Shown here: piece after piece, positions 1 to 64,000 of the stretch
How the letters are laid out: the number at the start of each line of letters is the position of its first letter
How positions within the stretch are numbered: the first letter of the stretch is position 1
Assembly (NCBI GenBank): GCA_035543495.1
Contig: DATKJT010000045.1
Location: 11,445 to 75,444 of the forward strand
Source of the DNA: Rhizomicrobium sp.
Lineage (GTDB): Bacteria > Pseudomonadota > Alphaproteobacteria > Micropepsales > Micropepsaceae
DNA length: 64,000 bases
Direction of reading: 5' to 3'
Program-made: the position numbers and the translations under genes
Notes under the pieces: model-generated
The model's database searches: none
The model's input: only the letters and a program-made list of their open reading frames with translations
Told to the model about the DNA's origin: nothing

Positions 1-399
1 CGGCCGGAAGTGCCAGCTCGCCGGTCGTTCTGCGCTTGATGGATAAACCAGCGTCCCCGTCTCCGCCACGCCGAAGGCGGCGATAGAAACGGCCGTGTCA
101 TCCGGTCCGGGTGCCTCGCTCGAGACGGTAACGCCACGCCAAGCAAGCGCCCCCAATTCGGAGCTTTCCGGCGAATGCACCGCCGCCGCCAAATTCCGCT
201 CGCGCAACAATCGCGCCACCTGCTCCGGCACCTCGGTCAAATCATTCAAGACGTCCACTGTCGCATTCGCCGCATTCGCGTAAGCCACAAATTGTTCGAC
301 GGCCTCGCCATTCACGCGCCGCATATAGGCTGCCGGGCGGGGCAGAACCGCACCTTTCCGCGCCCGTATCGTATTCAGAATATCGTCCCGCGCAGTCAT
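1..399 (-). CDS. lutC: LutC/YkgG (LUD domain) lactate utilization protein, runs off window edge
   Basis: Hand translation from ATG at 399 (ATGA overlap with the lutB stop): MTARDDILNTIRARK...AFGVAETGTLVY; GxAETGT is a LUD motif; follows lutAB. Confidence 0.85.
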   Translation of the reverse strand, partial: MTARDDILNTIRARKGAVLPRPAAYMRRVNGEAVEQFVAYANAANATVDVLNDLTEVPEQVARLLRERNLAAAVHSPESSELGALAWRGVTVSSEAPGPDDTAVSIAAFGVAETGTLVYPSSAERPASWHFRP

Positions 400-1799
400 C
401 GTGCCCGCCACAAATCCTGAAACGTCTTGCCCAGCGGCGCCGGAAAATCGCGCACCGCGAACCAACCTCGCATCATCGGAAGCGAATGAACCGCGCCTTC
501 GGACCAGCCCAAAACCTTCAGCACACTGGCAAGCACTCGTACCCCTATCCGGTAAAGCCACGGCCTCTTCGCCGCGAATGCCCAAAGCGAAAGACCAAAA
601 CGTGTTGCCTTCGGCACAATCCGAGATTCAAATTCCTTCGCGCGCCAGTACCGCATGATCGACGGCAGCGGAATTTTTACCGGACAAACCTCCGCGCATC
701 GCCCGCAAAATGTCGACGCATTGGGATGGTGATGCGCTTCCGCAATCCCCAGCAGTCCCGGATTTAGTGCGGCACCGATCGGTCCCGGATAGGTCGCGCC
801 ATAGGCGTGCCCACCGATCGCATTGTAGATCGGACAATGGTTGAGACACGCCGCACATCGTATGCACCGCAACACTTCGGATGTCTCGCCGCCGAGAAGC
901 GATGTCCGCCCATTGTCCAGCAACACGACATGGAAATTCCTCGGCCCCCCGCGCTCGTCGCCCGGCCCGCTCATCACGCTGACGTAGCTGGAAATCTCCT
1001 GCCCCGTGGCGGATCGCGTCAGAAGTCGCAACAGAACGGAGACATCGTTCATGTCGGCGACAACTTTCTCCAGCCCCGTCACCACAATATGCGTCCGCGG
1101 CAACAACCGCGTCAGGTCTCCATTCCCCTCATTGGTGACGATGACGGCCGCCCCTTCTTCCGCCGCCAGAAAATTCGCGCCCGTGATCCCCGCATCCGCC
1201 GCTTCGAATTGCTTGCGCAGCATCACGCGCGCTTCCGCCACCAGCGCGCTGCGTTCGTTCAACGGGCGCGACGCCGGAAGCTCCGTATGCGCTTCCCGAA
1301 ACGTCTCTGCCACATCTTCCTTGTTGAGATGAAAAGCGGGCGCGATGATGTGGCTCGGCGGTTCGTGGCGAAGCTGGATGATGTATTCCCCCAGATCCGT
1401 TTCAATCGGGCGGATGCCGTTCCGTTCGAGAAACGGATTGAGTTCGATTTCTTCGGTGACCATGGATTTTCCCTTGGTCACGGTCTTCGCACCCGCTTCT
1501 CGCAGAATGTTCACAACAATCCCTCGCGCCTCGGCAGCGTCGCGCGCCCAGTGCACATGCCCGCCCCGCGCCGTCACGTTGCGCTCGAATGTCTCCAGCA
1601 AGACATCGAGATTGGAAAGTGCCGCATCTCGAATAGCAGCGCCGGCCTCGCGCAAGGCTTCGAAATCGCCGTAATGCGCAATCGCTTCCGCCCGCTTGTG
1701 CACGAAATGCGTTTTCAACCGCCCAAGCGCGGTCCTGAGCCGTGCATCGTCCAGCGCTTCATGCGCTGCTTGCGGAAACGCAGTCGGATCGAGTTTCAT
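396..1799 (-). CDS. lutB: LutB/LldF L-lactate oxidation Fe-S protein
   Basis: GKSM..EE, ETDLGEYIIQL, TNEGNG, CIRCAACLNHCP and STFCGRCAEVCPVKIPL 4Fe-4S motifs; start moved to MKLDPTAF (ATGA overlap with lutA stop). Confidence 0.93.
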   Translation of the reverse strand: MKLDPTAFPQAAHEALDDARLRTALGRLKTHFVHKRAEAIAHYGDFEALREAGAAIRDAALSNLDVLLETFERNVTARGGHVHWARDAAEARGIVVNILREAGAKTVTKGKSMVTEEIELNPFLERNGIRPIETDLGEYIIQLRHEPPSHIIAPAFHLNKEDVAETFREAHTELPASRPLNERSALVAEARVMLRKQFEAADAGITGANFLAAEEGAAVIVTNEGNGDLTRLLPRTHIVVTGLEKVVADMNDVSVLLRLLTRSATGQEISSYVSVMSGPGDERGGPRNFHVVLLDNGRTSLLGGETSEVLRCIRCAACLNHCPIYNAIGGHAYGATYPGPIGAALNPGLLGIAEAHHHPNASTFCGRCAEVCPVKIPLPSIMRYWRAKEFESRIVPKATRFGLSLWAFAAKRPWLYRIGVRVLASVLKVLGWSEGAVHSLPMMRGWFAVRDFPAPLGKTFQDLWRAR

Positions 1800-2524
1800 T
1801 CTTTCTGATCCGCCAGAATTTCCGCCGCGTGCCGCACCTCCAGCGCCATCCCTCTGCGCCGCGCACGCCCCGCAAGATGCAAAAGACACCCCAGATCGCC
1901 GCCCAACAGCATCGAAGCCCCGGTCGCTGCCGCATCCGTCAGCTTGTCATCGGCCATCCGTTCGGAAATCTCCGGGTATTTCACCGAAAACAATCCGCCG
2001 AACCCGCAGCAGATTTCCGGATCGGCGAGTTCGCGCTTCTCAAGCCCCGCAACGGAAGAAAGCAGGGCGCGCGGCTCTTCCCGCACGCCCATCTCGCGCA
2101 AGCTCGAACAGGAATCGTGATAGCAAAAACTTCTCGCGCAGGACGCCGGAACGGCCTTCACCCCGCACACCCGCACGAGGAACGACATCAATTCATAGCT
2201 TCGTTCCGCCAGCGCCACCGCGCGCGCCGCATACCGCGTATCGCCTTCCAGCACCTTGGGATAGTGCCGCCGCAACATTCCCGCGCACGATCCCGAAGGT
2301 GCTATGACATAGTCAAACCCTTCAAATGCATCGATCACGTTACGCGCGATCGCCGCCGCATCGGCATTGTCGCCCGCATTCCACGCCGGTTGCCCGCAGC
2401 AGGTCTGCGCTCGCGGCACGTCAACCTCGCAGCCCGCCTGTTCCAGCAGTTTCACTGCCGCAAACCCAACCTGCGGCCGCACCAGGTCGACAAGACAGGT
2501 GACGAAGAGCCCAACCTTCGGCAT
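1796..2524 (-). CDS. lutA: LutA (Fe-S)-binding protein, CCG domains
   Basis: MPKVGLFVTCLVD, QTCCGQP, SGSC, YHDSCS, CCGFGG; start at 2524 abuts the upstream stop. Confidence 0.93.
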   Translation of the reverse strand: MPKVGLFVTCLVDLVRPQVGFAAVKLLEQAGCEVDVPRAQTCCGQPAWNAGDNADAAAIARNVIDAFEGFDYVIAPSGSCAGMLRRHYPKVLEGDTRYAARAVALAERSYELMSFLVRVCGVKAVPASCARSFCYHDSCSSLREMGVREEPRALLSSVAGLEKRELADPEICCGFGGLFSVKYPEISERMADDKLTDAAATGASMLLGGDLGCLLHLAGRARRRGMALEVRHAAEILADQKE

Positions 2525-3357
2525 CAATGAATCTCGCGTTCCAAAGCGTAGGTGCGCTCGCGCAAGCCCAGCATGAATGCCTGCCGGTCCGCCGCCGGCG
2601 GCAGCGCCTCGAACCCGATTACCTCGCCCACACGCACCCGCACCTCGGTCCCGATCCGGTCGTGGATTTCCTTGAACAGCAGCGAAAGCCGCAACGTCAT
2701 GCTGATGTGACTCGCAATCTGGAACAGCCGCGAATTCTGGCCGGCAAAGAACACTGGTGCCACAGGCGCCCGCGTCTGCGCAATCAGCCGCCCGGTGAAC
2801 GTCTTCCATTCCGCATCGATGGCACGCCGGTCCCAAAGCGATGGCGTGGTCGAAACCCCGCCCGCCGGAAACACCACCAGACATCCTCCGCGCGAAAGAT
2901 GCAGCTTCGCCTCCGCCCGTGTCCGCAAATTCGTCTCAAGTGCTGCCTGCGTATCCGCAAAATCGACCGGCAACAGGAATGAGCGGATTTCCTCCGCCCG
3001 GTACAGAACCGAATTGGTCAGCACCCGGAAGTCGTCACGCACCTTTGCCACCAGATGACAGATGATGATCCCATCCAGCACCCCGAACGGATGGTTCGCC
3101 ACCACCACCAACGGCCCCGTCTTCGGCCACCGCCCCAACGCGTCGTCATTCACGGTGATCTTCAGTTCCAACCGCCGGATAGCCGCATCGAAAAACGTCT
3201 CGCCCGTCACCGGCCGTGCACGATTGTCCTCATAGATGTGCTTGAGATAGGGCTGCCCCGTCATCCGCTCGATGGCGCGGATCAAGGCCCGTTTCAGCCA
3301 CGGATCGCTCGGCGCCGCATAGGAAAACGTATCGACAGTATCCGCAGCGGCGCCCAT
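2524..3357 (-). CDS. Lysophospholipid acyltransferase family protein (PlsC/OlsA-like)
   Basis: VVANHPFGVLDG (HX4D) and VFPAGGVS motifs. Confidence 0.85.
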   Translation of the reverse strand: MGAAADTVDTFSYAAPSDPWLKRALIRAIERMTGQPYLKHIYEDNRARPVTGETFFDAAIRRLELKITVNDDALGRWPKTGPLVVVANHPFGVLDGIIICHLVAKVRDDFRVLTNSVLYRAEEIRSFLLPVDFADTQAALETNLRTRAEAKLHLSRGGCLVVFPAGGVSTTPSLWDRRAIDAEWKTFTGRLIAQTRAPVAPVFFAGQNSRLFQIASHISMTLRLSLLFKEIHDRIGTEVRVRVGEVIGFEALPPAADRQAFMLGLRERTYALEREIH

Positions 3358-3360
3358 CGC

Positions 3361-3819
3361 CTAAGCAGGATCTTCGATCAGAAACCCGCCCCGCCGCATC
3401 CCGAACCGAAGCGCCACATAAAGCAGCAGCCCCACTGGCCCCGCGAGCAATGTCAGCACCAGGCAGGGCACGACCGCCAGATGCGGAATACCGCGCCGCT
3501 GCGCATCGCGCACTTCCCACGACCCGACAAACAGATCGAACACGAGATAGTGAATCCATCCCGCCGTCGCCGCGACTGGCGAAGTGAAGAACGTCATCAC
3601 GCCGTGCAGCGAACTGAAATTTCCGCCCGCGGGCAGTGCGCCGCCGAAAAACACCGTTGCTATCAACCAGGTGTAGGTCAGTCCGATCACCACCGGAATG
3701 GCGACCGATTGCACCAGAAGCTCGGTCACCCGCCAGCGCGGCGCAACGATCAGCAGCAACCAGAAAATCAGAATGCCGTTGTTGGCGATATTGAAAACGG
3801 TCTCGACGTTCATGGTCAC
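3361..3819 (-). CDS. ABA4-like (DUF4281) membrane protein
   Basis: Four hydrophobic segments with GWIHYLVFDLFVGSW and LTLLAGPVGLLLY, typical of ABA4/DUF4281; GTGA overlap with upstream gene (alternative ATG at 3813). Confidence 0.8.
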   Translation of the reverse strand: MTMNVETVFNIANNGILIFWLLLIVAPRWRVTELLVQSVAIPVVIGLTYTWLIATVFFGGALPAGGNFSSLHGVMTFFTSPVAATAGWIHYLVFDLFVGSWEVRDAQRRGIPHLAVVPCLVLTLLAGPVGLLLYVALRFGMRRGGFLIEDPA

Positions 3820-4784
3820 ACCGGAAATCTGCGTTTCAGCCAGCCGATCATCGCATCATTGGTTTCCTGCGGGTGCTCCTGCTGCGTCCAGTGCCCGCAT
3901 TTGCGGATCAGCACTTTCTCCAGGTCCGGCACAAAGCGCTCCATCCCATCCGCCATCTTCGGCGAAAGGATCACGTCGTCTTCCGCCATGATCATCAGCG
4001 ACGGCTGATGCACCTTCTGCGCCCACGGCCCGGAAAGCTTCCAGTTGCGCGAGAAATTGCGGTACCAGTTGATGCCGCCGGTGAAACCCGTTCGTTGGAA
4101 CGTCTGCACGAAGTAATCCATTTCCTCTGGATTCAACAAAAGCTCGCCCGGCCACAGCGTTTCGTCCATCTCCAGCGCTTTCACCAGCGCGAAACGCTTC
4201 AATTCTTCCGGCATCTGCGCAAAGACGTCCGCCGTGATGCCGTTTTTGCGCATGAAAAAGCGGAACACGCGGCCCACATCCTTGGCCAGCGCCGCGTCGG
4301 CTTCGCCCGGCTTCTGAAAATAGACGATGTACATGTCCTCGCCATACAGCGCCTTCATGCCCATGATCGGATCGATCGGCGGCCGCGAAAGAAACGGCGT
4401 GTTGATCCCGATCACGCCCGCCACGCGATCCGGGTGCACCAGCGGCAATTGCCAAACCACCAGCCCGCCCCAGTCGTGCCCGACGAACACAGCCTTTTCC
4501 AAGCCGAGCGCATCCAGCATTCCGGTCAGATCGCCCGTTAGATGCAAAATGTCGTAATCCTCGATCTTCTCCGGCCGCGACGAACGCCCATATCCGCGCT
4601 GGTCCGGCGCAATCGCGCGATAACCTGCCGCCGCGAATGCCGGAAGCTGATGCCGCCACGAATAGGCAAGTTCCGGAAACCCGTGACACAGAACAACGGG
4701 AAATCCGTCCTTTGGTCCCGCCTCGTAAACGGCCATATCGATGCCGTTCGTTTTCACCATCGTGGGTTCGGGAAAGGCAACCAT
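3816..4784 (-). CDS. Epoxide hydrolase (alpha/beta hydrolase, EphA-like)
   Basis: HGFPE, GHDWG nucleophile elbow, GGINWYRN Tyr, CGHWTQQE catalytic His; GGAGG upstream of ATG 4784. Confidence 0.88.
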   Translation of the reverse strand: MVAFPEPTMVKTNGIDMAVYEAGPKDGFPVVLCHGFPELAYSWRHQLPAFAAAGYRAIAPDQRGYGRSSRPEKIEDYDILHLTGDLTGMLDALGLEKAVFVGHDWGGLVVWQLPLVHPDRVAGVIGINTPFLSRPPIDPIMGMKALYGEDMYIVYFQKPGEADAALAKDVGRVFRFFMRKNGITADVFAQMPEELKRFALVKALEMDETLWPGELLLNPEEMDYFVQTFQRTGFTGGINWYRNFSRNWKLSGPWAQKVHQPSLMIMAEDDVILSPKMADGMERFVPDLEKVLIRKCGHWTQQEHPQETNDAMIGWLKRRFPV

Positions 4785-4803
4785 AAAATTTCCTCCAAAT
4801 GTC

Positions 4804-6279
4804 TTATGCGGCAATTCCAAGTTTCGTCAGCATTTCGGCGCGCGAAGGCCCCAGCTTGGGCGGATAATACCCGTGCGCCGCTTTCTGCGCTTTCGACATC
4901 CGCCAGAATTTCAGGATGGTGGCCAGTATCTCGGGCCGCTTCAGCCAGTGCGATGGATCGTCCAGCATGTGAAACCCGCGTGAAAACGCGCGCAGCACGG
5001 TCAGGTCGCCACGCAACGCCGGCACCAATCCTTCTTCGATAAAGCTCTTCGCCATCCGCGCCCGCAGGCCAGGCTTGTAATTGGCGTCGCGCTCATGCCG
5101 CGCACGGCGTATCGCGACGCCGTCCTGCCGCGCCATCGCATCGTAAAACGGCCGCAACGTCTCGCGCGTGCGCCGCTCGAAAATCTTCGCCCGCGCGCGT
5201 GTATCGCCTTCCGCATCCAGCACCTCGCGCAACACATGCGCGTGCACGACACCCGCCGAACATCCGCGCCCGTAAAGCGGATTGGTCCTGACCGCCGCAT
5301 CGCCCACGGCAAAGAAATTCAGAACCTGCGGCTCGCCGTCCTTAAGGTAATGCCGCCAAACACTCTGCAGATTGCCCATGGAATAGATCGCACTGACAGG
5401 CTCAGCCCTGGTTTTCTCCACCCACCGTTCGGTTCCCGGCAGCGTGGCGCAAATGGCTTCAAACACTTCCGGCCGCATGATCATCGTGCGCAGATCGGAT
5501 TCGATTTCCGGCGTCGCCAGCGTGATGGAGAAATGCCGGTTGTCCGCAGCGAATACGCCGTATTTGATGTACCCCAGATCGGCCGCCAGCGGCGTTGCAT
5601 CCCGCAATGGTTCTTCCGCGCCATCGAGAAGGCGGTAGTGCCGCGTGAAATACAAAATCCCGGTCGGCGCCGTTTCCTCGCGAACCTCAATCCCATCTGC
5701 TCGCAGCCAGTCGGGAAAAGCGGTATTGCGTCCACTGGCATCCACAATGATGTCGCCGCGCAGATCCTGCATCTTGCCGTCGATCTCGGCCTTGATGCCC
5801 TCCGCCACAAGCGCGCTCCCGTCACGGCGCGTGAGAATGCCGTGGATACCTGCATCGGGCACAACGCGAATATTCGCGAATTGCTGCACATGGCGGCGCA
5901 ACACCAGTTCCATGGTGGTGCGACGGCTGAACAGGATGCGCAAATCCTCGTCGCCCGGTTGCGGCTTATATTTCTCGCGCAGATGCGGCGGAATCCCGAA
6001 CTGGAAGTCGAGCGCGCGCACGCCGTTCGCGAACAATTCCTCCAGCAACGCCGGATGCCGGTCGCGCAACAGAACGGTCAGCCGCCCAAGAAATCCGTGA
6101 CTGTGCCGGAGCTGCGTCGCCCCGCGCCGTTCCCACGAGGTGAACGCATCTTCCAGCGAATCCCCCGGCGGTTCGGGATCGCGGTCGAGCAATGTGACCT
6201 CGTGTTCGGTGCCGCCGAAGGCGAGCGCCACGCCGAGCCCTGCAATTCCGGCCCCCGCAACAAGTATATTTTCGGCCAT
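4804..6279 (-). CDS. FAD-dependent oxidoreductase/monooxygenase
   Basis: GAGIAG Rossmann, RRGATQLRHSH, DASGR and GDAAVRTNPLYGRG fingerprints. Confidence 0.82.
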   Translation of the reverse strand: MAENILVAGAGIAGLGVALAFGGTEHEVTLLDRDPEPPGDSLEDAFTSWERRGATQLRHSHGFLGRLTVLLRDRHPALLEELFANGVRALDFQFGIPPHLREKYKPQPGDEDLRILFSRRTTMELVLRRHVQQFANIRVVPDAGIHGILTRRDGSALVAEGIKAEIDGKMQDLRGDIIVDASGRNTAFPDWLRADGIEVREETAPTGILYFTRHYRLLDGAEEPLRDATPLAADLGYIKYGVFAADNRHFSITLATPEIESDLRTMIMRPEVFEAICATLPGTERWVEKTRAEPVSAIYSMGNLQSVWRHYLKDGEPQVLNFFAVGDAAVRTNPLYGRGCSAGVVHAHVLREVLDAEGDTRARAKIFERRTRETLRPFYDAMARQDGVAIRRARHERDANYKPGLRARMAKSFIEEGLVPALRGDLTVLRAFSRGFHMLDDPSHWLKRPEILATILKFWRMSKAQKAAHGYYPPKLGPSRAEMLTKLGIAA

Positions 6280-6645
6280 TTATTGCACCGTCTTCCACGC
6301 CGCATAAGCCAGCGCCGCCCATCCGACGAGAAAGGCAAGCCCGCCGAACGGCGTCACGATGCCAAGCCCCCGCACGCCCGTCAGCGCCAGCAGATAAAGC
6401 GATCCGCAGAACAGCACGATCCCGATCAGGAAAAACCATCCGGCCCAATTGGTCGACCCCGATCCGCGCAAGGCAACCGCCGCAATCCCGATCGCGAGCG
6501 CATGAAACATATGATAGAGCGCCGCCGTTTCGAACACGCTCATCGATTGCGGATCGTGAGACCCGCGCAATCCGTGCGCGCCAAATGCGCCCGCGGCCAC
6601 CGCGAGAAACCCGTTTACCGCCGCAACAACCAGCCATCCGTTCAT
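6280..6645 (-). CDS. DUF423 (YgdD/TMEM256) membrane protein
   Basis: AAGAFGAHGL, FETAALYHMFHA, LFCGSLY, TPFGG; start at MNGWLV (ATGA overlap). Confidence 0.9.
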   Translation of the reverse strand: MNGWLVVAAVNGFLAVAAGAFGAHGLRGSHDPQSMSVFETAALYHMFHALAIGIAAVALRGSGSTNWAGWFFLIGIVLFCGSLYLLALTGVRGLGIVTPFGGLAFLVGWAALAYAAWKTVQ

Positions 6646-7892
6646 GCGCAGCCACAGCCTCCGTGTACGTGATTGTGTTCCTTGATTTTCGCCACTGCGT
6701 TGCGCGAAAGCTCGGCCGTCGCCTCGAAATCCGATTTCGCCGTTTTCATCAGTTGCGGATCGCACATCAGGTCGATGGCCGTGAATGCCAGCGATTTCGC
6801 CCCGTCGATCACCGCCTGATCGCCCTGTTCCGAAGCCGCCCAGCGCGCGAATTCCGGATTGTGGATGATGACATTGGGCGGCGCCACCGCCAGCATCGGG
6901 TGGATCGACGGCACGCGATGGCTCACATTGCCCATGTCGGTCGAACCCGCGAACCCCGGCGGAATGTGCTCGACCGGAAAGAAATCGCGCCCCAGGGCTT
7001 GCGCGTTCTTTTTATAAGCCTCAGCCATCGGCCAGTTGGTCTTCAGGTCGAGATAATCGGTGATCCCCCACTGGATTTCCGCCTTGCAGCCAGTCGCAAG
7101 CGCTCCCGCCTCGAAACATGCGTGAACGCGTGCTTTCAATGGCGCCAGCTCATGCGCGTCCGCCGCGCGCACATAGAACCGGCAAGCTGCGCGCTCCGGC
7201 ACGATGTTCGCGGCCAGACCACCTTCGGTGATGATGCCGTGGATGCGTTCGGTGGGTTTGATGTGCTGGCGCAACTGCGCGATCGTTTGATACGCCGTCA
7301 CCACCGCATCCAGCGCGTTGAGCCCGCGATAGGGCATGGCGGAGGCATGTGCCGACCGCCCGTGATAAACGACTTCCACTTCCGAAATCGCGATGCACGG
7401 CATGGTGACCATGTTGAGATTGGAGGGATGCATCATCATCGCCGCATCCACTTTCTCGAACGCGCCTTCGCGCGCCATCATCTCCTTGCCGCCGAACCGT
7501 TCCTCCGCCGGTGTCCCCATATAGCGAACGCGTCCCGGCAACCGCCCGTTGAGCTTGGACAGCGCAATGGCCGCCCCATAACCGGAGGTCGCAATAATAT
7601 TGTGCCCGCAGGCATGGCCGATGCCGGGCAGGGCGTCATATTCCGAAAGGATCGCGATGTTGGGGCCGGACGCCTTGCCGAACTCCGCCGCAAACGCCGT
7701 CTTCAGCCCAAAGGCTTCCCGTTGCACCTCGATGCCATGCCCCGCCACCGCATCGCCCAGCCGTTTGGCCGCTTTGAACTCCTCCAGCGCCAGTTCGGGC
7801 TCGCCGTGAATCGCATGCGAAAGGGCGAGGAATTCCTCCCGCATGGCGTCGATGGCAGCCCCCACATCCTTCTTCAGGCTTTCGGCATCCAT
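6642..7892 (-). CDS. M20 family amidohydrolase (PM20D2/ACY1L2-like)
   Basis: EYDALPGIGHACGHN, GTPAEE, HASAMP, GSTDMGNVS. Confidence 0.9.
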   Translation of the reverse strand: MDAESLKKDVGAAIDAMREEFLALSHAIHGEPELALEEFKAAKRLGDAVAGHGIEVQREAFGLKTAFAAEFGKASGPNIAILSEYDALPGIGHACGHNIIATSGYGAAIALSKLNGRLPGRVRYMGTPAEERFGGKEMMAREGAFEKVDAAMMMHPSNLNMVTMPCIAISEVEVVYHGRSAHASAMPYRGLNALDAVVTAYQTIAQLRQHIKPTERIHGIITEGGLAANIVPERAACRFYVRAADAHELAPLKARVHACFEAGALATGCKAEIQWGITDYLDLKTNWPMAEAYKKNAQALGRDFFPVEHIPPGFAGSTDMGNVSHRVPSIHPMLAVAPPNVIIHNPEFARWAASEQGDQAVIDGAKSLAFTAIDLMCDPQLMKTAKSDFEATAELSRNAVAKIKEHNHVHGGCGCA

Positions 7893-7957
7893 GGCGGGAT
7901 TCCAAGGGTTTCCGGCCCATCATAGACAGTCCGTTCTGCCTTTGCGAAGGTCGCCCC

Positions 7958-8746
7958 ATGCCCGATTTCGCCACTGCCGCAGACGGTGTCCGCCTCGCCT
8001 ACGATGTCGTGGGGCAGGGGCCTCCGGTCCTCCTGATTCATGGCTTCGCCTCCAGCCGAACCCAGAACTGGAAAGACGCCGGCTGGTACCAAACCCTCTC
8101 CGGCGCAGGCTATCAGGTCGTCGCGATGGACTGCCGCGGCCACGGCGAAAGCGACAAGCCGCACGAGATGGAATTCTACGGCCACGACAAGATGGCCGAA
8201 GATGCCCGCACAGTGATGACCGCCACCGGCATCGCGCCCACCTTCCTGATGGGCTACTCGATGGGTGGCTTCATCTCGCTGCACCTTCTCCTCGAACACC
8301 CTGATGAATTGCGAAAGCTGGCCATTGGCGGCGTAGGTGCCACCTATCTGAATACCTCTCCCCAACCCGGCAACCGCATGGCCGATCCGCAAACGCGCAA
8401 TCGCATCGCCGATGCCTTGATAGAACCCGACAAATCGAAGATCGCCGACCCCACCGCGCGAATCTTCCGCGATTTCGCCGATCAATCCGGCAAGGATCGC
8501 CTGGCGCTCGCTGCCTGCATGCGCGCCATGCGCCGCAACTTCCCGCAAAACGAATTGCGCCAATCGCAGCGTCCCGTTTTGGTTGTTTGCGGCGAAAACG
8601 ACGTGCTCACAGGCCCGCCCGGCCCACTGGCCTCTGCCTTCGCCGATGGCCGCGCCGTCACCGTGCCGCGCCGCGACCACATGACGACCGTTGGCGACAA
8701 GGTCTATAAGGCCGCCGTATTGGAATTCTTTGGACAAAGCCCATGA
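7958..8746 (+). CDS. Alpha/beta hydrolase
   Basis: [18 protein letters not shown] nucleophile, RDHM His. Confidence 0.85.
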
Positions 8747-9948
8747 ACGCTCATTCGAAAATATCGCCGGAAAAAGAAGCGCCCTACGATTGGGCCGATC
8801 CGCTGCTGCTCGACGAGGAACTGACTTCGGAAGAACGCATGGTCCGCGATTCCGCACGCGATTATTGCACCGACAAGCTGCTCACCCGCGTGCGCGAAGG
8901 CTTCCGCCACGAAACCTTCGACCGCAAGATCGTGAACGAGATGGGCGAGATCGGTTTCCTCGGCATCACGCTGCCCGAAGAATATGGCGGCGCGAACATG
9001 AACTATGTGTCATATGGCCTCGTCGCGCGCGAAGTCGAACGCGTGGATTCCGGCTATCGCTCCGCCATGAGCGTGCAGAACTCGCTCGTGATGTATCCGA
9101 TCTTCGCCTACGGCACCGAAGAACAGCGCAAGAAATATCTCCCCAAACTCGCAAGCGGCGAATTCGTCGGCTGCTTCGGCCTCACTGAACCCGATTTCGG
9201 CTCCGATCCCGGCGGCATGAAAACGCGCGCCGTGAAAGAGCAGGGCGGTTACCGCCTCAACGGCGCGAAAATGTGGATCACCAATTCGCCCATCGCAGAC
9301 GTTGCGGTGGTGTGGGCGAAAACGGAAGACGGCGTTATCCGCGGGTTCATCGTCGAACGCGGCACCAAAGGTTTCTCCACACCGAAGATCGAAGGCAAAT
9401 TCTCGCTGCGCGCCTCGATCACCGGCGAAATCGTGCTGGAAGACTGCATCATCCCCGAAGCCAATCTCCTGCCGAACGTGAAGGGATTGTCCGGCCCCTT
9501 CGGCTGTCTCAACCGCGCGCGTTATGGCATCGCCTGGGGCGCGATGGGTGCTGCCGAATTCTGCTGGCACGCCGCGCGCCAATACACGATGGACCGCAAA
9601 CAATTCGGCCGTCCGCTCGCCGCCAATCAATTAATCCAGAAAAAACTCGCCGACATGCAAACCGAAATCACCCTCGGCCTGTTAGGCGCGCTGCGTCTGG
9701 GCCGCATGATGGACGATCACAAGGCTGCTCCGCCCGCGATCTCGCTCATGAAGCGCAACAATTGCGGCAAGGCGCTCGCCATTGCGCGTGAAGCCCGCGA
9801 CATGCACGGCGGCAATGGCGTGTCGGACGAATATGGTGTCATCCGCCACGTTCTCAATCTCGAAGCGGTGAACACTTACGAGGGCACGCACGATGTTCAC
9901 GCCCTCATCATGGGTCGCGCGATCACGGGCATTCAGGCGTTCAGCTAA
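8743..9948 (+). CDS. gcdH: Glutaryl-CoA dehydrogenase
   Basis: [44 protein letters not shown]. Confidence 0.9.
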
Positions 9949-11067
9949 ATGAAGCTCGAAGGCATTCGCGTTCTCGACCTGTCGCAATTCCTGCCGGGGC
10001 CGCATCTCACCATGACGATGGCCGATCACGGCGCGGATGTGATCATGGTCGAACCGAATAACGGCGTGGGCGAACCCGTACGCGCCATGGGCGCGCGCAT
10101 GCCCGATGGTACTGCTGTCTGGTTTCGCAATATCGCGCGCGGCAAACGCAGCATCACGCTCGATCTCAAGAAGGCGGACGATAAAGGGAAATTCCTGAAG
10201 CTCGCGCATGAAGCCGACGTGATCGTGGAAGCCTTCCGTCCCGGCGTCGTCAAGCGTCTGGGCATCGACTATGCCACTATCGCCGCGAAAAATCCGCGCG
10301 TGGTCTATTGCAGCATCAGCGCCTTCGGCCAGAACGGCCCGTATCGCGACAAGCCTTCGCACGATCTGGGCGTGCAAGCCTTGGCGGGCACGCTCGATCT
10401 CTCGCGCGGCCTCGCCGACAACAAGCCCAACATGCCCAATCTGGTCGCTGCCGACATGGCCTCGTCGCTCACCGCGCTGAATGCCATTCTGATGGCGCTG
10501 TTTGCACGCGAGAAAACCGGCAAAGGCGATTACATCGACATCGCGATGTACGACAGCCTCATCGCCTGGACACCCAACATCACCGGCCCCGTCTTTGCCC
10601 AACACAAAGCGCCGGTCCCACACCAGATGCGCAACTACGGCGGCCAGGCCATGAACCGCATCTACGAAACGAAGGACGGCCAATACATCGTGCTCGCCGG
10701 TTCGGAAGCCAAGTTCAGCGAGAATTTGTTGCGCGCGCTTGGCCGCCTCGATTTCCTCGACATCGCCAAAGGCGAACCCGGGCCAGCGCAAAAACCGCTG
10801 ACCGATTTCTTCACCGATACCTTCAAATCCAAAACCCGCGCCGAATGGGAAGCCTTCCTCGAACCGATAGACCTGTGCTGGGCGCCGGTGCGCTCTCTGA
10901 AAGACGGCTTCGAAGATTCAAACAGCGCCGCGCGTCAGATGCTGCTACGCGACGGCGAGGGCAACCCTCACATCGGCCCTGCGATCAAATTCGAAAACGA
11001 TCCGGCAAAACCCCAATTCGATCTACCTGACTACGGCAGATCAGAAACTATTTGGCGGCCACGCTAA
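9949..11067 (+). CDS. CaiB/BaiF family III CoA-transferase
   Basis: LDLSQFLPGP, RGKRSITLDLK, EAFRPGV, SHDLGVQA catalytic Asp. Confidence 0.9.
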   Translation: MKLEGIRVLDLSQFLPGPHLTMTMADHGADVIMVEPNNGVGEPVRAMGARMPDGTAVWFRNIARGKRSITLDLKKADDKGKFLKLAHEADVIVEAFRPGVVKRLGIDYATIAAKNPRVVYCSISAFGQNGPYRDKPSHDLGVQALAGTLDLSRGLADNKPNMPNLVAADMASSLTALNAILMALFAREKTGKGDYIDIAMYDSLIAWTPNITGPVFAQHKAPVPHQMRNYGGQAMNRIYETKDGQYIVLAGSEAKFSENLLRALGRLDFLDIAKGEPGPAQKPLTDFFTDTFKSKTRAEWEAFLEPIDLCWAPVRSLKDGFEDSNSAARQMLLRDGEGNPHIGPAIKFENDPAKPQFDLPDYGRSETIWRPR

Positions 11068-11204
11068 ACTTACCTCCCCCAACGCGGGGAGGTCGACGGC
11101 GCGCGCAAGCGCGACGGCGGGTGGGGCTCTCCAGCGAGCCTCGCTGAACCCCACCCGGTCGCGTGCCGTTGCACGCGCCCGACCTCCCCAAAGGGGAGGT
11201 AAGT
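11068..11204. repeat. Palindromic repeat element (REP/MITE-like), copy A, full
   Basis: Terminal inverted repeats ACTTACCTCCCC...GGGGAGGTAAGT; fills the whole gap between two convergent stop codons; near reverse complement of 34770-34904. Confidence 0.9.
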
Positions 11205-11205
11205 G

Positions 11206-11916
11206 TTAGACGCGCTTCGCCAAACAAGCCCAATCCCAAGGCCGCTTCTTCGCACGTGAAGGCGTCTCGCGCATCCCTTCCTTGGCCCAGGGATAGTAGA
11301 TCTTCGCAATCCGCTCGACCGCGAACCCTTCATCGCTCATCAAGCGTCTCAATTCCTCGCGCGCGAAGTGCTTCTGATAAGCACCATCGCGTTCCACCAC
11401 GCCATCATCGTGCTCAAGCGGCGTCTTGTTCTTCTTCCGCGCCTGATATTCCAGCTCCACCATCTCCTCGGATTCGATCGACGGCACCACGAGCAGCGCA
11501 TATCCGCCGCGTTTGGTGACGCCCGCGATGCTGCGCCATTGCGCCGCCCGCCGCGCCGTCGAATGCGACGTGATAACATTCATGCACACCGTCAAATCCC
11601 CGCACCGCCCGATCACGCGCGAGGCCCGCTCGATCCCCATCGTCCGCCACGTCACGCCGCGCACGTCCGCACAGCGCTTCTTGGCCCGCGCAATGGTGCG
11701 CGAGGCATATTCCACGCCCTCGATCCGCGAGAACTTTTCGCCGTAACGCAGAATAAACGTCCCGATCCCACACCCCATATCGACCAAGGTTGCGTTCTTC
11801 GGCAACCGCACGCGCGCAACAAGCCGGTGCAACTGATTGTCGGTCTCTTCGCGCGTGATATCGCACACGTTCTTCTCGAACGTGTGAGCGTGCTTGTTCC
11901 ATTCCTTGCGATTCAT
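11206..11916 (-). CDS. Class I SAM-dependent methyltransferase
   Basis: LVDMGCGIG motif I, followed by GVEY. Confidence 0.75.
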   Translation of the reverse strand: MNRKEWNKHAHTFEKNVCDITREETDNQLHRLVARVRLPKNATLVDMGCGIGTFILRYGEKFSRIEGVEYASRTIARAKKRCADVRGVTWRTMGIERASRVIGRCGDLTVCMNVITSHSTARRAAQWRSIAGVTKRGGYALLVVPSIESEEMVELEYQARKKNKTPLEHDDGVVERDGAYQKHFAREELRRLMSDEGFAVERIAKIYYPWAKEGMRETPSRAKKRPWDWACLAKRV

Positions 11917-11950
11917 GGGCCGTGATTAGCCCATGATTCGGCCCACCGCA

Positions 11951-12838
11951 TCAAACCGCGCGCTTGGCCTTGTCTTTCTCGTTAGACCCGCGGATTTCGT
12001 TGCGGATCATTTCCCATTCCGCATCGCCCAGCGTCGAAAGCTGCGCGAAATTCCCGCCCGCCGCCAGATGCAACGCGCCGTCGATGGCAATCGTCTGTCC
12101 GGTGAGATAATCGCATCCATCCGACATCAAAAACACCGCAAGGTTCGCAAGCTCCGGCATCTCGCCGTTGCGCCCCATCGGAATCGTGTTGCGCGACTCC
12201 CCGCGATTGGCAGATTGCGGACTCAACCGGTCCCAAGCGCCTTTCGTCGGAAACGGCCCCGGCGCAATCGCGTTCAAACGAATGCCGTTCGGCCCCCATT
12301 CCGTCGCCAGCGATTTGGTCATGATGTTCAACCCCGCCTTCGACATCGCAGACGGCACGGTGAACGGCCCGCCGTTCCATATCCATGTCGTCAAAATCGA
12401 AATCACGCTCGCCTTGTGGCCGCCCTCGATCCAGCGTTTCCCGCACGCCAGCGTCACGTAAAAGCTGCCGCGAAACACGATGTCGGCAATCGCATTGAAC
12501 CCGCGCGGCGAAAGATCCTTCGTGCGCGAGATGAAATTCCCCGCTGCGTTGTTCACAAGGCCGGTCAGCGCGCCGCCATCGGCCCAAACCTGCGCCACCA
12601 TGTCGTCCACGGCCTCGGCCACGCGGATATCGCAGGCGATCCCCTTCACCATCGATCCGGTCGCGTCCGAAATCCGCTTCGCCGTTTCGTCGAGCACGCT
12701 CGCCCGCCGCCCGCAGATGTAAACGGTCGCGCCAAGCTGCGCATAAGCCTCGCTCATCACCTCGCCGAGCCCGGTTCCGCCCCCGGTCACGAGGATGCGC
12801 TTGCCCTTCAAAATCCCGTCCCTGAACATCAAATCCAC
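11951..12838 (-). CDS. SDR oxidoreductase, 2,4-dienoyl-CoA reductase-like
   Basis: TGGGTGLG, NNAAGNF, SAMSKAG, NAIAPGP; GGAGG upstream of GTG 12838 (alternative ATG 12829). Confidence 0.85.
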   Translation of the reverse strand: MDLMFRDGILKGKRILVTGGGTGLGEVMSEAYAQLGATVYICGRRASVLDETAKRISDATGSMVKGIACDIRVAEAVDDMVAQVWADGGALTGLVNNAAGNFISRTKDLSPRGFNAIADIVFRGSFYVTLACGKRWIEGGHKASVISILTTWIWNGGPFTVPSAMSKAGLNIMTKSLATEWGPNGIRLNAIAPGPFPTKGAWDRLSPQSANRGESRNTIPMGRNGEMPELANLAVFLMSDGCDYLTGQTIAIDGALHLAAGGNFAQLSTLGDAEWEMIRNEIRGSNEKDKAKRAV

Positions 12839-12936
12839 GGCGTTCCTCCAACAATTGTTCCCGCTCATTAGGGCATGGCGGCGCACCTCGCGAAAGAGGT
12901 TTTCGTTTTGTTCCCGTGCCGCTATCGTGCCCGCCC

Positions 12937-15414
12937 ATGAACCTCCTGGCCAAAATCGATAGCCCGCTGCCGCCGGTTTTCGCCGATTGGTTCGCCGCCA
13001 AAGGCTGGTCGCCACGCGCCCACCAGCTTGCCCTGATCGAACTCGCGCAGGCCGGGGAAAGCGTGCTGCTCGTCGCCCCCACCGGCGGCGGCAAAACCTT
13101 GGCCGGCTTCCTCCCCAGCCTGATCGACCTCGCGGGCACGCACCCGCGCAGCCGCGCCCGCGCCGTTCACACGCTCTACATCTCGCCACTGAAAGCGCTG
13201 GCGGTGGACGTCGCCCGCAATCTCGAAACGCCCGCCGCCGAGATGGGCCTCAACATCCGCATCGAAACCCGCACCGGCGACACGCCCACATCGCGCCGCC
13301 AACGGCAGAAGCATCTGCCACCAGACATTCTTCTCACGACTCCCGAACAACTCTCTCTGCTGCTGTCGTCGAAAGACGCCCCGCGCTTCTTCGCCAAAGT
13401 CCAAGCCGTGGTGCTGGACGAATTGCACGCGCTCTACAATTCCAAGCGCGGCGATCTCCTCGCGCTCGCGCTCTCGCGCCTCACGACGCTGGCCCCGCAG
13501 CATCGTCGCATTGGCCTCTCCGCCACGGTAAAAGATCCCGCACCTCTGCAACGCTTCCTCGTCCCCCAATCGCCGGATCGCGAAAATCTTTCCGCGCTGG
13601 TCATGGGGCAGGGCGGCGCCAAACCGCAAATCGATATCCTCGCCTCCGATGCCTACGTTCCGTGGGCCGGACACCTCGCGCACCATTCGATGCCGGAGGT
13701 GATGGAGGAGATCAAAAAATCCGTCACCACGCTCGTCTTCGTCAACACCCGCAGCCAGGCCGAACGCACCTTTCAGGAATTGTGGAAGCTCAACGAAGAA
13801 AATCTCGCCATCGCGCTTCACCACGGCTCGCTCGCCCCCGAACAACGCCGAAAGGTCGAAGCCGCCATGACCAAGGGCGCGTTGCGCGCCGTGGTCTGCA
13901 CCTCAACCCTCGATCTCGGCATAGATTGGGGCGCCGTCGACAAAGTTATCTGCATCGGTGCCCCCAAAGGTGCCGCCCGTCTGGTTCAGCGCATCGGCCG
14001 CGCCAATCACAGGCTCGATGAACCTTCGGAAGCGCTGCTCGTCCCCGCCAACCGCTTCGAAGTGCTGGAATGCGAAGCCGCGCGCGATGCCGTCATGGCG
14101 GGCGAACTGGATGGCGAGCGTTTGAAGACGGGCAGCCTCGATGTGCTCACACAACACATTCTCTGCATGGCCGTTTCCGCGCCCTTCTATGCCGACGCGC
14201 TGTACAAGGAAATCGTCACCGCCTCTCCCTACGCCGATCTCAGCCGCAAGGATTTCGACGACGCTGTGGATTTCGTCGCCACCGGCGGCTACGCGCTGAA
14301 AACCTACGAACGCTACGCCCGCCTGCGCAAAACGCCCGAAGGCTTGTGGCGGATCGCAAGCCCGCGCGTCGCCCAGCAATACCGCCTCAACGCGGGTGTC
14401 ATCGTCGAAGACCCGATGCTGGACGTCCGCCTGCAAGGCAAAGGCAGGCCCGTGGGTGCCGGCGGCCGCGTGCTGGGCAAGATGGAAGAGTATTTCCTCG
14501 AAAGCCTTGCCCCCGGCGACACCTTCATCTTCTCCGGTCAGGTCTTGCGCTTCGAAGGCATCCGCGAAACCGCCGCTTACGTCACCCGCACCAACGATCC
14601 CGAAGCGCAAATCCCGTCCTACAATGGCGGCAAGTTCCCGCTCTCTACATTCCTCGCGGGCCGCGTGCGCGAAATGATCGCCCATCCGGAGCAATGGAAA
14701 GTCCTGCCCGATCCCGTCGGCGAATGGCTGCGCATTCAGGAAGTCCGTTCGATCCTGCCAAAACCCGGCCAGCTTCTGGTCGAAACCTTCCCGCGCGGTT
14801 CAAAGGAATATCTCGTCTGCTATCCTTTCGAAGGCCGGCTCGCGCATCAAACGCTCGGCATGCTCATCACGCGGCGTCTCGAACGCCTGCGCAAACGCCC
14901 GCTCGGTTTCGTCGCCAACGAATATGCACTCGCCGTTTGGGCGCTGAGCGATATGGGCGGCCTGAACATGGATCGCCTGTTCGATGAAGACATGCTGGGA
15001 GACGATCTGGACGCCTGGCTCGCCGAATCGGCGCTCTACAAACGCACCTTCCGCAACTGCGCCATCATTTCCGGCCTGATCGAACGCAAAACCATCAACG
15101 CCGAAAAAACCGGCCGCCAGGTGAATTTTTCCTCCGATCTGATCTACGATGTCTTGCGCGCGCACGAGCCCGACCACATTCTCCTGCGCGCGACCTATGG
15201 GGATGCCGCTTCGGGGCTTCTCGATATCACGCGGCTGGCCGAGATGCTGAAACGGATCAAGGGCCAGATCGTGGTGCGGAACCTGGAGCGCGTGTCGCCG
15301 CTCGCGGTTCCGGCATTGCTGGAAATCAGCAAGGAAATGGTGGCGGGCGAAGCCCGCGACGAGTTGTTGCGTGAAACCGAAGAAGCTCTCGTTAGGGATG
15401 CCATGCGTGTTTGA
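12937..15414 (+). CDS. lhr: Ligase-associated DNA damage response DEXH helicase (Lhr-core)
   Basis: APTGGGKT, ISPLKAL, TTPE, DELH, HHGSL, TSTLDLGID, QRIGRANH. Confidence 0.92.
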   Translation: MNLLAKIDSPLPPVFADWFAAKGWSPRAHQLALIELAQAGESVLLVAPTGGGKTLAGFLPSLIDLAGTHPRSRARAVHTLYISPLKALAVDVARNLETPAAEMGLNIRIETRTGDTPTSRRQRQKHLPPDILLTTPEQLSLLLSSKDAPRFFAKVQAVVLDELHALYNSKRGDLLALALSRLTTLAPQHRRIGLSATVKDPAPLQRFLVPQSPDRENLSALVMGQGGAKPQIDILASDAYVPWAGHLAHHSMPEVMEEIKKSVTTLVFVNTRSQAERTFQELWKLNEENLAIALHHGSLAPEQRRKVEAAMTKGALRAVVCTSTLDLGIDWGAVDKVICIGAPKGAARLVQRIGRANHRLDEPSEALLVPANRFEVLECEAARDAVMAGELDGERLKTGSLDVLTQHILCMAVSAPFYADALYKEIVTASPYADLSRKDFDDAVDFVATGGYALKTYERYARLRKTPEGLWRIASPRVAQQYRLNAGVIVEDPMLDVRLQGKGRPVGAGGRVLGKMEEYFLESLAPGDTFIFSGQVLRFEGIRETAAYVTRTNDPEAQIPSYNGGKFPLSTFLAGRVREMIAHPEQWKVLPDPVGEWLRIQEVRSILPKPGQLLVETFPRGSKEYLVCYPFEGRLAHQTLGMLITRRLERLRKRPLGFVANEYALAVWALSDMGGLNMDRLFDEDMLGDDLDAWLAESALYKRTFRNCAIISGLIERKTINAEKTGRQVNFSSDLIYDVLRAHEPDHILLRATYGDAASGLLDITRLAEMLKRIKGQIVVRNLERVSPLAVPALLEISKEMVAGEARDELLRETEEALVRDAMRV

Positions 15415-15434
15415 GGTTGGGCGTGTATGAACCG

Positions 15435-16163
15435 ATGCGTATTATCGTAAATCGTGAAACGCTTTTGCTGGATGCACTCGGCGCCGCCTTCTGGCCCGCC
15501 GAAGCCACGCTGATCGTTTCCGATCTCCATTTCGAAAAAGGTTCCTCCTTCGCGCGCAAGGGCCAGATGCTGCCGCCCTACGATACGATGACGACGCTCG
15601 CCCACATCGCCGATCTGTTCGCGCGCCACAAACCAAAACGCGTCATCGCGCTGGGCGACTCCTTCCACGACGGCGAAGGCCCCGACCGCCTGCCCGATGC
15701 CGCGCGCGACAGGCTGTCGAATTTCATGTCCCGCGCCGAATGGATCTGGATCGAAGGCAACCACGACCCGGATGTTCCCGCCTGGCTCGGCGGCAAAGCC
15801 ACCTGCGAAATCGCCATCGGCGGCCTCGTCTTCCGTCATGAACCGCGTGCGGATACGGCGGGCGAAATCGCGGGCCATCTTCATCCGTGCGCCACCGTCA
15901 CACGCCGCGGCCATTCCATGCGGCGCCGCTGTTTCGTGAGCGACGGCGTGCGCCTCGTCATGCCCGCTTTCGGTGCCTATACCGGCGGCCTCAACGTGCG
16001 CGATCCCGCGTTTCAATCGCTGTTTGGAACGTCCTATCTCGCTTATGCGCTCGGCGGCCGCCGCGTCTATGCGGTGGCGGGCGATCCTCAGCTGATGCGC
16101 CGGAACAGCGTGGACGACAGCCACCCCAGCATGGTCGCCATCAATACGGTGGAAACGCCGTAA
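15435..16163 (+). CDS. pdeM: Ligase-associated metallophosphoesterase/endonuclease PdeM
   Basis: SDLHFEK, LGDSFHD, GNHD, GHLHP, MPAFGAYTGGLN; directly after Lhr. Confidence 0.9.
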   Translation: MRIIVNRETLLLDALGAAFWPAEATLIVSDLHFEKGSSFARKGQMLPPYDTMTTLAHIADLFARHKPKRVIALGDSFHDGEGPDRLPDAARDRLSNFMSRAEWIWIEGNHDPDVPAWLGGKATCEIAIGGLVFRHEPRADTAGEIAGHLHPCATVTRRGHSMRRRCFVSDGVRLVMPAFGAYTGGLNVRDPAFQSLFGTSYLAYALGGRRVYAVAGDPQLMRRNSVDDSHPSMVAINTVETP

Positions 16164-16915
16164 GCCAGCGGCGATTGGTGCGCGAAATTGAACAGCCGCC
16201 GCTCCAGCCCCGTTTGATCCACATAAAGCGGCGTCGATTGCGCGCTGATCACATTGCCGTCGCGGAACAGATAGACCTGCACGTTATATTGCCCACGCGG
16301 CACATCCGCCGGAACCGGCACGCGTGCGCGAAACAGCGTAGGGCTTAAAAACTCCACACCGCCCGCATTCTCGTTATAAAGCCCGTCGATCAATTTGTGC
16401 CGCACCAGCGCCTCGCGATACGGCTCGGCAATTTCCGGTGTGCGCGCGCTCGTCGAACGCGGCGAAACCTCATCCAACCCCAACTCGTATCGCTTCAGCG
16501 TTTCGACCGGCGCAATCGCCGAAAGCGGCCGCGTGCTCGCGACATAGTAGTAAGACGGGATGCTGTGCATCTCGACGCCGTGGTTGTTCAGCCAGATGCC
16601 CGCCACCCGCTCCTTCTTGCGCACAATCATGTCGCCATCGGGCCCGCGCACCGCGACCACAATGTCCATCGGCCCCGCCGCCGTCATCACATTCATGTTC
16701 TCGATGGCCCCGAACGCCACGATGTCGGTGCCGGTGTAATTCGACGTGATCTGAATGATGTCCTGCGAAAGCCCCGCCACAAGATCGTCGGCTTGTGCCG
16801 AAGCAGTACAAAGCGATAGTGAAAGCGCCAGCAGCAGTGCTCCTTTCTTACCTCCCCCTCGCGGGGAGGTCGGGCGCTTGCATCGGCAAGCGACCGGGTG
16901 GGGGGCGCTTCTCAT
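16088..16915 (-). CDS. TIGR02186 family membrane protein
   Basis: Signal peptide then DLVAGLSQ..I.ITSNYTG, DIVVAVRGP, RKKERVAGIWLN, LFRA, C-terminal TM; ATGA overlap with the TauE gene, its usual partner. Confidence 0.85.
   Translation of the reverse strand: MRSAPHPVACRCKRPTSPRGGGKKGALLLALSLSLCTASAQADDLVAGLSQDIIQITSNYTGTDIVAFGAIENMNVMTAAGPMDIVVAVRGPDGDMIVRKKERVAGIWLNNHGVEMHSIPSYYYVASTRPLSAIAPVETLKRYELGLDEVSPRSTSARTPEIAEPYREALVRHKLIDGLYNENAGGVEFLSPTLFRARVPVPADVPRGQYNVQVYLFRDGNVISAQSTPLYVDQTGLERRLFNFAHQSPLAYGVSTVLMATMLGWLSSTLFRRIS
16847..16906. repeat. Palindromic repeat element, copy B, half element inside a CDS
   Basis: CTTACCTCCCCCTCGCGGGGAGGTCGGGCGCTTGCATCGGCAAGCGACCGGGTGGGGGGC matches the left arm of 34770-34904; 60 bp, in frame. 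Confidence 0.9.
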
Positions 16916-17829
16916 GACGCATCCACCACGCTGAACGGATCGCCCGGCGAAACGAGCAACCCGTAAAGCAATCGCGCGCCCACCGCCAACACCAGCACCG
17001 CCAGCCAGAACCGCAATTGCTCGCCGCGCATCCGCGATGCCGCACGCAATCCGAACTGCGCGCCGATCACGCCGCCGGAAATCAGGATGCCCGCCAGAAC
17101 GATGTCGACAGTGAAATCGCTCACCGAATGCAGAATGGTGCTCGCCGCCGTCACGAACACGATCTGCAACAGCGATGTCCCCATCACGATGTTCGCCGGC
17201 ACCCGCACGAGATAGATCAGCGCCGGTACCAGAAGAAATCCCCCGCCGATACCCATGATGGCCGACAGCACGCCGATGCTGAACCCGATCAGCACCGGCG
17301 GTATCACGCTGATGTAAAGCCGCGAGTCCCGGAACCGCACTTTGAATGGCAATCCATGAATCCAGTTGTGATGCTGTGCGCGTGCGGATGGCGTGGGTTC
17401 CCCTCGCCGCTGCGCTGCCAGCGCTTCCAGCGACTCCCGCAGCATCAACGTCCCGATGGTGCCGAGCAGTATCACGTAGGATGCCGAAACGATCAGCTCC
17501 ATCTGTCCCGCTGCGCGCAACACGCCGAACAGCCACACGCCGGCGCCCGTGCCCACAATGCCGCTCGCCGTCATGATCGCGCCGAGTTTCAGGTCCACCG
17601 CCCGGTTGCGCCATTGGGTGATCGCCCCCGACATCGATGATGCCGTCACGTGGCTTGCGGTGGTGGCCACCGCCACGCCCGATGGAATGCCATAGAACAT
17701 CAGAAGCGGCGTCAGCAGAAATCCGCCGCCCACGCCAAACATGCCCGAAAGAAATCCCACCGCGCCGCCGATGGCGAACAGAAGCAGCCAGTGAACCGAC
17801 ATTTCGGCGATCGGCAGATAGATTTCCAT
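16912..17829 (-). CDS. Sulfite exporter TauE/SafE (TSUP) family protein
   Basis: MEIYLPIAE start, GMFGVGGGFLLTP and GIGGGFLLVP repeats, GTSL. Confidence 0.9.
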   Translation of the reverse strand: MEIYLPIAEMSVHWLLLFAIGGAVGFLSGMFGVGGGFLLTPLLMFYGIPSGVAVATTASHVTASSMSGAITQWRNRAVDLKLGAIMTASGIVGTGAGVWLFGVLRAAGQMELIVSASYVILLGTIGTLMLRESLEALAAQRRGEPTPSARAQHHNWIHGLPFKVRFRDSRLYISVIPPVLIGFSIGVLSAIMGIGGGFLLVPALIYLVRVPANIVMGTSLLQIVFVTAASTILHSVSDFTVDIVLAGILISGGVIGAQFGLRAASRMRGEQLRFWLAVLVLAVGARLLYGLLVSPGDPFSVVDAS

Positions 17830-17939
17830 GAGCCCGGAAAACGAACCAGATTGCTTGGTTCGCAACCATGTCATGGCCGCGCGCGACGGGCCACCCGGTA
17901 TCGCTGAAAATCGCTATGGGCTGTGGGATAGCGGCTTGA

Positions 17940-20900
17940 TTATCCGCGACCCGGCGTCTCCGGCGGCACGTTGGCCGCGCGATTGATCGGTTCGGGCCGG
18001 AACGTATCGGCGGCCTTCTGCGCCGCATCGTGATCTGCGGGCGAAAGCTGCGTGGCCAATGCCGCCACGCGTGCCTTCGATTCATTGTCGCCCTGCGAAG
18101 CGGCGATCGCATACCATTTGTACGCTTCCGTCAGGCTTTGCGGCACGCCGAGCCCACGCTCATAAAGCACTGCAAGATTGAACTGTGAATCTGCGAGTCC
18201 CAGCGTCGCCGCCCGCCCGAACCAGCGCGCAGCCTCCGCATAATTCTTTGCAGAACCCGTACCTTCGGCATATGCCACGGCCAGATTGTGCATCGCCTTG
18301 CGATTGCCCTGACGGGCTGCCGCTTCATACCAATGCAGGGCCTTGGCCGCATCGGTCGCCACGCCGTGACCGCGTTCGTAGAGTGTGCCCAGACGGAACT
18401 GTGCAATCGGCTCGCCCTGATCCGCCGCCCGCTGCAGCCATTTCGCCGCCACGGCTTCGTCAACGGTCACGCCGTCGCCATCGAGATACTTCAAGCCGAG
18501 CAGCAACTGGGCTTTCGAATTGCCCCCATTGGCGAGCACAGTAAGCCGGTCGCCGGTACCGGCAGACGCTTCGGGCTTCTCTGTCTTCGGTGCTGTGGTT
18601 GGCGTCTTCGGCGGAAGCACCATCGCGTTCGGCTTCGGCTCGCTCTGCGTCGGAGCAACCGAAGGCCTCACCGGAAGTGGTTTCGTTGTCGCCGGAACGG
18701 TTTGCGCCGCCGGAGCCGTCTGCAAAATCTTGTGGCTGCCAAGCCGCTGGCTCAGCATCACGCCAAGTCCGATCGCCAGAATGGCGACGAGCGCAATCCC
18801 GCCAATCAACACCACGCGGGAGCGGGGCTGTTCTTCGCGTGCTTCCGGTTCTTCGCGGCGCGCGCCCCAGGTGAAACCGCCCAATGTCGTCGGCACGGGC
18901 TCGTCCGGAATGGCCGTCACCACGGCCGAACGCCGTGCGGCACTTAGGAATTCCTCGTCTTCCCGCGCAGCCGCAAATCCATCCGCTGCAAGCGGGCGTT
19001 CCTCGCGGAAAATATCGTCGTGATCCGTTTCGGGCGGCGTGAACGCATCCTTGTGGCGTTGCCCGAACGCGCGGTTGATCGCGCTGTCCTTGAACGCCGC
19101 CGCAATCGGTTCATCGAACGGCGGCATATCGAATTGCGGCAACTCGCGGCCGGCCTCGGCTTCGTCTTCCGCCGACAATTCAACAGGCGCTTCTTCCGGT
19201 TCTTCCGGCGCTTCGTCCGCCGGTGCGGCCATCTCGACAGGCGCTTCGGGTTCTTCCAGCGGAGCAGGCGAGGGCGCCACCCCTTCGATCACTTCCAGAC
19301 GGCCGGAGGTATTTTCCACCGTGCGGCGCAACCCGGAAATCGATTCCTGCGTCGTGCGATGAACGTCGTCGATCTTGCCCGAAAGCGCGCGTAACTGTTC
19401 TTCGATGCTCGTGCTCGTCGCCAACGAATGGCGCTCGGCCGCTTCCAGCCGCTCCATCAATTCCTGGATGCTGCGCTCCACGCCGTATACACGGCGGTCC
19501 AGCCCGCCATCCTGGCGGCTTTCGACGCGCGCAAATCCTTCTTCCAGCCGCGCCAGCGCCGAAGCCGATTGAACTTCCTGCCCTGCCACGCGCGCGGAAA
19601 GCTGTTCGATGCTGTCTTCCAGCCGATGCAATTGCTGGTTCAGTTCTCCGTCTCCGGACGCATCTTTTTCCTTGGCCAGATGGCTTTCCAGCGCGCTGAT
19701 GCGGGCATGAACTTCGTTTAGCGCATCTTTCTGTGCCGAATGCGTCTCATCCATCGCGCGCTGTAGTTCTTCGACGGCCGTGCGTTCCGCCGAACCGTCG
19801 GAGATCGCCGCGAAGCGCCCCTCTAGTTCGCCGATGCGGGACTGCACCGTGTCGAGCACCTCTTTGTGCGACGAACGCGTCTCATCCATCGCCCGCTGCA
19901 ATTCTTCCACCGCCGCGCGCTCGGCCGACCCGTCGGAAATTGCCGCAAAATGGCTTTCCAATTCGCCGATCCGCGCCTGCACGGTGTCGAGCACGTCTCT
20001 CTGCGACGAGCGCGTTTCTTCGATCGCCTGCTGCAGCTTTTCGAGCGCAATCTTGCGTTGCGCTTCGCCATCGTCGTCGGAGAACCGCTTCTCCAATTCG
20101 GCGATGCGCGCATGAACTTCGTTGCGCGTGTCGTCTTGCGCGCCGCGAATTTGTTCAATCGCTTGCTGCAATTCGTGGCGCCGCGTGCCGTAACGCGTGT
20201 CCAGCGACTTCAAATTCTGCATGAACTCGTCGCGGATCGCCGCGTGGCGTTCTTCCACGCCCGCAAGCAACACGTCGGAGAAATCGGCATCCGGGCCGCT
20301 GCGTTCTTCCAGCCGCCGTATCGCGCGGTCGGTCGCTTCGCTCTTCACGCGCAGCGTCGTCTCCACCGCCTGCATGCGGTCGTCGAGATAGCTCATGCGC
20401 TGCGTCATCAAGGTGGCGGTCCCGGCCGCTTCCTTGTGCGCTTCGCTCATCTTGGTGACGACGGCTTCCATGGCGCTTGCCAGCACCGAAATCTGCGATG
20501 CCGACTGGTTGGCCGTCTGCGCCACCTGGTCAGCCATGCGGGCAAGCCCGTTCTGCAATCCGTGCACCACATCCCGCGTCGTATCGGTGCTCGCGCGCTG
20601 TTCGATGCGGTCCACCCGCTCGCCCAGCGAAATCACATGCGCGCCCAGCGTGTCGAACGCCTGCATCTGTTCGTGCGAGGCGTGGCTGATTTCCTGCGCC
20701 GCCTGGCTCATCATCTGGCTGTTGTCGGTCTGCGAGCGCTCCGCCGAATCCAGCCGGCGCGCCAGCGAGCGCAGATGATCTTCGATCTTTTTGTAGGCGT
20801 TGCTCGTCTCGGATTCCGTGCGGCTCACGTGGGCCAGCATGTCTTGCGATTCTTTGGGGGTCGCTGCCATGACGGGCTCCTCAGCAGGGCGCGTGGCCGG

Positions 20901-21065
20901 ACGGGCAGGCCGTCCCGGTTCGCCCAGGGCGTCCGCTGCAGTTCTTGCGATCTGACGTGTGAGCCACTCGCCGACGGACAGCCCCTCGCGACGGGCCGCA
21001 GCCCGGGCTGCTTCGCGCGCTTCTGGAGGGATTCCGGCTACATTCCACGGAAGGTCCGCCCGCAT
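17940..21065 (-). CDS. podJ: Polar organelle development protein PodJ-like
   Basis: N-terminal PWNVAGIPPEAREAARAAARREGLSVGEWL, long coiled coil, acidic Pro-rich linker, one TM helix, three Sel1 repeats; start ATG 21065 or GTG 21074. Confidence 0.8.
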   Translation of the reverse strand: MRADLPWNVAGIPPEAREAARAAARREGLSVGEWLTRQIARTAADALGEPGRPARPATRPAEEPVMAATPKESQDMLAHVSRTESETSNAYKKIEDHLRSLARRLDSAERSQTDNSQMMSQAAQEISHASHEQMQAFDTLGAHVISLGERVDRIEQRASTDTTRDVVHGLQNGLARMADQVAQTANQSASQISVLASAMEAVVTKMSEAHKEAAGTATLMTQRMSYLDDRMQAVETTLRVKSEATDRAIRRLEERSGPDADFSDVLLAGVEERHAAIRDEFMQNLKSLDTRYGTRRHELQQAIEQIRGAQDDTRNEVHARIAELEKRFSDDDGEAQRKIALEKLQQAIEETRSSQRDVLDTVQARIGELESHFAAISDGSAERAAVEELQRAMDETRSSHKEVLDTVQSRIGELEGRFAAISDGSAERTAVEELQRAMDETHSAQKDALNEVHARISALESHLAKEKDASGDGELNQQLHRLEDSIEQLSARVAGQEVQSASALARLEEGFARVESRQDGGLDRRVYGVERSIQELMERLEAAERHSLATSTSIEEQLRALSGKIDDVHRTTQESISGLRRTVENTSGRLEVIEGVAPSPAPLEEPEAPVEMAAPADEAPEEPEEAPVELSAEDEAEAGRELPQFDMPPFDEPIAAAFKDSAINRAFGQRHKDAFTPPETDHDDIFREERPLAADGFAAAREDEEFLSAARRSAVVTAIPDEPVPTTLGGFTWGARREEPEAREEQPRSRVVLIGGIALVAILAIGLGVMLSQRLGSHKILQTAPAAQTVPATTKPLPVRPSVAPTQSEPKPNAMVLPPKTPTTAPKTEKPEASAGTGDRLTVLANGGNSKAQLLLGLKYLDGDGVTVDEAVAAKWLQRAADQGEPIAQFRLGTLYERGHGVATDAAKALHWYEAAARQGNRKAMHNLAVAYAEGTGSAKNYAEAARWFGRAATLGLADSQFNLAVLYERGLGVPQSLTEAYKWYAIAASQGDNESKARVAALATQLSPADHDAAQKAADTFRPEPINRAANVPPETPGRG
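19690..20170 (-). repeat. Intragenic 135-bp (45-aa) tandem repeat, about 3.5 copies, in PodJ coiled coil
   Basis: CGTCTCATCCATCGC recurs at 19744 and 19879 (period 135); protein unit AERAAVEELQRAMDETRSSHKEVLDTVQSRIGELEGRFAAISDGS; ends approximate. Confidence 0.85.
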
Positions 21066-21212
21066 ACGACTCACAGCGCCCGAATAGCCCGCAACAATGC
21101 AAGGTATCGACGCCGAGATGTTGTGTAAAGAATCTACACAACGTCGATGGGCTGTGGGTGCTTCCCGCGGCCGTCGACCGCTTAATGATTAACAATCGAC
21201 GTTAATATCGGG

Positions 21213-21569
21213 TTACCGCGAAGGAACCCCGGCCCGCTCCAATTCCGGCTGTAGCCGCCCGATGGCCCAAAGCCCGGCCATTCGGAAATCGGAGATCAGC
21301 GACCAGAACGGATAGGTGAAGGTCGCGGGCCGGTTCTTCTCGATGAAAAAATGCCCGATCCAGGCCGGCGCATATCCGCCCACCAGCGCGGAGAGCCCAA
21401 ACCATCCGATCCCCGTCGCCGCCAGCGCGGTAAGCGAAGCAACCGCAAGTCCCGTCCCGAAGAAATGGATCGCCCGCGTCGCCGGCTTCCCATGTTCGCG
21501 CAGATAGTACGGCCAGAAATCGCGATAGGTCGCGATCTTGGAATTGGAAAGGTGGTGAGCGTCCGCCAT
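21213..21569 (-). CDS. DUF962 (Mpo1-like) membrane protein
   Basis: FWPYYLREH, HFFGT, AWIGHFFIEKNRPATFTYP. Confidence 0.9.
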   Translation of the reverse strand: MADAHHLSNSKIATYRDFWPYYLREHGKPATRAIHFFGTGLAVASLTALAATGIGWFGLSALVGGYAPAWIGHFFIEKNRPATFTYPFWSLISDFRMAGLWAIGRLQPELERAGVPSR

Positions 21570-21573
21570 GACG

Positions 21574-21969
21574 TCAGGCTACCTCAATATCGGTCTTGGC
21601 AAAATCGTCGCCCTTGAACAGCAGCGGCACTCCCAGCTGTTTGGCGCAGGCGTAGGCAAAACAATCGCCCATGTTCAAAGCTGCCGGATGGCGGCCTTTG
21701 CCGAAATGCGAAAATGCGTGCAATGCGATGTCGGCAGTGTCCTTGTCTATACACTTCACTTCGACCTTTGCTGATTTTAGCAAACGTTCGAGCGGCATTT
21801 TTGCCTCGGATGACGAAACCTTGCCGATGCGGGCGAGCCCGAGCGAGGCTTCATAAATGGCGATCGGTGACGTGAATGCTTTGCTTGCCTTGGCAAGCCG
21901 TGCCCCAAGTGCCGTACCGTCCTCTTCTTTCGCGATGATGGCTATCAAGGCCGAAGCATCGAGAAACAT
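21574..21969 (-). CDS. vapC: VapC PIN-domain toxin
   Basis: MFLDASA, GKGRHPAALNMGDCFAYA, LLFKGDDF. Confidence 0.92.
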   Translation of the reverse strand: MFLDASALIAIIAKEEDGTALGARLAKASKAFTSPIAIYEASLGLARIGKVSSSEAKMPLERLLKSAKVEVKCIDKDTADIALHAFSHFGKGRHPAALNMGDCFAYACAKQLGVPLLFKGDDFAKTDIEVA

Positions 21970-22211
21970 CAGTCGTCACCGGAAAGTTCATCGAAGAATG
22001 CTTTGTCCGCAGGCAGCCCGCCTGGTTTGGAAAGAGCGGCGAATTCTTCCTGAATTGCCTTCACCTTCTCGAGGAACGGCACCTTTTCCTGCTCGCGCTC
22101 GTACTCCTGCTCCACCGCCTCGCGGATGGTCTCCGTCAGGGACTTGCCTTTGATCTTGGCAAGCCGCCGGACGGCCTGGTCTGTCGCTGGGTCTTTTACG
22201 TGGAATGCCAT
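21969..22211 (-). CDS. vapB: VapB antitoxin (Rv0623-like)
   Basis: MAFHVKDPATDQAVRRLA...SLTETIREA; 1-nt overlap with vapC. Confidence 0.88.
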   Translation of the reverse strand: MAFHVKDPATDQAVRRLAKIKGKSLTETIREAVEQEYEREQEKVPFLEKVKAIQEEFAALSKPGGLPADKAFFDELSGDD

Positions 22212-22227
22212 GGGTCTAGACCTATCA

Positions 22228-22257
22228 GTGTATACTTATACACCAACGAGTATACAC
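22228..22257. promoter_or_regulatory. Candidate VapB autoregulatory operator
   Basis: GTGTATAC/TTATACAC inverted repeat plus a second GTATACAC, directly upstream of vapB. Confidence 0.6.
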
Positions 22258-22281
22258 CGGGTAACCGCCGGGGAAACCCCC

Positions 22282-22953
22282 TCAATCCTCCGGCCACTCC
22301 AGATCGGAGGCCCTAAGTGCCGGTTTCTTGGACTGCATGGCCGATTTGGCCGCCTGGGGGCTCGGCATGGCCGAGACGGAGTCTCGCCTGGTGTCTTCCT
22401 TCGGCGGGGGCAGGCCAAGATCGGTGGCGAAGAGCTGGGTCACGTAAACGGTGTCGCCGTTCAGCGCGCAGCCCACGCCAGTGCGGTTGTAGTCGGGGAA
22501 GGCCAGGTTCTGTTTATGGCTCTGGCTAGCAAGCCAGGTCTCCAGAAAGCGGTGCGCGAACGCGTCCACGTCCACGCCGGATTGCGGGTTGTAATGCTGT
22601 GCCGCCATGTTCACGCCCAGCAGACCCTGAAACTTGGAATCCTCGTCCATCACCATGGATGCCGAAGTCGTTCCATCCGGCGCGCGGTCCTGGAAGTAGC
22701 CCTTCTTCGCCATGTCCAGGCTGCGTTTGCGCGCCACGTCCATCAGGATCGGATCGAGCACCAAAGGCTTCGCGGCCGGATCGATGGTTTTGCGTTCGTC
22801 CTGCACCAGCCGGAAGAGGCGATCTTCCAGCGGCCGCATCTGCGTCACCGGATCGGCAACCATGACCGCCGCGGTCTGCGATTGCGTCGCCTGATGCGTC
22901 GCGCAGCCCGAAACCGCCACGGCCAGCAACGGCGCCAAAAGAAAAAGGCGCAT
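22282..22953 (-). CDS. CAP/SCP domain lipoprotein
   Basis: Lipobox VSGC after a hydrophobic signal; ARKRSLDMA, WLASQSHKQNL, TGVG, YVTQLF. Confidence 0.8.
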   Translation of the reverse strand: MRLFLLAPLLAVAVSGCATHQATQSQTAAVMVADPVTQMRPLEDRLFRLVQDERKTIDPAAKPLVLDPILMDVARKRSLDMAKKGYFQDRAPDGTTSASMVMDEDSKFQGLLGVNMAAQHYNPQSGVDVDAFAHRFLETWLASQSHKQNLAFPDYNRTGVGCALNGDTVYVTQLFATDLGLPPPKEDTRRDSVSAMPSPQAAKSAMQSKKPALRASDLEWPED

Positions 22954-23007
22954 CCCTCCCCGCAAGCGGGAAAACGGACGCGCCTTGTTCGTGTCCTTCA
23001 ACGGACT

Positions 23008-24213
<1,206 letters not shown>

Positions 24214-24310
24214 GGTAGTTCTCCTGATGGACGGCAAAAAAGCGGGCGACCCTAGCCCGGGCCGGGGTTGCGCGGAAAGAGGTTGCTACCTGCGGCGGAT
24301 TTCCTTGCGA

Positions 24311-24853
24311 TTAACCCGGCAAGCCGAAGCGTTTGCGCACGACGGAGGGGTAGCGTACCGAGAACACAATGGCCCCTATCAGGGCCAGAAGCCCAATTGC
24401 GATGGCCAGCGGCAGCGACAGGAGTTTGAGCAGTGCTGCAAGATCGGCCATGGTCATCACGCCGAACGCCGCGGCCCAAGCGGCGCTGATGGTGGAATTC
24501 ACCTGCAGGAAGATCGGCAGGCCCCAGATGGGCTCCGGCGTCTGTTCCTTCGCATAGGGCAGGGTGAAGGGCCGCTTCACGGCCAGCGAGTAGAGCACCA
24601 CCAGCATCAACCCGCCGTCGATGGTCAACTTGATCGCCTCGGGTTTGACTTGGGCAACGGCTGTCAGAAGCGTCATGCCGCCGAACAGCACGATGTTGCC
24701 CGCATCCAGAAGGCGGATTTCGCGCTTCTGCAAAAAGGTGCGCATCCCCACGGCGAACGCCGCCGCGAAGGAAATCCACAACGCCAGACTGATCGAGACG
24801 TTGGAGACGATCACGAACAAAAGAATCGGTGAAAATCCGAAAAGCATTTGCAT
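24311..24853 (-). CDS. Hypothetical inner-membrane protein
   Basis: 180 aa, about 5-6 TM helices, KRPFTLPYAKE...F..VN..IS..W resembles septation-protein-A-like families. Confidence 0.65.
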   Translation of the reverse strand: MQMLFGFSPILLFVIVSNVSISLALWISFAAAFAVGMRTFLQKREIRLLDAGNIVLFGGMTLLTAVAQVKPEAIKLTIDGGLMLVVLYSLAVKRPFTLPYAKEQTPEPIWGLPIFLQVNSTISAAWAAAFGVMTMADLAALLKLLSLPLAIAIGLLALIGAIVFSVRYPSVVRKRFGLPG

Positions 24854-24892
24854 CAGAGCCCCCTCCTCTTGCCGGCCTCGCGATAGACGAAA

Positions 24893-24916
24893 GCCCCTTC
24901 CCGGTTGGGAAGGGGC
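24893..24916 (-). terminator. Intrinsic terminator of the TPR gene
   Basis: Perfect 10-bp stem GCCCCTTCCC/GGGAAGGGGC, 4-nt loop, followed by TTT on the minus strand, 12 nt after the stop. Confidence 0.7.
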
Positions 24917-24928
24917 CGTCCCGAATGC

Positions 24929-26269
24929 CTACTGCTGAGGCTGTTGTGCCGGTTGCGCGGCCTGGCCGGTGGGAGCCGCCGCAGGTGCTGCGGACGCCGT
25001 CGGTGCCGGCAGCTTGGAATGGGCGAACGACGCCCACAGATGCGCCGCCTTCACGCGCGCAGCACGACCGCCCGCGGTTTCCACTTCCTTGAACTGCGCG
25101 ATGGCGTCTTCATACTTGCCCTGCTGGGTAAGCGACATGCCGAGTATCATCTTGGCCTGTTCCGGATCTTTCAGGCCCGGCTTCGACAGCGCGCGGCGCG
25201 CCACCGTTTCGGCTTCGTCGTAACGCTTGTAGCCGTAATAGGTCTCGGCCAGCTTTTCGTCGTAGTCGCCGGTTTTGCGCGCAGCCGCTTCGGTCGCAAA
25301 TTTCGGCAGCGTCTTGTCGTCGGACGCAGCACCCGCAACCGCCGACTTATACTGATTGGCGGCCATGCCGGTGGTGGTGAGGCGGCCCGCCGCGATACCC
25401 TTGTCGAGGATCGTCTTGGCTTCGCCGGGGAAGCCCATCTGAAGCGAGATGGTGGCCATCAGCGCATAGTCGTTGGCGTCCTGCATCGCGCCCGTCGCGT
25501 CGCGAAGACGATAGAGATCGATGCCGTCCGAATTCTGAATGCCGGGCGTACCCAGCGCGACGTCGATCAGCTTCGCCCAGTCGCTCGGCTTGCCGTAGTT
25601 GGCGGCCAGCAGTTCGAGCGTGCCCGCGGCATCACCCTGCTTGCCCTGTTTGGCCTGAGCGGAAAGCATGACGCTCAGCGCGCCCTGATCCGGCGGCTTG
25701 TTCGCGGCGGTATCGGCGTCGATGACCTTCTTCGCCCACTGTTCGGCCTTGGGATAATCGTTGGTGAAGTAATAGGCCTGCGCCATGGTGGTCGCGATCT
25801 TCTCGTCCACCGTTCCCAGCGCCACCAGTTCTTCGCCATATTTGATGGTCTTGGCGTAGTCCTTCGCGTCGTAGTTGAGCAGCACGAGGTTGTGACGGGT
25901 GCCGGCCTTGTCGGCGGGTTCTTCTTCCGGCGAAGCCGCCATGGCTTCATATGCCGCGATGGCAGCCGGGTAATCCTTCAGGTTCACGGCGGCATAGGCC
26001 ATGAACTGTTCGATCTTGTAGTCGTCATACGCGGTGCGTTCGGGAATCGCCTGCGCTTCTTTCAGGTGCACCATGGCGGTGGCCCAGTCCCCTGCCTGCA
26101 CGGCTTTCTGCACTTCGATCATCGGCTTGATGATGGATCGGCTGATCGATTTCTCCGGCGGCTTGTCCTTGTCGCTGGCGGCGATCACTGGCGTGGCGAC
26201 CAGAGCGACGCTCGCCGTGGTGCTCAGAAGAATGGCAGCAAACGCAGCACGGACGATATTCTTATTCAT
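24929..26269 (-). CDS. Secreted tetratricopeptide-repeat-like protein
   Basis: Signal peptide, repeated helical A..Y/AI..Y patterns, Ala/Pro/Gln tail. Confidence 0.7.
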   Translation of the reverse strand: MNKNIVRAAFAAILLSTTASVALVATPVIAASDKDKPPEKSISRSIIKPMIEVQKAVQAGDWATAMVHLKEAQAIPERTAYDDYKIEQFMAYAAVNLKDYPAAIAAYEAMAASPEEEPADKAGTRHNLVLLNYDAKDYAKTIKYGEELVALGTVDEKIATTMAQAYYFTNDYPKAEQWAKKVIDADTAANKPPDQGALSVMLSAQAKQGKQGDAAGTLELLAANYGKPSDWAKLIDVALGTPGIQNSDGIDLYRLRDATGAMQDANDYALMATISLQMGFPGEAKTILDKGIAAGRLTTTGMAANQYKSAVAGAASDDKTLPKFATEAAARKTGDYDEKLAETYYGYKRYDEAETVARRALSKPGLKDPEQAKMILGMSLTQQGKYEDAIAQFKEVETAGGRAARVKAAHLWASFAHSKLPAPTASAAPAAAPTGQAAQPAQQPQQ

Positions 26270-26439
26270 AAGGCGTTCCTCGTTTTGGATCGGACTGTAG
26301 GCCGGCAGAATGGGGCCACGTCGCTGTTCTGGAATTGAAATGCAACTTTAGTGTGGCGGGATTTCCTTTCCAACGGGGATTATTGCCGCGAGGTCAGAAA
26401 CCCCCTATCGAGGGTTCCGACCGCAATTTCGAGACCCAG

Positions 26440-26844
26440 ATGACCGCTGCCGCCCTGCCGGAGGGGGCCGAGGAAATCCCTTTCGTCGGCTACAACCATT
26501 ATGTCGGACCGCTCTACCGTCTGCCTGACCGGGACGGCTTCCACCGCTTCTGCTTCCGCGTCGACGAGCGCCATATGAACTGCGCCGGCGCCGTCCATGG
26601 CGGCATGTTGATGAGCCTGGCCGACATCGCCATGAGCCGCGCGGCCAGGGCCGGGACCGACGCCCAGAATTCGAGCACGGTTTCGCTCTCCTGCGATTTC
26701 GTGGCGCCCGGCAAGCTGGGCGAGATCATCGAAGCGAAGGTCCGCGTCACCCGCAGGGCGCGCACCACCGTCTTCCTTTCCGCCGACATCATCTCCGACG
26801 ACCGCGTGCTTCTGGTCGCCTCCGGCATCTGGAAAATCGCATGA
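26440..26844 (+). CDS. PaaI family hot-dog thioesterase
   Basis: HMNCAGAVHGGMLMSLAD. Confidence 0.88.
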   Translation: MTAAALPEGAEEIPFVGYNHYVGPLYRLPDRDGFHRFCFRVDERHMNCAGAVHGGMLMSLADIAMSRAARAGTDAQNSSTVSLSCDFVAPGKLGEIIEAKVRVTRRARTTVFLSADIISDDRVLLVASGIWKIA

Positions 26845-27239
26845 TCCCCGCAGGCTACCGCGAGACCAAACTCGCCGATCCGTTCGAGATCTATTTGGGC
26901 CCGATTCACGAAACGGGCGAGAAGCCCAACCGCCGCTTCGCTTTCCTGATCGACGACCGCCACGTCAACCGCCGCAAGGTCATGCACGGCGGCATGATGA
27001 TGACTTATGCCGACGCAACGCTCGGTGCGCTCGCCGCCGATTTGAGCGACGGCATGATCGCCGTCACACTGAACATGCAGTCGCAATTCCTCGCGCCCGC
27101 GCCGCTCGGGAAGATCATCGAGGTGAAGCCCGAACTCACAAGGCGCACACGCTCGATGCTGTTCATCCGGGGTGATTTCACCGTGGGCAGTGAAATCGTG
27201 ATGACGGCATCGAGCGTATGGAAGCTGTTGGGCGCGTAG
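26841..27239 (+). CDS. PaaI family hot-dog thioesterase
   Basis: HVNRRKVMHGGMMMTYAD; ATGA overlap with the first copy. Confidence 0.88.
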   Translation: MIPAGYRETKLADPFEIYLGPIHETGEKPNRRFAFLIDDRHVNRRKVMHGGMMMTYADATLGALAADLSDGMIAVTLNMQSQFLAPAPLGKIIEVKPELTRRTRSMLFIRGDFTVGSEIVMTASSVWKLLGA

Positions 27240-27258
27240 GAACGCACGCGCCCAAAGC

Positions 27259-28422
27259 TCAACCGTTGACGTTCAGTCCAAGCGCCATGCGCGCAGCATA
27301 GAATTGCTGCACCCGGTCCTGCAGCGGATGGAAACGCGCCGCCTGCATGTCCCGGAACCGCAACTCGATTCCAGCGGCCCGGAAGAAGCCCGCGCCGCTC
27401 GCGCAATCGAGCGCCCTGGACCCCACGTCCATCGCCGCCTTGCCGGTGAGATTGCGCAAGGTCATCACACGATTGGTGGTTTCTTCGGACGGCTTCATGC
27501 CGCCGCATTCCACCATCGCCGCATGTGCGAGGTTGAGAGTCGTGTAGGCGTTTTCCATCTCGCCCACCGCCATCAACAATGCCGGATCGCTGCGTTTCTT
27601 GCGCACCTGTTCCAGCGCGCCCTCGCGAATGCCGTCCGCGATGCCCGCATAGACGGAATAGACCAATGGCATCGCGATCATCGAGATCAGGTGAAACAGG
27701 AAGTGCCACACATCCGGATCGCGTGTCGCGGCAATCGCGGCGTCGGGAATGAACACGCCGTCGATTTCCACATCGTTCGATCCGGTGCCGCGCATCCCCA
27801 TCGTGTCCCAGTTCGACAGCACCTTCACGCCTTCGGCATGCATCGGCAGCGGGAAGTGCAGGACCTGCGGACCCTTTTCGGGATCGTTATAGACCGCACT
27901 CGTCATCAGGATGTGGCCCTCCGGCGAGCCGGAGGAAAACACTTTGCGGGCGTAGATCTTGTAGCCGCCGTCGACCTTTTCGGCGCGTCCCGATCCCGGC
28001 AGCCAGTCCGATCCGCCGCTCGAGACGAGCCGAACGCCTTCCTCGGCAACACGCTTGAGCAGTCCTTCGGTGGGCGCACCCATCACGCGGCGCTTCCATT
28101 CCGGCACCATCACCTGATGCGAATGCATCGAAAGCGTCAGTGCGGTCGATCCGTCCCAGCGCCCCAGCGCGCGCAGCATTGCGCACATCTGGGCGAAGTC
28201 CGCGCCGCCGCCGCCGAGTTCTGCCGGAACGCCAAGCGCGAAAAAGCCGAGGCGCTGCAACAGGGTGAGATTTGACGACACAAATGTGCCCGAACGGTCA
28301 CACAACCGGCCCTGCTCTTCGATCTCCGGCCCGATTTTATCGAGGATTTCCCGCCAGTTGTCCGCGTTTGCGGATTTGGCGGCGGTTTCCTTGTTGCCCG
28401 GAATAACGGTTCTCACGTTCAT
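27259..28422 (-). CDS. Acyl-CoA dehydrogenase-fold flavoprotein (possible flavin-dependent monooxygenase)
   Basis: GVPAELGGGG, KVFSSGS, WDTMGMRGTGSNDV, FRDMQAARFHP; start moved to MNVRT. Confidence 0.8.
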   Translation of the reverse strand: MNVRTVIPGNKETAAKSANADNWREILDKIGPEIEEQGRLCDRSGTFVSSNLTLLQRLGFFALGVPAELGGGGADFAQMCAMLRALGRWDGSTALTLSMHSHQVMVPEWKRRVMGAPTEGLLKRVAEEGVRLVSSGGSDWLPGSGRAEKVDGGYKIYARKVFSSGSPEGHILMTSAVYNDPEKGPQVLHFPLPMHAEGVKVLSNWDTMGMRGTGSNDVEIDGVFIPDAAIAATRDPDVWHFLFHLISMIAMPLVYSVYAGIADGIREGALEQVRKKRSDPALLMAVGEMENAYTTLNLAHAAMVECGGMKPSEETTNRVMTLRNLTGKAAMDVGSRALDCASGAGFFRAAGIELRFRDMQAARFHPLQDRVQQFYAARMALGLNVNG

Positions 28423-28507
28423 GCAGTTCTCCAACAAATTGTTTTCGGCATAATCTCCCGGAAGCGAGAGCGCCCTTGCCTCCGCTATATGTGCTGGACC
28501 TTCGCTC

Positions 28508-29509
28508 GTGACGATGACTGCAACGCCGCCAATCATTGCCGGAACACCGGGCTCAGGCCCCGATGTGCTGTCCGAGATTTTGCGCGGCGTGCGCCTGACA
28601 GGTTCGGTCTTTCTGGACGGGCGTTTCACCGAGCCGTTCGGGGTCATCAGCCCGCAGCGCTGGGATGGCAGAGACGCGTTCTCGCATTTGCGCCACATCA
28701 GTACCTTTCATCTGATCGCGAGGGGCGGGTGCACGCTCGAAACGGCGGATGGCAAAACGCATGAAGTGGGTGCAGGCGACATATTGCTTTTGCCATTTAC
28801 CGCTGAGCATCGCTTCTGGCAGGGCAAGACAAACGATTTCGGTTACGCGCCCGATCTGGTGCAGGCCGGACCGATGCCCGGCGTCGACACATTGTGTTAC
28901 GGCGGAGGCGGCGATGAAACCCGCTTCGTCTGCGGCTTTATCGAATCCGCGGAACTGATGGCCGCGCCGCTGTTCCGTTCGCTTCCGCCATTGCTCATCG
29001 TGCGAACGTCGGACAGTACCGTGTCGGAACTTCTGGCGAGCATCGTCAAGGAAATCTTCCAGCGTGTGGACAGCGCCGATCCCGGCGCCACCTATCTGTT
29101 GTCGCGCCTGATGGAAATGCTGTTCCTTGAAGTGTTGCGCGGACATGCGGCGCGCCTGCCGCCGGACTCGAAGGGCGTTCTCGCCGCTGTGGGCGACGCG
29201 GTTGTCGGTCGCGCGCTTTCCCTGCTGCACAGCCAGCCAACGCGCCGCTGGACGGTCGAAGTACTGGCCGAAGAGGTGGGCTCCTCACGAACGGTGTTGA
29301 ACGAACGTTTCAATCGCCTCATTGGCAAGTCGCCAATGGAATACCTCACCCATTGGCGTATTCAGCTCGCGGCTGACCGGCTGCGCAGCGGAACCCAGCG
29401 CCTGGCCCAGGTCGCCCACGAGACGGGCTATGAGAGCGAGGCGGCCTTCAGCCGGGCCTTCAAGCGCATCATGGGGGCCAGCCCCGGTGCCTGGCGGGGC
29501 ATTTCCTAG
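28508..29509 (+). CDS. AraC family regulator with cupin_6 domain
   Basis: DVLSEILRGVRL N-terminus; WTVEVLA, GYESEAAFSRAFKR HTH. Confidence 0.9.
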   Translation: MTMTATPPIIAGTPGSGPDVLSEILRGVRLTGSVFLDGRFTEPFGVISPQRWDGRDAFSHLRHISTFHLIARGGCTLETADGKTHEVGAGDILLLPFTAEHRFWQGKTNDFGYAPDLVQAGPMPGVDTLCYGGGGDETRFVCGFIESAELMAAPLFRSLPPLLIVRTSDSTVSELLASIVKEIFQRVDSADPGATYLLSRLMEMLFLEVLRGHAARLPPDSKGVLAAVGDAVVGRALSLLHSQPTRRWTVEVLAEEVGSSRTVLNERFNRLIGKSPMEYLTHWRIQLAADRLRSGTQRLAQVAHETGYESEAAFSRAFKRIMGASPGAWRGIS

Positions 29510-29590
29510 GAAATCCAAAGGTATCGCTAGGCGTTCGTAACCGCGCCTTTACCATACCGGGGTGATTCTAAATGCTCGAAGGGAGCCTTC

Positions 29591-30520
29591 ATGCCCAGCC
29601 AGCGCCCGGCGGAACTCGTCATGGGGTCGGTCCAGATCGGCCTCGACTATGGCGCCGCCAACCGCACCGGTAAGCCCAGCCGCGAGGCTGCGCTCAGGCT
29701 CGTCCGCCGCGCCGCCGAATCCGGCGTGAAGACCTTCGACACCGCGCGTGCCTATGGCGACAGCGAGGAACGTCTGGGCGAAGCGCTCGCCGTCACCAAG
29801 CCGGTCCGCACCATCACCAAGCTGAGCCCGCTTGCCGATCTCACCGACCGCCCCTCATGGCACGCGGTCTGCGCCGCCGTGGACTCGAGCATCGAACAAT
29901 CCCGCTTTGCGCTTCAGCGCGAAAAGCTCGATTGCGTTCTGCTCCACCGCGCCTCGCACATGACGGCTTATGATGGCGCAGTGTGGACGCGTCTTCTCGA
30001 ATTGCGCCGCAACGGCACGATCAACAGCCTCGGCGTCTCCATCCAATCCACCTCCGAAGCGCTGACCGCGCTCGCAAGCCAGGATGTGGATCACATCCAG
30101 CTTCCCTTCAACATCCTCGACTGGCGCTGGAACGAAGCGGGCGTCATCGCCGCCATCCGGCAGCGCGGGGATGTCACCGTCCACGCGCGCAGCATCTTCC
30201 TGCAAGGCATTCTCGCGTCGAACGATCCTCACACCTGGCCCAACATTCCGGGCGTGAACGGCAAGGAACTGCTCGCCGTCATCTCCGATTGTGCCGAGGA
30301 ATTCGGCCGCGAAAGTGCCGCCGACCTCTGCCTCGCCTATGCGCGCGGACAGGATTGGATCGACGGCACCGTCATCGGCATGGAAACCGAGGCCCAGCTC
30401 GACGCGAATTTGCGTCTCTCCATCAAACCGCCGCTCTCGCGAGAGGACTGCGCCTGGATCGAAAAGATGATCCCGCGCGTTCCCGAGCGGTTGCTCGATC
30501 CCGCCCAATGGCCGAAATAG
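29591..30520 (+). CDS. Aldo/keto reductase
   Basis: GSVQIG..YG, FDTARAYG, TKL, LLHR, GVSI, QLPFNILD, ARSIFLQG. Confidence 0.88.
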   Translation: MPSQRPAELVMGSVQIGLDYGAANRTGKPSREAALRLVRRAAESGVKTFDTARAYGDSEERLGEALAVTKPVRTITKLSPLADLTDRPSWHAVCAAVDSSIEQSRFALQREKLDCVLLHRASHMTAYDGAVWTRLLELRRNGTINSLGVSIQSTSEALTALASQDVDHIQLPFNILDWRWNEAGVIAAIRQRGDVTVHARSIFLQGILASNDPHTWPNIPGVNGKELLAVISDCAEEFGRESAADLCLAYARGQDWIDGTVIGMETEAQLDANLRLSIKPPLSREDCAWIEKMIPRVPERLLDPAQWPK

Positions 30521-31290
30521 CACCGGATTTCCGCCTCGACGGCCGCGTTGCGTTCATCAGCGGCGCCGCAGGCCATCTGGGCACGGCCATCGCGCAAGCA
30601 TTGGACAGGGCAGGGGCTCACCTCATCCTCAACGGTCGCAACGAAGCGCGCCTGAAGGATCTGGCCAAAAACCTGCGCTCCACCGAATGTGCGGCCTTCG
30701 ATGTTTCTGATTTCGAATCCGTGCGCAAATTCTTCGCGGGCCGCGACCGCATCGACGTGATCGTCAACAACGCGATCTCGATGACGCCGAAACCGCGCAC
30801 GGCTCTCTCGCCGGAAGATTTCGATTTGACCTACCGTTCCAGCGTCACCGCTGCTTTCGAGATCGCGCGCGCTGCATTGCCCGCATTGCGCAACGCCGTG
30901 AAAGCCACGAACGACGCAAGCATCATCAACATTGCATCGATGTACGGCGCGGTTTCTCCCGACGCGCGCATCTACGCTAAGCCCGAACAGGCGAGCCCCT
31001 TTCACTACGGCCCCGCGAAGGCGGCTCTCATCCAGTTGACCCGCCATCTCGCAGCCGAGTTCGGCCCCGAGCGCATCCGCGTCAACGCACTCGTCCCCGG
31101 CCCTTTCCCGCGCCCCGATGTGCGCACCAGCGATCCCCAATTCGCAGATCGCCTTGCCGCGCGCACCATGCTGGGCCGTCTTGGCGAGTCCAACGAAATC
31201 GCCGGCCCCGTCCAGTTTCTCGCGTCAACCGCATCGAGCTTCGTCACGGGCTCGTCCCTGACAGTCGATGGCGGATGGACGGCGTGGTAG
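30508..31290 (+). CDS. SDR oxidoreductase (PtmA/gluconate 5-dehydrogenase-like)
   Basis: SGAAGHLG, NIASMYG, YGPAK (YxxxK), RVNALVPGPFP, DGGWTAW; 13-nt overlap with the AKR. Confidence 0.85.
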   Translation: MAEIAPDFRLDGRVAFISGAAGHLGTAIAQALDRAGAHLILNGRNEARLKDLAKNLRSTECAAFDVSDFESVRKFFAGRDRIDVIVNNAISMTPKPRTALSPEDFDLTYRSSVTAAFEIARAALPALRNAVKATNDASIINIASMYGAVSPDARIYAKPEQASPFHYGPAKAALIQLTRHLAAEFGPERIRVNALVPGPFPRPDVRTSDPQFADRLAARTMLGRLGESNEIAGPVQFLASTASSFVTGSSLTVDGGWTAW

Positions 31291-31309
31291 AAGGCGGAAA
31301 ACCAAGCCG

Positions 31310-33142
31310 ATGAACATGGCCTTCCTGTCGTCTTTCAAGGTTGGATCGGAAACCGTCTATCCGGAGTCCTTGCGCACCCAGTTGCGCAACTTCCCGCTAT
31401 TGTCCGAAGTCAGCGACAGCGGCCTCAAGCGCCTGCTCGGCGAAGCCAACTGGTTCTGCCTGCCCGGTGGCATGTTGCTGCAACGCGACGGCGAAAATTC
31501 CCGTGCCCTCTTTCTCGTCGTCACCGGATCGCTGGGCGTTTTCGTCGAGGACGATCACGGAACCCGCAAACTGGTGGCGCATATTCCGGCCGGCGAAACT
31601 GTCGGCGAAATGTCGCTCATCTCCGGCGAAGCCCACTCCGCACAACTTGTTGCGTTGCGCGACAGCGAATTGCTGCGCGTCAGCCCCGAAGCGTTCGACG
31701 GCCTGATCTCGCGTTATCCCCGCGTGATGCTCAACCTTATGCGCGTGATTGTGAAGCGTCTGCAAAACACCACGCGCGGCGGCGACAGCAAGGCGCGCCC
31801 CAAAACCTTCGCGATCATTCCGTTGCAGGACGGCCTCGACGCCGAACCCATCGCGCATCGCCTGTCCAATGCACTGGTCGAAATGGGCTCGCATGCTTCG
31901 GTTCTGGATGCGAGCGCCGCCGATCAATCCGCGGAATGGTTTACCAATTTCGAAGCCGATCACGACGTCGTCTTCTATCGCGGCGATGCGCCCGACAGCG
32001 CATGGACGCATCTGTGCCTGCGTCAGGCCGATCGCATTTTCCTGCTCGCCCGTTCCGATCGTCCGCTGCCCTTGCGTCCGCTCGATATGCCCGCGTTCAA
32101 GGAACGCGCCACCGGCCTGCCGCAGCTTCTCCTCCTGCATCCGGAAGACCAGACCCGCGACTTGCCAGAACATTTCGCGCTCAGAAGCGGCCTCTTCGAA
32201 TCCCACCACCACGTCCGCATCGGCAACACGAATGACATCCACCGCGTTGCGCGTTTCATCGCGGGCCGCGCTGTCGGTCTCGTGCTCGCAGGCGGCGGCG
32301 CACGCGGCTTCGCCCATATCGGCGTCATCAAGGCGCTCTACGAAGCAGGCGTGCCCATCGATCATCTGGGCGGCACCAGCATGGGCGCCATCGTCGCCGC
32401 CGGTTTCGCGCTGGAATGGTCGCTCGAGGAAGTAACGGAACGCCTGCGCGAAGCCTTCGTCACTTCCAACCCGCTCGACGATTATACCTTCCCGCTGATT
32501 GCGCTGGTGCGCGGCCGCAAGGTCTCGCGCCTTCTGCAGAACGGATTCGGCGACGTCCGTATCGAGGAAATGCCCAAGCCGTTCTTCTGCGTTTCGTCGG
32601 ATCTCACCAGCGGCCGCATCCACACACACAGAAGCGGCCTGTTGTGGCGCGCGCTTCGCGCCAGCGTGGCGCTTCCCGGCATTCTTCCGCCCGTCACCTA
32701 TCACGGTCACCTGCTGGTGGACGGCGGCGTGATGAACAACCTGCCGGTGGATGTGATGGCCGAGCAACCCAACGGTCCAATCATCGCGTCCGATGTGACG
32801 GGCGAGATCGACCTCAAGGCCACCGACGATCAATATGGCGAACGCCCGTTCTGGTGGCTGATCCGCGAAGGCATGCGCGGCTCGCCATCCATCGTCTCGA
32901 TCCTCACACGCTCCGGCACCGTGGGTTCCGAAGCCCAGCGCCGCGTGGTGCGCGAACAGGCGGATTATCTGTTCGAACCGCCGCTTAAGGACATCGGCCT
33001 GCGAGACTGGAAATCCTTCGACCGCGCCGTCGAGGAAGGTTATGCCCACGCCATCGCCACCATCGAACAAAAAGGCGTGCCCCTGACCGACGTCTGGACC
33101 GAAGGCCCCGCCGTCGCCATACCCCGGAAAAAGGCGGTTTGA
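31310..33142 (+). CDS. cNMP-binding domain patatin-like phospholipase (NTE/RssA-like)
   Basis: GETVGEMSL cNMP domain; GGGARG, GTSMG and DGG patatin motifs intact. Confidence 0.9.
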   Translation: MNMAFLSSFKVGSETVYPESLRTQLRNFPLLSEVSDSGLKRLLGEANWFCLPGGMLLQRDGENSRALFLVVTGSLGVFVEDDHGTRKLVAHIPAGETVGEMSLISGEAHSAQLVALRDSELLRVSPEAFDGLISRYPRVMLNLMRVIVKRLQNTTRGGDSKARPKTFAIIPLQDGLDAEPIAHRLSNALVEMGSHASVLDASAADQSAEWFTNFEADHDVVFYRGDAPDSAWTHLCLRQADRIFLLARSDRPLPLRPLDMPAFKERATGLPQLLLLHPEDQTRDLPEHFALRSGLFESHHHVRIGNTNDIHRVARFIAGRAVGLVLAGGGARGFAHIGVIKALYEAGVPIDHLGGTSMGAIVAAGFALEWSLEEVTERLREAFVTSNPLDDYTFPLIALVRGRKVSRLLQNGFGDVRIEEMPKPFFCVSSDLTSGRIHTHRSGLLWRALRASVALPGILPPVTYHGHLLVDGGVMNNLPVDVMAEQPNGPIIASDVTGEIDLKATDDQYGERPFWWLIREGMRGSPSIVSILTRSGTVGSEAQRRVVREQADYLFEPPLKDIGLRDWKSFDRAVEEGYAHAIATIEQKGVPLTDVWTEGPAVAIPRKKAV

Positions 33143-33151
33143 ATTGAAAGT

Positions 33152-33175
33152 TGGCATATGCTAAGGCATATGCCA
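33152..33175. promoter_or_regulatory. Candidate VapB (AbrB-type) operator
   Basis: TGGCATATGC-TAAG-GCATATGCCA inverted repeat of two palindromes, abutting the start codon; TTGAAA at 33144. Confidence 0.7.
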
Positions 33176-33408
33176 TGGGTTACGAACGCCACGTCCGTCT
33201 TTTCCGCAATGGCCGAAATCAGGCCGTGCGCATCCCGCGCGAGTTCGAACTGCCGGGCGACGACGCGATCATGCGCAAGGAAGGCGACAAGCTCATCATC
33301 GAACCCGCTCCTCGCAAATCGCTGCTGGCATTGCTTGCCACGCTCGAACCCATTGAAGAAGATTTCGGCGAAATCGAAGATCTTCCGCCAGATCCGGTCG
33401 ATTTTTGA
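33175..33408 (+). CDS. vapB: AbrB/MazE-type VapB (VagC-like) antitoxin
   Basis: RLFRNGRNQAVRIPREFEL. Confidence 0.92.
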   Translation: MGYERHVRLFRNGRNQAVRIPREFELPGDDAIMRKEGDKLIIEPAPRKSLLALLATLEPIEEDFGEIEDLPPDPVDF

Positions 33409-33411
33409 CCG

Positions 33412-33810
33412 ATGCGGTATCTTCTGGATACCAACATCGTCAGCGATCTTGTTCGCAACCCTCAGGGCACCATCGCTACCCGCATCGCCAAACTCGGCGA
33501 AGATTCGATCTTCACCAGTATCGTCGTAACGGCCGAACTGTACTTTGGCTTGGCCCGCAATCGATCGGATCGCCTTGCTGGCCAACTCGAAACGGTCCTC
33601 AGCGGTCTGGATATCCAGCCTTGGGACGCGCCTGCCGACGAACGCTACGGCGAAATCCGCGCCTTCCTGCAAGGTAAGGGTAAGCTCATCGGTGCAAACG
33701 ACCTTTTCATTGCCGCCCATGCACTTGCGCTCGATGCCACGCTGGTCAGCGACAACACCCGCGAATTCTCCCGCGTCCCCGGCTTGAAGCTGGAGAACTG
33801 GCTGCGTTGA
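33412..33810 (+). CDS. vapC: VapC PIN-domain toxin
   Basis: YLLDTN, AEL, IGANDLFIAAHA, LVSDNTREF. Confidence 0.93.
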   Translation: MRYLLDTNIVSDLVRNPQGTIATRIAKLGEDSIFTSIVVTAELYFGLARNRSDRLAGQLETVLSGLDIQPWDAPADERYGEIRAFLQGKGKLIGANDLFIAAHALALDATLVSDNTREFSRVPGLKLENWLR

Positions 33811-33891
33811 CGGGCGCGGTTTGACGCAAGCGTATCGGCTTGCCCGCGCCCCGCCTTTTCGTTTCACTCCCGGCCAGACAGGGAGGATCGA

Positions 33892-34749
33892 ATGCCCATC
33901 AATTACGACGAACTCATGCAGGCCAAGGCGACCGATGTTCCGGCGCATTACGGCGACCGCGAGACCATGCTCTACGCACTTGGCATCGGCTTCATGCGCG
34001 ATCCCATGAACGCCGACGAACTTCCCTTTGCTTATGAGAACGGCCTGAAGACCGTTCCCACCATGGCGACTGTCATCGGCTGGGGCCAGACCAACACGCT
34101 CGCCCGCGCCAACATCAACTACATGATGGTCGTCCACGGCGAACAGCGCCTGACGCTTCACAAGCCGCTGCCGGATACCGCCGACGTGCTGATGGATGAA
34201 CACGTCGCGGGCGTCTACGACAAGGGCGCAGGCAAGGGCGCCATTGTCATCACCGAACGCACCGTTCGCGAAAAGAATTCCGGCACCAAGCTCTGCACCC
34301 TGCAGACGACGATCTTCGCCCGCGGCGATGGCGGCTTCGGCGGCCCGAAAGACGGTGCGCCCGAACCGCACACCTTGCCGACGCGCGCTCCCGATCTGTC
34401 GCACGAAGCCGATACGCGCGCCGATCAGGCGTTCCTCTACGCGCTCTCCGGCGACCGCAATCCGCTCCACCGCGATCCGAATTTTGCGAAGATGGCGGGC
34501 TTCCCGCGTCCGATCCTGCACGGCCTGTGCACTTATGGCACGGCCTGCCGCTCTGTGATTTCCACCGTCTGCAAATTCGATCCGACGAAGATCACGAGTT
34601 TCGACGCGCGCTTCTCGTCGCCCGTATTCCCCGGCGAAACCATCGTCACTGAAATGTGGGTCGACGGAAACGTGCTCTCCTTCCGCTGCAAGCTGAAGGA
34701 ACGCGACGTCGTCGTCCTCAACAATGGCAAATGCATACTTGCCGCGTAG
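33892..34749 (+). CDS. MaoC-like double hot-dog enoyl-CoA hydratase 2
   Basis: LYALGIG, VHGEQ, YALSGDRNPLH.D, ILHGLCTYG. Confidence 0.9.
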   Translation: MPINYDELMQAKATDVPAHYGDRETMLYALGIGFMRDPMNADELPFAYENGLKTVPTMATVIGWGQTNTLARANINYMMVVHGEQRLTLHKPLPDTADVLMDEHVAGVYDKGAGKGAIVITERTVREKNSGTKLCTLQTTIFARGDGGFGGPKDGAPEPHTLPTRAPDLSHEADTRADQAFLYALSGDRNPLHRDPNFAKMAGFPRPILHGLCTYGTACRSVISTVCKFDPTKITSFDARFSSPVFPGETIVTEMWVDGNVLSFRCKLKERDVVVLNNGKCILAA

Positions 34750-34769
34750 CCAGACCGGAAGCCCCTCTC

Positions 34770-34904
34770 CTTACCTCCCCCTCGCGGGGAGGTCGGGCGC
34801 GTGCATCGGCACGCGACCGGGTGGGGTTCAGCGAGCCTCGCTTTATCAGCCTCCCACCCGCCGCTGCTGCGCAGCGTCGACCTCCCCGCGTGGGGGGAGG
34901 TAAG
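34770..34904. repeat. Palindromic repeat element, copy C, full
   Basis: CTTACCTCCCC...GGGGAGGTAAG termini; inverted relative to 11068-11204. Confidence 0.9.
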
Positions 34905-34905
34905 T

Positions 34906-35970
34906 GTGACGTCATCCCCGCTCGACAGTGTTCGCGATCTTCTCGAACAAGGCCGCGCCTATGAAGCGGTGCAAATCCTCCGTACACTGATCGAAGGCAA
35001 CCGCGGCGGTCTCCTGGCGAGGCTGTTGCTCGCGACTGCGCATCTCGCAAGCGGCGACATAGCGGCCGCCCTAGAAACCGCGCGCGACACGGCCTCGCTT
35101 TATCCCGGCGTTGCCCAAGCCGCGCTTTCGCTTGGTGAAGCCTTGCTCGCCGCCGAAGCCCTTCCATCGGCCATCGCCGAATTCCAGCGCGCGCTGCGCA
35201 TCGACCCCGCACTCAGTGAAGCACGCCTCAAACTCGCCGAAGCCTGGCTCGCAGCGGGCGAGGCCGGCAAAGCCATCGAAGCTCTCGAAGCCGTCGAAGA
35301 AAGCCCGACACGAGCCGCCCTCATCGAACGGGCCGGTGCCATGCACGAACAGCAGCGTTCCGATGCAGGCTATGTGCGCCATCTCTTCGATCAGTTCTCA
35401 ACGGACTACGACCAGCGCATGCGCGGCCAGCTTGCCTATGCCGCTCCCGAAATCCTGCGCAGCCTCGCCGAGATAATCGGCCTGCAATTCTCCCGGCACG
35501 ACATCCTCGATCTCGGCTGCGGCACCGGTCTTGGCGGTGTGGCCTTTAAAGACATCGCCAGTCGTCTTGATGGCATCGACCTCAGCCCCGCCATGATCGC
35601 GAAGGCCAAAGAACGAGGCATCTACGACACGCTGATAGTCGGCGACATCGAAACGCTCGCCCAAACCGGCCATCGTTATGATCTGCTGATCGCCGCCGAC
35701 ACGCTCGTTTATCTCGGTGACCTCGCCCCGGTCTTCAAAGCCGCCGCCCACGTGCTCAAACCGGGCGGAACTTTTCTCTTCACCGTCGAGAAAGCCGAAG
35801 ATGGTTTCGAGCTTGGCCCCAAGCGCCGCTGGCGTCACGCCGAAACCTATCTGCGCGATCTTGCTCAACAATCCGGTTTCGAGATCGCCGGTCTCCTCGC
35901 CGCCAGCCCCCGCACCGAAGCCGGAACGCCGGTGGAAGGTTTCGCCGTCGCGTTACAGAAAGTTTCTTAG
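34906..35970 (+). CDS. TPR-containing class I SAM methyltransferase
   Basis: N-terminal TPR helices, then YVRHLFDQF...YD, LDLGCGTG, GIDLSPAM, AADTLVYLGDL; GTG start inferred. Confidence 0.85.
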   Translation: MTSSPLDSVRDLLEQGRAYEAVQILRTLIEGNRGGLLARLLLATAHLASGDIAAALETARDTASLYPGVAQAALSLGEALLAAEALPSAIAEFQRALRIDPALSEARLKLAEAWLAAGEAGKAIEALEAVEESPTRAALIERAGAMHEQQRSDAGYVRHLFDQFSTDYDQRMRGQLAYAAPEILRSLAEIIGLQFSRHDILDLGCGTGLGGVAFKDIASRLDGIDLSPAMIAKAKERGIYDTLIVGDIETLAQTGHRYDLLIAADTLVYLGDLAPVFKAAAHVLKPGGTFLFTVEKAEDGFELGPKRRWRHAETYLRDLAQQSGFEIAGLLAASPRTEAGTPVEGFAVALQKVS

Positions 35971-36029
35971 GCACAAAAACCGCGCTGGCGCGTTGTCCTC
36001 GACAGATGTGAAGCGGGGATGATTTTTCC

Positions 36030-36680
36030 ATGGTCGCGTTGGACAGCGCCGCAAGAGCGCCTTCGCAAATTCGATTCAATTTGCCTGCTCTCCTCATCGG
36101 CGGCGGCCTTGCGGGAGCCATCTGGGCTGCCGCCGGCCCGCTCGCCTTCCTCGGCTTCACCTATGAAGGCTGGTCGCTCGCCAACCGCGCGACGGATGAA
36201 TTTGCCGGCCTGATGTTCCTCGTCCCGTTCCTGGCGCCCGCCGTGGCGACACTGTTTTCGGGCCAGAGAAAAACCACCCGCCGGGATTACCGCCGCCTTG
36301 CGCTGGGATTCGTCGCTGCCTATGCGATCCATTTGAGCGTCGCCATTCTTGCGGCCACCATCGACGGCGAACGTCTCGGCGCCATTGGTACGGCGAACAT
36401 CGCCTTCCAGCTTCTGATGCTTTCCAGCCTGGTTGCGACCTCCGGCGTCTGGTTCAGGGACGTCACGAACCATCCCCTCTGCCGCCAGTTCCAGAACGCG
36501 ACTCTCTGGTTCTTCTGGCTGGCGTATACCTTCGCCTATATCGGCCATTTCGACGGCCCGCATATTGCGGATGCGTCCTTTGGCATCGGCCTGATGGTTT
36601 TGGTCGTGGCCCTTTTGGTCCGCTTCTCCGGCGCCCTCAAATCGGTCTGGGTCCGGCCTATGGCAGAAAAAGTGGGCTGA
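36030..36680 (+). CDS. Hypothetical polytopic membrane protein (ferric-reductase-TM-like)
   Basis: About 6 TM helices, RRLALGFVAAYAIHL. Confidence 0.6.
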   Translation: MVALDSAARAPSQIRFNLPALLIGGGLAGAIWAAAGPLAFLGFTYEGWSLANRATDEFAGLMFLVPFLAPAVATLFSGQRKTTRRDYRRLALGFVAAYAIHLSVAILAATIDGERLGAIGTANIAFQLLMLSSLVATSGVWFRDVTNHPLCRQFQNATLWFFWLAYTFAYIGHFDGPHIADASFGIGLMVLVVALLVRFSGALKSVWVRPMAEKVG

Positions 36681-36721
36681 TTGTCATTCCTGCCAGACGG
36701 GCGGGGGCCTAGTATGCGCTC

Positions 36722-37723
36722 ATGCCGAAACAACGTCCCCGCCGCATCGTCATGTTCGCCTTCGAAGGCGCGCAGTTGCTCGACGTCACCGGCCCGTTGC
36801 AAATCCTCGCCGCCGTCAACGACGAACACCCCAAAGGCGAGCCTGCTTATGAAATCGTCATAGCCGCGCGCGAGAAGGGCGAACTCAAAACCTCATCCGG
36901 CATCAAACTGGTCGCCGACGTTTCATACATTCAGCCCCCGAAGGAATTCTTCGCCAACATCGATACCATGCTTGTCTCCGGTGGCGACGGCACGGTCGAA
37001 GCCGTGCGCGACAAGGATTTGATCGCAGCCATCCGCAACACCGCAAAGAAATCGCGCCGTGTGGCTTCCGTCTGCACCGGTGCGTTTCTTCTGGCGACAG
37101 CCGGTCTTCTGGAAAACAAGCGCGCCACCACGCATTGGGCGTCTGCGCATCTCCTTGCCAAACTCTATCCCGGCACCACCGTCGATCCCGATGCGATCTT
37201 CGTGCGCGACGGAAAAGTCTGGACCTCCGCCGGCGTCACAGCCGGGATGGACCTCGCACTCGCCATGGTCCGCGAGGATTTCGGCGACGAGATGGCGCTC
37301 AAGATCGCCCGCCGCCATGTCATGTTCGTCATGCGCCCCGGCGGCCAGTCGCAATTCAGCGCCCATTTGGAAACCGAAGCCTATCCGCGCTCGCGCCTCG
37401 CCTCGCTCCTGCGCTGGATTCCCGAAAACATTTCCGGCGATCTCGATATCGCAGCCCTTGCCGCCCGCGCGCATATGAGCGAGCGCAGCTTCGCCCGAAT
37501 CTTCCGCAAGGAGACCGGCGAAACGCCCGCGCACTATGTCGAACGCATGCGGCTGGATGGCGCGCGCCGCCTGCTCGCAGGCTCCACGCTTCCGGTGGCC
37601 TCGGTCGCCAGCCGGGCAGGCTTCGGTTCGGAAGAACGCATGCGCCGCGTTTTCCAGCGCCATCTCAAGATCAGCCCCAGCGATTTCCGCGAACGGTTTC
37701 GCGCACAAGGAGAAGCATCATGA
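36722..37723 (+). CDS. GlxA family regulator (DJ-1/PfpI plus AraC)
   Basis: LLDVTGP, SVCTGAF, ATTHW, TSAGVTAGMD, RPGGQSQFS, C-terminal HTH. Confidence 0.93.
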   Translation: MPKQRPRRIVMFAFEGAQLLDVTGPLQILAAVNDEHPKGEPAYEIVIAAREKGELKTSSGIKLVADVSYIQPPKEFFANIDTMLVSGGDGTVEAVRDKDLIAAIRNTAKKSRRVASVCTGAFLLATAGLLENKRATTHWASAHLLAKLYPGTTVDPDAIFVRDGKVWTSAGVTAGMDLALAMVREDFGDEMALKIARRHVMFVMRPGGQSQFSAHLETEAYPRSRLASLLRWIPENISGDLDIAALAARAHMSERSFARIFRKETGETPAHYVERMRLDGARRLLAGSTLPVASVASRAGFGSEERMRRVFQRHLKISPSDFRERFRAQGEAS

Positions 37724-38319
37724 CCATCAAGATCGGCGTCGTCGTGTTCGACGATGCGGAAGAACTGGATTTTGTCGGCCCGTGGGAAGTCTTCACCATG
37801 GCCACCAACATCCAGCCCGGCGCCCATGAGGTGATGCTGGTCGCCGAAACGGACAAGCCCGTGCGATGCGCCAAGGGCTTGCGTGTGTTGCCGGATGTGA
37901 CGTTCGAAAATTGCCCCAAGCTCGACGTGGTGCTGATCCCGGGCGGGCAGGGCACCCGCCGCGAGGTCGAAAACGACACGATGCTCGGCTGGATCGCCAA
38001 GGTCGCGAAAGATTGCCAATGGGTGACCAGTGTTTGCACCGGCGCGTTACTTCTCACCGCCGCAGGTCCCGCAAAGGGCAAGCGGGTCACCACGCACTGG
38101 GCCTTCGTCGAAACGCTGCGCGGCCGGAAAGAGGCTTCCGAAGTGCTCGACAATGTGCGCTATGTCCGCGACGGCAATGTTGTCACCGCTGCGGGTGTCT
38201 CGGCGGGCATCGATATGGCGCTTTGGCTCACGGGCCAGTTGCACAACCCGAAGTTCGCCCGCCTCGTGCAGCGCGGCATGGAATACGATCCCGCGCCGCC
38301 CTACGAAGCCGAGGTCTGA
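37720..38319 (+). CDS. DJ-1/PfpI family protein (isonitrile hydratase InhA-like)
   Basis: EELDFVGPWEVF, SVCTG, TTHW, AAGVSAGID, EYDPAPPY; ATGA overlap. Confidence 0.88.
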   Translation: MTIKIGVVVFDDAEELDFVGPWEVFTMATNIQPGAHEVMLVAETDKPVRCAKGLRVLPDVTFENCPKLDVVLIPGGQGTRREVENDTMLGWIAKVAKDCQWVTSVCTGALLLTAAGPAKGKRVTTHWAFVETLRGRKEASEVLDNVRYVRDGNVVTAAGVSAGIDMALWLTGQLHNPKFARLVQRGMEYDPAPPYEAEV

Positions 38320-38397
38320 AAAGCCTTTCTTCCGCCGCATTGGATGTGTTTTGATCCCCCGAGGGTGGGACACATCCAATCAGGGGAGAGGAATTTC

Positions 38398-38766
38398 ATG
38401 TCGCTCAAACTCGCTCTGGCGCTGGCTCTGGCCGCGGGCATCGCAACGCCTGCGCTCGCGGACTCGTGCTCGGAACCCATTCCGCCGGCCGCCGTCGATG
38501 GCTCCACCGCCACCAAGGAGCAGATCCAGCAGGCCCGCGACGACACCGTGAACTTCATCAAGGCGTCGGACGATTATCAGTCCTGCCTGTTCGCCGACCT
38601 GAAGGCGCAGAAACTCCAGGCCGTGAAGGACAAGAAGGTGTTTCCGTCCTCCATCGAAGACGCCGTGAACGACAAGGTGCAGGACAATCAGAAGGAGAAG
38701 GAAAAAGTCGGCGCCGAATACAACGCCGCCGCCGTCACCTTCAAAAACAAACACCCCGGCAGCTGA
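38398..38766 (+). CDS. Small secreted helical protein with a Cys pair
   Basis: Signal peptide ending ALA, CSEP...DG.TAT.EQ...Y.SCL; strong SD upstream. Confidence 0.7.
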   Translation: MSLKLALALALAAGIATPALADSCSEPIPPAAVDGSTATKEQIQQARDDTVNFIKASDDYQSCLFADLKAQKLQAVKDKKVFPSSIEDAVNDKVQDNQKEKEKVGAEYNAAAVTFKNKHPGS

Positions 38767-38773
38767 GATAAGG

Positions 38774-38935
38774 ACTCACCTCCCCCTTGTGGGGAGGTCG
38801 ATAAAATTCGGAGCGCAGCGAAGAATTTTTCGGGTGGGGGACGGCGCCCGTCGCTCGCAGCGGCCCCCCACCCGGATCGCGTTCATACGCTGTCGCTATG
38901 AACCTCTCCGACCTCCCCACAAGGGGGAGGTGAGT
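38774..38935. repeat. Palindromic repeat element, copy D, full
   Basis: ACTCACCTCCCCCTTGTGGGGAGGTCG ... CGACCTCCCCACAAGGGGGAGGTGAGT perfect 27-bp terminal inverted repeat. Confidence 0.92.
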
Positions 38936-38979
38936 AGAACTTTCGCCGGTCTTCATCCGAATCACCTATCATCGCGGCC

Positions 38980-39567
38980 ATGACCGGACAAGCCATCGCC
39001 CAGAACCGCGCCCGCCGCCGCGCCCAGGAGCAAGGCGCCACGCGCGCCGGTATTCTGGATGCCGCCCGCAGGGTCGGCGCGCGAGACGGCGCCCGCCAGC
39101 TCTCGCTTCGCGCCGTCGCCGCCGAAGCCGGTTTCGCACCCGCAGCCCTCTACGGCTATTTCCGCAACAAGGACGAACTGCTGCTCGCGCTCGCTGCCGA
39201 CGATCTTTCGCTATTGGCCCGCGCGATGAAAGACGCCGCCACCAACGCGCCGCCGTCCGAGAAACTCGCGAAAGCCGCGCTGGCCGCTGTGAAGCTCCTC
39301 GAACAAACCGAAACGCTTGCCACCGCGCCCTCCGCGCTCGCAAGCGGCACAGCGCCCGATGCCGAACGCATCTTCAACGGCCGACTGATCGCCGCGCTGC
39401 GATCGCTGTCCGATGCCGCCGACATAAAAATGGAAAGCCGCAACGCCCAACTCGACACGGTGCTGTTGGCCGCAACCTTGACCGGCCTTGCGGTAATGGC
39501 CCGCTCGGGAAGACTGACCGCGCTGGGCTTCACCGCGGAAGAAATTCTGGAACGGTTGAAGACATAA
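38980..39567 (+). CDS. TetR/AcrR family regulator
   Basis: ILDAARRV...SLRAVAAEAGFAPAALYGYFRNKDELL. Confidence 0.9.
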   Translation: MTGQAIAQNRARRRAQEQGATRAGILDAARRVGARDGARQLSLRAVAAEAGFAPAALYGYFRNKDELLLALAADDLSLLARAMKDAATNAPPSEKLAKAALAAVKLLEQTETLATAPSALASGTAPDAERIFNGRLIAALRSLSDAADIKMESRNAQLDTVLLAATLTGLAVMARSGRLTALGFTAEEILERLKT

Positions 39568-39568
39568 T

Positions 39569-39711
39569 CTCACCTCCCCCTTGTGGGGAGGTCGAAAAAT
39601 GCGAAGCATTTTTCGGGCGGGGGGCCGAAGACAATGACAGACCCCGTCCCCCACCCGAAAAATCTTCGCTGCGCTCAGATTTTGTCGACCTCCCCACAAG
39701 GGGGAGGTAAG
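39569..39711. repeat. Palindromic repeat element, copy E, full
   Basis: CTCACCTCCCCCTTGTGGGGAGGTCG ... CGACCTCCCCACAAGGGGGAGGTAAG; fills the gap between the tetR and ribF stops. Confidence 0.92.
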
Positions 39712-39713
39712 TT

Positions 39714-40658
39714 TTAAATCCCCGCCAAAACCTTCCGCGCAGCATCGCTGTCCTTCGCGATCTGCACCTTCAGCGCTTCCAGCCCGTCGAGTTTCGCTTC
39801 CGGCCGAATGTAGCGGATGAACTCCACCGCCATATGCTTCCCGTAAAGATCGCCGTCGAAATCGAACAGATATGTCTCCAGCAGCGGCGTCGCGATCTCA
39901 TACATCGGCCGCACGCCGAAATTCGCCACGCCGCCGTAGCGCCCGACAGGCTTGTCATCCTCGATGATCGTCGCCCGCACCGCATAAACGCCGTAAGCCG
40001 GCCACAGAAAATCGTCGATCCGCATGTTCGCCGTGGGAAACCCGATCGTGCGGCCGCGCTTGTCGCCGTGATCGACGCGCGCCTCCACGCTCCAGAAATG
40101 CCCGAGCAGTTCCGCCGCTTCCTCCGGCCGTCCCTGTTTCAACGCCTCGCGGATGCGCGTCGACGAAATCTTCTCGTGTCCTTCCGCCGTGACCGGTTCG
40201 AACACCGTCACGCCAAACCCCTCCTGCTCGCCCATATAGGAAAGCGAGGTCACATTTCCCGTGCGCGCCTTGCCGAACTGGAAATCCTCTCCCACCACAA
40301 TCGCGCCGACGCCCAGCCCGTCCACCAGAACGTCCTGCACGAATTCATGCGCGTGTTTCTTCGCCATCTCGGCGTCGAACGACAGCGCGAACATCACGTC
40401 CGCGCCCAGTTCTGCGATCAGCCGCGCCTTGCGGCGAAAGGGCGTCAGGCGAAATGATTCCGTCGGTGGCCGGAAGAATTCCTGCGGATGCGGCTCGAAT
40501 GCGATCACGCCGAACGGGCTGCCGCGTTCTTCGGCCATGCGCTGCGCTTCGCCGATCAGTGCCTGATGGCCGCGATGCACGCCGTCGAAATTGCCAAGCG
40601 CCACCACCGCGCCCTTATAGGCGTCGGGAATATCGTTATAGTGACGGAAGATGCGCAT
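39714..40658 (-). CDS. ribF: Bifunctional riboflavin kinase/FAD synthetase
   Basis: GNFDGVHRGH, ISSTRIR, GRTIGFPTAN, GVRP, LETYLFDF. Confidence 0.96.
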   Translation of the reverse strand: MRIFRHYNDIPDAYKGAVVALGNFDGVHRGHQALIGEAQRMAEERGSPFGVIAFEPHPQEFFRPPTESFRLTPFRRKARLIAELGADVMFALSFDAEMAKKHAHEFVQDVLVDGLGVGAIVVGEDFQFGKARTGNVTSLSYMGEQEGFGVTVFEPVTAEGHEKISSTRIREALKQGRPEEAAELLGHFWSVEARVDHGDKRGRTIGFPTANMRIDDFLWPAYGVYAVRATIIEDDKPVGRYGGVANFGVRPMYEIATPLLETYLFDFDGDLYGKHMAVEFIRYIRPEAKLDGLEALKVQIAKDSDAARKVLAGI

Positions 40659-40670
40659 GGTGCGCGGGAC

Positions 40671-41093
40671 TTATCCTTTCGGCCGCGACGGAGCCATCAC
40701 CATGGCCTCGCCCTCGATCACCACGAGATCGCCAACCTTGCACACGCAATCGAAGATCACGCGCCGTTTCTCTGCGATTACCTCGCGCACCGTGCAGGTC
40801 GCGGTCACCTCGTCGCCGATCTTCACCGGCGCCTTGAACTTCGTCGTCAGGCTCATGAAGATCGTACCCGGTCCCGGCATCTTCATGCCGAGAATGGTCG
40901 AGATGTAGCTTGCCGAAAGCATGCCGTGCGCGATGCGCGTCTTGAACGGCGTGGTGGCCGCATAGGCTTCGTCGAAATGCGCCGGGTTCATGTCGCCCGA
41001 TAATTCGCCGAACATCTGGATGTCACGCTCCGTCACGGTGTGGACGTAGCTCTCCGACATTCCCGGCTTCAACTCGTCGATGTAATATCCCAT
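40671..41093 (-). CDS. MaoC/PhaJ-like (R)-enoyl-CoA hydratase
   Basis: SGDMNPAHFD, RIAHGML, LGMKMPGPG. Confidence 0.9.
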   Translation of the reverse strand: MGYYIDELKPGMSESYVHTVTERDIQMFGELSGDMNPAHFDEAYAATTPFKTRIAHGMLSASYISTILGMKMPGPGTIFMSLTTKFKAPVKIGDEVTATCTVREVIAEKRRVIFDCVCKVGDLVVIEGEAMVMAPSRPKG

Positions 41094-41141
41094 TGCGGTC
41101 CCGCCCCTCGAAGGTGAACCTTCGTCTTATCGGCAGGGGCG

Positions 41142-41999
41142 CTACCAGACAAGCTCACGCATCGCCGCGCGAGCATTTACCCCTGTTTTTTCAAACAGTT
41201 GCACCAAAGTCTCGGTGGTCATTTCCCCCAGCTCGGCGGCATGGATGCCGTGGGCTATGAACAGCACGTCGAATCCGATCGCATTGGCCCCCTTGAGATC
41301 GGTCTCCATCGCATCGCCTACCGCGAGCACCCGCGTGATGGTCCGCCGCGTCGCCCGGCGCATGGTCTCCAGCGCCAGATCGTAGATCGCCGGATACGGC
41401 TTGCCGAAATAAACGACTTCGCCCTCGATCTTTTCATAGGCGCGTGCAAGTGCGCCCGCGCAATAGACAAGCTGCCCGCCGCGCTGCACCACCTGATCGG
41501 GATTGGCGCACAGCATCGTCAGTTCTTTTTCCTTCAGCTTCGCCAGCAGTTCCGCGTAGTCATCCGGCGTCTCGTGATCGTCGTGATAAAGTCCGGTGCA
41601 CAGCACGATCTCCGCCTGATCGGCTTCCACACTCGCGACGTTCAAACCCTCGAACACGTCGCAGTCCCGCTCCGGTCCCAGATGCAGCATGGCAAGCGTC
41701 TTGTCCCGCGTCCGCCAGAGAAGATCGTCCCGCGCCGCCACGCCCGACGTCACCACCGCATCGAAACAATCGAGCGGCACGCCAATGGTCTCGAACTGTT
41801 TCATCAGAGTCGGTACCAGCCGCGGCGCATTGGAAAGCAGAACCACCGGCCCGCGATCCGCGCGGAATTTCCTCAGCGCGTCCGCCGCCGCCAGAAACGG
41901 CTCTTTCCCGTTATGCAACACACCCCACACGTCGCAAACAAGCGCATCGTATTCGCCCGCGATGTCGGAAAGGCCGGAGATGATACGGATGTCGTCCAT
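41142..41999 (-). CDS. TIGR01459 HAD-superfamily hydrolase (class IIA)
   Basis: CDVWGVLH, LSNAPR, CANPD, GKPY, VGDAMETD. Confidence 0.92.
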   Translation of the reverse strand: MDDIRIISGLSDIAGEYDALVCDVWGVLHNGKEPFLAAADALRKFRADRGPVVLLSNAPRLVPTLMKQFETIGVPLDCFDAVVTSGVAARDDLLWRTRDKTLAMLHLGPERDCDVFEGLNVASVEADQAEIVLCTGLYHDDHETPDDYAELLAKLKEKELTMLCANPDQVVQRGGQLVYCAGALARAYEKIEGEVVYFGKPYPAIYDLALETMRRATRRTITRVLAVGDAMETDLKGANAIGFDVLFIAHGIHAAELGEMTTETLVQLFEKTGVNARAAMRELVW

Positions 42000-42048
42000 G
42001 TGTCACGCCGTAGCCGATGGCGCGCAAAGCCTCAAGGGGAGGCGGGTT

Positions 42049-44058
42049 CTAAAGTTTGGCCGTCAACGAGAATCGCACTTCGCGCGGCTCGGCCGGATGG
42101 GTGTGGATGTCGTCCACACCGCCCGCCGGCTCGCCGGGAAGCCGGGAGGTGTAATAATAATCGATGTCGCTGACCGATGCATCGAGCAGGTTGAACACGC
42201 TCACCCCAACCGTCCAGCGTTCGTCGATCGCATAGCCCAGATCGGCATAGAGCAGGGTGGTCGATTTGGATTGTATCGCATTGTCCTGCGTCAAAGGCCG
42301 CGGCCCGAAATAGCGAAGCCGCAATCCCGCCGTCCAAGGCCCCAGATCGTGCAGCGCGACACCGCCATCGAATGTCGCCACCAGCGCTTCCGGAACATAG
42401 GGACCGTCCGGCTCGTAATCGGTGAATCGCGAATGCGACCAAGCATAATCCGCATCGATCGTCAGCCACGGCGTCGGCGTGTAGAAATTCGCAAGCTCGA
42501 TGCCGTAGCGCCGCGTGGGCCCGCTCGGCTCCGTCGTGCCTTCGTCGCCCGCCCAGGTAAGCTCCGACGCAATGTCCAGCATCCAGAACGACACCGAACT
42601 CTGCAGCCCCGGAAAGATTTCCGTTCGCGCGCCGATCTCCGCGCCTCTTGCGCGCGCCAGCGGTGTCGCCGGATCGACGGTCGCCACCACGCCGCGTGCA
42701 TCGTTGCTGTGAAAACCATAACCCGCATTCAGATAGAATTCCGTCTGCGCCCATGGCCCGAACACCATCGCAAGTTTCGGGCTGAATTGCGCCGCCGTCA
42801 CATCGCCGGAATTTCCGCCTACGATGTTGTCGACGCCGAAACGAAACACATCCTCCCGCGCGCCCAAGGTGGTGCGGAACCATGACGTCCACTTGGCGCG
42901 GCTTTCAAAGGTGATCGCGCCGCTCGTCTCGTCGATGCTGTTTATGGTGCGCGGTTCGAGCCGCATGCGCTGCTCGGTATGGAACAGTCCGTTGTGAATG
43001 AAGTCGCTGCGGAAATCCGCACCCACCGTGTTGTCGATCTCCGTTCCGAACAGACTGCCCGACCATTCGTGCGTGGTGTTGCCGCCCAGCATGTAACGGT
43101 GATCCTGCTGCTCGATCTGGTCGCCATGCACCGGATCGTCGAGGAAGTAGGTGAAATCGGAAAACAGGTCGAGGTCGTAATAGAGCCCGTAGACCTTGGC
43201 TTGCGTCGCGTCATCCGCCGAATGCCACCCTGCCGTCAGCGCATAGCGTCCCGTCTTGCCGCCGTCGGATGTGTCGAGCGAGCCCCAGCGGTCGATCAGC
43301 CCGTCATCGATGGCGCGGTCCGCCACCTGGTCGGTCGAATTCCAGATGTTGTGATAGCCGCTGGCGGTGATGGTCCATGCACCGGCTGTGTACCGCAGCA
43401 ACCCGTCGAACTTTCGCTCGTCGTCGGGATTGTCCCACGGTCCGTTGTTGTGTTCGAACTCCATCGCATAGATCAGATTGCCGTCCGCGACCGCCGCATT
43501 GTTGGCGATCAACCCGCGCGCATAACCGAACTGCCCGCCTTCCAGCTTCACAAGCCCGTTGGGCAGTACATCGTAATAATGAATGTCGATCGCGCCCGCC
43601 GCACCGAAGTCTCCGACATCGGCGTAGTAGGGGCCTTTCTTGTAGTCCACCCGCTCCACAAGCTCCGGGATCAGCATGTTGAGATCGGAATACCCCTGCC
43701 CGTGCGCATGGCTCACCATGTTGACCGGCACATCGTCGAGGTTCACCGAAATGTCGGTGCCATGATCGAGATTGAACCCGCGCAGGAAATACTGGTTGGC
43801 CTTGCCGCTGCCCGAATGCTGCGTGATGATAACGCCGGGAATGTTCTCCACGATTTCACCGGGCCTCAGCAACGGACGCAACGCAAGGTCCGCCGCGCTC
43901 ACGCTGCCTTGATTGGCGGAATCGGCGATCCCTTCCAGATTGGCCGCCCGTCCCGTCACGGTCACCGTTTCGATGCTCGCATCCTGGCTGGCGAACGCGC
44001 TGGCGCCCGATAGTGTGCCGGCCAAAGCGGCTGCCGCAAAACATCCTCTCCGAACCAA
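42049..44058 (-). CDS. TonB-dependent receptor, probable nickel (or cobalt) transporter
   Basis: Signal peptide, TonB box ETVTVTG, plug QHSGSGKANQYFLRGF...HAHGQGY, RVDYKKGPY; TTG start with GGGAGG; NikR box upstream. Confidence 0.9.
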   Translation of the reverse strand: MVRRGCFAAAALAGTLSGASAFASQDASIETVTVTGRAANLEGIADSANQGSVSAADLALRPLLRPGEIVENIPGVIITQHSGSGKANQYFLRGFNLDHGTDISVNLDDVPVNMVSHAHGQGYSDLNMLIPELVERVDYKKGPYYADVGDFGAAGAIDIHYYDVLPNGLVKLEGGQFGYARGLIANNAAVADGNLIYAMEFEHNNGPWDNPDDERKFDGLLRYTAGAWTITASGYHNIWNSTDQVADRAIDDGLIDRWGSLDTSDGGKTGRYALTAGWHSADDATQAKVYGLYYDLDLFSDFTYFLDDPVHGDQIEQQDHRYMLGGNTTHEWSGSLFGTEIDNTVGADFRSDFIHNGLFHTEQRMRLEPRTINSIDETSGAITFESRAKWTSWFRTTLGAREDVFRFGVDNIVGGNSGDVTAAQFSPKLAMVFGPWAQTEFYLNAGYGFHSNDARGVVATVDPATPLARARGAEIGARTEIFPGLQSSVSFWMLDIASELTWAGDEGTTEPSGPTRRYGIELANFYTPTPWLTIDADYAWSHSRFTDYEPDGPYVPEALVATFDGGVALHDLGPWTAGLRLRYFGPRPLTQDNAIQSKSTTLLYADLGYAIDERWTVGVSVFNLLDASVSDIDYYYTSRLPGEPAGGVDDIHTHPAEPREVRFSLTAKL

Positions 44059-44076
44059 GGTATGCCCTCCCGCCGG

Positions 44077-44104
44077 GTATGATGATTATCCAAATTCATC
44101 ATAC
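44077..44104. promoter_or_regulatory. NikR operator
   Basis: GTATGA-N16-TCATAC (extends to GTATGATGA-N10-TCATCATAC), identical to the E. coli NikR consensus, 19 bp upstream of the receptor start. Confidence 0.9.
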
Positions 44105-44243
44105 ACCTTAATGGCGGATCGGCCGATGTAAAGCGGAATCCTATTCCGATCTGAATAGCTCCCATACCGGTTTGGCATGGTCTATCAAAAGGGTAATGTG
44201 TTCGCGATAAATATCGCATCGGTACAGGGCAGGAGTTTCGGCA

Positions 44244-44651
44244 ATGCAGCGCGTGACCATCGTTCTCGACGACGAACTGGCGGAAGAAATCGATGGGCTG
44301 GTCGCGCGCCGCGGCTACCAGAACCGTTCGGAGGCCATCCGCGATCTTGCGCGCTCCGGCCTGCGGGAAGCGCAGGAAGAAGATCAGTCGAAAGGCAAAC
44401 GGGTCGCCGCGCTATCTTATGTTTACAACCACCACTCCCGCGATCTCGCCAAACGCCTGACCGAGGCGTTCCACGATCATCACGCGAGCACGGTGGCCTC
44501 GATGCACGTCCATCTCGACCACGAAAACTGTCTTGAAGTCAGCATCCTCAAAGGGCCTGCAAAGATCCTGCGCCAGATCGGCGGCAAGGTGATCGCCGAA
44601 CGCGGCGTCCAGCACGGCCGCCTCGCCATGTATCCGGTGAAAGAGGACTGA
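44244..44651 (+). CDS. nikR: Nickel-responsive regulator NikR
   Basis: MQRVTIVLD ribbon, NRSEAIRD, YVYNHH, HDHH, MHVHLDHENCLEV Ni ligands. Confidence 0.95.
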   Translation: MQRVTIVLDDELAEEIDGLVARRGYQNRSEAIRDLARSGLREAQEEDQSKGKRVAALSYVYNHHSRDLAKRLTEAFHDHHASTVASMHVHLDHENCLEVSILKGPAKILRQIGGKVIAERGVQHGRLAMYPVKED

Positions 44652-44654
44652 ACC

Positions 44655-45911
44655 TTATCCTGCTTTGCGCAGGGGAATGATCGCTGCCGGCCCCTGCGGC
44701 CGTTCGGCGGAAGGCGTTTCCTTCAGCACTTCGTCGCGCACCGCGCGCGGTTCGCCGAACAGATAGCCTTGCGCGAAATCCACGCCGTATTCGAGCAGTT
44801 GCACGACGGTCTTTTCGTCTTCCACGCGCTCGGCAATCAGGTTCAACCCGTGGCGCTGGAGCAATTCCTTGAAATCCTGCGCCGAAACCATCGCCCTGGC
44901 ATCGCCCATTCCACCCACAAGCGTGGACGCCCGCACCTTGATGTGGCGGAAGCCCAGCCGCTTCAGCTTGGCGAAGTCGAGCGCCAGCGTTTCGACGTGA
45001 TCGAGCGACAACGCAAAGCCGAGCCCGGAGAGATAGGAGAGGTTGGTTTCGCCTTCCGCACCCGCCTTGTCGATCGCATCCTGCGAAAATTCGAACACGA
45101 TCCGCCCCGCCAGGTCGCGGTTGTGGTGCATGTATTCGAGGAATTGCGGAAAGAACTCCGGATCGGTCAGCGTATCGCCCGCGATGTTGCAGAAGATCGC
45201 GATCTCGCGGTTCTTCTGCGTCAACCGGCGCATCACCTGCACGCAACGGAACAGCAGCAGATTGTCCACCACGCTCATCAAACCGGCCGGTGCCGCGATG
45301 CGCATATATTGCGCTGGCATGATGACGGTGCCGTCTTCGGCGCGCAACCGCGACAGCGCTTCGTAATAACGCAGTTTCCGCTGCGGCAAACTGACTGTCG
45401 GCTGCAGGTAAAGGTCGACGCGGTTCTGCTCCAGCGAGGTGCGCACCATTTCCAAAAGCGTGGAATCGGCCAGCGCGTTGAAACCCGCCCGTTGCGGCGC
45501 CGCCAGCGCGGCCGGTTTGACCTGCGCAGGAATCTCTTTCGCCTTGTTGGAAATGCGATGCGCGAACTCCCGCATCAGCCCTTCGAGCATCTGCAGTTCG
45601 GCCACGATCTTGCGGTTGTTCTCGTTCGTCTTGGTTTCCACGATCTGCGTGATCTCAGCGATCTTGCCGCTCGTCTCGTCGATCGATTTCTGAAACGAAA
45701 GTCCCGCGGTCTTCAACATGCGAATGTCGTTGGCGGTGCGCGTCTTGTCCCGGCGGCGCAGGAAGCTCGCGTGAATCTGCCCGCAAAGAACGGTGGCGAT
45801 GAACGTCATCATCAACGCTTGCGACATCGGCCATCCCAGCCACATGCCGGTCGCACCCGCCGCCAGCGCGCAAACCGTCGCGTAGGTCATCACGATGAGA
45901 ATGTTGAGCAT
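44655..45911 (-). CDS. tipF: Membrane-anchored degenerate EAL protein, TipF-like
   Basis: Two N-terminal TM helices, coiled coil, QP..SL...YEALSRL, DHV in place of DDFGTG, AERVE, QGYLF; CtrA box upstream. Confidence 0.65.
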   Translation of the reverse strand: MLNILIVMTYATVCALAAGATGMWLGWPMSQALMMTFIATVLCGQIHASFLRRRDKTRTANDIRMLKTAGLSFQKSIDETSGKIAEITQIVETKTNENNRKIVAELQMLEGLMREFAHRISNKAKEIPAQVKPAALAAPQRAGFNALADSTLLEMVRTSLEQNRVDLYLQPTVSLPQRKLRYYEALSRLRAEDGTVIMPAQYMRIAAPAGLMSVVDNLLLFRCVQVMRRLTQKNREIAIFCNIAGDTLTDPEFFPQFLEYMHHNRDLAGRIVFEFSQDAIDKAGAEGETNLSYLSGLGFALSLDHVETLALDFAKLKRLGFRHIKVRASTLVGGMGDARAMVSAQDFKELLQRHGLNLIAERVEDEKTVVQLLEYGVDFAQGYLFGEPRAVRDEVLKETPSAERPQGPAAIIPLRKAG

Positions 45912-46015
45912 GGAAAAGCCGCCGTCCCGAATTCAGGCGGCAAGTATTGCCGGGTGAGTGTTTCCAAGCTGTTAACCCCACAAACCCGCAGGATACGGTG
46001 CTCCGCGTCGCCAAA

Positions 46016-46030
46016 TTAATCCTTCATTAA
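46016..46030. promoter_or_regulatory. CtrA box
   Basis: TTAA-TCCTTCA-TTAA exact TTAA-N7-TTAA, plus GTTAAC at 45971, upstream of the TipF-like gene. Confidence 0.75.
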
Positions 46031-46051
46031 GTCCGTTCGCCGCCCGCCAGT

Positions 46052-46065
46052 TTGATCTGGGTCAG
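46052..46065 (+). promoter_or_regulatory. Degenerate FNR/FixK box
   Basis: TTGAT-CTGG-GTCAG, two mismatches to TTGAT-N4-ATCAA, about 48 nt before the USP start. Confidence 0.5.
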
Positions 46066-46112
46066 GGTAAAGCGTGGGCAGGGTGGCATCTTGGCTGGCA
46101 ACGGAGGCTCTT

Positions 46113-46967
46113 ATGATAAAGACCATTCTCGTTCCGCTTGCGGGCGATGCCGACGAAGCAACACTCGAACTTGCGCACGCCATCGCCAAACAGTTCGATG
46201 CCCATATCGACGTGCTGCATGTCCGCGCCAATCCGGTTCAGGAACTGGTGCAGATGACCGTCGGCGACGGCCTTGTCACCCGGACGTTGTGGGACGCCAT
46301 CACCGACGAGATCAAACGCAAGCGCGACAAGGCGAAGAACAGCTTCGATGCCTTCTGCAAGACAAAAGACCTGCGCGCTGTCGCGGATCCAAAACTGTCT
46401 CCCACGCCCAACGCCAACTGGATCGAATGCGAAGGCGAATTCGCCAGGGAGGTCGCGGCGCGTGCCCGTTTCCACGATCTCACCGTCACCACGCGCGGCG
46501 CCTTCGATGCCGGCGAGTTGGGCGATATTCTCGTCCGGTCCGGCCGCCCGATATTGCTGGCGTCGCATTCCAAAAAACACGAACCCGTCTTCGGCACCGT
46601 CGCGATTGCGTGGAAGGAAACGGCCGAAAGCGCGCACATGATCAGCGCCGCCATGCCGATCATCGAGGAAGCCGAAAAGGTCGTCATCTTCGTCGCCGCC
46701 GAAGATGGCGACACCAATGTCAAAATCGGCTCCGCCGAAAAACTTTCCGATCACTTGCGCTGGCACGGCGTCGAGCCCGAAATCCATTGCATCTCCGGCG
46801 AGGCGGGAGAGGTTGGCCAAACTCTCGTCCACGCCGCGCAAAAAGCACAAGCGGGCCTCCTGCTTCTCGGCGGCTATGGCCACAGCCGCGCCCGCGAATT
46901 CGTACTGGGCGGCGTCACGCGCTATGCTTTGGACTCCACCGACGTTCCGGTGTTCATCGTCCATTGA
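46113..46967 (+). CDS. Universal stress protein (tandem USP)
   Basis: IKTILVPL, RFHDLTV, IAWKETAES, GGYGHSRAREFVLGGVTR, VPVFIVH. Confidence 0.9.
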   Translation: MIKTILVPLAGDADEATLELAHAIAKQFDAHIDVLHVRANPVQELVQMTVGDGLVTRTLWDAITDEIKRKRDKAKNSFDAFCKTKDLRAVADPKLSPTPNANWIECEGEFAREVAARARFHDLTVTTRGAFDAGELGDILVRSGRPILLASHSKKHEPVFGTVAIAWKETAESAHMISAAMPIIEEAEKVVIFVAAEDGDTNVKIGSAEKLSDHLRWHGVEPEIHCISGEAGEVGQTLVHAAQKAQAGLLLLGGYGHSRAREFVLGGVTRYALDSTDVPVFIVH

Positions 46968-46980
46968 AAGGGATCTCCGC

Positions 46981-47748
46981 GTGAACAGGCTCAAGGGAAA
47001 AACCGCCATTATCACCGGCGCAGGGTTGGGTATCGGTCACGCCACCGCCCTTCGCATGGCGGAGGAGGGCGCGAGCATCGCCGCTCTCGACATGCTGGAA
47101 AAAGAAGGCCGCGCCTTCGCCGACGATCTAAAGTCGCGCGGCCACAACGCAAAATTTTTTCCCTGTGACGTCACGAAAGAAGCCGATGTCGCCCGCGCCA
47201 TAAACGCCGCCGCATCCGAATTCGGCCGCCTGGACATCCTCGTCAACAATGCGGGCGTCTCCGGCGCCAGCAAGCCCACCCACGAAATCACCGAAGCCGA
47301 GTGGGACTTCGTGCAGGCGGTAAACGTCAAAGGCGTCTTCTTCTGCACCAAACACGCGATCCCGCACCTGAAGAAGGCGGGTGGCGGCAGCATCATCAAC
47401 CTGTCGTCGATCTATGGACTTGTGGGCGCCCCCGATGCGCCGCCCTATCACGCGTCGAAAGGTGCCGTGCGCCTGATGTCCAAAACCGACGCCATGATTT
47501 ATGCGCCGGACAGGATCCGCGTGAACTCCGTCCATCCCGGCTACATCTGGACGCCCATGGTCCAGCACGTTCTCGAACAATCGCCGGACGCTGCCACCCA
47601 GCAGGCGGCGCTTGAACAGCTTCATCCGCTCGGCCATCTCGGCGAGCCGGATGACATCGCCTGGATCATCGTCTATCTCGCCTCAGACGAAGCCAAATTC
47701 GTCACCGGCGCGGAATTCGTGATCGACGGCGGCTACACGGCGCGTTGA
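46981..47748 (+). CDS. SDR oxidoreductase (3alpha,20beta-HSD/cyclopentanol dehydrogenase-like)
   Basis: TGAGLGIG, NNAG, NLSS, YHASK, RVNSVHPG, DGGYTA; GTG start. Confidence 0.9.
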   Translation: MNRLKGKTAIITGAGLGIGHATALRMAEEGASIAALDMLEKEGRAFADDLKSRGHNAKFFPCDVTKEADVARAINAAASEFGRLDILVNNAGVSGASKPTHEITEAEWDFVQAVNVKGVFFCTKHAIPHLKKAGGGSIINLSSIYGLVGAPDAPPYHASKGAVRLMSKTDAMIYAPDRIRVNSVHPGYIWTPMVQHVLEQSPDAATQQAALEQLHPLGHLGEPDDIAWIIVYLASDEAKFVTGAEFVIDGGYTAR

Positions 47749-47751
47749 ACC

Positions 47752-48063
47752 ATGCGTTACCTCGTTCCACTCACCGCAACGCTTTTCCTTCTCTGCACCA
47801 CGGCGGAAGCCGCGCCGGGAAACGCGGAGGCCGGTCGCGATCTGGCCGCCTCATCCTGTTCGGGTTGCCACACGCTTCCCTCCGCGCACGAAGGTGCCGA
47901 CACGGCGCCGCCTTTCGCCAACATCGCGCGCGATCACAAAGGCGACCGTACATGGGTCCGCACCTGGTTGATGAATCCGCATCCGCCGATGAAGGGCCTC
48001 AACCTTTCCCGCCAGCAGATCGACGATATCAACGCCTATCTCGAATCGCTCTCACCGCCCTGA
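47752..48063 (+). CDS. Small c-type cytochrome
   Basis: Signal peptide, CSGCH heme motif, APPF, HPPM distal Met. Confidence 0.88.
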   Translation: MRYLVPLTATLFLLCTTAEAAPGNAEAGRDLAASSCSGCHTLPSAHEGADTAPPFANIARDHKGDRTWVRTWLMNPHPPMKGLNLSRQQIDDINAYLESLSPP

Positions 48064-48064
48064 C

Positions 48065-49009
48065 ATGCGCAAAAGAGTGGTCACACTCACGCTCAATCCG
48101 GCGCTCGACATCGCCGCGAGCGTCGCCAAACTCGTGCCCGACCGCAAATTGCGTTGCGAGGACACGCGGAAAGATTCCGGCGGCGGCGGCGTCAACGTCG
48201 CGCGCGTCATTCATCGCCTCGAAGGCGAGGTCACCGCAATTTTTCCGGCCGGCGGCGTGGCAGGCGAAGTCGTCTGCCAGCGTCTGCGCGAAGAACGCGT
48301 ACCGTTCCACGCCATCCCGGTCGCGGGCGAAACGCGCGAAAACTTTAACGTCATCGACCGCGAAACGACCAAACAGTACCGGTTCATCTTTCCCGGCTCG
48401 GCGTTGTCCGAAATCGATTGGCGTGCCTGCCTCAACGCCGCCCTCGCGCTTCTAACCCCCGGCGATTATCTCGTCGGCAGCGGCAGTCTTCCGCCCGGCG
48501 TGCCGGAAGATTTCTACGCGCGAATGGCCCGCGCGGCGCAAGCCAAAGGTGCCAACGCCGTCGTCGATGCCTCCGGTCCCGCGCTGAAGGGCTTCGACAC
48601 GCAAAAAGTCCATCTCCTCAAAACGAGCCGCAGCGAAATGAGCGATCTCGTCGGCCACGCGCTCCCCAACCTCGCATCGTGGCAAACCGCTTGCACGAAT
48701 ATCGTTGCGGAGCGCAAAGCCGATCTTGTCGCACTATCTCTTGGCCCGGAAGGCGCGCTTCTCGCGGCAAGCAACGGCATCTGGCGTGCAACCGCGCCCG
48801 CCATGTCATCCGCCAATGCCGTGGGCGCTGGTGACAGCTTCCTCGCAGCTCTTGTCTGGAAGCTCGCGAACGGCGCCGCTCCGCCGGACGCATTGCCCTT
48901 CGCCGTCGCCGCCGGTTCGGCCGCCATGCTCGCCGTCGGAACAGGCCTCTGCGAACGGGCGAACATCGATCGGTTGGCAAAAGACATCGCGATCGAACGC
49001 CTGCCATAA
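48065..49009 (+). CDS. pfkB: 1-phosphofructokinase family (PfkB) sugar kinase
   Basis: TLNPALD, GGGGVNVAR, ETREN, SGSLPPG, VGAGDS. Confidence 0.88.
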   Translation: MRKRVVTLTLNPALDIAASVAKLVPDRKLRCEDTRKDSGGGGVNVARVIHRLEGEVTAIFPAGGVAGEVVCQRLREERVPFHAIPVAGETRENFNVIDRETTKQYRFIFPGSALSEIDWRACLNAALALLTPGDYLVGSGSLPPGVPEDFYARMARAAQAKGANAVVDASGPALKGFDTQKVHLLKTSRSEMSDLVGHALPNLASWQTACTNIVAERKADLVALSLGPEGALLAASNGIWRATAPAMSSANAVGAGDSFLAALVWKLANGAAPPDALPFAVAAGSAAMLAVGTGLCERANIDRLAKDIAIERLP

Positions 49010-49084
49010 CGCAAGCCTTGCACACGCGAGGCGTTCGCAATTTTTGTGGTGCTTTCGCAACAGCCAAAGGCGATGGAATTTCGG

Positions 49085-49098
49085 TTGATGGAGATCAA
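49085..49098 (+). promoter_or_regulatory. FNR/FixK box
   Basis: TTGAT-GGAG-ATCAA perfect consensus, 57 nt upstream of ompW. Confidence 0.88.
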
Positions 49099-49154
49099 CC
49101 GCCGCCACACACCGCTCGCCTACGCAAGGAACACGAAACTCTGAGGGTGTTCAC

Positions 49155-49790
49155 GTGCGTTCTCTCATATCGCTTTTCTCTGCCGCGTTGGTGTCCACCG
49201 CCGCTCTTTCACCCGCCATTGCGGACGACGACTCTGGCGTCGCCGGTCATTTCCAGGTGCGCGTGCGCGCTGTCGCCGTCGAACCCGAACCCAGCGCGAA
49301 GATCACGCTGTCGGGCAACGATGTTGGCGGAACCACAACCATCACCGACAGCGTCGTGCCCGAAATCGACGGCACCTATTTCATCACAGACAATATCGGC
49401 GTCGAACTAATCGCCGCCACCACCAAACACACCGCCAGCAACTCGAACACCGGCCCTATCGCCAGTGTCTGGCTCCTGCCGCCAACGCTCACGGCGCAAT
49501 ACCACTTCATGCCGGATAGCTGGATCCGCCCCTATGTCGGCGCGGGCATCAACTACACGATCTTCTACGACACGCGCAGCGCCATCCCCGATCTCAAATT
49601 CGGCGATCGTTTCGGCTGGGCGTTGCAAGCGGGTCTCGATGCGCCCATCCCCAACACGCCTTATTTCGTGAACTTCGACATCAAGAAGCTCTTCCTGAGC
49701 ACCAATGTGAAGGGTCTGGCCGGTGCGCTGAAAGCCAATGTCGATATTGATCCGTGGCTCGTAGGGTTGGGCGTCGGTATCCGTTTCTAA
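49155..49790 (+). CDS. ompW: OmpW family outer membrane protein
   Basis: Signal peptide, VPEIDGTYF, LLPPTLTAQYHF, PYVGAGINY, IDPWLVGLGVGIRF. Confidence 0.93.
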   Translation: MRSLISLFSAALVSTAALSPAIADDDSGVAGHFQVRVRAVAVEPEPSAKITLSGNDVGGTTTITDSVVPEIDGTYFITDNIGVELIAATTKHTASNSNTGPIASVWLLPPTLTAQYHFMPDSWIRPYVGAGINYTIFYDTRSAIPDLKFGDRFGWALQAGLDAPIPNTPYFVNFDIKKLFLSTNVKGLAGALKANVDIDPWLVGLGVGIRF

Positions 49791-49791
49791 G

Positions 49792-49927
49792 ATAGCGAGG
49801 GTCTCTCCCGCTCTCGCTGTCCAACCGAGCACTACGGTGCGGGACGTGGGCCGGTCTTAAGTGTTCTTTGCAAGACCGGCTGGCCGGAGAGCCGTAACTC
49901 TCCGGCTCCCGCGTTCCGCATTTTTTT
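49792..49927 (+). ncRNA. Structured 3'-UTR RNA / sRNA candidate ending in U7
   Basis: Hairpin with UCUCUCCC loop, then a 13-14 bp stem enclosing two hairpins, then TTTTTTT; G-U pairs favour the + strand. Confidence 0.55.
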
Positions 49928-49933
49928 GAAAGC

Positions 49934-51478
49934 CTAAAGCACCACTTCGATCAGCCGCGGCCCGCGCTGCTTCATCGCGTCGGCGAACTGCGCGGAAAAT
50001 TCTTCCGCCGTGGTGGCGCGTGTCGCTTCCACGCCCATCCCGCGCGCAAGGTCCACCCAGCCGAGATCGGGATTGCCGAGGTCGAACATCGAAAGCGCAC
50101 GCGGCCCCGCATTCTCCGCACCCACGCGCATGAGCTCGATCTTCAGGATCGCATAAGACCGGTTCGAGAAGATCACCGTGGTGACATCCAGCTTCTCGCG
50201 CGCCTGCGTCCACAGCGCCTGCACGGTGTACATCGCGCCGCCATCGCCATGCAGGCAAACCACCTTGCGGTCGGGACAGGCAACCGCGGCTCCCGTCGCC
50301 ACCGGCAACCCCTGTCCGATGGACCCGCCGGTCAATGCCAGATGATCGTGCGCGGGAGAATTCGCCGTCAGCACGCCGGTGCTGAATCCGCTCGTCGCCG
50401 ATTCATCGGAGATGATCACATTCTCCGGCAGCAAATTCGCAATCGCCAGTGCTGCGGCCTGCGCATCCAACCGGCCTTTCGGCAAATCGGGCCGCCGCAA
50501 TTCCGCGCGGCCCGCAACGTCTTTCGTTGCACGCACGGCTTCTGCCAGCGCGTCCAATGCCGCCACGCCGTCTTCATGCGGATGTGCAAGCGTGTGGATC
50601 GCGCATCCTTCCGGCGTGCACCAGCTCGGCTTTCCGGGATAGGCGAAAAACGAAACCGGCGGTTTCGATCCCACCAAAACCAGATGTTCCAGATCTTTCA
50701 GGAAATCGACAATCTGTTCGGCGAAATAGGGAATCCGCTCAACGCCCACAACGCCCGCCCCGCGTCTGATACGCGGCGCAAACGTATCGCACAGCAATCG
50801 CGCGCCGGTCTTCGCCGCAATCCGTCCCGCCGCCTCAAGCCCGCGCGCCTCCAAACCTTCGCCGCGAATAAGGATCGCACTCTTTTTCCCACCCAGCAGC
50901 GCCTGCGCCACCGCATCGATCCTCGGCGCTTCAACGCTCGCGGGTTGCAGCGGCGCCAGCGGCCCGACCGGACCTTCGGCCTCGTCCCACGCCGCATTGG
51001 CCGGCAGAACCAGTGTCGCGATCTGTCCCGGCGGCTCCATCGCCGCCCGCACCGCGCGCGCGGCATCCGCTGCAACGGTGCGCGAACTGGGGCTCGAATA
51101 AAGCCATCCCGAAACAGGCCGCGCGAACCCCATGAGGTCGGACGCAAGCGGCGCATCGTATTGCGCATGATAGGTCGCGTGATCGCCCACAATGTTGACG
51201 ATCGGCGTGGCCGCCCTGCGCGCGTTGTGCAAATTCGCAAGTCCGTTTGCGAGCCCCGGCCCCAGATGCAGAAGCGTCGCCGCCGGCTTCTTCGCCATGC
51301 GGCCATATCCGTCGGCGGCACCCGTCACCACGCCTTCGAACAATGCCAGAACCGGACGCATCGCGGGCGCGCGGTCGAGAGCCGCCACGAAATGCATTTC
51401 CGACGTGCCGGGGTTGGCAAAGCAAACCTCCACCCCGCAATTGAGCAACGTCCGAACCAGACTTTCCGCGCCGTTCAT
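49934..51478 (-). CDS. ThDP-dependent enzyme, acetolactate synthase large subunit-like
   Basis: NPGTSEMH, LFEGVVTGAADGY, HLGPGLAN, GDGGAMY...N ThDP motif. Confidence 0.9.
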   Translation of the reverse strand: MNGAESLVRTLLNCGVEVCFANPGTSEMHFVAALDRAPAMRPVLALFEGVVTGAADGYGRMAKKPAATLLHLGPGLANGLANLHNARRAATPIVNIVGDHATYHAQYDAPLASDLMGFARPVSGWLYSSPSSRTVAADAARAVRAAMEPPGQIATLVLPANAAWDEAEGPVGPLAPLQPASVEAPRIDAVAQALLGGKKSAILIRGEGLEARGLEAAGRIAAKTGARLLCDTFAPRIRRGAGVVGVERIPYFAEQIVDFLKDLEHLVLVGSKPPVSFFAYPGKPSWCTPEGCAIHTLAHPHEDGVAALDALAEAVRATKDVAGRAELRRPDLPKGRLDAQAAALAIANLLPENVIISDESATSGFSTGVLTANSPAHDHLALTGGSIGQGLPVATGAAVACPDRKVVCLHGDGGAMYTVQALWTQAREKLDVTTVIFSNRSYAILKIELMRVGAENAGPRALSMFDLGNPDLGWVDLARGMGVEATRATTAEEFSAQFADAMKQRGPRLIEVVL

Positions 51479-51544
51479 CCCGTGTTTCCCCGATATCGCT
51501 GACCGCAGCTTTTCACAGATCGGCGCCGGAAAGAATGCCGGGGT

Positions 51545-52198
51545 TCACTCTTTCGGCAGCAGCATCAGCGGATTGGGCGTGGGCTCGGCCACCTTGAACA
51601 GCGTGTTCACGTCGCGATGCTCGAACAGCTCCTTGCGCCCGCGCACCAAAAGCATGGTCTTCAGCACATAGCTCCAGCTTCCATCCGCATTGAAGGTGAC
51701 TTCGATGCGATACGAATCCGTGCGAAACGCCTGTTCCAGAAAATCGGTGGAACAGATGCCATATCCCGTCGTTCCGCGCGTCGCCGTCAACGCCAATGTC
51801 ATGTCGTCGGGCTTCGCAAAACCGGAGGCGATAGCAATCTGCCCGCGCGGAATGGCAAGCGTCTGCATCACCAGCCCCGTTGCAGGCTCCCAAAGCCAAT
51901 AACCCACCTGATCGTGAAACGTCGGCGCTTCGCCCGGCGACAGGATGCGCGTGTGATAGCGCAAGCCATAGAAAACCTGCGGCCCGTTCAATTGATAATC
52001 GGTCGGCTGCAATTCGATCCGCTCGGTGAATTCCTTGCGCTGCGGACCCTCCGCTTTCGGGTTCAGGTCCACACCCATCTTGCCTTCCCAAATTCCCGCC
52101 AAACGGCGCAGCGGACCAAGGTTGGCCAAGGTATCGGGATCGACCTCTTCCGGTTCGGTGAAAATATCGTCGGGAATATTCACGTGACTGTACCCCAT
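51545..52198 (-). CDS. DUF1794 / nitrobindin-like beta-barrel protein
   Basis: IFTEP...LGPL..LAGIWEG..G.D, GPQVFYGLRYH, FHDQVGYWLWEP, F.H.D.NTL; start ATG 52198 or GTG 52183. Confidence 0.85.
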   Translation of the reverse strand: MGYSHVNIPDDIFTEPEEVDPDTLANLGPLRRLAGIWEGKMGVDLNPKAEGPQRKEFTERIELQPTDYQLNGPQVFYGLRYHTRILSPGEAPTFHDQVGYWLWEPATGLVMQTLAIPRGQIAIASGFAKPDDMTLALTATRGTTGYGICSTDFLEQAFRTDSYRIEVTFNADGSWSYVLKTMLLVRGRKELFEHRDVNTLFKVAEPTPNPLMLLPKE

Positions 52199-52268
52199 CT
52201 GAAAATGACAACGCCCATCGAGCAGCTTGAATATCCGCCGCTCGAAAATGAAGGCTGTTTTTTGAAAA

Positions 52269-52345
52269 TGGTCGGAGAGAGAGGATTCGAACCTCCGGCC
52301 CCCACGTCCCGAACGTGGTGCTCTACCAGGCTGAGCTACTCTCCG
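52269..52345 (-). tRNA. tRNA-Pro (CGG)
   Basis: CGGAGAGTAGCTCAGCCTGGTAGAGCACCACGTTCGGGACGTGGGGGCCGGAGGTTCGAATCCTCTCTCTCCGACCA; cloverleaf, anticodon CGG, encoded CCA. Confidence 0.97.
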
Positions 52346-52364
52346 GTCTTCAGATCGGGGCGCC

Positions 52365-52393
52365 CTTATAGCTATGGGGTGGTGCCCCCGCAA
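52365..52393 (-). promoter_or_regulatory. Sigma70 promoter of tRNA-Pro
   Basis: TTGCGG-N17-TATAAG followed by GC-rich discriminator GGCGCCCC. Confidence 0.7.
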
Positions 52394-52585
52394 CGTAGGT
52401 CCAATGCGGCCAAAAGTTTGGTCCGGCAACGGGTTGGCTTGGCGCCACATCTCGCCTGCCTGTGGAAAGGCGCGTTTGGAGCGTTCGATAGCCCTAAGCC
52501 TTTGGGCCCATTATAAGAAATAAATCCTTTACTTTGCGCCGGCGAAGACTTATGATCTCCAGCATTTTGGAGTTAGAGCCTATAT

Positions 52586-52897
52586 ATGACAAGCAATACC
52601 GCCGTGTCCCCCGAACTCAACCGGGTGGCCGCCCTGCTGGAAGACGAGCTGTACGAATGCCATGCCGCCGTCATGGCCGCCTTCCGCTTTGCCGAAACGC
52701 ATCCCGATCCCAAGGCGCAGCTTGAAGCGATGAAAGCCGGCAGCCGCATGATGCAGGCAAGCGCCAACGCGGCATGCGCGCTCAGGCGCCTGCGCAGTCC
52801 CGGCACCCATCACACCGTCACCGTGCAGTCCGCGCCCGCAGCGGGGGAGGGGGGAGATACCACCCCCGAAAAATCGAAAACGAATAACCACGAATGA
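52586..52897 (+). CDS. Hypothetical 103-aa helical protein
   Basis: AT-rich promoter-like region and GGAG upstream; ATGA coupling to the next ORF. Confidence 0.55.
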   Translation: MTSNTAVSPELNRVAALLEDELYECHAAVMAAFRFAETHPDPKAQLEAMKAGSRMMQASANAACALRRLRSPGTHHTVTVQSAPAAGEGGDTTPEKSKTNNHE

Positions 52898-53100
52898 CCG
52901 CCCGCAACCGCGGCGCCCAACCCGGCAACCGCAACGCCCTAAAAACCGGCCGTCACACGAAAGAGATGCGCGCCTTGCGCCAGCAAGCGCGCTTGAGAAT
53001 CTATGCGCTGAAAGCCGCGATAGCACAGGCCAGAATCGTACCTCCCCTTCGCGGGGAGGTCGACAATTCAGAGCGAAGCGAAGAATTGGCGGATGGGGAC
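52894..53100 (+). CDS. Small basic protein with GAQPGNRNALKTG motif; 3' end invaded by repeat (frame stays open to 53715)
   Basis: MTARNRGAQPGNRNALKTGRHTKEMR...; the frame enters repeat F at about codon 49; end coordinate is nominal. Confidence 0.5.
53039..53099. repeat. Palindromic repeat element, copy F, half element
   Basis: TACCTCCCCTTCGCGGGGAGGTCGACAATTCAGAGCGAAGCGAAGAATTGGCGGATGGGG matches the arm type of copies D/E. Confidence 0.85.
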
Positions 53101-53121
53101 GTCAGTGCCCGCGCAGAGAAA

Positions 53122-53445
53122 TCAGATCGAAGCCTCGATCCATTCCTTGATCTTGGATTTCGGCAGCGCGCCCACTTTCGTGGCCGCGACCTGTCCCTGG
53201 TTGAAGATCATCAGGGTGGGGATTCCGCGCACGCCGTATTTCGTCGGCACATGCGGGTTCTCGTCGATGTTGATCTTGGCGACGGTGACTTTCTCGCCCA
53301 GTTCGGTGGCAAGTTCTTCCAGCGCCGGCGCAATCATGCGGCAGGGTCCGCACCATTCCGCCCAGAAATCCACAACCACCGGCTTCTTCGCCGAAAGCAC
53401 GTCATTTTGAAACGAGCTGTCCGAAACTTTGAGGGGGGCCGACAT
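53122..53445 (-). CDS. trxA: Thioredoxin
   Basis: [19 protein letters not shown]. Confidence 0.97.
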
Positions 53446-53488
53446 ATTGTGTTCCTTGGGTTGGATGGATGCGTTCTGTTGAGGGAAT

Positions 53489-56400
53489 CTAGGAACGCGA
53501 CCCCCGGGGGTCAAGGTCCGCGCCCGCCCGAAGCTGTGCGTCGAGCACCCCGTCCGAAAGCCGCATCAGTCTGGGCCCCGCGGTCCACAACAGCCCGGAA
53601 ACGATGCGTTTTCCGGGGAACACCTTTTTCAGCGCCGCCCGGTAAAGCGCCATCTGGGACAGGTATCCGGCAGACACATCCGCCTCCGTCTCCGGCACCG
53701 CCCGGTCCGTCTTGAAATCGAGCACGAGCACCTCGTCGCCCGAAACCGCCAGCCGGTCCACCCGCCCGTTCACCTTGATACCGCCGAATTCCGGAAGCTC
53801 CGCCGCCAGCGCCACTTCCGCCCGGCTGCCTTTTGCAAAAACAGGAGCAAACGTCTCATCGCCGAGCACGCCCAGAATTTCCGCCACACAACTTTGCGCG
53901 TCGGATTCGGAAACGCCGCGCGCGAGCAAGAATTTGCGCGCGATCTCGCCCCGTTTTTCCGTCGCGATCTCCGGTAACCGCGCCAGCACCGCGTGAATCA
54001 AAACCCCGCGCTTGAACGTCTTTCCTTCCTTCGAAAGCGGCGACAACGCGACCGCTTTGGGCTCGACCAGCGATGGACGCACCACGCGCGGCCGTTCCGC
54101 TTCTTCCTTCGCAGGCGTGCGCGCCCATTTGGGCACTTCGGTTTTCACAATGTCGGCAACGGCGGCCGTCTTCGGCAAACCGTCTTCGGTATCGCCATAA
54201 ATGCGAATGGTCTCGCCACTGCGCTCCACCGGCACGCCCAATTCCTCTGCCGCGCGCTGCATCAGCGCGTACCAGGATTCGTCGTGAACGCCTTTGCTGT
54301 TTTCAAACCCGCAGATGTAAAGCCGCTCCTTCGCCCGCGTCAGCGCCACATAGAGCAGCCGCCGGTGTTCGTTCAGCGCTTCGGCCTTGGCTGCCTGCCG
54401 GGCCGCTTTCACCGATTGCGGTGCCATATCGTTCGGCACCGAGAACAGCACACGGTCATCCGCATAAAGCAGATGCCGCTTCTGCATATTGGAAGCAGCG
54501 CGCGTCGTATCCGGCAGGATCACGATGTCGGCTTCCAAACCCTTGGCGCCATGCACCGTCATCACGCGAACCTCATCGCGCCCGCGTTCCATATCGCGCT
54601 TGATCTCCGCCCCGCCGCGCTCGATCCAGTGCAGGAAGCCCTCCAGCGACGGCGGGTTCTGCGTCTCATAGGCGAGCGACAGCGAAAGAAATTCCTCGAT
54701 GGCGTCCGCCGCTTCCGCGCCCAACCGCAAGAGCAGCTTCAACCGCATCCCGCGCACGGTCAGCACATGCGCGAAAAACTCGTAAGGCGGCACGAAATCC
54801 GCCCGCGCCAGACATTCGGAAAGAAATTCGTGCGCGCCGTCAAACGTGGGGTCTTCGCTCGCCTGCAAGGCCCGCCACAACGTCCCCTCGCGCTCGTAGC
54901 TCAGTGCGAACAACTGTTCTTCGCTGATGCGCACCAGCGGCGACCGCAAGATGGTGGCAAGCGTCAGATCGTCTTCCGGCAACAACACAAACCGCGCCAG
55001 CGCCATCAGATCCTGCACCGCAATCTGCTCGGTGATGCGGATGCGATCGGCCCCCGCAACCGGAACGCCGACGGCCTTCAATTGCCGGATGATCTCGCTG
55101 CCGAACGGCTCGCGCCGCGGCAGCAAAATCATGATGTCCCCCGGCCGGATCGGATGATCGCGGTTGGGAAGCGCCACACCTTTCGCGATCCATTGCCTGA
55201 TCGTGCGCGCAATCTTCTCCGCCAACCGCACAACGGGGCTTGCCTCCGACGGCGTATCGACGGGCCGCCACGGATCGGGGTCTTCCTTGTCGTTCGGCTT
55301 GATCGACGGCCAGAACTCGACGCGCCCGCGCGCCTGTTTACGCAAGGGCTCGTGTTCGATCTCCAGATTGAGCGAGGTCAACCCCGCGCGCGCCTCGCCA
55401 TCGCCGAACACGCGATCGACAAACGTAAGCACTTCCGGCACCGAACGGCGCGAGGTTTTCAGCATCTCGTAGTTGAACGCGAGTCCGGCACTTTTGATGT
55501 GCGCTTCGAAATGTTGCCGGTTCACATCGAACTGCGCGGGGTCGGCGCCCTGGAAGCTGAAGATGGATTGCTTCTCGTCGCCCACCGCAAACACGGTGCG
55601 CACCGTCTTGGTCTCGCGCCCCGCGCCGGAGAAGAATTCCTCGGTCAGCTTCTTCAGGATCGCCCATTGCTCGGGGCTCGTATCCTGCGCCTCGTCGATC
55701 AACACGTGATCGAGCCCGCCGTCGAGCTTGTAAAGCACCCAGGCCGCTGTTTCGCCGCGCTCCAGCAGCGAAAGCGTTTCGGTGATGAGGTCGTCGTAAT
55801 CGAGTGCTCCGCGCGCCCGCTTCTCCGCCGCATAAAGGCCGCGCACCGCATCGGCAATCGTCAGCGCCGCATCGCAAAGCGCCGCCGCATGCGCCGCGCG
55901 CCTGCGTTCTTCGGTATCGCGCGCGCGCTGCGCCAGGTCTTCCAGATAAATCAGAAGATCCGGCCGCGCCTCACGTGGTTTTTTGGTCACGAGTTCTTTG
56001 TACGGCTCACCATCCTGCCTTTGAAACGATCCCAGCAGGTCGGCGAATGTGCCCACCTCCAATCCCGTTTCAACGAACCGCGCGATGCCGCGCACGCGTT
56101 TCTGATCGGTGGATGTTCCCGCGCTCATCCACGCAACGATATCCCTGATGCGCTGAACGTCCGCCTTCAGCGAAGAGCAGAACTCCGCAACCACATCATG
56201 CGCGCTCTGCGTTTCGCTTGCCCCGTGAAACCGCCGCACCGCGCGCGTCAGCGATCCGTCGCGCGGATGACATCCTGCCAGCGCCCGCGAAAGTTTGCGC
56301 CGCTCGTTGCCCAGTGCCGCATCCAGAATATCCTGCAGCTTCTGCTCGTTGGTTTCGGTGACAAGCAAACCAACCGCCGCCCCAAGCGCCATGTCGCCGG

Positions 56401-56896
56401 AACCCGCGCGTTCCAGAACCTTCGCCCGCGCATTGCTGATCATCTCGCGCGAGGTCTGCTCGTCGATCACCGTGAATCCCGGCGGCACATTCGCCTCGAC
56501 GGAAAACCGCGACAGCACATTCTGGCAGAACGAATGAATGGTCTGGATCTTCAACCCGCCCGGCGTCTCCAGCGCCTTGGCGAACAGCCGCCGCGCTTTG
56601 CGCAAATCTTCTTTGCCTTCCGGCGCGCCGCCGCCGATCTCGGTGACGTATTTCGCAAGTTCGTCGTCCGGCGCCATCGCCCATTTGCCGAGCAGGTCGA
56701 ACAGCCGCCCCGCCATCTCTGCGGCGGCAGCCTTCGTATAGGTCAGGCACAAAATCCGTTCCGGCTGCGCATCGGCCAGCAGCAATCGCGTCACGCGATT
56801 GGCGAGCGTGTGCGTCTTGCCCGCGCCCGCATTGGCCGAAACCCATGCCGAATGCCGCGGATCGGCGGCGGCGAGAACGGGATCGTGCGCGCTCAT
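53489..56896 (-). CDS. addA: Double-strand break repair helicase/nuclease AddA
   Basis: [58 protein letters not shown] nuclease. Confidence 0.96.
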
Positions 56897-59841
56897 TCTT
56901 CCTCGCCCCATCCGCTCGCCGACCATTCCTGCACGCGCGCCAGATGATCGTAGTCGCCCGTCGCATCGGCGCGGAACGGCATCACACGCGGCAGGTAAGC
57001 CCGCTCCTCGTGATCAAACTCCGCCACGCGCCCCACCAACAGCGCTTTCGCCTTGCCCGCAAGCTCGCGCGCATCCGCTTTCACCACGCGCACGTCGCCC
57101 GGCTTCGCGCCGCCGGCAAACCGCACATACACCAGCTCCAGCGGATCGAGCGTTCCGGCCTGCGCAAACCCGCCTTCCATCACCATCGCGGCTTCCAGCG
57201 GAAGCTGTGCCGCGATGATCTGAATGACTTGCTTGTCCGTTGGTGGTGCGCCCGTCTTGTAATCGATGATCGCCGCACTCTTTCCGATCAACTCGTCAAT
57301 CCGATCCGCCTTCCCATGCAACAGGAATTCGCCGCCGGGTGCCGCAAACCTGATCTCGCCCTTCAACTCGACATGCGCCTTCACGACATTGGCCCTGCGC
57401 TCGCGCTCCACGCCGACAAACCAGTTGGCTGCCTTCACGAAGCGCGGCCGCCACATCGCAATCGCAGCTTTCGGAATGCCGTAATCGGCAAACACCTCAT
57501 CCGCGATCTCGACAAACTTTCGCTCCGCGCCCGGCGGCGGCCCGTCGGGAAAGGCCTTCACGAATTCTTCGAGCGCCTTGTGAATGGCCGTTCCGCGATC
57601 TCGCGCGCCGATTTCCTCGTCAAGCGGATGCAGCGGCTCCAGCTTCAAAACCCGCCGCGCATAGATCGCATAAGGATCGCGCAACCACGTCTCGATCTCG
57701 GTGACGGAAAGTCTGCGCGGCCGCGCCGCCACCGGCGGTTTCGGTTCCGGCCGCGGCATGCGCGTGACCATTACCGGCTCCGCCAAAGCCGAAGCCACTG
57801 CGCAGTAGTCGCGCTCGTCATGGAGGCGGTTTTCCAGTTTCAATCCGCGCGTCAACTGGATCATGCGTTGCAGCCACCGCGAGGCAACGGCGGGCGAACC
57901 CTCCACCTTGCGCGAACGCGTCATCACCACGCGCGGTCCCGCGGCCAGCGTCGCGAAATCATGTGCCGCAAGTCCGATCGCGCGTTCCGGCTGCTCCAGT
58001 CCCAACGCACGCCGCATCGGCCGCGACAACCATGGATCGACCGGCGCATCCTGCGGCCAGGTCCCTTCGTTCAATCCGCCCAGCACCACCAGATCGAACC
58101 GTTGCAACCGCGCTTCCAGCGGCCCAAGTATCGCAAGCCGCGGATGCCGCCCGAATGCGGGCCGCACTGCTTTCTCTTCTGCCAGCATCCGGAACAGCGG
58201 CGCATAAGACGCAGCACGAATCGCCGAAACGCCTTCGGCCTCCACAAACAATTCGGCAATAAGCGCCTGCGCCCCACGCCCCGCGTCCCCGCGCCACAGC
58301 CGCTCGCCGCCGCTTTCCGTGTCCGTCGCCGCCAACGCTTCCGCCACCTCGACATGCAGCGCAAGCAATTTCGAAAGTGCAGCCTCATTAATCTTCTCAA
58401 ACGGCGCCAGAATGCGCGCGACCTTCTCAAACCATTCCGAAAGCCGCGTCCCCTTTTTCTCGTCCACGCGCGCAATGGCTTTCGCAATTCCCGCCAGCCC
58501 TTCATCCGGCCGCGGTCCGCGCAAACGAAGATCGAGCTGCCGCACGGATTGCCGGAACGAAACGGTCTCCTCGCCACCCGATGCCAGTGGATGCTTCAGC
58601 AGCGCCAACAGCGGCACCGGCGCAAATCCCTGCAACGCTGCATCCGCAAGCAGGCACAGGAACGTCCCCGGCGCCGTGCGCGCCAGCGGCCGTCCGGCGG
58701 AATCGTCGATGTCGATATTCCAGCGTTTCAATTCCGCCGCCACGCGCCGCGCCAGTGCGCGATCCGGCGTCACCAGCGCACCCGTGCGATGCTCGCTCTC
58801 CAGCACCTCGCGCAACATCAGCGCGATGGCGGTGGCCTCCTGCGCGGGATTGTCCGCTTCGACCAGCGACAATCCTTCGAGCCCCTTGGCAATTACGTCG
58901 CCACCCTTTTCTGCAAGCGCCCGCCACGCATCAGTGGTCGGCGCGGGCCGCAACGTCTCGCGCAAAAGAATCTCGCGCGGCGAAGCCGCCGCATCCGCTC
59001 CACCCCAAACGCGCACGTCCTTCCGCGCAACGCCGATGCGTTTCAAAAGCTGCCGCATCCCGAACTGCGGATGGCCTTCATCGAGATCGTTCCAGCTTGC
59101 CTCATCCAGCGAAAGATCGAGGCCGGGAAGGATGACCGAGCCATCCGCCAATCGCGAAACAACGCCCAGAAGCTCGGCCGTCGCCGGAATGCTGCCAGTC
59201 GACCCCGCTGCGATCACCGGCCCATCGGGCGGATCGTTTTCAAACCGCTTCGCCAGCCGCCGCAACGCGTCGTCGCGATGGGTAACATGATCCTGCCGCT
59301 TTTCGTCGTCCAGCACCGCCGGCCAATGCGTCGTCAGCAGTTCGAGAAAGGTCTGCACGTCCGCCCAATATTTGGAAAGCCCGGCCGGCGCGAGGTCTTT
59401 CAACTTCGAAAGATCGGCGCCTTGCGTCTGAGCCTCGTCGAGAAACGCACCCAGACTGCGCGCCAACCGCACGGCCTGCGCAAACCCGATTTCTTCGCCG
59501 TCCTTCGCGCGCGCCCAACCCGAAATCAGTGTCGCAAGCAACAGCCGCCGCCGCACCGGAGAAATCGCCGGAACGAGTTCGATGTCGTCCGAAGCCGCGT
59601 CGAACAAAACGTCGTCCTCATCCACATCGCCCAGCGGTCGGATATCCGGCAACAAGGCTGCGCCGCCCACGGCGCGCGCAAAAATCTCGCCCAGCGAACG
59701 CACCGCGCGCCGCGTCGGCACGAAGATCGTGGCGCGCGAAAGCGCCAGCGGATCGTTCTTCGCGTCGAGACGTTCTATCAGTTCGTCGGCAAGCATTTGC
59801 GCAAATGGCGCACCGGCGGGGATCGTGAAGACGTTCGCCAC
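56893..59841 (-). CDS. addB: Double-strand break repair protein AddB
   Basis: IFVPTRRA, AGSTGSIPAT, GPLEARL, LNEGTWP, LSVTEIETWLRDPY, GKADRID..DYKTG. Confidence 0.95.
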   Translation of the reverse strand: MANVFTIPAGAPFAQMLADELIERLDAKNDPLALSRATIFVPTRRAVRSLGEIFARAVGGAALLPDIRPLGDVDEDDVLFDAASDDIELVPAISPVRRRLLLATLISGWARAKDGEEIGFAQAVRLARSLGAFLDEAQTQGADLSKLKDLAPAGLSKYWADVQTFLELLTTHWPAVLDDEKRQDHVTHRDDALRRLAKRFENDPPDGPVIAAGSTGSIPATAELLGVVSRLADGSVILPGLDLSLDEASWNDLDEGHPQFGMRQLLKRIGVARKDVRVWGGADAAASPREILLRETLRPAPTTDAWRALAEKGGDVIAKGLEGLSLVEADNPAQEATAIALMLREVLESEHRTGALVTPDRALARRVAAELKRWNIDIDDSAGRPLARTAPGTFLCLLADAALQGFAPVPLLALLKHPLASGGEETVSFRQSVRQLDLRLRGPRPDEGLAGIAKAIARVDEKKGTRLSEWFEKVARILAPFEKINEAALSKLLALHVEVAEALAATDTESGGERLWRGDAGRGAQALIAELFVEAEGVSAIRAASYAPLFRMLAEEKAVRPAFGRHPRLAILGPLEARLQRFDLVVLGGLNEGTWPQDAPVDPWLSRPMRRALGLEQPERAIGLAAHDFATLAAGPRVVMTRSRKVEGSPAVASRWLQRMIQLTRGLKLENRLHDERDYCAVASALAEPVMVTRMPRPEPKPPVAARPRRLSVTEIETWLRDPYAIYARRVLKLEPLHPLDEEIGARDRGTAIHKALEEFVKAFPDGPPPGAERKFVEIADEVFADYGIPKAAIAMWRPRFVKAANWFVGVERERRANVVKAHVELKGEIRFAAPGGEFLLHGKADRIDELIGKSAAIIDYKTGAPPTDKQVIQIIAAQLPLEAAMVMEGGFAQAGTLDPLELVYVRFAGGAKPGDVRVVKADARELAGKAKALLVGRVAEFDHEERAYLPRVMPFRADATGDYDHLARVQEWSASGWGEEE

Positions 59842-59844
59842 GGC

Positions 59845-60573
59845 TCAGGTGGACGGTGGGAGATCGGCAAGAAACCGTTCCGCATCTGTCACGGCATCGG
59901 GCCGGTCGATATGCATCCAGATCCCATCGAGCCGAATGCCGAACAGCCGGCCTTTCTCCATTGCCTTGTCCCAAAGCGGATTGATGGAGAAACGCCCCAG
60001 CGGCGCGCCATCGAACAGGCGAGGGTGCAATATCTGTACGCCTATCCACACGAACGGCGCCACGCGATGCTCCGGCACGCGTGTCAACCGTCCACCCGCA
60101 TCCATCATGAAATCGCCGCGCCCTTCGTAGCAACGCGCATTTACCGTCGGCGCCACCAACATCAGCGAATCCATCGTGTCCGGATTCCAGCGCGCCTTCA
60201 TACGCTCCAGCGCGCTGCTGGCCCCTTCCACCCAGACCGAGTCGGAATTGTGCGTGAAGAACGGCTGGCCCTCGAACAGATCCAGGACTTTCGCGATCCC
60301 GCCGCCGGAATCCAAAAGCGCCTCGCTCTCATCCGAGATGACGATCTTCACATCCTTCCGGTTCGCCAGATGCGCGCGAAGCATTTCGGCATGATGATGA
60401 ATGTTGACCACGATCGTCTTCACGCCGGCTTTCACCAGCCGGTCGATCGCATGGTCGATCAGCGCCTTGCCGCGAACCTTCACCAGCGGTTTCGGCCTGT
60501 CGTTGGTCAGCGGGCGCATCCGCGTCCCCAACCCGGCGGCCATGATCATCGCGCGTGTGATCGGCTTGGTCAT
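59845..60573 (-). CDS. murU: MurNAc-alpha-1-P uridylyltransferase
   Basis: AAGLGTRMRPLT..PKPL; follows amgK. Confidence 0.85.
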   Translation of the reverse strand: MTKPITRAMIMAAGLGTRMRPLTNDRPKPLVKVRGKALIDHAIDRLVKAGVKTIVVNIHHHAEMLRAHLANRKDVKIVISDESEALLDSGGGIAKVLDLFEGQPFFTHNSDSVWVEGASSALERMKARWNPDTMDSLMLVAPTVNARCYEGRGDFMMDAGGRLTRVPEHRVAPFVWIGVQILHPRLFDGAPLGRFSINPLWDKAMEKGRLFGIRLDGIWMHIDRPDAVTDAERFLADLPPST

Positions 60574-61685
60574 CAGGCAGCCACTCCTGCGATGCGTCCC
60601 TCACGCGCGGATTGCGGCAGAACGCGTTCATACCAGTTCTTCAATGGCGCCAATGACGGATGCTCCAGATCGTGCCGCAGATAACCCCATACCCGCGGCA
60701 GGTAACCCAGATAGCGCGGCTTGCCATCGCGCACCTGCAGCCGCGCAAATATGCCCGCGATCTTCGCATTGCGCTGCGCGGCCATCACGGCAAAGACACT
60801 GCGAAACCGCGCCTCGTCCACCGCCATCCCCTGTTCGCGCATCGCGGCAAGATAATGCGCAAGCGTCGCTTCCGCCAATTCCGGCTCCACGTCCCGCCGC
60901 GCATCTTCGAGAAGCGATACAAGGTCGTAAGCCTTGGATCCCGCCACGGCGTCCTGAAAGTCGATCAATCCCACGCGTGCAATCCCGCTACGGTCCGGCA
61001 ACCACAAAAGATTCTGCGCGTGGTAGTCGCGATGTACGAACGCCGGTGCGGCCTCGTTGGCATCCGAAAGAAGTTTCTGCCACAGCGCACGATGCTCCGC
61101 CGTCTCCTCCGCCGTCGCCTTCCGGCCCAACACCAAAGGCAGATACCATTCCGTCAGCAATCCGGTCTCCGCCAGCATCGCCGTCTCGTCATAAGGATAA
61201 AGCGAAACCTGCGGAGAAATTTGGGCAGGTGCGGGATGGGTGTGCAATGTCGCAAGGGCCTCCACAGCCGCCGCATAAAGCTCGCGCTCGTTTCCGCCAC
61301 CGGCCAGGATGTCCGCATACAACCGGTCGCCGAAATCTTCCAACAAAACGAATCCGTTTTCGCAATCCGCCGCGTAGATTTGCGGCGCACTCAGTCCGCG
61401 CCCGCGCAGATATTCCGAAACCGCCACGAACCTGCCGCAATCCGCTCCCGCCAACCGCGCAACGGCGTTGTAACCCAGCGCGTGACGTTCTTCGGGCGAG
61501 GCGTCCGCAGGCGCAGATGGCGTCTCGGCATGTTGCGGCTGATCCATCAACATCGCGTGCCGCCCTTTGGACGCCACCCGGAAATAACGCCGCGTGGACG
61601 CATCTCCCGGCAGCGCGTGCACTTCCGCGTCCGCCCACCCCGCGTCCCGCAGGAAAGCCATCATCGCATCGTGACGATCAGACAT
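60573..61685 (-). CDS. amgK: Anomeric MurNAc/GlcNAc kinase (APH family)
   Basis: GDASTRRYFR, LLEDFGD, HRDYHAQNL, IDFQDA, YDLVSLLED. Confidence 0.88.
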   Translation of the reverse strand: MSDRHDAMMAFLRDAGWADAEVHALPGDASTRRYFRVASKGRHAMLMDQPQHAETPSAPADASPEERHALGYNAVARLAGADCGRFVAVSEYLRGRGLSAPQIYAADCENGFVLLEDFGDRLYADILAGGGNERELYAAAVEALATLHTHPAPAQISPQVSLYPYDETAMLAETGLLTEWYLPLVLGRKATAEETAEHRALWQKLLSDANEAAPAFVHRDYHAQNLLWLPDRSGIARVGLIDFQDAVAGSKAYDLVSLLEDARRDVEPELAEATLAHYLAAMREQGMAVDEARFRSVFAVMAAQRNAKIAGIFARLQVRDGKPRYLGYLPRVWGYLRHDLEHPSLAPLKNWYERVLPQSAREGRIAGVAA

Positions 61686-62157
61686 GTTGTTTTTCTTCTG
61701 CCAAAAACTGCTTCCAATATACGTCGCCAGAAACCGTCGCCGATCGGCCACTCGCATCCATCGTCAGCGCCACGTTCAGCGCGTCGTCGGGCAGCCGTCC
61801 GCCCGCGCGTTCCGGCCATTCGACCAGAACGATGCCCTGATCCAGCGCATCGTCGAAGCCAAGTTCGTCGAGTTCGCGCGCCGCCTCCACCCGATAGAGA
61901 TCGAAGTGGAACACAGTCCCCTTCGCCGTCTCGTAGGATTGGACCAGCGTGAAGGTCGGGCTCGGCACGTGTTCGCTCACTCCGAGCGCCCGCAGGATGG
62001 CGCGCGCCAGCGTTGTCTTGCCTGCGCCCAGATCGCCTTTCAGCGCAATGCTGTGGCCTGCGCGCAATCCTGCGGCAATCCGCGCGGCCAGCGCGTCGGT
62101 CGCGGCAAGGTCGGGGAGGGGAAAGGACCTGCGGAATCCTTCGATTCTGTCTGCCAT
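61678..62157 (-). CDS. tsaE: t6A biosynthesis ATPase TsaE
   Basis: GDLGAGKTT, VPSPTFTLVQSY, HFDLYR, VEWPE. Confidence 0.96.
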   Translation of the reverse strand: MADRIEGFRRSFPLPDLAATDALAARIAAGLRAGHSIALKGDLGAGKTTLARAILRALGVSEHVPSPTFTLVQSYETAKGTVFHFDLYRVEAARELDELGFDDALDQGIVLVEWPERAGGRLPDDALNVALTMDASGRSATVSGDVYWKQFLAEEKQHV

Positions 62158-62271
62158 AACAGCGTTTTAGCGCGTGCCGTCCGCCGCCACAAAGCGGCTT
62201 CGGGCTGATTGCGCGAAAGGCGGCAAACGTGATACCGCCGCAAGGGCTTACCCCAGCAAAACCGGGCGGAA

Positions 62272-63480
62272 ATGTCGGAACGGATAGTCATCATCGGCGC
62301 AGGCCAGGCCGGTGCCCAGGCGGTTGCGAGCCTCAGGGCAGACGGGTTCACGGGCGCCATCACCATGGTCGGCGACGAGCCTTTTCTGCCCTATCAGCGC
62401 CCGCCGCTGTCCAAGGCTTATCTGCAAGGCAAGCTCGAACGCGAGCGCCTGTTCCTGAAGCCGCAAAATTTCTACGCCGAGTCGAAAGTCGAACTCATCC
62501 TCGGCACCCCCGCTGCCCGGATCGACCGGACGAAGAAGCAGGTCACGCTCACCGACGGCCGTGTTCTGTCCTACGACAAACTGCTGATCGCCACCGGCAC
62601 GCGCGTCCGCCCCATTCTGGTGCCGAACGCTGGTCTGAACGGGATCTACTATCTTCGGACTATTGCGGACGTCGATGCGTTGCGGGAAGTTTTCCAGCCC
62701 GGAAAACGCCTGGCAATTGTCGGCGGCGGTTATATCGGTCTGGAAGTTGCAGCAGTTGCGGTGAAGCATGGCCTCGACGTCACTGTGTTCGAAGCGTTGG
62801 ACCGATTGATGCAGCGCGCTGTTTCGCCAACCGTATCGAAATTCTACGAGGATGTTCATCGCGCGGCTGGCGTGAAAATCCTTTTCAACACGGCCATTGA
62901 AAAATTCGAAGGCGAAAAAACGCTGGAAGGCGTCACCGCCGGCGGGAAAACCTGGCCCGCCGATTTCGCACTTGTCGGCATCGGTGTCGTGCCGAATGCC
63001 GAACTGGCAAAGGACGCCGGTCTCGCCGTCGACAACGGTATCGTGGTGGACAATTGCGCACGCACCGAAGACCCATTCGTCTTCGCCGCCGGCGATTGTA
63101 CCTGGCATCCGGGCCGCGAAGGCGTGTTCCTGCGTCTGGAAAGCGTTCAAAACGCCATCGATCAGGCCAAGCATGCGGCGCTGGCCATGGTCGGCAAGCC
63201 CGCGCCTTACTCCGAAGTACCGTGGTTCTGGTCCGACCAATACGACCTGAAACTGCAGATCGCGGGCCTCGGCCGCCCCACAGATCAACACGTGCTGCGG
63301 GGCGATCCGGCGGCGCGCAAATTCGCGGTCTTCCACCTGCGCGATGGCAAGGTCGCCGCCGTGGAAGCCATCAATGCCGCGCCCGAATACCTCGTGGGCC
63401 GCAAGCTGATTGCCGAGGGCAAGCCCATCGACGCCGAAAAGCTTGCCGATCTTTCCATTCCCATGAAGAACATGGCTTAA
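62272..63480 (+). CDS. NAD(P)H ferredoxin reductase (putidaredoxin reductase-like)
   Basis: [43 protein letters not shown]. Confidence 0.93.
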
Positions 63481-63502
63481 TTACCGGTACGAAGGAGCTT
63501 CC

Positions 63503-63823
63503 ATGCCCAAGATCAAATATGTCGACCACACCGGAAAAGACCGCGAGATAGACGTCCCTGTCGGCTGGTCCGTGATGGAGGGTGCGGTGAAGAACCTCGT
63601 GCCCGGTATCGATGCCGATTGCGGCGGGGCCTGCGCCTGCGCCACCTGCCACGTCTATGTCGATCCGGCATGGATCGAAAAGATTCCGCCCAAGTCCGAT
63701 ATGGAAGAAACCATGCTGGACTTCGCGCAGGATCTCGAACCGACGAGCCGTCTTTCCTGCCAGATCAAGGTGACGCACGAACTCGACGGTCTCGTCGTCC
63801 GCACGCCCAAGAGCCAACACTAG
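63503..63823 (+). CDS. 2Fe-2S ferredoxin (putidaredoxin/adrenodoxin-like)
   Basis: [11 protein letters not shown] and SRLSCQ. Confidence 0.95.
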
Positions 63824-63826
63824 AGC

Positions 63827-64000
63827 TTATTCAGCCGCGTGAATTTCCCGGTCGTCCGGCGCCCCGTCATGTACGCGGCGCGGGATGTGGCACCGCACGA
63901 CCGTTCCCTGTTCGGCTTGGCTGTCGATCTCGACCCAGCCGTCGTGCAGTTCGATAAATCGGTTCACCAGCGCAAGGCCAAGCCCTGCGCCCGCGCGTTG
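63827..64000 (-). CDS. Histidine kinase C-terminus (HATPase_c, DivL-like), runs off window edge
   Basis: Hand translation: QRAGAGLGLALVNRFIELHDGWVEIDSQAEQGTVVRCHIP...AAE*; G2 box present. Confidence 0.85.
   Translation of the reverse strand, partial: QRAGAGLGLALVNRFIELHDGWVEIDSQAEQGTVVRCHIPRRVHDGAPDDREIHAAE

Follow-up and report, generated by a model that had tools for sequence, protein, structure and literature searches.

Comparison of about 130 loci identified positions 3361-6645 of a 64,000-nt stretch of a Rhizomicrobium sp. contig (DATKJT010000045.1; the window) as one copy of an alphaproteobacterial gene module, DUF423-[FAD]-EH-[DUF4281]. FAD stands here for a flavoprotein monooxygenase and EH for an epoxide hydrolase. 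The module was seen in varied combinations across no fewer than six families of Alphaproteobacteria, spanning several soil and water groups, and, with a probability of about 0.55, would encode lipid epoxidation and epoxide opening, with the neighboring acyltransferase, M20, and lutABC genes outside it.

In the window, the module is embedded in a compact array of nine minus-strand genes. The only promoter-like site in this array (7948-7919, minus strand) is located just upstream of its first gene, which encodes an M20 amidohydrolase (6642..7892; TIGR01891, 224 bits; cut-off 153.75). The stop of M20 is overlapped (ATGA) by the start of DUF423 (6280..6645; Pfam PF04241, 1.9e-27), which encodes a small polytopic membrane protein of the YgdD/TMEM256 type. 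Its TAA directly abuts the ATG of FAD (4804..6279), whose 491-aa product is a class-A flavoprotein monooxygenase and, based on motifs, PDB matches, and Foldseek, a predicted epoxidase. A spacer of 19 nt separates the TAA of FAD from the ATG of EH (3816..4784), which is preceded by a Shine-Dalgarno sequence (GGAGGA) and encodes an alpha/beta-fold hydrolase assigned to the sEH/EphA type by PDB matches and catalytic motifs. The DUF4281 gene (3361..3819; Pfam PF14108, 1e-41), encoding an ABA4-like four-helix membrane protein, may start either at a GTG at 3819, in a 4-nt overlap with the TGA of EH (GTGA), or at an ATG at 3813 (150 aa), the start used by homologues, which leaves a 2-nt gap. Three nucleotides lie between its TAG and the ATG of an Acyltransf_2-family acyltransferase gene (2524..3357; PF19576, 62 bits; cut-off 27; motif NHPFGVLDG). 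This gene joins lutA (1796-2524) through TGATG, and the junctions of lutA with lutB (396-1799) and of lutB with lutC (1-399, continuing past the window edge) both read ATGA; the lut genes were recognized by CCG domain and LdhH-like matches.

A first-pass annotation had described FAD, EH, DUF4281, and the acyltransferase gene as four co-directional genes with gaps of at most 19 nt and one GTGA overlap, flanked by M20/DUF423 and lutABC. The junctions and flanking genes agree with this description, and its gene labels concur with Pfam, NCBIfam, and PDB identities. However, since the flanking junctions are equally tight, close packing delimits the nine-gene array from M20 to lutC, and the four-gene border is arbitrary. 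Synteny of M20 was restricted to the genus, and that of lutABC with the acyltransferase gene to the Rhizomicrobium lineage.

Conservation was assessed in 401 evenly sampled alphaproteobacterial genomes (the even sample) and in further loci from GTDB species genomes. FAD and EH were adjacent in five of the seven FAD-carrying genera of the even sample, 62 of the 88 loci assessable in the GTDB species genomes had EH as the next gene after FAD, and DUF423 adjoined FAD in 53 of 92 assessable loci; the carrier families are related alphaproteobacteria, and these counts are not phylogenetically independent. On these comparisons, DUF423 is part of the conserved unit and its first gene, which the earlier reading had missed. 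Other combinations comprised DUF423-EH (L152, L162, and L166) and DUF423-EH-DUF4281 (L160), all without FAD, an EH-DUF4281 pair (L165), and adjacent DUF423 and DUF4281 (L168, L170, and L172). Because DUF423-EH(-DUF4281) occurs without FAD, in three further families as well as in the genus of the window, the gene arrangements identify EH, and not FAD, as the steadiest member of the module, with FAD and DUF4281 as add-ons that were repeatedly lost.

In the even sample, EH was present in 36 of 401 genomes: 12 of 17 FAD-positive and 24 of 384 FAD-negative ones, an approximately 12-fold enrichment. Conversely, one FAD-carrying genus (g147) showed no EH at E<=1e-80, and in Caulobacteraceae FAD occurred alone amid housekeeping genes. 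Occurrence of EH without FAD, of FAD without EH, and of solitary FAD therefore indicates that the two steps are not obligatorily coupled. Stand-alone FAD genes in Caulobacteraceae, Phenylobacterium, Sphingomonas, and Hyphomonadaceae were accompanied by unlinked EH genes (51-61% identity). In one genome (G385), the FAD orthologue adjoins a non-orthologous EH of another clade (37% identity), and Parvibaculum carries a distant paralogous monooxygenase-EH pair. The proposed co-conservation of four genes stood in part: FAD, EH, and DUF4281 were linked across several families, and the acyltransferase gene was not co-conserved outside the Rhizomicrobium lineage.

The earlier comparison of the flavoprotein with the polyether epoxidases Lsd18 and MonCI was borne out. 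MonCI (2.9e-11) and Lsd18/LasC (approximately 1e-7) were its closest PDB matches by phmmer, and a Foldseek search, for which the AF2 model had a pLDDT of 93, was led by Lsd18/MonCI (1e-26, TM 0.68-0.76), with the next group at 1e-17. These epoxidases of monensin (MonCI) and lasalocid (Lsd18/LasC) biosynthesis (PDB 8t3p, 9udb, 8wvb; PMC10560226; PMC12144862), reported to form a separate clade of their own (PMC10560226), share with FAD the GXGXXG, R(R/K)G..Q.RH.H, and GD(A/S)x4NPxYGxG motifs, as well as a helical domain at the C-terminus. In FAD, these motifs read GAGIAG, RRGATQLRHSH (residues 51-61), and GDAAVRTNPLYGRG; the first of the two annotated patterns, RRG..Q.RH.H, was confirmed, and GDA and NP are separated by four residues instead of the three annotated. 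FAD is a predicted MonCI/Lsd18-like epoxidase, but an identity of just approximately 18-25% to MonCI/Lsd18 does not guarantee that it acts as one. No Pfam or NCBIfam model reached its cut-off with FAD, and none of its more than 2100 homologues carries a functional name. According to the titles of PDB entries 9udb and 9udd, MonCI was crystallized with farnesyl acetate and with its monoepoxide, and, by analogy, lipophilic alkenes are therefore plausible substrates of FAD. The setting of FAD differs from that of MonCI/Lsd18: its host is an alphaproteobacterium instead of an actinomycete, its partner is an alpha/beta-fold EH instead of an NTF2-fold epoxide-opening cyclase, and no PKS, ACP, or MonB-type gene was found in the examined stretch of the window.

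The label of EphA-type epoxide hydrolase was likewise upheld. EH matched Mycobacterium tuberculosis EphA (5cw2) at 3.7e-83 and mammalian soluble epoxide hydrolase (sEH) at approximately 1e-74, and matches to EphA, the mammalian sEH C-terminal domain, and plant sEH spanned 4e-83 to 1e-55. Judged by sequence, it keeps the complete sEH/EphA catalytic motif set: HGXP (HGFP, 34), the nucleophile Asp in GHDWGG (102), the two cap tyrosines (YIVYFQ, 152; NWYRN, 239), and the His/Asp pair (EDD, 268; GHW, 297). Its placement between genes for DUF423 and DUF4281 membrane proteins has no described counterpart among characterized sEH members.

DUF4281 (invariant residues W18, Y47, W86, H88, D93, G97, G125, P126, and G128; AF2 model pLDDT 94) belongs with plant ABA4 (Arabidopsis At1g67080) to Pfam family PF14108 (1e-41), and both are small four-helix membrane proteins. 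At the level of genera, DUF4281 and EH occurred together in 12, against approximately two expected (odds ratio 21.6), and in the genus sample DUF4281 was confined to genomes with FAD-EH, with every copy inside the cluster. Most of the remaining DUF4281 genes did not adjoin an EH, and of 28 DUF4281 loci in a second sample, all outside the window, not one lay within 10 kb of FAD or an sEH-type EH. All 21 EH-linked copies, compared with 25 unlinked ones, fell into one clade of the DUF4281 tree (support 93/83), and the linkage may therefore reflect one ancestral event followed by inheritance. At least nine gains or losses of DUF4281 on the FAD tree, together with absence of a copy elsewhere in genomes whose cluster lacks it, make it a dispensable, facultative member of the module.

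ABA4 is tied to epoxide chemistry genetically, as it is needed for formation of neoxanthin from the epoxy-carotenoid violaxanthin, and DUF4281 genomically. Biochemically, the activity of ABA4 is still unproven: expression of ABA4, NSY, and NXD1 in violaxanthin-producing Escherichia coli yielded no neoxanthin (PMC12317632). Neither the genome of the window nor Parvibaculum-type carriers revealed a lycopene cyclase, and the latter showed only a weak SQS_PSY match. Carotenoids are therefore unlikely as the bacterial substrate, and a xanthophyll is very unlikely. In the StyA-StyC system, the flavin epoxidase StyA (styrene monooxygenase) is followed by the membrane-bound styrene oxide isomerase StyC, a small integral-membrane protein that acts on the epoxide. 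Catalysis of epoxide transformation by a small membrane protein thus has a precedent, although FAD is MonCI-like and not StyA-like, and neither DUF4281 nor DUF423 showed sequence or fold similarity to any PDB entry.

A four-gene pathway, in which the acyltransferase would introduce an acyl chain oxidized by FAD and processed, by opening or rearrangement, by EH/DUF4281 into a membrane lipid, is quite improbable. Translational coupling of the four genes speaks for it but extends equally to M20 and lutABC. Across the whole Rhizomicrobium clade, the acyltransferase gene is the next gene after EH or DUF4281, also in DUF423-EH arrangements that lack FAD, and it lies 5-6 kb downstream in a sister Micropepsaceae-like group (L066, L072, L073, and L080); it accompanied the module just within Rhizomicrobium and relatives, and Parvibaculaceae, g141, g249, f59, f76, and f124 had no acyltransferase gene in the vicinity of the module. 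It also persisted in genomes without FAD and DUF4281, being present in seven FAD-less genomes of the genus, and G004, G018, and G010 retained it although both FAD and an orthologous EH are absent there. Its product matched the N-terminal half of OlsF (1.3e-43) and GlsA (7e-24), both under the equivalog cut-offs (NCBIfam NF052615 and NF053697), and shares the Acyltransf_2 family and the NHPxGxxDG motif with these two proteins. It is the only PF19576 gene of the genome, which also encodes an OlsB-like N-acyltransferase (PF13444; contig C32), as would fit aminolipid O-acyltransferases of the OlsF/GlsA type; unlike OlsF and GlsA, it is single-domain and its gene is unlinked to that of the N-acyltransferase. 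This combination makes a lyso-aminolipid O-acyltransferase its most likely identity, and it would be needed in that more ordinary role. Hence, the annotated acyl-transfer step was abandoned, and we judge the acyltransferase to be a transcription-unit neighbor in the genus instead of a module member.

Alternatively, EH, DUF423, and DUF4281 might clear epoxides that arise non-enzymatically, by lipid peroxidation, or externally, with FAD an unrelated class-A hydroxylase inserted by chance between DUF423 and EH. The distribution of EH, wider than that of any other member and mostly without FAD, the FAD-less arrangements, the solitary FAD of Caulobacteraceae, and the low identity of FAD to proven epoxidases are consistent with such detoxification. 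It is nevertheless rather unlikely in view of the position of FAD directly 5' of EH in many lineages, recruitment of a non-orthologous EH in G385, the enrichment of EH among FAD-positive genomes, and the fact that every one of the closest characterized relatives of FAD epoxidizes alkenes. Inherited synteny of genes with unrelated functions would account for the restriction of all carriers found to Alphaproteobacteria (apart from a few MAGs with other labels), for the single clade of EH-linked DUF4281, for the poorly resolved backbone of the EH tree, and for synteny of the entire nine-gene block within the genus. This explanation appears very improbable, as surrounding genes other than DUF423 differ completely among families while module genes, in several pairings and orders, remain together, and as DUF4281 and EH co-occur far above expectation.

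In the preferred reading of an epoxidation and epoxide-opening module, soluble FAD would use NAD(P)H and O2 to epoxidize a lipophilic substrate, probably resident in the membrane, at a C=C bond, and EH would convert the resulting epoxide to a vicinal diol. DUF423 and DUF4281 might serve to hold the lipid, to present it, or to anchor the soluble enzymes at the membrane, and DUF4281 might direct what becomes of the epoxide. In the genus, the acyltransferase gene, M20, and lutABC would share a transcription unit with the module without belonging to it, and the acyltransferase would most likely O-acylate lyso-aminolipids from the unlinked OlsB-like enzyme. From this gene context, we infer a function for bacterial ABA4 (DUF4281) in an epoxide pathway: its recurrence with an epoxidase-like FAD and an EH hints that ABA4-type proteins act alongside epoxides.

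Nine minus-strand genes extended from position 7892 to beyond position 1 of the window. In reading order, these encoded an M20 amidohydrolase (6642-7892; TIGR01891, 'amidohydrolase', 224 bits, exceeding the cut-off), a YgdD/TMEM256-type DUF423 membrane protein (6280-6645; PF04241, 95.7 bits versus a gathering threshold of 25), a 491-aa flavoprotein (FAD, 4804-6279), an alpha/beta hydrolase (EH, 3816-4784), an ABA4-like DUF4281 membrane protein (3361-3813, or 3361-3819; PF14108), an Acyltransf_2 acyltransferase (2524-3357; PF19576), and LutA, LutB, and LutC, with lutC continuing beyond position 1. All eight junctions were tight: an ATGA overlap between M20 and DUF423, a TAA stop followed without gap by ATG between DUF423 and FAD, 19 nt containing GGAGGA between FAD and EH, a GTGA overlap (2 nt if the ATG start is used) between EH and DUF4281, 3 nt between DUF4281 and the acyltransferase, TGATG between the acyltransferase and lutA, and ATGA at both lutA/lutB and lutB/lutC. 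The sole promoter-like site of the array lay upstream of M20, with a score not above chance. The first-pass annotation had described FAD, EH, DUF4281, and the acyltransferase as a co-directional, closely packed set possibly encoding a lipid-epoxide pathway. Gene calls and junctions read from the window bore out this arrangement; since every junction was tight, however, gene packing cannot set the four genes apart from their flanks. Divergent from the array, genes for an alpha/beta hydrolase (7958-8746, plus strand) and an acyl-CoA dehydrogenase (8743-9948, plus strand) were syntenic with it throughout the genus, which, as judged by the names of close homologues, is Rhizomicrobium (Micropepsaceae).

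The flavoprotein contained a GXGXXG Rossmann motif (GAGIAG) at residue 9 and the class-A GD motif GDAAVRTNPLYGRG at residue 326, and matched no Pfam or NCBIfam model at cut-off. Its closest solved relatives in a phmmer search of the PDB were MonCI (2.9e-11) and Lsd18/LasC (~1e-7), with the next matches at 0.01. When an AF2 model (pLDDT 93, built from 54 homologues) was used in Foldseek, Lsd18 and MonCI again came top (1e-26, TM 0.68-0.76), followed by Bmp2 and KMO (7e-18). In this placement, which is a ranking of PDB matches, the model fitted Lsd18/MonCI approximately nine orders of magnitude better than Bmp2, KMO, PqsL, halogenases, and squalene epoxidase. As judged from its sequence, FAD is an intact class-A flavoenzyme that is nearest to alkene epoxidases. 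Polyether epoxidases are encoded in PKS clusters, act on ACP-tethered polyenes, and are accompanied by NTF2-fold epoxide hydrolases of the MonB/Lsd19 type. FAD lacks that setting: no PKS, ACP, or NTF2-fold gene occurred among its array neighbors (M20, DUF423, the alpha/beta EH, DUF4281, the acyltransferase, and lutABC). In view of this context and of an identity to MonCI/Lsd18 of 18-25%, FAD is regarded as MonCI-like in its probable working rather than as a member of the polyether-epoxidase family. Its nearest relatives and its recurrent EH partner together point to a predicted alkene epoxidase.

Assignment of the hydrolase as an epoxide hydrolase of the sEH/EphA type was unambiguous at the level of sequence. 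Its motifs HGFP (residue 34), GHDWGG (102), YIVYFQ (152), NWYRN (239), EDD (268), and GHW (297) aligned with their equivalents in EphA (5cw2), i.e., HGXP, the Sm-X-Asp-X-Sm-Sm nucleophile elbow, two cap tyrosines, and the His and acidic residue. The match to 5cw2 (3.7e-83) spanned residues 5-317, and all 34 of the top distinct PDB sequences matched were epoxide hydrolases.

Co-conservation was surveyed in an even class sample of 401 alphaproteobacterial genomes (294 genera), from which 20 kb was fetched around each FAD locus. FAD was present in 17 genomes, representing 7 genera. EH directly adjoined it in 5 of these 7 genera, DUF423 was adjacent to or within ~3.5 kb of it in 4, DUF4281 was at the locus in 2, and the acyltransferase in the window's own genus only. 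Among GTDB species genomes, which held at least 589 FAD loci, the best 80 were compared together with 16 loci fetched earlier; to call genes in these loci of 60% GC, GC content was scored by codon position and the window's proteins served as tblastn queries. In this set of the best 80 plus 16, EH followed FAD in 62/88 assessable loci, DUF423 preceded it in 53/92, and DUF4281 was at 26/87; the acyltransferase lay less than 2.5 kb away in 25/84, all of the Rhizomicrobium clade. Parvibaculaceae carried DUF423-FAD-EH with or without DUF4281, while a second Micropepsaceae-like group carried FAD-EH-DUF4281 with the acyltransferase 5-6 kb off. In Caulobacter, Phenylobacterium, and related organisms, FAD stood alone, flanked by mltA/smr or a dsbA-like gene on one side and by hisE/hisF on the other, and an unlinked EH (51-61% identity) was encoded elsewhere. 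Reading a partner for FAD from its neighbors in Caulobacteraceae was abandoned, as mltA, smr, the dsbA-like gene, hisE, and hisF are housekeeping genes.

At E<=1e-80, EH was found in 36 of the 401 genomes (23 genera), comprising 12 of the 17 FAD-positive and 24 of the 384 FAD-negative genomes. Where FAD was absent, EH loci in other families had the arrangements DUF423-EH (G372, G346), DUF423-EH-DUF4281 (G083), EH-DUF4281 (G230), and DUF423-EH separated by 1.6 kb from DUF4281 (G100). In genus g143, DUF423 adjoined DUF4281 with FAD elsewhere in the genome, and in genome G385 FAD adjoined an EH from a different clade. DUF423, FAD, EH, and DUF4281 thus combined in several different pairs and orders across 6 or more families; variation of this kind amid differing wider surroundings usually marks a functional module and not residual synteny. 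A tree of FAD implied no fewer than 9 changes in the presence of DUF4281 and no fewer than 5 in EH adjacency, and genomes without DUF4281 in the cluster had no copy elsewhere. The FAD-less EH loci and the repeated changes of DUF4281 state indicated that EH forms the core of the set, to which FAD and DUF4281 are optional additions. The most accurate description of the finding is a module DUF423-[MonCI-like epoxidase]-sEH-[DUF4281], in which square brackets denote facultative members and from which the acyltransferase is excluded.

The acyltransferase scored 62.4 bits against PF19576 (cut-off 27), carried the NHPxGxxDG catalytic motif as NHPFGVLDG at residue 88, and was the only PF19576 gene of the genome. 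It remained below the equivalog cut-offs for OlsF (149.5 bits versus 620, on the N-terminal half of the profile only) and GlsA (84.4 bits versus 260). An OlsB/GlsB-type N-acyltransferase (PF13444, 109.7 bits, in a 280-aa ORF) was encoded, unlinked, on another contig (G000:C32:176592-176930). The acyltransferase occurred in 13 of 25 genomes of a genus sample, 7 of them without FAD: a DUF423-EH-acyltransferase locus was present in G011, G015, G006, and G041, and G004, G010, and G018 had no orthologous EH beside it. The proposal of four co-conserved genes consequently held for FAD, EH, and DUF4281, which were linked in the neighborhood survey, but the acyltransferase, confined near FAD to the Rhizomicrobium clade and often present without it, had to be withdrawn from the pathway. 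It is a bystander outside the module, and tight translational coupling alone therefore overstated the extent of the pathway. The simplest reading would be a role in aminolipid synthesis. Besides this lyso-aminolipid-type O-acyltransferase (2524-3357), the array also includes the M20 gene (6642-7892), whose TIGR01891 family includes N-acyl-amino-acid amidohydrolases. From M20 and the O-acyltransferase, the original theme of the genus-level operon may have been aminolipid turnover.

Several further arrangements were observed at the fetched loci. Directly downstream of the module, a cluster encoding a SnoaL_3 (NTF2-like) protein, a GT4 glycosyltransferase, a SAM methyltransferase, and an (alpha/alpha)6-barrel protein was found at L109:12661-~17000, at L106 after the FAD gene, at L170:8040-11774, and at G164:C1:563510-567638. 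This cluster was represented in four families (Parvibaculaceae and those of g141, g147, and g143) and absent from the window's genus, and some loci had an additional methyltransferase gene on the other strand; in g147, SnoaL_3 directly followed FAD, and a search of the genome yielded no EH. NCBIfam naming of the cluster returned nothing specific, and it could be either a pathway extension or synteny. At L031:10803-12844 (genome G326), two EH genes lay in tandem after FAD, their products sharing 51 and 61% identity with the EH of the window. At L086:11383-12317, a gap of ~930 nt without detectable EH separated FAD from DUF4281, and the EH gene may have decayed or been replaced. A distant paralogous pair adjoined a two-component system in the Parvibaculum-type genome G033 (L018:8627-12179); it consisted of an 826-aa open frame combining 2Fe-2S and FNR-type reductase domains with a class-A monooxygenase (21% identity to FAD), and an EH-like alpha/beta hydrolase (35% identity to EH).

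The DUF4281 protein matched PF14108 with 142.8 bits (threshold 27, 1e-41), its residues 7-134 covering profile positions 1-127 of 127, and residues Tyr47, His88, and Asp93 in its membrane helices were invariant. Foldseek with a model of pLDDT 94 gave nothing better than E=1, and profile and sequence searches of the PDB with DUF4281 and DUF423 found no solved relatives; these empty searches ruled out a styrene-oxide-isomerase-like or other known fold for either protein. Distant homology between the two was ruled out by an hhalign probability of 0.8%. DUF4281 was present in 37 of the 401 genomes (25 genera), and in 9 of these (5 genera) no more than 2 kb separated it from EH. Twelve genera of this sample had both genes, where ~2 were expected (Fisher odds ratio 21.6; p 6e-9, a value that is indicative only, as genera are not independent). 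On a DUF4281 tree, all 21 EH-linked proteins fell on one side of a branch (support 93/83) versus 25 unlinked proteins, which indicated the existence of an EH-associated subfamily. In the genus sample, DUF4281 occurred only where FAD-EH was present, always inside the cluster. In a second DUF4281 sample, none of 28 loci outside the window had FAD or an sEH-type EH within 10 kb; DUF4281 neighborhoods in general were diverse, had no epoxide-related partner, and were discarded as a pointer to epoxides. In other alphaproteobacteria (loci L131, L133, L136-L139), the gene right after DUF4281 encoded a ~270-aa multi-pass membrane protein bearing an (A/P)SHFN motif, and at L124:8957-10228 the two were fused. 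A TetR-type regulator was usually encoded divergently, and the arrangement represents another DUF4281 context, unrelated to the first. None of the papers found to mention DUF4281 appears, by title and abstract, to address bacterial members, and the DUF423/YgdD literature, as far as seen, concerns antimicrobial uptake rather than lipids.

An intact flavoenzyme, an intact epoxide hydrolase, and two small polytopic membrane proteins are thus evolutionarily linked, and functional statements about them rest on homology and gene context. On this basis the proposed epoxide pathway survives in reduced form, with epoxidase-like FAD, EH, and DUF4281 linked and the acyltransferase removed. FAD would epoxidize a lipophilic alkene, and EH would then hydrolyze the resulting epoxide to a diol. 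That the module includes membrane proteins suggests that the substrate resides in the membrane, where DUF4281 might, speculatively, bind or redirect the epoxide via Tyr47, His88, and Asp93. A common xanthophyll substrate, and with it a conversion of the violaxanthin-to-neoxanthin type by the window's DUF4281, is unlikely, because searches of five carrier genomes (G000, the window's own, and G021, G013, G033, and G193) yielded no genuine lycopene cyclase but only partial matches of 33-104 residues, mostly to the N-terminal Rossmann segment. Squalene or hopanoid synthesis in this Rhizomicrobium is suggested by tandem, hpnC/hpnD-like SQS_PSY genes (G000:C14:13378-15032), a third SQS_PSY gene being located on contig C8. 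The tandem genes were absent from Parvibaculum-type carriers, whose single weak SQS_PSY gene makes a shared squalene or hopanoid substrate unlikely as well. Polyprenyl or unsaturated acyl chains are candidates; among the PDB matches of FAD, MonCI has been crystallized with farnesyl acetate and its monoepoxide.

Plant ABA4 has been tied genetically to epoxy-carotenoid conversion since 2007 without a demonstrated activity (PMC12317632), which is still unproven (PMC12317632; PMC7004913). In plants, violaxanthin, on which ABA4 would act, is the product of the flavin epoxidase ZEP; a bacterial DUF4281 working with a MonCI-like epoxidase would, if true, be a parallel. An epoxidase with an epoxide hydrolase is familiar chemistry; recurrent coupling of such a pair to DUF423/TMEM256 and DUF4281/ABA4 was not found described in a full-text literature search. 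The bacterial link between DUF4281 and epoxide enzymes, independent of plants, supports the view that the ABA4 family handles lipid epoxides. In its full form, this reading holds that DUF4281/ABA4 proteins serve epoxide processing as its dedicated partners in the membrane or even as its catalysts, that a membrane lipid is the common substrate of one bacterial subfamily, an sEH-type hydrolase, and a MonCI-like epoxidase, and that Tyr47, His88, and Asp93 bind or activate the oxirane; we consider it a long shot, with a probability of about 0.2. If true, it would allow the biochemical function of ABA4 to be worked out in a tractable bacterial system and would give DUF423/TMEM256 a first role, and it is testable in the cultured, easily manipulated organisms in which the module occurs. 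The FAD family, with more than 2100 sequences currently labeled only 'UbiH-like' or 'hypothetical', represents a large set of candidate epoxidases of lipids or isoprenoids that are not encoded in polyketide clusters, and through the module the ABA4 and TMEM256 families become linked with epoxide enzymology in culturable organisms.

What the first reader, a model, noticed from the sequence alone, without database searches (positions are those of the whole stretch)
11068..53099. Six-copy family of modular palindromic repeats (REP/MITE-like) with no mobilising enzyme in the window
Seen: four full copies (11068-11204, 34770-34904, 38774-38935, 39569-39711) and two half copies (16847-16906, 53039-53099), about one per 10 kb. 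Each end is (CT)YACCTCCCC-N3-6-GGGGAGGTCG, followed inward by a hairpin, a GGGTGGGG/CCCCACCC clamp and a variable core. Two copies fill convergent intergenic gaps within 2 nt of both stop codons, and three more lie about 7-22 nt after a stop. Established: alphaproteobacteria carry similar-sized families (Caulobacter CIR, rhizobial RIME, Brucella BRU-RS) and REPs are spread by HUH (RAYT) nucleases. Inference: a still-spreading non-autonomous element that targets gene 3' ends and serves as a bidirectional terminator or mRNA stabiliser.
Basis: partly seen in the sequence, partly recalled or inferred. Interest (0 to 1): 0.7.

Follow-up and report, generated by a model that had tools for sequence, protein, structure and literature searches.

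The report
Gene-less copies of DUF559 nuclease cassette
The six repeats belong to a family of about 120 hairpin-rich elements that hug gene ends, and they look like gene-less copies of a small cassette that in related bacteria carries a DUF559 nuclease gene, which points to an enzyme partner for a long-unexplained class of bacterial repeats.

Summary
The window has 10 terminal hairpins, ACCTCCCC-N3-6-GGGGAGGT (0 expected by chance). They make four full and two half elements. The whole 3.47-Mb genome has 183 exact hairpins, forming 65 full elements of 118-175 bp plus half units.

Each half unit has a C-block/G-block hairpin, then a variable inner hairpin, then a G/T block that mirrors the stem's G strand. 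This is the block logic of the published BoxC/PIT/TMECO intrastrand-triplex repeats, with a different stem and a hairpin in place of loop 2.

- There is no target duplication, no RAYT gene, and no IS with matching ends.
- Copies sit right after stop codons (median 6 nt).
- Occupancy of orthologous sites differs between species.

In relatives the same arms enclose a roughly 110-aa DUF559 (Vsr-like) nuclease gene, and nuclease clades track arm types. This genome keeps one nuclease gene of the cognate clade, outside the window. Its ortholog in a near relative lies in intact arms of this family.

Nuclease action on the arms is inferred, not shown. The closest copies are at most 96% alike, so "still spreading" is not supported. 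Earlier notes of this scan record the DUF559-repeat pairing on other genomes. I found it in no paper.

The parts
11068..11204 (.). Full type-a element between convergent stop codons (TAA ends at 11067; TTA starts at 11206)
   Evidence: In relative G021 the orthologous site is empty and the two stops overlap in CTAG. G243 has a type-c element there.
16847..16906 (+). Half unit: terminal hairpin, inner hairpin GGGCGCTTGCATCGGCAAGCGACC, then G-box GGGTGGGG
34770..34904 (.). Full type-a element. Its right-end GGAGGT lies 4 nt before GTG 34906, the likely start of the downstream gene.
   Evidence: The element is absent in G021, where the two genes abut.
38774..38935 (.). Full type-a element (CTTGT/ACAAG loops), 7 nt after the stop of ORF 38344..38766
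   Evidence: G021 has a decayed half of about 75 nt at this site.
39569..39711 (.). Full type-a element between convergent stops (TAA ends at 39567; TTA starts at 39714)
   Evidence: G021 has only a solo hairpin here, G243 a half unit, G220 and G232 nothing, and G013 an element of another type.
39572..39592 (+). Example anatomy: left terminal hairpin (C block ACCTCCCC, loop CTTGT, G block GGGGAGGT)
39595..39614 (+). Example anatomy: left inner hairpin AAAAATGCGAAGCATTTTTC
   Evidence: 129 distinct inner hairpins; nearly all fold.
39615..39624 (+). Example anatomy: G-box GGGCGGGGGG, the third block that mirrors the stem's G strand
39648..39656 (+). Example anatomy: C-box CCCCCACCC, complement of the G-box across the 23-nt core
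39688..39708 (+). Example anatomy: right terminal hairpin. Its loop ACAAG is the reverse complement of the left loop.
53039..53099 (+). Half unit: terminal hairpin, inner hairpin, then degenerate G-box GGATGGGG

Best explanation
The repeats are gene-less members of a family of modular palindromic cassettes.

**Shown**
- One half unit has three parts: a C-block/G-block hairpin (WCTYACCTCCCC-loop-GGGGAGGTCG), a variable self-paired inner hairpin, and a G/T block (GGGTGGGG) that mirrors the stem's G strand.
- Two inverted half units around a 10-35 nt core make the 130-140 bp element.
- In related genomes the same two arms enclose a DUF559 (Vsr-like PD-(D/E)XK) nuclease gene of about 110 aa, in place of the short core. 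This gives a cassette of about 450 bp.
- Nuclease clades and arm types diversify together.
- This genome keeps one nuclease gene of the cognate clade (contig C64:3189-3500, outside the window). Its ortholog in relative G220 lies in intact arms of this family.
- Elements lack target duplications, sit within a few nt of stop codons, and differ in presence between species at orthologous sites.

**Inferred**
- The nuclease recognises the structured arms (hairpin or intrastrand triplex, probably in single-stranded or extruded DNA) and nicks there.
- Repair or replication restart then copies arm-bounded DNA into other sites.
- The short elements are then either deletion derivatives moved in trans or unoccupied partner sites.

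The half unit is a variant of the published BoxC/PIT/TMECO triplex-motif repeats, for which no enzyme partner is known.
For: **Family size and anatomy:**

**Mirror rule:** the third block is a perfect mirror of the stem's G strand in 30% of 228 arms. The controls give 8% (direct copy), 8.5% (regions of other arms) and 3% (shuffled block).

**DUF559 inside the arms:**
- G013, Pfam PF04480, E = 2.8e-38.
- About 28 of 31 loci in the genus, with further loci.
- Most of 29 loci from other families of the class, and loci from other classes of the phylum.

**Co-diversification:** the tree of 71 nucleases needs 12 changes of arm label, against 40.9 in shuffles (0 of 200 shuffles as low). The type-a clade has SH-aLRT support 92 and includes the gene at C64. 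Within that clade, sub-clades track the loop types CTTGT and CAACGC.

**The resident nuclease:**
- The C64 protein keeps the conserved D...ExD...H residues.
- Its nearest solved structure is 3HRL.
- Its G220 ortholog lies in intact type-a arms.

**Mobility and targeting:**
- Sites in the window are empty, solo, half or occupied by another type in relatives.
- No TSD.
- Proximity to stop codons.

**Other enzymes:** no RAYT gene.

**Published class:** TMECO pattern and 'never found ... transposases or integrases' (PMC4666352). E. coli ycjD (DUF559) lies beside a TMECO copy.
Against: - No cleavage, binding or transposition data exist for any DUF559 protein on these arms.
- The type-b family in this genome (45 hairpins, 18 full elements) has no b-clade nuclease gene. 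Its copies are nevertheless as similar to each other as type-a copies are (median 90.3%, maximum 95.4%).
- G008 has 19 type-a hairpins and no DUF559 gene at all.
- The resident C64 gene has lost its own left arm and sits on a long branch.
- No two copies are more than 96% alike, so there is no sign of current activity.
- Shared descent of gene and arms as one unit would also give the tree pattern, without any recognition.
- The long type-e cassette at C20 is inherited vertically and decays or inverts in place.
- A PD-(D/E)XK nuclease has no known strand-joining activity.
Confidence: 0.45

Rival explanations
1. The short repeats are the primary elements. They are spread or kept by some other route, such as replication slippage at palindromes, an unknown enzyme, or host selection. 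The DUF559 gene is a homing-type passenger that invades their cores, using the two arms as homology for repair copying.
For: - The ORF always lies between the G-box and the C-box.
- Repeat families persist without a cognate nuclease.
- DUF559 genes occur in tandem arrays separated by arms (G065:C36).
- The Vsr-like fold is used by homing endonucleases (PMC3239194, listed).
Against: It leaves the spread of the repeats to more than 100 non-homologous sites unexplained. It still needs the nuclease to recognise the repeat, so it differs from the best explanation mainly in what moves.
Confidence: 0.25
2. The elements are kept by the host as RNA- or DNA-level punctuation at gene ends. They would act as 3' mRNA stabilisers, barriers between convergent genes, or suppliers of a ribosome-binding site. 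The nuclease link would be incidental.
For: - They lie extremely close to stop codons.
- Inner hairpins keep their pairing through many compensatory changes.
- The right-end GGAGGT sits 4 nt before the likely GTG start at 34906.
Against: - There is no U-tract after the hairpins.
- Occupancy of orthologous sites is not conserved.
- Different repeat types replace one another at one site.
- Holder et al. 2015 report that PIT/BoxC elements showed no promoter or terminator activity (PMC4666352).
- Purine-motif triplexes do not form in RNA, according to the same paper.
Confidence: 0.12
3. A classical MITE: an internally deleted insertion sequence moved in trans by a DDE transposase.
For: The elements have terminal inverted repeats of about 30 nt, a size of 120-175 bp, many copies and an intergenic location.
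Against: - There is no target-site duplication at any offset or length.
- No pair of ends encloses a transposase. The only left-right pair at IS-like spacing encloses a monooxygenase gene.
- The inner modules of the two arms are not complementary to each other.
Confidence: 0.05
4. A REP/REPIN family mobilised by a RAYT (HUH tyrosine transposase).
For: The elements are inverted doublets of palindromic units, have no TSD, and lie at gene 3' ends.
Against: - No Y1_Tnp match in this genome, which is 100% complete by marker genes.
- In the genus, repeat-rich genomes G020, G021 and G023 also lack it.
- There is no GTAG-type head.
Confidence: 0.02

Closest known systems
BoxC / PIT element / TMECO intrastrand-triplex motif (Holder et al. 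2015, PMC4666352, which cites the earlier BoxC and Hoyne/Maher PIT work)
   Same: - Three consecutive blocks: C-rich, G-rich, then a G-rich mirror block (class II purine motif).
- Loop 1 of 3-6 nt.
- Multi-copy and intergenic.
- Often paired in inverted configuration.
- Variable between close relatives.
- No transposase nearby.
- The genome also holds 4 literal TMECO matches.
   Different: - The stem is ACCTCCCC/GGGGAGGT, not CCCTCNCCC/GGGNGAGGG.
- Loop 2 is a self-paired hairpin of 18-33 nt instead of 3 nt, so the published finder (loops of 1-6 nt) would miss it.
- The copies hug stop codons here, whereas no positional trend was reported for E. coli.
- The DUF559 link is not in that paper.
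REP/REPIN elements with their RAYT gene
   Same: - A palindromic unit occurs as singlets and as inverted doublets.
- There is no TSD, and copies lie at gene ends.
- An enzyme gene is bracketed by its own repeat type.
- Enzyme lineages match repeat types.
- Gene-less copies greatly outnumber the gene.
   Different: - The enzyme is a Vsr-like PD-(D/E)XK nuclease, not an HUH tyrosine transposase.
- The gene is often multi-copy per genome (up to 15).
- No activity has been shown.
Vsr-like (EDxHD) homing endonucleases such as I-Bth0305I (PMC3239194)
   Same: A small nuclease of the Vsr-like fold carried by a selfish cassette.
   Different: - There is no intron or intein.
- The cassette is bounded by structured inverted arms.
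- It has many gene-less derivatives at unrelated sites.
Rfam RF01762 whalefall-1 RNA motif
   Same: The 56-position consensus has the same layout: CUCUCC/GGAGAG hairpin, second hairpin, then an unpaired GGGUGAGG tail. Half units align over the whole model.
   Different: Scores are 20-24 bits against a gathering score of 37. The arms of ten DUF559 loci gave no match at the gathering score.
E. coli YcjD (DUF559) locus
   Same: A DUF559 gene has a TMECO copy (CCCTCGCCCC-TCT-GGGGAGAGGG-TTA-GGGTGAGGGG) about 170 nt downstream. A hairpin-like CCCTCTCCC...GAGGGGG stretch overlaps its last codons.
   Different: It has no clean pair of inverted arms, and it is a single copy.

Membership tests
BoxC/PIT/TMECO intrastrand-triplex motif | Three consecutive blocks C-G-G, the third a mirror of the second (class II purine motif) | tested here: met
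   169 type-a half units have the full block order, against 0 in reversed sequence. The mirror match exceeds three controls.
BoxC/PIT/TMECO intrastrand-triplex motif | Literal pattern CCCTCNCCC N3-6 GGGNGAGGG N3 GGGNGAGGG | tested here: not met
   The six copies have the stem ACCTCCCC/GGGGAGGT and an 18-33 nt second loop. Only 4 other sites in the genome match the literal pattern.
BoxC/PIT/TMECO intrastrand-triplex motif | [quoted passage not shown] | not testable with these tools
   This needs CD/NMR or chemical probing.
REP/REPIN-RAYT | A Y1/HUH RAYT gene in the genome, flanked by the repeats | tested here: not met
   PF01797 gave no match in G000, which is 100% complete by marker genes. Controls rang in 6 of 14 genomes.
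REP/REPIN-RAYT | Inverted doublets of a palindromic unit without target duplication | tested here: met
   65 doublets; no TSD.
MITE (DDE-derived) | Direct target-site duplication flanking the terminal inverted repeats | tested here: not met
   For lengths 2-8 at all offsets 0-9, matches never exceeded shuffled pairings.
MITE (DDE-derived) | A parent IS with the same ends and a transposase | tested here: inconclusive
   No left-right pair at IS spacing encloses a transposase. A full transposase census of the genome was not made.
Rfam whalefall-1 (RF01762) | Score at or above the gathering threshold (37 bits) | tested here: not met
   20.1-23.6 bits.
DUF559-in-arms cassette (undescribed in print; noted earlier in this scan) | The same arms enclose a PF04480 gene in some copies | tested here: met
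   G013, G011, G019, G020, G021, G023, G041, G043, G050, G051, G066 and G220. No copy in the window or in G000 has both intact arms round the gene.
DUF559-in-arms cassette (undescribed in print; noted earlier in this scan) | The nuclease lineage matches the arm type | tested here: met
   12 label changes against 40.9 in shuffles. Loop sub-types also match. Shared descent could produce this too.
DUF559-in-arms cassette (undescribed in print; noted earlier in this scan) | The nuclease binds or cuts its own arms | not testable with these tools
   This needs biochemistry.
Caulobacter CIR / rhizobial RIME / Brucella Bru-RS | Match to the published consensus sequences | not tested
The pattern was absent from 16 genomes of other families of the class.

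The most novel reading that the evidence does not exclude
DUF559 nucleases are the missing enzyme partners of the BoxC/PIT/TMECO-type triplex repeats across Proteobacteria. Each nuclease lineage would recognise the folded C-G-G arm of its own repeat type and, by nicking it, copy or maintain arm-bounded DNA. That would make a REP/RAYT-like system built on a Vsr-like nuclease and on a DNA structure rather than a sequence.
Probability: 0.3. Interest if true: 0.85.

Novelty: new variant of a known kind. Interest (0 to 1): 0.7.

Why it matters
BoxC/PIT/TMECO repeats have been known since the 1990s and occur in hundreds of proteobacterial genomes. They still have no function and no enzyme partner. 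DUF559 is a large family of nucleases with unknown roles.

This genome offers a clean case. It has a very large gene-less family, one resident nuclease of the matching clade, and a near relative in which that same gene sits in intact arms. That makes the pairing directly testable with one protein and a few oligonucleotides.

The tight placement within a few nucleotides of stop codons is also a concrete targeting rule to explain. So are the repeated, independent hits by different repeat types at the same gene end.

Tried and rejected
- **RAYT/IS200:** PF01797 is absent from G000. In the genus its presence does not follow the repeats.
- **Autonomous copy in G000:** I looked for left-right end pairs at IS-like spacing. 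The only candidate (contig C38, 2.2 kb) encloses a flavin monooxygenase gene, not a transposase.
- **TSD search:** negative. A TA/CTAG target suggested by the single clean empty site is not borne out across 65 elements.
- **Literature search by sequence words:** useless. 'DUF559' gave 25 papers (22 listed); none of the listed titles or abstracts concerns repeats. 'Vsr-like' plus 'palindromic' plus 'mobile' gave only the I-Bth0305I paper.
- **Rfam:** only a tRNA at the gathering threshold, and sub-threshold whalefall-1 matches.
- **Strain-level relatives for precise empty sites:**
  - No genome in the genus is closer than about 85% nucleotide identity.
  - The look-up of encoding contigs found nothing.
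- **Orientation of long cassettes relative to the upstream gene:** no bias, with 49 upstream same-strand stops against 46 convergent stops.
- **Youth of copies with and without a cognate nuclease:** type a and type b show no difference.
- **Concatenated-flank query against G021:** built but never submitted.
Full report
**1. Observation**

- The terminal hairpin ACCTCCCC-N3-8-GGGGAGGT occurs 10 times in the window and never in 100 shuffles.
- GGGGAGGT occurs 20 times against 1.2 expected.
- Four sites hold two inverted hairpins with inner hairpins and a GGGTGGGG/CCCCACCC pair. Two sites hold one half unit.
- At 11068 and 39569 the element fills the gap between convergent stop codons, leaving 0 and 1 nt.

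**2. The family in the whole genome**

The window is contig C45:11445-75444 of a draft genome of 3.47 Mb, 73 contigs and 60.8% G+C.
- The genome has 183 exact terminal hairpins. Allowing one mismatch per stem gives 235, against 3 in reversed sequence.
- There are 65 full elements of 118-175 bp (mode 139) and 53 single hairpins. Several singles lie at contig ends.
- 169 half units have the complete order: hairpin, inner segment, G-box.
- The conserved end is W-C-T-Y-ACCTCCCC.
- The loops at the two ends are reverse complements (CTTGT and ACAAG, or CAACGC and GCGTTG). The ends are therefore true inverted repeats, not a duplicated palindromic target.
- No direct target duplication of 2-8 nt exists at any offset.
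- The inner segment has 129 distinct sequences in 198 half units. Nearly all fold into a hairpin (mean -9.4 kcal/mol against -4.9 for shuffles), with many double compensatory changes.
- The left and right inner hairpins of one element are not complementary to each other. The conserved features are therefore local hairpins, not one long palindrome.
- The closest pairs of full copies are 81-96% alike, and none are identical.
- Three more families with the same layout coexist in the genome: type b (ACCCTCCC/GGGAGGGT, 45 hairpins), type c (CCTCTCCCC/GGGGAGAGG, 20) and an e-like type (16).

**3. Position**

I used my own crude gene calls (2983 genes, 88% coding).
- Of the 65 full elements, 27 lie between convergent genes, 31 in co-directional gaps and 6 in divergent gaps.
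- The side of an element that faces a stop codon lies a median of 6 nt from it, and 64 of 85 such sides are within 10 nt. The side that faces a start lies a median of 109 nt away.
- In 23 co-directional gaps with at least 60 nt to spare, 11 elements lie within 12 nt of the upstream stop and 1 within 12 nt of the downstream start. Uniform placement would give 0.83 (Poisson P = 1.4e-9).
- Stop codons next to elements are TGA 29, TAG 26 and TAA 22. Genome-wide usage is 53%, 20% and 27%. There is no fixed spacing to the stop.
- Convergent genes without elements are themselves almost abutting in this genome, with a median spacer of 10 nt.

**4. Mobility**

The pattern occurs in 13 of 24 sampled genomes of the genus (4-30 hits each) and in none of 16 genomes from other families of the class. 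The nearest relatives are only about 85% identical in DNA.

State of the orthologous sites in relatives:

| Site in G000 | State in relatives |
|---|---|
| 39569 (full element) | G021 has a solo hairpin, TCTCACCTCCCCACAAGGGGGAGGTAAGT, with both outer flanks; G243 a half unit; G220 and G232 nothing; G139 and G176 pieces of other types; G013 a full element of another type |
| 11068 (full element) | G021 is empty, with the two stops overlapping in CTAG; G243 has a type-c element; G220 a decayed copy; G232 a small hairpin |
| 34770 (full element) | Absent in G021, where the two genes abut |

In G000 the downstream gene at site 34770 now most likely starts at GTG 34906, 4 nt after the element's GGAGGT. 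That start is an inference.

Elements are therefore gained and lost, and different types hit the same gene end independently. Because no copies are identical, 'still spreading' is not supported.

**5. The enzyme question**

No RAYT gene is present. The decisive lead came from a relative. In G013 the same arms lie 437 bp apart and enclose an ORF that matches Pfam DUF559 (PF04480, E = 2.8e-38).
- DUF559 genes occur in 50 of 61 sampled genomes of the genus, with up to 15 per genome and some in tandem.
- In about 28 of 31 loci inspected, and in most of 40 more, the ORF of about 110 aa is bracketed in the same way. Upstream lie the terminal hairpin, an optional inner hairpin and the G-box, followed directly by the start codon. 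Downstream lie the C-box, an inner hairpin and the terminal hairpin.
- The ORF's tail often reads through the right arm.
- At least seven arm types exist.
- The same architecture surrounds DUF559 genes in most of 29 loci from 29 other families of the class, and in other classes of the phylum.

A maximum-likelihood tree of 71 nuclease domains sorts by arm type.
- It needs 12 label changes, against 40.9 in shuffles (0 of 200 shuffles as low).
- The type-a clade (SH-aLRT 92) holds 13 genes in ACCTCCCC arms, one gene without arms, and G000's own gene at C64:3189-3500.
- Within the clade, the sub-clade that contains the C64 gene goes with CTTGT loops, the dominant loop type in G000. The other sub-clade goes with CAACGC loops.

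G000 has only two DUF559 genes.
- One lies at C20:64327-64653 in type-e arms.
- The other is the C64 gene. It keeps the conserved acidic and histidine residues but has a degenerate left arm. About 70 nt downstream of it lies a full short type-a element.
- At the orthologous locus, G220 has the gene inside intact type-a arms. G243 resembles G000. G021 has a type-c cassette instead.
- The nearest solved structure is 3HRL, an uncharacterised 'endonuclease-like protein' (E = 1e-20).

The C20 cassette is orthologous in G000, G243 and G021. In G243 the ORF is inverted between the arms. In G021 it is decayed, with an antisense remnant. G139 keeps only a solo hairpin, and G220 and G232 carry a HigBA-like gene pair at that spot. 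Long cassettes can therefore be old residents that invert and decay in place.

**6. What the arms are**

After I had seen that the G-box resembles the stem, earlier notes of this scan pointed me to the BoxC/PIT/TMECO literature. I then tested that lead.
- Holder et al. 2015 (PMC4666352) define TMECO as CCCTCNCCC N3-6 GGGNGAGGG N3 GGGNGAGGG.
  - It is a class II purine-motif intrastrand triplex, found 3610 times in 262 proteobacterial genomes.
  - Copies often lie in inverted pairs.
  - Earlier work found no promoter or terminator activity.
  - The authors 'never found ... remnants of transposases or integrases'.
- My type c is this motif.
- In type a the third block (GGGTGGGG) mirrors the stem's G strand (GGGGAGG) with A changed to T. 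Types b, d, e and f obey the same rule.
- Over 228 arms the mirror match is perfect in 30%. Controls give 8% for a direct copy, 8.5% for regions of other arms and 3% for shuffled blocks.
- Type a differs from TMECO in its stem and in having an 18-33 nt hairpin as loop 2.
- Rfam's whalefall-1 motif has the same layout, but the half units score below its threshold.
- In E. coli K-12, ycjD (DUF559) has a TMECO copy about 170 nt downstream, between it and fabI.
- I found no paper that links DUF559 with repeats. One paper lists DUF559 as enriched among predicted inversion targets, in a table row only (PMC9881135). The flanking inverted arms and the inversion seen fit that listing.

**7. Reading**

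What is shown:
- The repeats are a variant of the triplex-motif class.
- They are the gene-less form of a cassette that elsewhere carries a DUF559 nuclease.
- Nuclease lineages and arm types go together.
- A cognate-clade gene is resident in this genome.
- Elements turn over at gene ends without target duplication.

What is inferred: the nuclease recognises and nicks the folded arm, and repair then copies arm-bounded DNA.

Evidence against a strict dependence on the nuclease:
- Type b has no cognate nuclease in G000, yet its copies look as young as type-a copies.
- G008 has the repeats and no DUF559 gene at all.
- There is no evidence of recent activity.
- The tree pattern could reflect shared descent alone.

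The main rival is that the nuclease gene is a homing passenger of pre-existing repeats.

**8. Limits**
- Gene calls are my own and crude.
- Relatives are distant, so only one base-level empty site was obtained.
- The transposase census of G000 is incomplete.

The same DUF559-repeat pairing has been noted many times by this scan on other genomes. My scores rest on what I tested here.

Noticed in passing
window 34896-34908: The right end of the element supplies GGAGGT 4 nt before GTG 34906. That GTG is in frame with ORF 34801..35970 and lies where homology to the G021 protein begins. In G021 the two genes abut, with no element between them.
   Followed up: partly
window 16847-16906: The half unit lies inside a long open frame on the minus strand (16088..18112). 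Another note of this scan reads it as translated within a signal peptide. My crude gene calls split the region differently (16912..17874).
   Followed up: no
window 38774-39711: Two full elements with near-identical ends bracket a single small gene (38980..39567). In G021 the gene is present with only a decayed half unit on one side and a solo hairpin on the other.
   Followed up: partly
window 52272-52345 (-): A tRNA gene. It is the only Rfam match in the window at the gathering threshold.
   Followed up: no
G000 contig C38:21-2234: A 2.6-kb contig carries a flavin (Baeyer-Villiger-type) monooxygenase gene. A type-a left half lies on one side. A type-c full element plus a type-a right half lie on the other.
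   Followed up: partly
G000 genome-wide: Three further repeat families have the same C-G-(hairpin)-G layout: type b (45 hairpins), type c = TMECO-like (20) and e-like (16). Only the e-like type has a DUF559 gene in matching arms in this genome (C20:64254-64705).
   Followed up: partly
L189 (G220:C2:705958-706709) and L186 (G232:C3:25627-26093): At the site where G000 carries the type-e DUF559 cassette, these relatives carry a HigB/HigA-like toxin-antitoxin pair instead. The same gene end is therefore a landing place for unrelated mobile genes.
   Followed up: no
L183 (G243:C172:1-500): The DUF559 ORF is inverted between its arms, relative to the orthologous G000 cassette.
   Followed up: partly
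L198 3300-3480 (E. coli K-12, downstream of ycjD): A degenerate duplicate of the last ~50 nt of ycjD (GGAGACGGTGCTGGAGAATATTC...) lies between the gene and the TMECO copy.
   Followed up: no
inner hairpins genome-wide (e.g. window 39600-39608): Many inner hairpins are capped by GCGAAGC or GCGCAAGC-type mini-loops. From memory, d(GCGAAGC) is an unusually stable DNA mini-hairpin, which would fit folding as single-stranded DNA.
   Followed up: no

Follow-up and report, generated by a model that had tools for sequence, protein, structure and literature searches.

In-frame insertion of a palindromic repeat unit behind the start codon of a TIGR02186-family gene in Rhizomicrobium

Why does the reading frame of a conserved gene in Rhizomicrobium open with a copy of a dispersed repeat, and is this repeat translated? 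In the window (the whole stretch of 64,000 nucleotides analysed here), a tauE/safE-family membrane protein gene (16912–17874, minus strand, 320 amino acids in the ORF list, PF01925 with 159.5 bits) is the upstream gene of an operon and is followed on the same strand by a TIGR02186/Alph_Pro_TM gene (16088–16915), whose product including the insert has 275 amino acids. This product matches PF09608 with 267.7 bits over residues 45–273 and the TIGR02186 profile with 240.9 bits; residues 28–273 are aligned to profile positions 9–260, which implies about 19–20 surplus residues at the N-terminus. The gene is single-copy, a second copy being absent from the genome (G000). As the original prediction had read from the sequence, the ATG of the TIGR02186 gene (16915–16913) overlaps the TGA of tauE (16914–16912), and comparison with orthologous loci identifies this ATGA (16912–16915, minus strand) as the ancestral, conserved start. 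The frame running from the ATG is MRSAPHPVACRCKRPTSPRGGGKKGALLLALSLSLCTASAQA|DDLVAG or, split into its parts, MRS-APHPVACRCKRPTSPRGGGK-KGALLLALSLSLCTASAQA-DDLVAG. Further upstream of tauE lies a gene for a 1044-amino acid Sel1-repeat protein (ORF 17940–21074), which contains four tandem repeats of 135 nucleotides (45 amino acids) at 19687–20226 (minus strand).

The repeat is a solo unit of 57 nucleotides (16847–16903, minus strand, repeat families D3/D4 and I4) that reads CCCCACCC...GGGGGAGGTAAG in the sense of the gene and begins 8 nucleotides past the tauE stop codon. Its 19 codons, codons 5–23 of the TIGR02186 gene, encode PHPVACRCKRPTSPRGGGK. The unit is 96% identical to positions 34770–34826 and 93% complementary to positions 11149–11189. 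Folding predicts two hairpins, an inner one with a stem of 7 bp (CGCTTGC-ATCG-GCAAGCG, 16875–16892) and an outer one with 8 bp (ACCTCCCC-loop-GGGGAGGT, 16850–16870), the latter being recovered by the pattern hits as well. The stem of the inner hairpin varies among subfamilies (for instance CGCGTGC/GCACGCG and GAAAAATGC/GCATTTTTC) and is self-complementary in every case. The 3´ arm of the outer hairpin, in gene sense GGGGGAGGTAAG, resembles a Shine-Dalgarno sequence. For the mRNA around the unit a folding energy of -73 kcal/mol was predicted (z = -2.9), with the first hairpin starting at +19. Five of the six reading frames of the unit are free of stop codons.

That the repeat is an addition to an older gene became clear from the orthologues. 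In the 19 orthologous loci of the same genus for which the N-terminal region was read, the gene starts with a short leader of the MKRALLA... type and contains no repeat sequence; 18 of these 19 loci keep the stop/start overlap with tauE, mostly as ATGA and in some cases as GTGA, TGATG or ATGxxTGA. The 13 closest database homologues (79–92% identity) likewise have repeat-free leaders and are mostly 252 amino acids long. Taken over the 19 loci and the 13 homologues, the leaders comprise 19–24 amino acids, mostly 19–20 (MKRxLxA...), and the orthologues have 249–252 amino acids versus 275 with the insert. The closest empty sites, L033–L037 from the same 90%-identity protein cluster, also retain the overlap and show a gap of 65+4 alignment columns directly after the ATGA. 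The site is thus empty in all orthologues examined, which bears out the prediction of a repeat copy lying in frame just past the TIGR02186 start and confirms that a repeat unit has been inserted into the coding sequence of this gene.

The size of the insert had been given as exactly 20 codons, a figure that has to be corrected: the canonical unit has 57 nucleotides, that is 19 codons, and the net surplus over the empty sites is 66–69 nucleotides (22–23 codons). For the remaining nine or so nucleotides there are two candidates, AGAAGCGCC 5´ of the unit and AAAGGAGC 3´ of it. The 9 nucleotides AGAAGCGCC (16904–16912, minus strand, codons 2–4, R-S-A) separate start codon and unit in the alignment to the empty sites, and their origin is ambiguous, as they resemble the spacer of full elements and also the ancestral MKRA codons; a spacer-like tail of the element and ancestral codons would both fit. 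An assignment of these nucleotides is precluded by the divergence of the leader; the DNA identity to the nearest empty site is no higher than about 85–91%.

The insert is present in two diverged lineages. The 275-amino acid product is encoded on two metagenome contigs from ENA, L031 and L032. Contig L031 agrees with the window at every position over 3.8 kb (100% identity) and perhaps comes from the same source. Contig L032 (ENA assembly ERZ27256576) carries the identical insert with identical junctions and shows 106 mismatches in 3692 nucleotides (96.7% identity). An artefact of assembly or a chimera at a repeat, which the original prediction had named as a possible refutation, is a conceivable explanation for an insert of this kind, as contigs of related MAGs often break off at repeats of this family. 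However, the same junctions and the same product recur in two other assemblies, including an independent one that is diverged to the extent just given, and the unit is located 16.8 kb inside a contig of 140 kb, which makes this explanation practically negligible.

The same comparison reveals how the gene has fared with its insert. The TIGR02186 genes of the window and of L032 differ by 13 synonymous and no non-synonymous changes, and the two tauE genes by 12 and 0; in the TIGR02186 gene, codons 1–86, which include the insert and the signal peptide, show no difference at all. Since both lineages contain the insert, the 13:0 changes arose after the insertion and the protein has been under purifying selection since then. 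For the mature part, a dN/dS of 0.078 was obtained against an empty-site orthologue. Judged by these substitution patterns, the TIGR02186 gene is still functional after the insertion and under strong purifying selection.

Where does the repeat come from? It belongs to a family with 178 units in genome G000 (3.47 Mb, 73 contigs, 60.8% GC), with the general form CTYACCTCCCC-loop-GGGGAGGTCG-(variable hairpin)-CGGGTGGGG. The genus assignment of G000 agrees with the database names of homologous proteins, which are given as Rhizomicrobium. Sixty-five head-to-head pairs make up full elements of 124–181 nucleotides, each consisting of two inverted units and therefore bounded by terminal inverted repeats (such as I1/I2 and I5–I7 in the window); 48 units are solo. 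The lengths of the 65 full elements are spread evenly over the three classes modulo 3 (19/25/21), and pairs of outward-facing repeat ends 0.4–4 kb apart also occur in the genome. A classical MITE would combine terminal inverted repeats with a target-site duplication, but a duplication of at least 3 nucleotides was found at the flanks of none of the 65 full elements, and direct repeats of 2 nucleotides were observed at three of them versus about 4.7 expected by chance; we therefore rejected this assignment. Mobilisation by a RAYT was rejected as well, since a search for the Y1/RAYT transposase (PF01797) gave no match in G000 (completeness 100%, 73 contigs), while the control genomes were matched. 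A pattern search found the family in 23 of the 41 Rhizomicrobium genomes sampled, with 181 hits in G000 versus 0–66 in the 40 sampled congeners. The high copy number in G000 suggests a recent expansion, the comparison being affected by the fact that MAG assemblies under-count repeats. A literature search brought up nothing on repeats of Rhizomicrobium.

The position of the copy behind tauE corresponds to a habit of the family. Of the 178 outer ends, 105 are directed towards a convergent gene and meet it at its 3´ end. Neighbouring genes were analysed for 38 solo units, 18 of which have a gene running into their inner (CCCCACCC) end, and in 10 of these 18 the stop codon of that gene ends 1–10 nucleotides before the unit; only one solo unit has the stop codon inside. 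With its gap of 8 nucleotides to the tauE stop codon, the copy studied here falls within this range and is thus located in the usual position of a solo unit. Since the start codon of the next gene overlaps this stop, an insertion behind the stop was automatically intragenic at this junction. At 52894–53715 (plus strand), a small ORF (MTARNRGAQPGNRNALKTG...) has no stop codon before a half repeat (53036–53099); the ORF continues to a length of 273 codons, antisense to trxA (53122–53514, minus strand), and the half repeat may have displaced its stop codon.

The other end of the repeat could be of importance for the genes that follow it. The outer end has the sequence GGAGGT(A/G)AG, which is a Shine-Dalgarno sequence plus, in one frame, TAA or TGA. 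For about 19 genes of G000 the start codon lies 0–12 nucleotides after such an end, and in the window, at 34896–34908, the GTG (34906–34908) of a TPR/methyltransferase-like ORF is located 5 nucleotides past the GGAGG of a repeat. The outer end of the repeat may supply ribosome-binding sites.

The TIGR02186 gene is not the only gene entered by the family. All units were scanned with a home-made model of codon usage derived from G000 itself, followed by Pfam and orthologue comparison, and five cases were checked by homology. Besides the TIGR02186 copy, four further in-frame copies were found in G000, in the genes for TrmB, an SGNH hydrolase, FliP and LptM. In trmB (PF02390), a full element of about 41–43 amino acids (G000:C32:64803–64933) lies between the conserved N-terminal ...ADPQGYF and VEDVWLEVGFGAGEHL of the methyltransferase core, as seen by comparison with orthologues; the closest species, G021, and G006 have no element there. 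Since this element is internal, it has to be read through. The TrmB protein of G023 has a stretch of 16–18 amino acids (SPRGAVGSRSNP) at the position of the element, which looks like a decayed unit.

The other three elements are located in leaders, where they are in frame and separate a conserved upstream ATG from the h-region. The leader of the SGNH/GDSL hydrolase (G000:C45:103662–103792, about 92218–92348 in the numbering of the window and thus outside it; also on L038) consists of MTRRRFKLVRR, a full element of 44 amino acids between n- and h-region, and AGLIFALCVAAPANA|APIKIL. The orthologues of G005, G020 and G006, whose sites are empty, share both its ATG and the MxRxxFK motif. In G021 an element of equal length is found at the same site and in frame with its core inverted (115 of 130 positions agree with the reverse complement versus 104 of 130 in direct orientation), and from the conserved ATG the element is open in both G000 and G021. 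The elements in the FliP and LptM leaders are located, in this order, at G000:C37:39220–39352 and G000:C32:5717–5842. In FliP, MRSALF is followed by the element and then by WKRALIMILASLL...; G021 is empty at this position, and in both species the upstream gene ends with a stop codon that overlaps the fliP ATG. The LptM-like lipoprotein (PF13627, 25.3 bits, just below the cut-off of 27.3) is encoded behind argH, the stop codon of which overlaps the lptM ATG in G000 and in all four relatives with the order argH-lptM (G021, G006, G020 and G005). Here the element begins 9 nucleotides past the argH stop and is open in frame in G000 as well as in G021; G006, G020, G005 and G023 have an empty site. 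In G021 an ATG located 7 nucleotides past the GGAGG of the repeat is a possible new start of lptM, the corresponding codon in G000 being ATA.

Four of the five intragenic copies are thus found in cleavable N-terminal leaders, and all five keep the frame despite the even spread of element lengths modulo 3 across the genome, as would be expected if they are translated. Genes with an apparent read-through at the C-terminus (22, then 9 in the codon-usage scan) were discarded as scan artefacts, their translations being of the R/H/G-rich antisense type.

For the TIGR02186 gene, translation of the repeat depends on the start codon that is used. The h-region ALLLALSLSL with its flanking residues and the c-region CTASAQA (16790–16840, minus strand) can be recognised by homology to the orthologues, and cleavage is predicted after A42 (AQA|DD), homologous to the A-x-A|[DE][DE]L[VT][SA]G junction of the orthologues. 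A basic n-region, a hydrophobic h-region and the A-x-A motif can all be recognised by inspection and by alignment to the orthologous leaders. The alignment also agrees with the original prediction that the insert adds basic residues to the n-region and leaves the h-region intact; the c-region is intact as well. The added peptide has a net charge of about +7, two cysteines and four prolines. On general grounds, the resulting signal peptide of 42 amino acids with its n-region of 25 is expected to be competent for export. The absence of ATG, GTG and TTG codons from the insert to the mature domain had been noted correctly: the first in-frame codon of this kind after the start is the GTG at 16780–16778 (codon 46), which lies past the position where cleavage is predicted. 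The insertion has changed neither the ancestral ATG nor the sequence context upstream of it nor the ATGA shared with tauE, and the first hairpin at +19 lies outside the footprint of an initiating ribosome, so that ribosomes terminating on tauE should still be able to restart at the ATG. Thus, as far as can be judged from sequence, the ATG at 16915 is likely to be used and the repeat to be translated as an extension of the n-region.

Existing annotations are in conflict on this point. The models of JGI and ENA start at the ATG at 16915 (275 amino acids), whereas the NCBI model starts at the GTG (16778–16780, minus strand, by exact look-up) and yields a product of 230 amino acids without signal peptide. 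A start at this GTG would mean that the signal peptide is lost and the gene is impaired or its product relocated. It is the first canonical in-frame start past the repeat, which is why it comes into consideration at all besides having been chosen by the NCBI pipeline. The codon is, however, located three codons past the conserved cleavage site and inside the conserved DDLVAGLSQD block; the orthologues share a valine codon at this position and do not use it as start, and no Shine-Dalgarno sequence is visible ahead of it. In addition, the 13:0 constraint is hard to square with a loss of export, and all orthologues read have a leader. We regard a start at the GTG as very improbable.

Initiation between the repeat and the h-region deserves more attention and is still unlikely. 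The only conceivable non-canonical site downstream of the ATG, judged from its sequence, is the Shine-Dalgarno-like AAAGGAGCA followed by CTG CTG CTG (16829–16846, minus strand, codons 24–29). The repeat end GGAGGTAAGAAAGGAG would drive initiation at one of the in-frame CTG codons (16837–16829) and give a leader (M)LLALSLSLCTASAQA; the repeat would then be an intercistronic or 5´ element and the reading from the ATG into the repeat merely a by-product. A strong Shine-Dalgarno-like GGAGG is indeed located at the end of the repeat with AAGGAG behind it, the latter 2, 5 and 8 nucleotides ahead of the three CTG codons. The roughly 19 genes with canonical starts behind the same repeat end and the possible new ATG of lptM in G021 fit with such a function; if the latter is used, relocation of a start does occur in this family. 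But CTG is a very poor start codon in bacteria, and the resulting leader would be without a basic n-region. With the ancestral ATG and its coupling context untouched and the frame open, initiation at the ATG would be hard to avoid, and the preservation of the frame from the ancestral start in five of five intragenic copies is not required if translation begins at CTG.

With initiation at the ancestral ATG as the preferred reading, the following course of events can be proposed. A solo unit of a REP/BIME-like palindromic family would have inserted directly behind the stop codon of tauE and, as the ATG of the next gene overlaps this stop, would have fallen into codons 2–24 of the TIGR02186 gene. 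The net 66 nucleotides are a multiple of three and the phase in which they are read is free of stop codons, so that the ORF would have survived. Through translational coupling to tauE, ribosomes would continue to initiate at the ancestral ATG and would translate the repeat as a basic, Pro/Cys-rich extension of 22 residues in the n-region of a Sec signal peptide. With the h-region and the AQA|DD site unchanged, the protein would be exported and cleaved to the same mature form as before, and the insertion would be a tolerated, near-neutral passenger. Taken as a whole, insertion behind a stop codon, read-through from the ATG and tolerance as a passenger in the n-region probably provide the best explanation for this locus.

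The original prediction went further and described the repeat as domesticated, a term we would not retain. The extra peptide lies in the part that signal peptidase would remove. Five of the six frames of the unit are open and an insert of 66 nucleotides does not shift the frame, so that the ORF could survive without any special selection; the position of the insert is explained by the post-stop habit of the family, and selection for a new peptide does not have to be invoked either. The original prediction also supposed that the hairpin may tune translational coupling.

In-frame insertion of palindromic repeats has been observed previously. Rickettsia palindromic elements (RPEs) insert in frame into conserved genes (Ogata et al. 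2000, as summarised in PMC2229807 and PMC10969869), and in-frame insertions of ERIC/IRU, Correia and Yersinia YPAL repeats have been described in free-living bacteria (Delihas 2007/2008, PMC2229807; review PMC10969869). The idea of an RPE-like insertion in a free-living alphaproteobacterium is strengthened by the four further in-frame copies in G000, but its novelty is limited by these earlier reports from free-living bacteria (PMC2229807). The TIGR02186 case adds an example to a kind of event that was already known, with a lineage and a repeat family that are both new to it. Like RPEs, the Rhizomicrobium units are small palindromic repeats with open frames that lie in frame in conserved alphaproteobacterial genes, affect several genes per genome (here five, including trmB) and leave the host proteins functional. 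The differences are that Rhizomicrobium is a free-living genus of soil or peat, that the family is presumably distinct in sequence from RPE-1 to RPE-10 of Rickettsia, and that its unit is a two-hairpin module of 57 nucleotides often arranged in head-to-head pairs. Furthermore, most of its copies are intergenic and located behind stop codons, and four of the five intragenic ones are in cleavable leaders and not in mature domains.

Other repeat families show partial similarity. YPAL/RU-2 and ERIC/IRU are likewise non-autonomous repeats of free-living bacteria that are fused in frame to ORFs; they are flanked by target-site duplications and consist of one long stem-loop, whereas the Rhizomicrobium family has no such duplication. 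In Yersinia YPO1552, a signal peptide is partly formed by a repeat (PMC2229807), which there contributes the hydrophobic part to a putative new protein, whereas the insert described here does no more than extend the n-region in a leader that is old and conserved. The REP, BIME and REPIN sequences of gamma-proteobacteria are similar in layout: short imperfect palindromes in high copy number, single or in inverted pairs, just downstream of stop codons and without target-site duplication. The arrangement in G000 is of this REP type, with 65 doublets and 48 singlets that are mostly intergenic and often close to the 3´ ends of genes. The Rhizomicrobium family differs from REP and REPIN sequences in having neither a RAYT (Y1 transposase) nor a GTAG or CGTC head, and in its longer unit with two hairpins and an outer end of GGAGG plus TAA/TGA.

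In Rfam no family matched the unit at its gathering score. The sole hit was whalefall-1 (RF01762), which aligned over its full length to window positions 16848–16905 (plus strand) and 11147–11202 (minus strand) with 22.8 bits and so did not reach the gathering score of 37. Whalefall-1 has been described as a non-coding RNA restricted to metagenomes of whale falls (Weinberg et al. 2010, PMC2864571). Over the 56 nucleotides of the model the similarity comprises two hairpins, the first of 7 bp, with a short linker between them, and a tail resembling GGGUGAGG; in contrast to the Rhizomicrobium unit, whalefall-1 was not presented as a repeat dispersed over genomes. It is conceivable that this "sRNA", too, is a unit of a dispersed repeat of the Rhizomicrobium type.

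What does this insertion mean for Rhizomicrobium and its repeats? It reveals neither a new mechanism nor a new protein function. It also draws attention to an annotation problem, as the NCBI model of the TIGR02186 gene drops the signal peptide, and to a repeat family with an end that may serve as ribosome-binding site. A wider reading, which we put forward tentatively and consider rather doubtful, would see the family as a post-stop module of two hairpins followed by an end of GGAGG plus TAA/TGA, which, without RAYT and target-site duplication, repeatedly rewires gene junctions in Rhizomicrobium by entering overlapping next genes. There it would either be translated into additional signal-peptide or linker residues, as in the genes for TIGR02186, the SGNH hydrolase, FliP, LptM and TrmB, or donate a new Shine-Dalgarno sequence and start, as in lptM of G021 and the approximately 19 genes with a start behind a repeat end. 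Some copies would have been kept across speciation, such as those in the SGNH hydrolase and LptM genes shared with G021, and leaders would be the main gateway for such repeats into the proteomes of free-living bacteria. For the locus itself, the empty site, the filled site and the two diverged filled lineages together provide a clean and datable case in which a selfish palindromic repeat has entered a conserved gene, in all probability harmlessly, and they show that in-frame insertions of the RPE type also occur outside the reduced genomes of intracellular bacteria.

Follow-up and report, generated by a model that had tools for sequence, protein, structure and literature searches.

Only a handful of receptors, essentially those found in Helicobacter, have been proved to carry nickel across the outer membrane. 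In the 64,000-nucleotide stretch of a Rhizomicrobium sp. genome that was analysed here (the window), a nikR gene stands divergently from a gene coding for a TonB-dependent receptor, and the locus raises the question of whether this receptor imports nickel under the control of its neighbour and, if so, in what form the metal would be carried. The evidence set out below identifies the pair as a real, conserved and ordinary member of an already predicted nickel/cobalt receptor family. Furthermore, the pair very probably constitutes a two-gene nickel-acquisition unit under NikR, in which repression would depend on nickel and nickel would be the imported substrate, in a chemical form that we consider separately.

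The nikR gene (44244-44651, plus strand) is preceded by the Shine-Dalgarno sequence AGGAG (44231-44235, plus strand), located by direct reading 8 nt before the ATG, and codes for a protein of 135 aa made of a ribbon-helix-helix domain (PF01402, RHH, E 8.4e-10) and a nickel-binding C-terminal domain (PF08753, NikR_C, ACT-like, E 8.6e-29). Its scores exceed the curated equivalog cut-offs of both NF002815 (190.7 bits against 83) and TIGR02793 (177.4 against 175.45). When aligned to E. coli NikR (1q5v; E 2.4e-38), the N-terminal recognition strand MQRVTI is identical, and all four high-affinity nickel ligands are kept, H77, H88, H90 and C96 corresponding to E. coli H76, H87, H89 and C95. Judged from its sequence, the gene encodes an intact NikR with its nickel ligands, which would bind DNA and repress transcription in a nickel-dependent manner.

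A previous interpretation of this DNA, made from the letters alone and referred to here as the sequence-only reading, had placed an exact GTATGA-N16-TCATAC operator between the two divergent genes and proposed scanning the genome for further NikR boxes. A pattern scan locates a single copy of this sequence in the window, a perfect match at 44077-44104, and 100 dinucleotide-preserving shuffles gave 0 matches. Direct reading shows that the inverted repeat extends further than had been noted, to GTATGATGA-N10-TCATCATAC with arms of 9 bp, and we annotate 44077-44104 (no strand assigned) as a NikR operator of the exact E. coli type. Over the whole 3.47 Mb genome no other N16 site comes within 1 mismatch of this pattern. 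Allowing 2 mismatches yields 21 sites per strand, whereas a control pattern yields 12, and these sites are consequently mostly due to chance; extending the genome-wide search to N14-N17 with at most 1 mismatch revealed nothing further except one N14 one-mismatch site on contig C15. No consensus sigma-70 promoter was found by a consensus promoter scan of 41900-44800, so that a geometry in which NikR occludes a promoter can be proposed only conditionally. By eye, two -10-like hexamers can be read within the operator, TATGAT (44098-44103) and GATAAT (44085-44090); a convincing -35 is absent.

The start codon of the receptor gene lies 18 nt downstream of the operator edge and the ribosome binding site 5 nt downstream, whereas nikR, on the opposite strand, is 140 bp away. 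This asymmetry, together with the uniqueness of the site in the genome, argues against the view that the operator is fortuitous, or serves nikR only, and that the receptor is of the ordinary sort, for an iron-siderophore or another nutrient. Such a view would account for the best partial NCBIfam match, to a generic siderophore-receptor subfamily (74.8 bits against a cut-off of 223.5), and for the name 'Fe transport' given to homologues by some database sources; the recurrence across phyla of nikR adjacency and NikR boxes, described below, also speaks against it, and we regard it as very improbable.

The receptor gene (42049-44058, minus strand) codes for 669 aa with matches to the Plug and TonB_dep_Rec_b-barrel profiles. 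Its TTG start, already proposed in the sequence-only reading, is supported by the Shine-Dalgarno sequence GGGAGG (44066-44071, minus-strand reading) 7 nt upstream. As read from the translation, residues 1-23 (43990-44058, minus strand) form a signal peptide, probably cleaved between AFA and SQD, and are followed by the TonB box ETVTVTG (residues 30-36; 43951-43971, minus strand), which aligns with LVVTA (residues 8-12) of the BtuB chain, a segment that we take to be part of the BtuB Ton box. The AF2 model (pLDDT 86.8, pTM 0.87, with pLDDT below 50 for residues 1-35) combines a plug with a barrel of 22 strands; cysteine is absent from the mature protein. Foldseek searches with this model gave TM values of 0.75-0.79 to FecA, PqqU, YncD and FoxA, with identities of at most 17% for FecA, PqqU and YncD, and OprC was also among the fold matches. 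Both histidine motifs reported earlier were recovered. The first, the plug loop SHAHGQG (residues 116-122; 43693-43713, minus strand), carries the HAH of residues 117-119, an insertion seen in the alignments to BtuB (at G89/V90) and to YncD, both of which show a gap there. The second, DDIHTHP (residues 649-655; 42094-42114, minus strand), is situated high on the final strand of the barrel; DSSP assigns C-terminal strands to residues 648-655 and 660-668, following a hairpin loop at 640-647. A profile search detected six TonB_C genes over the cut-off in the genome. The predicted signal peptide, TonB box, plug and 22-strand barrel, and the presence of TonB in the genome, are those of a TonB-dependent transporter. 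Identification as the cobalamin receptor BtuB was not supported: TIGR01779 gave 27.4 bits against 599.7 and NF007926 gave 24.6 against 836, and a search of the window for riboswitches and other Rfam elements returned none except one tRNA. Cobalamin, which the sequence-only reading had named as the competing ligand, is thus unsupported.

The distribution of the receptor was studied in a family sample of 81 loci, comprising 80 from other genomes and the window, and spread over Alpha-, Beta- and Gammaproteobacteria, Acidobacteriota and Verrucomicrobiota. The family as a whole is represented in at least 598 genomes. Across Alphaproteobacteria the homologues show 60-78% identity, the closest database ones including P0004 (77%) and P0084, from Rhizomicrobium. 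The commonest neighbour of the receptor was nikR, present within 4 kb at 21 of the 81 loci, followed by HupE_UreJ_2 (14), DUF4331 (10) and NicO (5). NikR boxes with at most one mismatch were found upstream of the receptor, or of a NicO-receptor pair, at 14 of the 21 nikR-linked loci, and also at three loci with no nikR nearby (L071, L090 and L011); the family loci bearing boxes include those of Bradyrhizobium, Dechloromonas, Methylophilus, Nitrosomonas and others, with N16 spacing in alphaproteobacteria and N15 in betaproteobacteria. Receptors linked to nikR turn up in all parts of the family tree, on which 15 changes are needed to explain the linkage, so that the link to nickel appears to be family-wide and not specific to a subfamily. 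A single clade of nikR-linked receptors was rejected on the same grounds.

Within the genus Rhizomicrobium, nikR is present in 7 of 61 genomes. The same divergent arrangement of nikR, box and receptor occurs in four congeners amid different flanking genes, with boxes that are exact in two of them (L112 and L115) and have 1 mismatch in L114 and 2 in L113. The proposal that the window receptor is an outer-membrane nickel importer controlled by NikR is supported by these pairs in unrelated surroundings, together with the frequency of nikR and of upstream boxes in the wider family.

Not all relatives point to nickel, however. B12 riboswitches were found at three family loci (L028, L063 and L088), where the histidine set described below is essentially unchanged, so that the family cannot be regarded as exclusive to nickel. 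It could be argued from them, and from the label 'Nickel, Cobalt' attached to the cluster in PMC3400609, that the receptor naturally imports cobalt, either alone or on a par with nickel, and that control by NikR is cross-talk. The receptor at 42049-44058, however, has its start beside a NikR operator and is devoid of a riboswitch, and NikR retains the ligands of the square-planar nickel site; we consider this reading improbable.

Reading of the genes around the pair (HAD hydrolase, MaoC, RibF, TetR, an EAL protein and SDR) found none related to nickel, in agreement with the sequence-only reading, which had placed the inner-membrane partner elsewhere. That placement holds: NiCoT/NicO, a NikA orthologue and CbiM were not found in the genome, and a HupE/UreJ cluster is present at 25.9-28.4 kb on contig C61, unlinked to the nikR-receptor pair. 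This cluster is the likely inner-membrane partner. HupE_UreJ_2 occurs in all five genomes that carry the nikR-receptor pair, and in one of them (G008) it shares a contig with the pair at a distance of 7 kb; it is also found in 9 nikR-negative congeners, and these related genomes are non-independent samples. No NikR box (N14-N17, at most 1 mismatch) was found upstream of the HupE cluster. Urease, NiFe hydrogenase, ARD and LarA were not found in the genome, and a genome search for Ni-SOD, run without a positive control, was empty, an uninformative result. Among recognisable nickel users the genome offers one candidate only, a short-type glyoxalase I, and since those four enzymes are absent the demand for nickel appears thin. 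This thin demand, the unlinked and boxless HupE cluster and the riboswitch-bearing relatives are among the points that we count against interpreting the pair as a nickel-acquisition unit.

We propose that, when nickel is sufficient, nickel-loaded NikR tetramers would bind the single GTATGA-N16-TCATAC operator and stop transcription of the receptor, by promoter occlusion or as a roadblock, and that nikR may be autoregulated. When nickel is scarce, the receptor would be made, would capture nickel at the cell surface and, with one of the TonB systems of the genome, would deliver it to the periplasm, from which the HupE/UreJ-type permease encoded on contig C61 would probably carry it over the inner membrane. 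The cargo that we favour would be nickel as a bare ion, or in a small labile complex, held by a cluster of conserved histidines.

Four histidines, H81, H99, H119 and H450, are invariant in all 81 family members, and three more are nearly so, H117 in 73 of 81, H652 in 77 and H654 in 79. The invariance of H99 and H119 is to some extent a product of the search, because both fall within the two peptide patterns that fetched the family loci. By alignment, the seven residues map to BtuB plug-loop positions and to extracellular barrel ends, a topology placed tentatively from DSSP and from the loops that we take to be the substrate contacts of BtuB. One tentative extension of the nickel-unit proposal, which we would not hold to be the expected outcome, is that the family consists of direct receptors for Ni2+/Co2+ ions, in which H81, H99 and H117/H119 on three plug tips, H450 in loop 7 and H652/H654 at the top of the last strand would form a pocket from which the ion would be passed on to HupE_UreJ_2. 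In this bacterium NikR would then gate nickel only at the outer membrane, with glyoxalase I alone as recognisable nickel enzyme, which, if true, would hint at an unrecognised nickel need.

Alternatively, the nickel could arrive bound in an organic complex (a nickelophore, for instance Ni-(His)2 or a metallophore of the opine type), with the histidines contacting the complex or playing a structural role. Chelates are the cargo of most TonB-dependent receptors, the nearest folds include those of the small-chelate receptors FecA and PqqU, and uptake of nickel-siderophores by such receptors is cited in a review on cable bacteria (PMC11247825). However, genes for metallophore biosynthesis and for a periplasmic binding protein/ABC system were found neither beside the receptor nor as a recurrent element at family loci; the partners that do recur are the ion permeases NicO and HupE/UreJ, and NikA has no orthologue here. 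Furthermore, the position of seven conserved histidines at plug loops and extracellular barrel ends suits direct coordination of a metal. Import of an organic complex is therefore possible but rather unlikely.

For the nickel-acquisition unit that we favour, the locus is about the cleanest test case available, with a repressor, a perfect operator and a receptor, each present singly, and without rival nickel importers in the genome. The large family of nickel/cobalt receptors of environmental bacteria has not advanced beyond prediction since 2006; its conserved histidines are clear targets for mutagenesis, and the link with HupE_UreJ_2 suggests the second step of the pathway. Current understanding is left unchanged by these results, and the gain is a tidy model locus with a few testable details.

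The closest known systems are the receptors Bll6948 of Bradyrhizobium, Daro_3944 of Dechloromonas and Rgel01002199, predicted to be NikR-regulated by Rodionov et al. 2006, as cited in PMC3400609, PMC7142613 and PMC11247825; they share with the window receptor an E. coli-type NikR box upstream. PMC3400609 places receptors of the Bll6948 type in cluster 987, which also holds members regulated by cobalt/B12, and Table 1 of PMC7142613 marks the receptors 'Pr' (predicted) for Ni/Co. The window receptor matches this family, whose prediction rested on NikR sites and B12 riboswitches (founders Bll6948, Daro_3944 and Daro_1684), orthology with the founders being suggested by congeneric species. The Bradyrhizobium relatives (L071 and L090) have exact N16 boxes and a receptor of the same family, and a Dechloromonas locus (L055) combines nikR, a histidine kinase, NicO and a receptor of the same family with an exact N15 box; proteins of Bradyrhizobium betae, B. 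uaiense and Dechloromonas denitrificans belong to the family with identities of 45-48%, with plug motifs common to all. The sequence-only reading had spoken of an uncharacterised clade, which holds as regards experiment, since no experimental test of any member of the nickel/cobalt receptor family was found in the literature searched, but the clade had already been recognised through the 2006 predictions. The nickel-induced receptors without NikR in the Sphingobium nickel transcriptome (PMC5557971) have no bearing on this family. Unlike the receptors predicted by Rodionov et al., the window unit is a bare divergent pair without an adjoining permease, and it is the only NikR target of its genome.

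ZnuD of Neisseria and OprC of Pseudomonas are receptors that bind a bare metal ion, zinc and copper respectively. They offer a possible working analogy, in which conserved metal-binding residues would sit at the tip of the plug and along the wall of the barrel, but they show no specific sequence relation to the window receptor, whose candidate ligands are all histidines. In Helicobacter pylori, FrpB4 takes up nickel through TonB/ExbB/ExbD, and both FrpB4 and FecA3 are repressed by NikR. The logic proposed for the window is the same, in that nickel-bound NikR represses a TonB-dependent nickel importer of the outer membrane while the inner-membrane step is encoded elsewhere. The H. pylori NikR operator is different and looser, whereas the window operator is the exact E. 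coli consensus. According to the clusters of PMC3400609 the receptors differ in sequence family, FrpB4 being in the haem-type cluster 1856 and not in 987. With the NikR-nikABCDE system of E. coli the likeness lies in the repressor, which is alignable one to one, with identical nickel ligands, recognition strand, operator half-sites and spacing. The target differs: in E. coli NikR controls an ABC importer, whereas in the window, in a genome without a NikA orthologue, the target is an outer-membrane receptor.

The sequence-only reading had placed an exact GTATGA-N16-TCATAC palindrome between divergent nikR and receptor genes, and this is confirmed: the predicted NikR operator at 44077-44104 is the single exact match within the window, and none occurred in 100 shuffles of it. 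By direct reading, the arms of its inverted repeat are 9 bp long, GTATGATGA-N10-TCATCATAC. The genome (3.47 Mb in 73 contigs; marker genes indicate 100% completeness) yielded no second N16 site with at most one mismatch when scanned for further NikR boxes, a check proposed in that reading, and sites with two mismatches occurred at roughly the frequency of a control pattern (21 versus 12), so that the predicted NikR regulon would comprise this one operator. Read on the receptor strand, the operator stops 5 nt short of the Shine-Dalgarno (SD) sequence and 18 nt short of the TTG start codon, so near that the transcript start must fall inside or upstream of it. Since a scan of the locus for consensus promoters found none, we infer rather than read off the next step, namely that NikR on the operator would occlude or block RNA polymerase. 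The distance from the operator to the nikR ATG is 140 bp, and autoregulation of nikR is possible from this arrangement. A second, small palindrome, GCGATA-aa-TATCGC, occupies 44204-44217, some 30 bp before the nikR start codon, where it may belong to the nikR promoter or bind another regulator.

The receptor gene occupies 42049-44058 on the reverse strand, and the TTG start proposed for it agrees with the SD sequence GGGAGG 7 nt upstream. Its product has a signal peptide ending in AFA, a TonB box (ETVTVTG) whose counterpart in the BtuB alignment is the LVVTA stretch of the Ton box, matches to the Plug and barrel domains, and no cysteine in the mature protein. Confidence in the AF2 model is high (pLDDT 86.8, pTM 0.87), and the model gives only generic matches to solved TonB-dependent transporters (TM 0.75-0.79, at most 17% identity); sequence comparison found no member of the family among solved structures, the best being YncD/PqqU for the barrel and BtuB for the plug. 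Across 81 family proteins (80 from other genomes and that of the window) H81, H99, H119 and H450 are invariant, and H117 (73/81), H652 (77/81) and H654 (79/81) nearly so; H99 and H119 are part of the search patterns that fetched the loci, which makes their invariance partly a product of the search, while the other five histidines are independent of it. HAH (117-119) of the SHAHGQG loop has no counterpart in BtuB, where the three-residue gap opens between G89 and V90, or in YncD, and in the BtuB alignment H81 corresponds to N57 and H99 to H75. We take the loops bearing H81, H99 and HAH to be plug tips facing the substrate pocket. DSSP on the model places H450 at the end of strand 13 at loop 7, and H652 and H654 within the final strand, in its upper half; together, these positions would put all seven histidines on the extracellular side.

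With each species represented by a single genome, a scan returned at least 598 family members, in Alpha-, Beta- and Gammaproteobacteria, Acidobacteriota, Verrucomicrobiota, Planctomycetota and others; in Alphaproteobacteria homologues of 60-78% identity are common, all generically annotated. When all adjacent ORFs were clustered for the best 80 of these loci plus the window, the commonest receptor neighbour was nikR (21/81), followed by HupE_UreJ_2 (14), DUF4331 (10), ABC ATPases (7), ECF sigma factors (7) and NicO (5). Of the 21 nikR-linked loci, 14 have a box with at most one mismatch just upstream of the receptor or of a NicO-receptor pair; its spacing is N16 in alphaproteobacteria, N15 in the majority of betaproteobacterial loci and N14 in one locus (L024). 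In Dechloromonas denitrificans an exact N15 box accompanies the consecutive genes for NikR, a histidine kinase, NicO and the receptor. The boxes of Bradyrhizobium betae and B. uaiense are exact and have no nikR close by, and locus L011 has a one-mismatch box. The nikR-linked receptors are spread over a tree of the 81 family proteins (15 changes), which argues that the nickel link is a property of the whole family; this linkage and the boxes support the earlier proposal that the nikR-linked receptor imports nickel.

Three members have cobalamin riboswitches directly upstream in place of NikR control (tandem at L028:353-878; L063:3647-3864; L088:3631-3835), and retain all the histidines except H654 in L028. 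As L088 is sister to the Bradyrhizobium clade with NikR boxes, nickel and B12/cobalt regulation switches among close relatives. Nine loci (L018, L022, L039, L042, L050, L085, L021, L057 and L058; for example L042:3-3830) share a cluster in which a DUF4331 gene (about 500 aa) is accompanied by a small ORF, a gene for a TPR protein and HupE_UreJ_2, often together with an ECF sigma factor; our literature search found no mention of DUF4331, and the cluster looks like an unstudied metal-uptake cassette. Upstream of the receptors in L021, L023, L040, L053 and L065 there is a same-frame ORF (for example L021:3386-4000) with a signal peptide and then a HupE-like mature N-terminus (AHTGS..GW.NGF.HP), and this ORF may represent either a fusion or a small gene of its own. 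A CarboxypepD_reg-like extension is found at the N-terminus of acidobacterial members.

Within the genus, nikR was found in 7 of 61 sampled genomes, and four congeners (G045, G066, G012 and G008) have the same divergent nikR-box-receptor pair, with two exact boxes, one with one mismatch and one with two. The window's flanking genes are absent beside the pair in all four, and the box, which in G066 lies at a different place closer to nikR, is the only recurring non-coding feature in the four aligned intergenic regions. The pair thus behaves as a self-contained unit of patchy distribution; GC content gave no sign of its recent import. In G066 (L112:2647-4639) and G012 (L115:3822-5820) the receptor gene, next to nikR and an exact box, is recovered by tblastn in two or three pieces, which could reflect a frameshift, a pseudogene or a MAG assembly error. 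In another congener, G075 (L110, C1:408500-418500), nikR and a gene for a NicO-like permease are divergent and have a two-mismatch box, and a one-mismatch box precedes the family receptor some 14 kb away.

The inner-membrane partner had been expected elsewhere, and searches of the genome indeed found no NicO, CbiM or NikA orthologue; the candidate is on contig C61, where a PPIase gene precedes three tandem HupE/UreJ-family genes (25213-28353; L008:7213-10353), the first HupE_UreJ_2, one canonical and one weak. The first matches permeases beside family receptors elsewhere over its full length (39-43% identity); no NikR box, riboswitch, urease or hydrogenase is near the cluster. HupE_UreJ_2 is present in all five genus genomes with the pair, in G008 7 kb from it. 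Since nine nikR-negative congeners also carry it and related genomes are not independent, its partnership with the receptor is a lead, not proof. The genome has six TonB_C genes. As to nickel demand, searches found no urease, NiFe hydrogenase, ARD or LarA, and that for Ni-SOD had no positive control. A 146-aa glyoxalase I encoded on contig C42 most resembles short-type enzymes such as E. coli GlxI (1f9z), the Ni-activated class, and lacks the extra human-type segments; it is the only recognisable nickel user in the genome. About 1 kb separates its gene from one of the TonB_C genes (C42:46550-48172; L092, L120), probably by coincidence.

The clade had also been called uncharacterised, which holds insofar as our literature search found no experimental study of any member, but the receptor kind is already known, by prediction, since 2006. 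According to the literature, Rodionov et al. 2006 predicted Bll6948 and Daro_3944 to be nickel receptors and Daro_1684 a cobalt receptor, and the three are grouped in cluster 987 'Nickel, Cobalt' (PMC3400609); the same receptors are marked 'Pr' in PMC7142613 and are among the Ni receptors listed in PMC11247825. The locus is useful as a minimal model. Its nikR, at 44244-44651 on the forward strand with AGGAG 8 nt upstream, is the single copy in the genome, and the product has RHH and NikR_C domains, passes two NikR equivalog models and can be aligned over its whole length with E. coli NikR (1q5v; E 2.4e-38). The two proteins have the same recognition strand, MQRVTI, and the E. coli Ni ligands H76, H87, H89 and C95 correspond to H77, H88, H90 and C96. 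Across the family, the occurrence of NikR boxes and B12 riboswitches is the picture that the literature credits to Rodionov et al. 2006.
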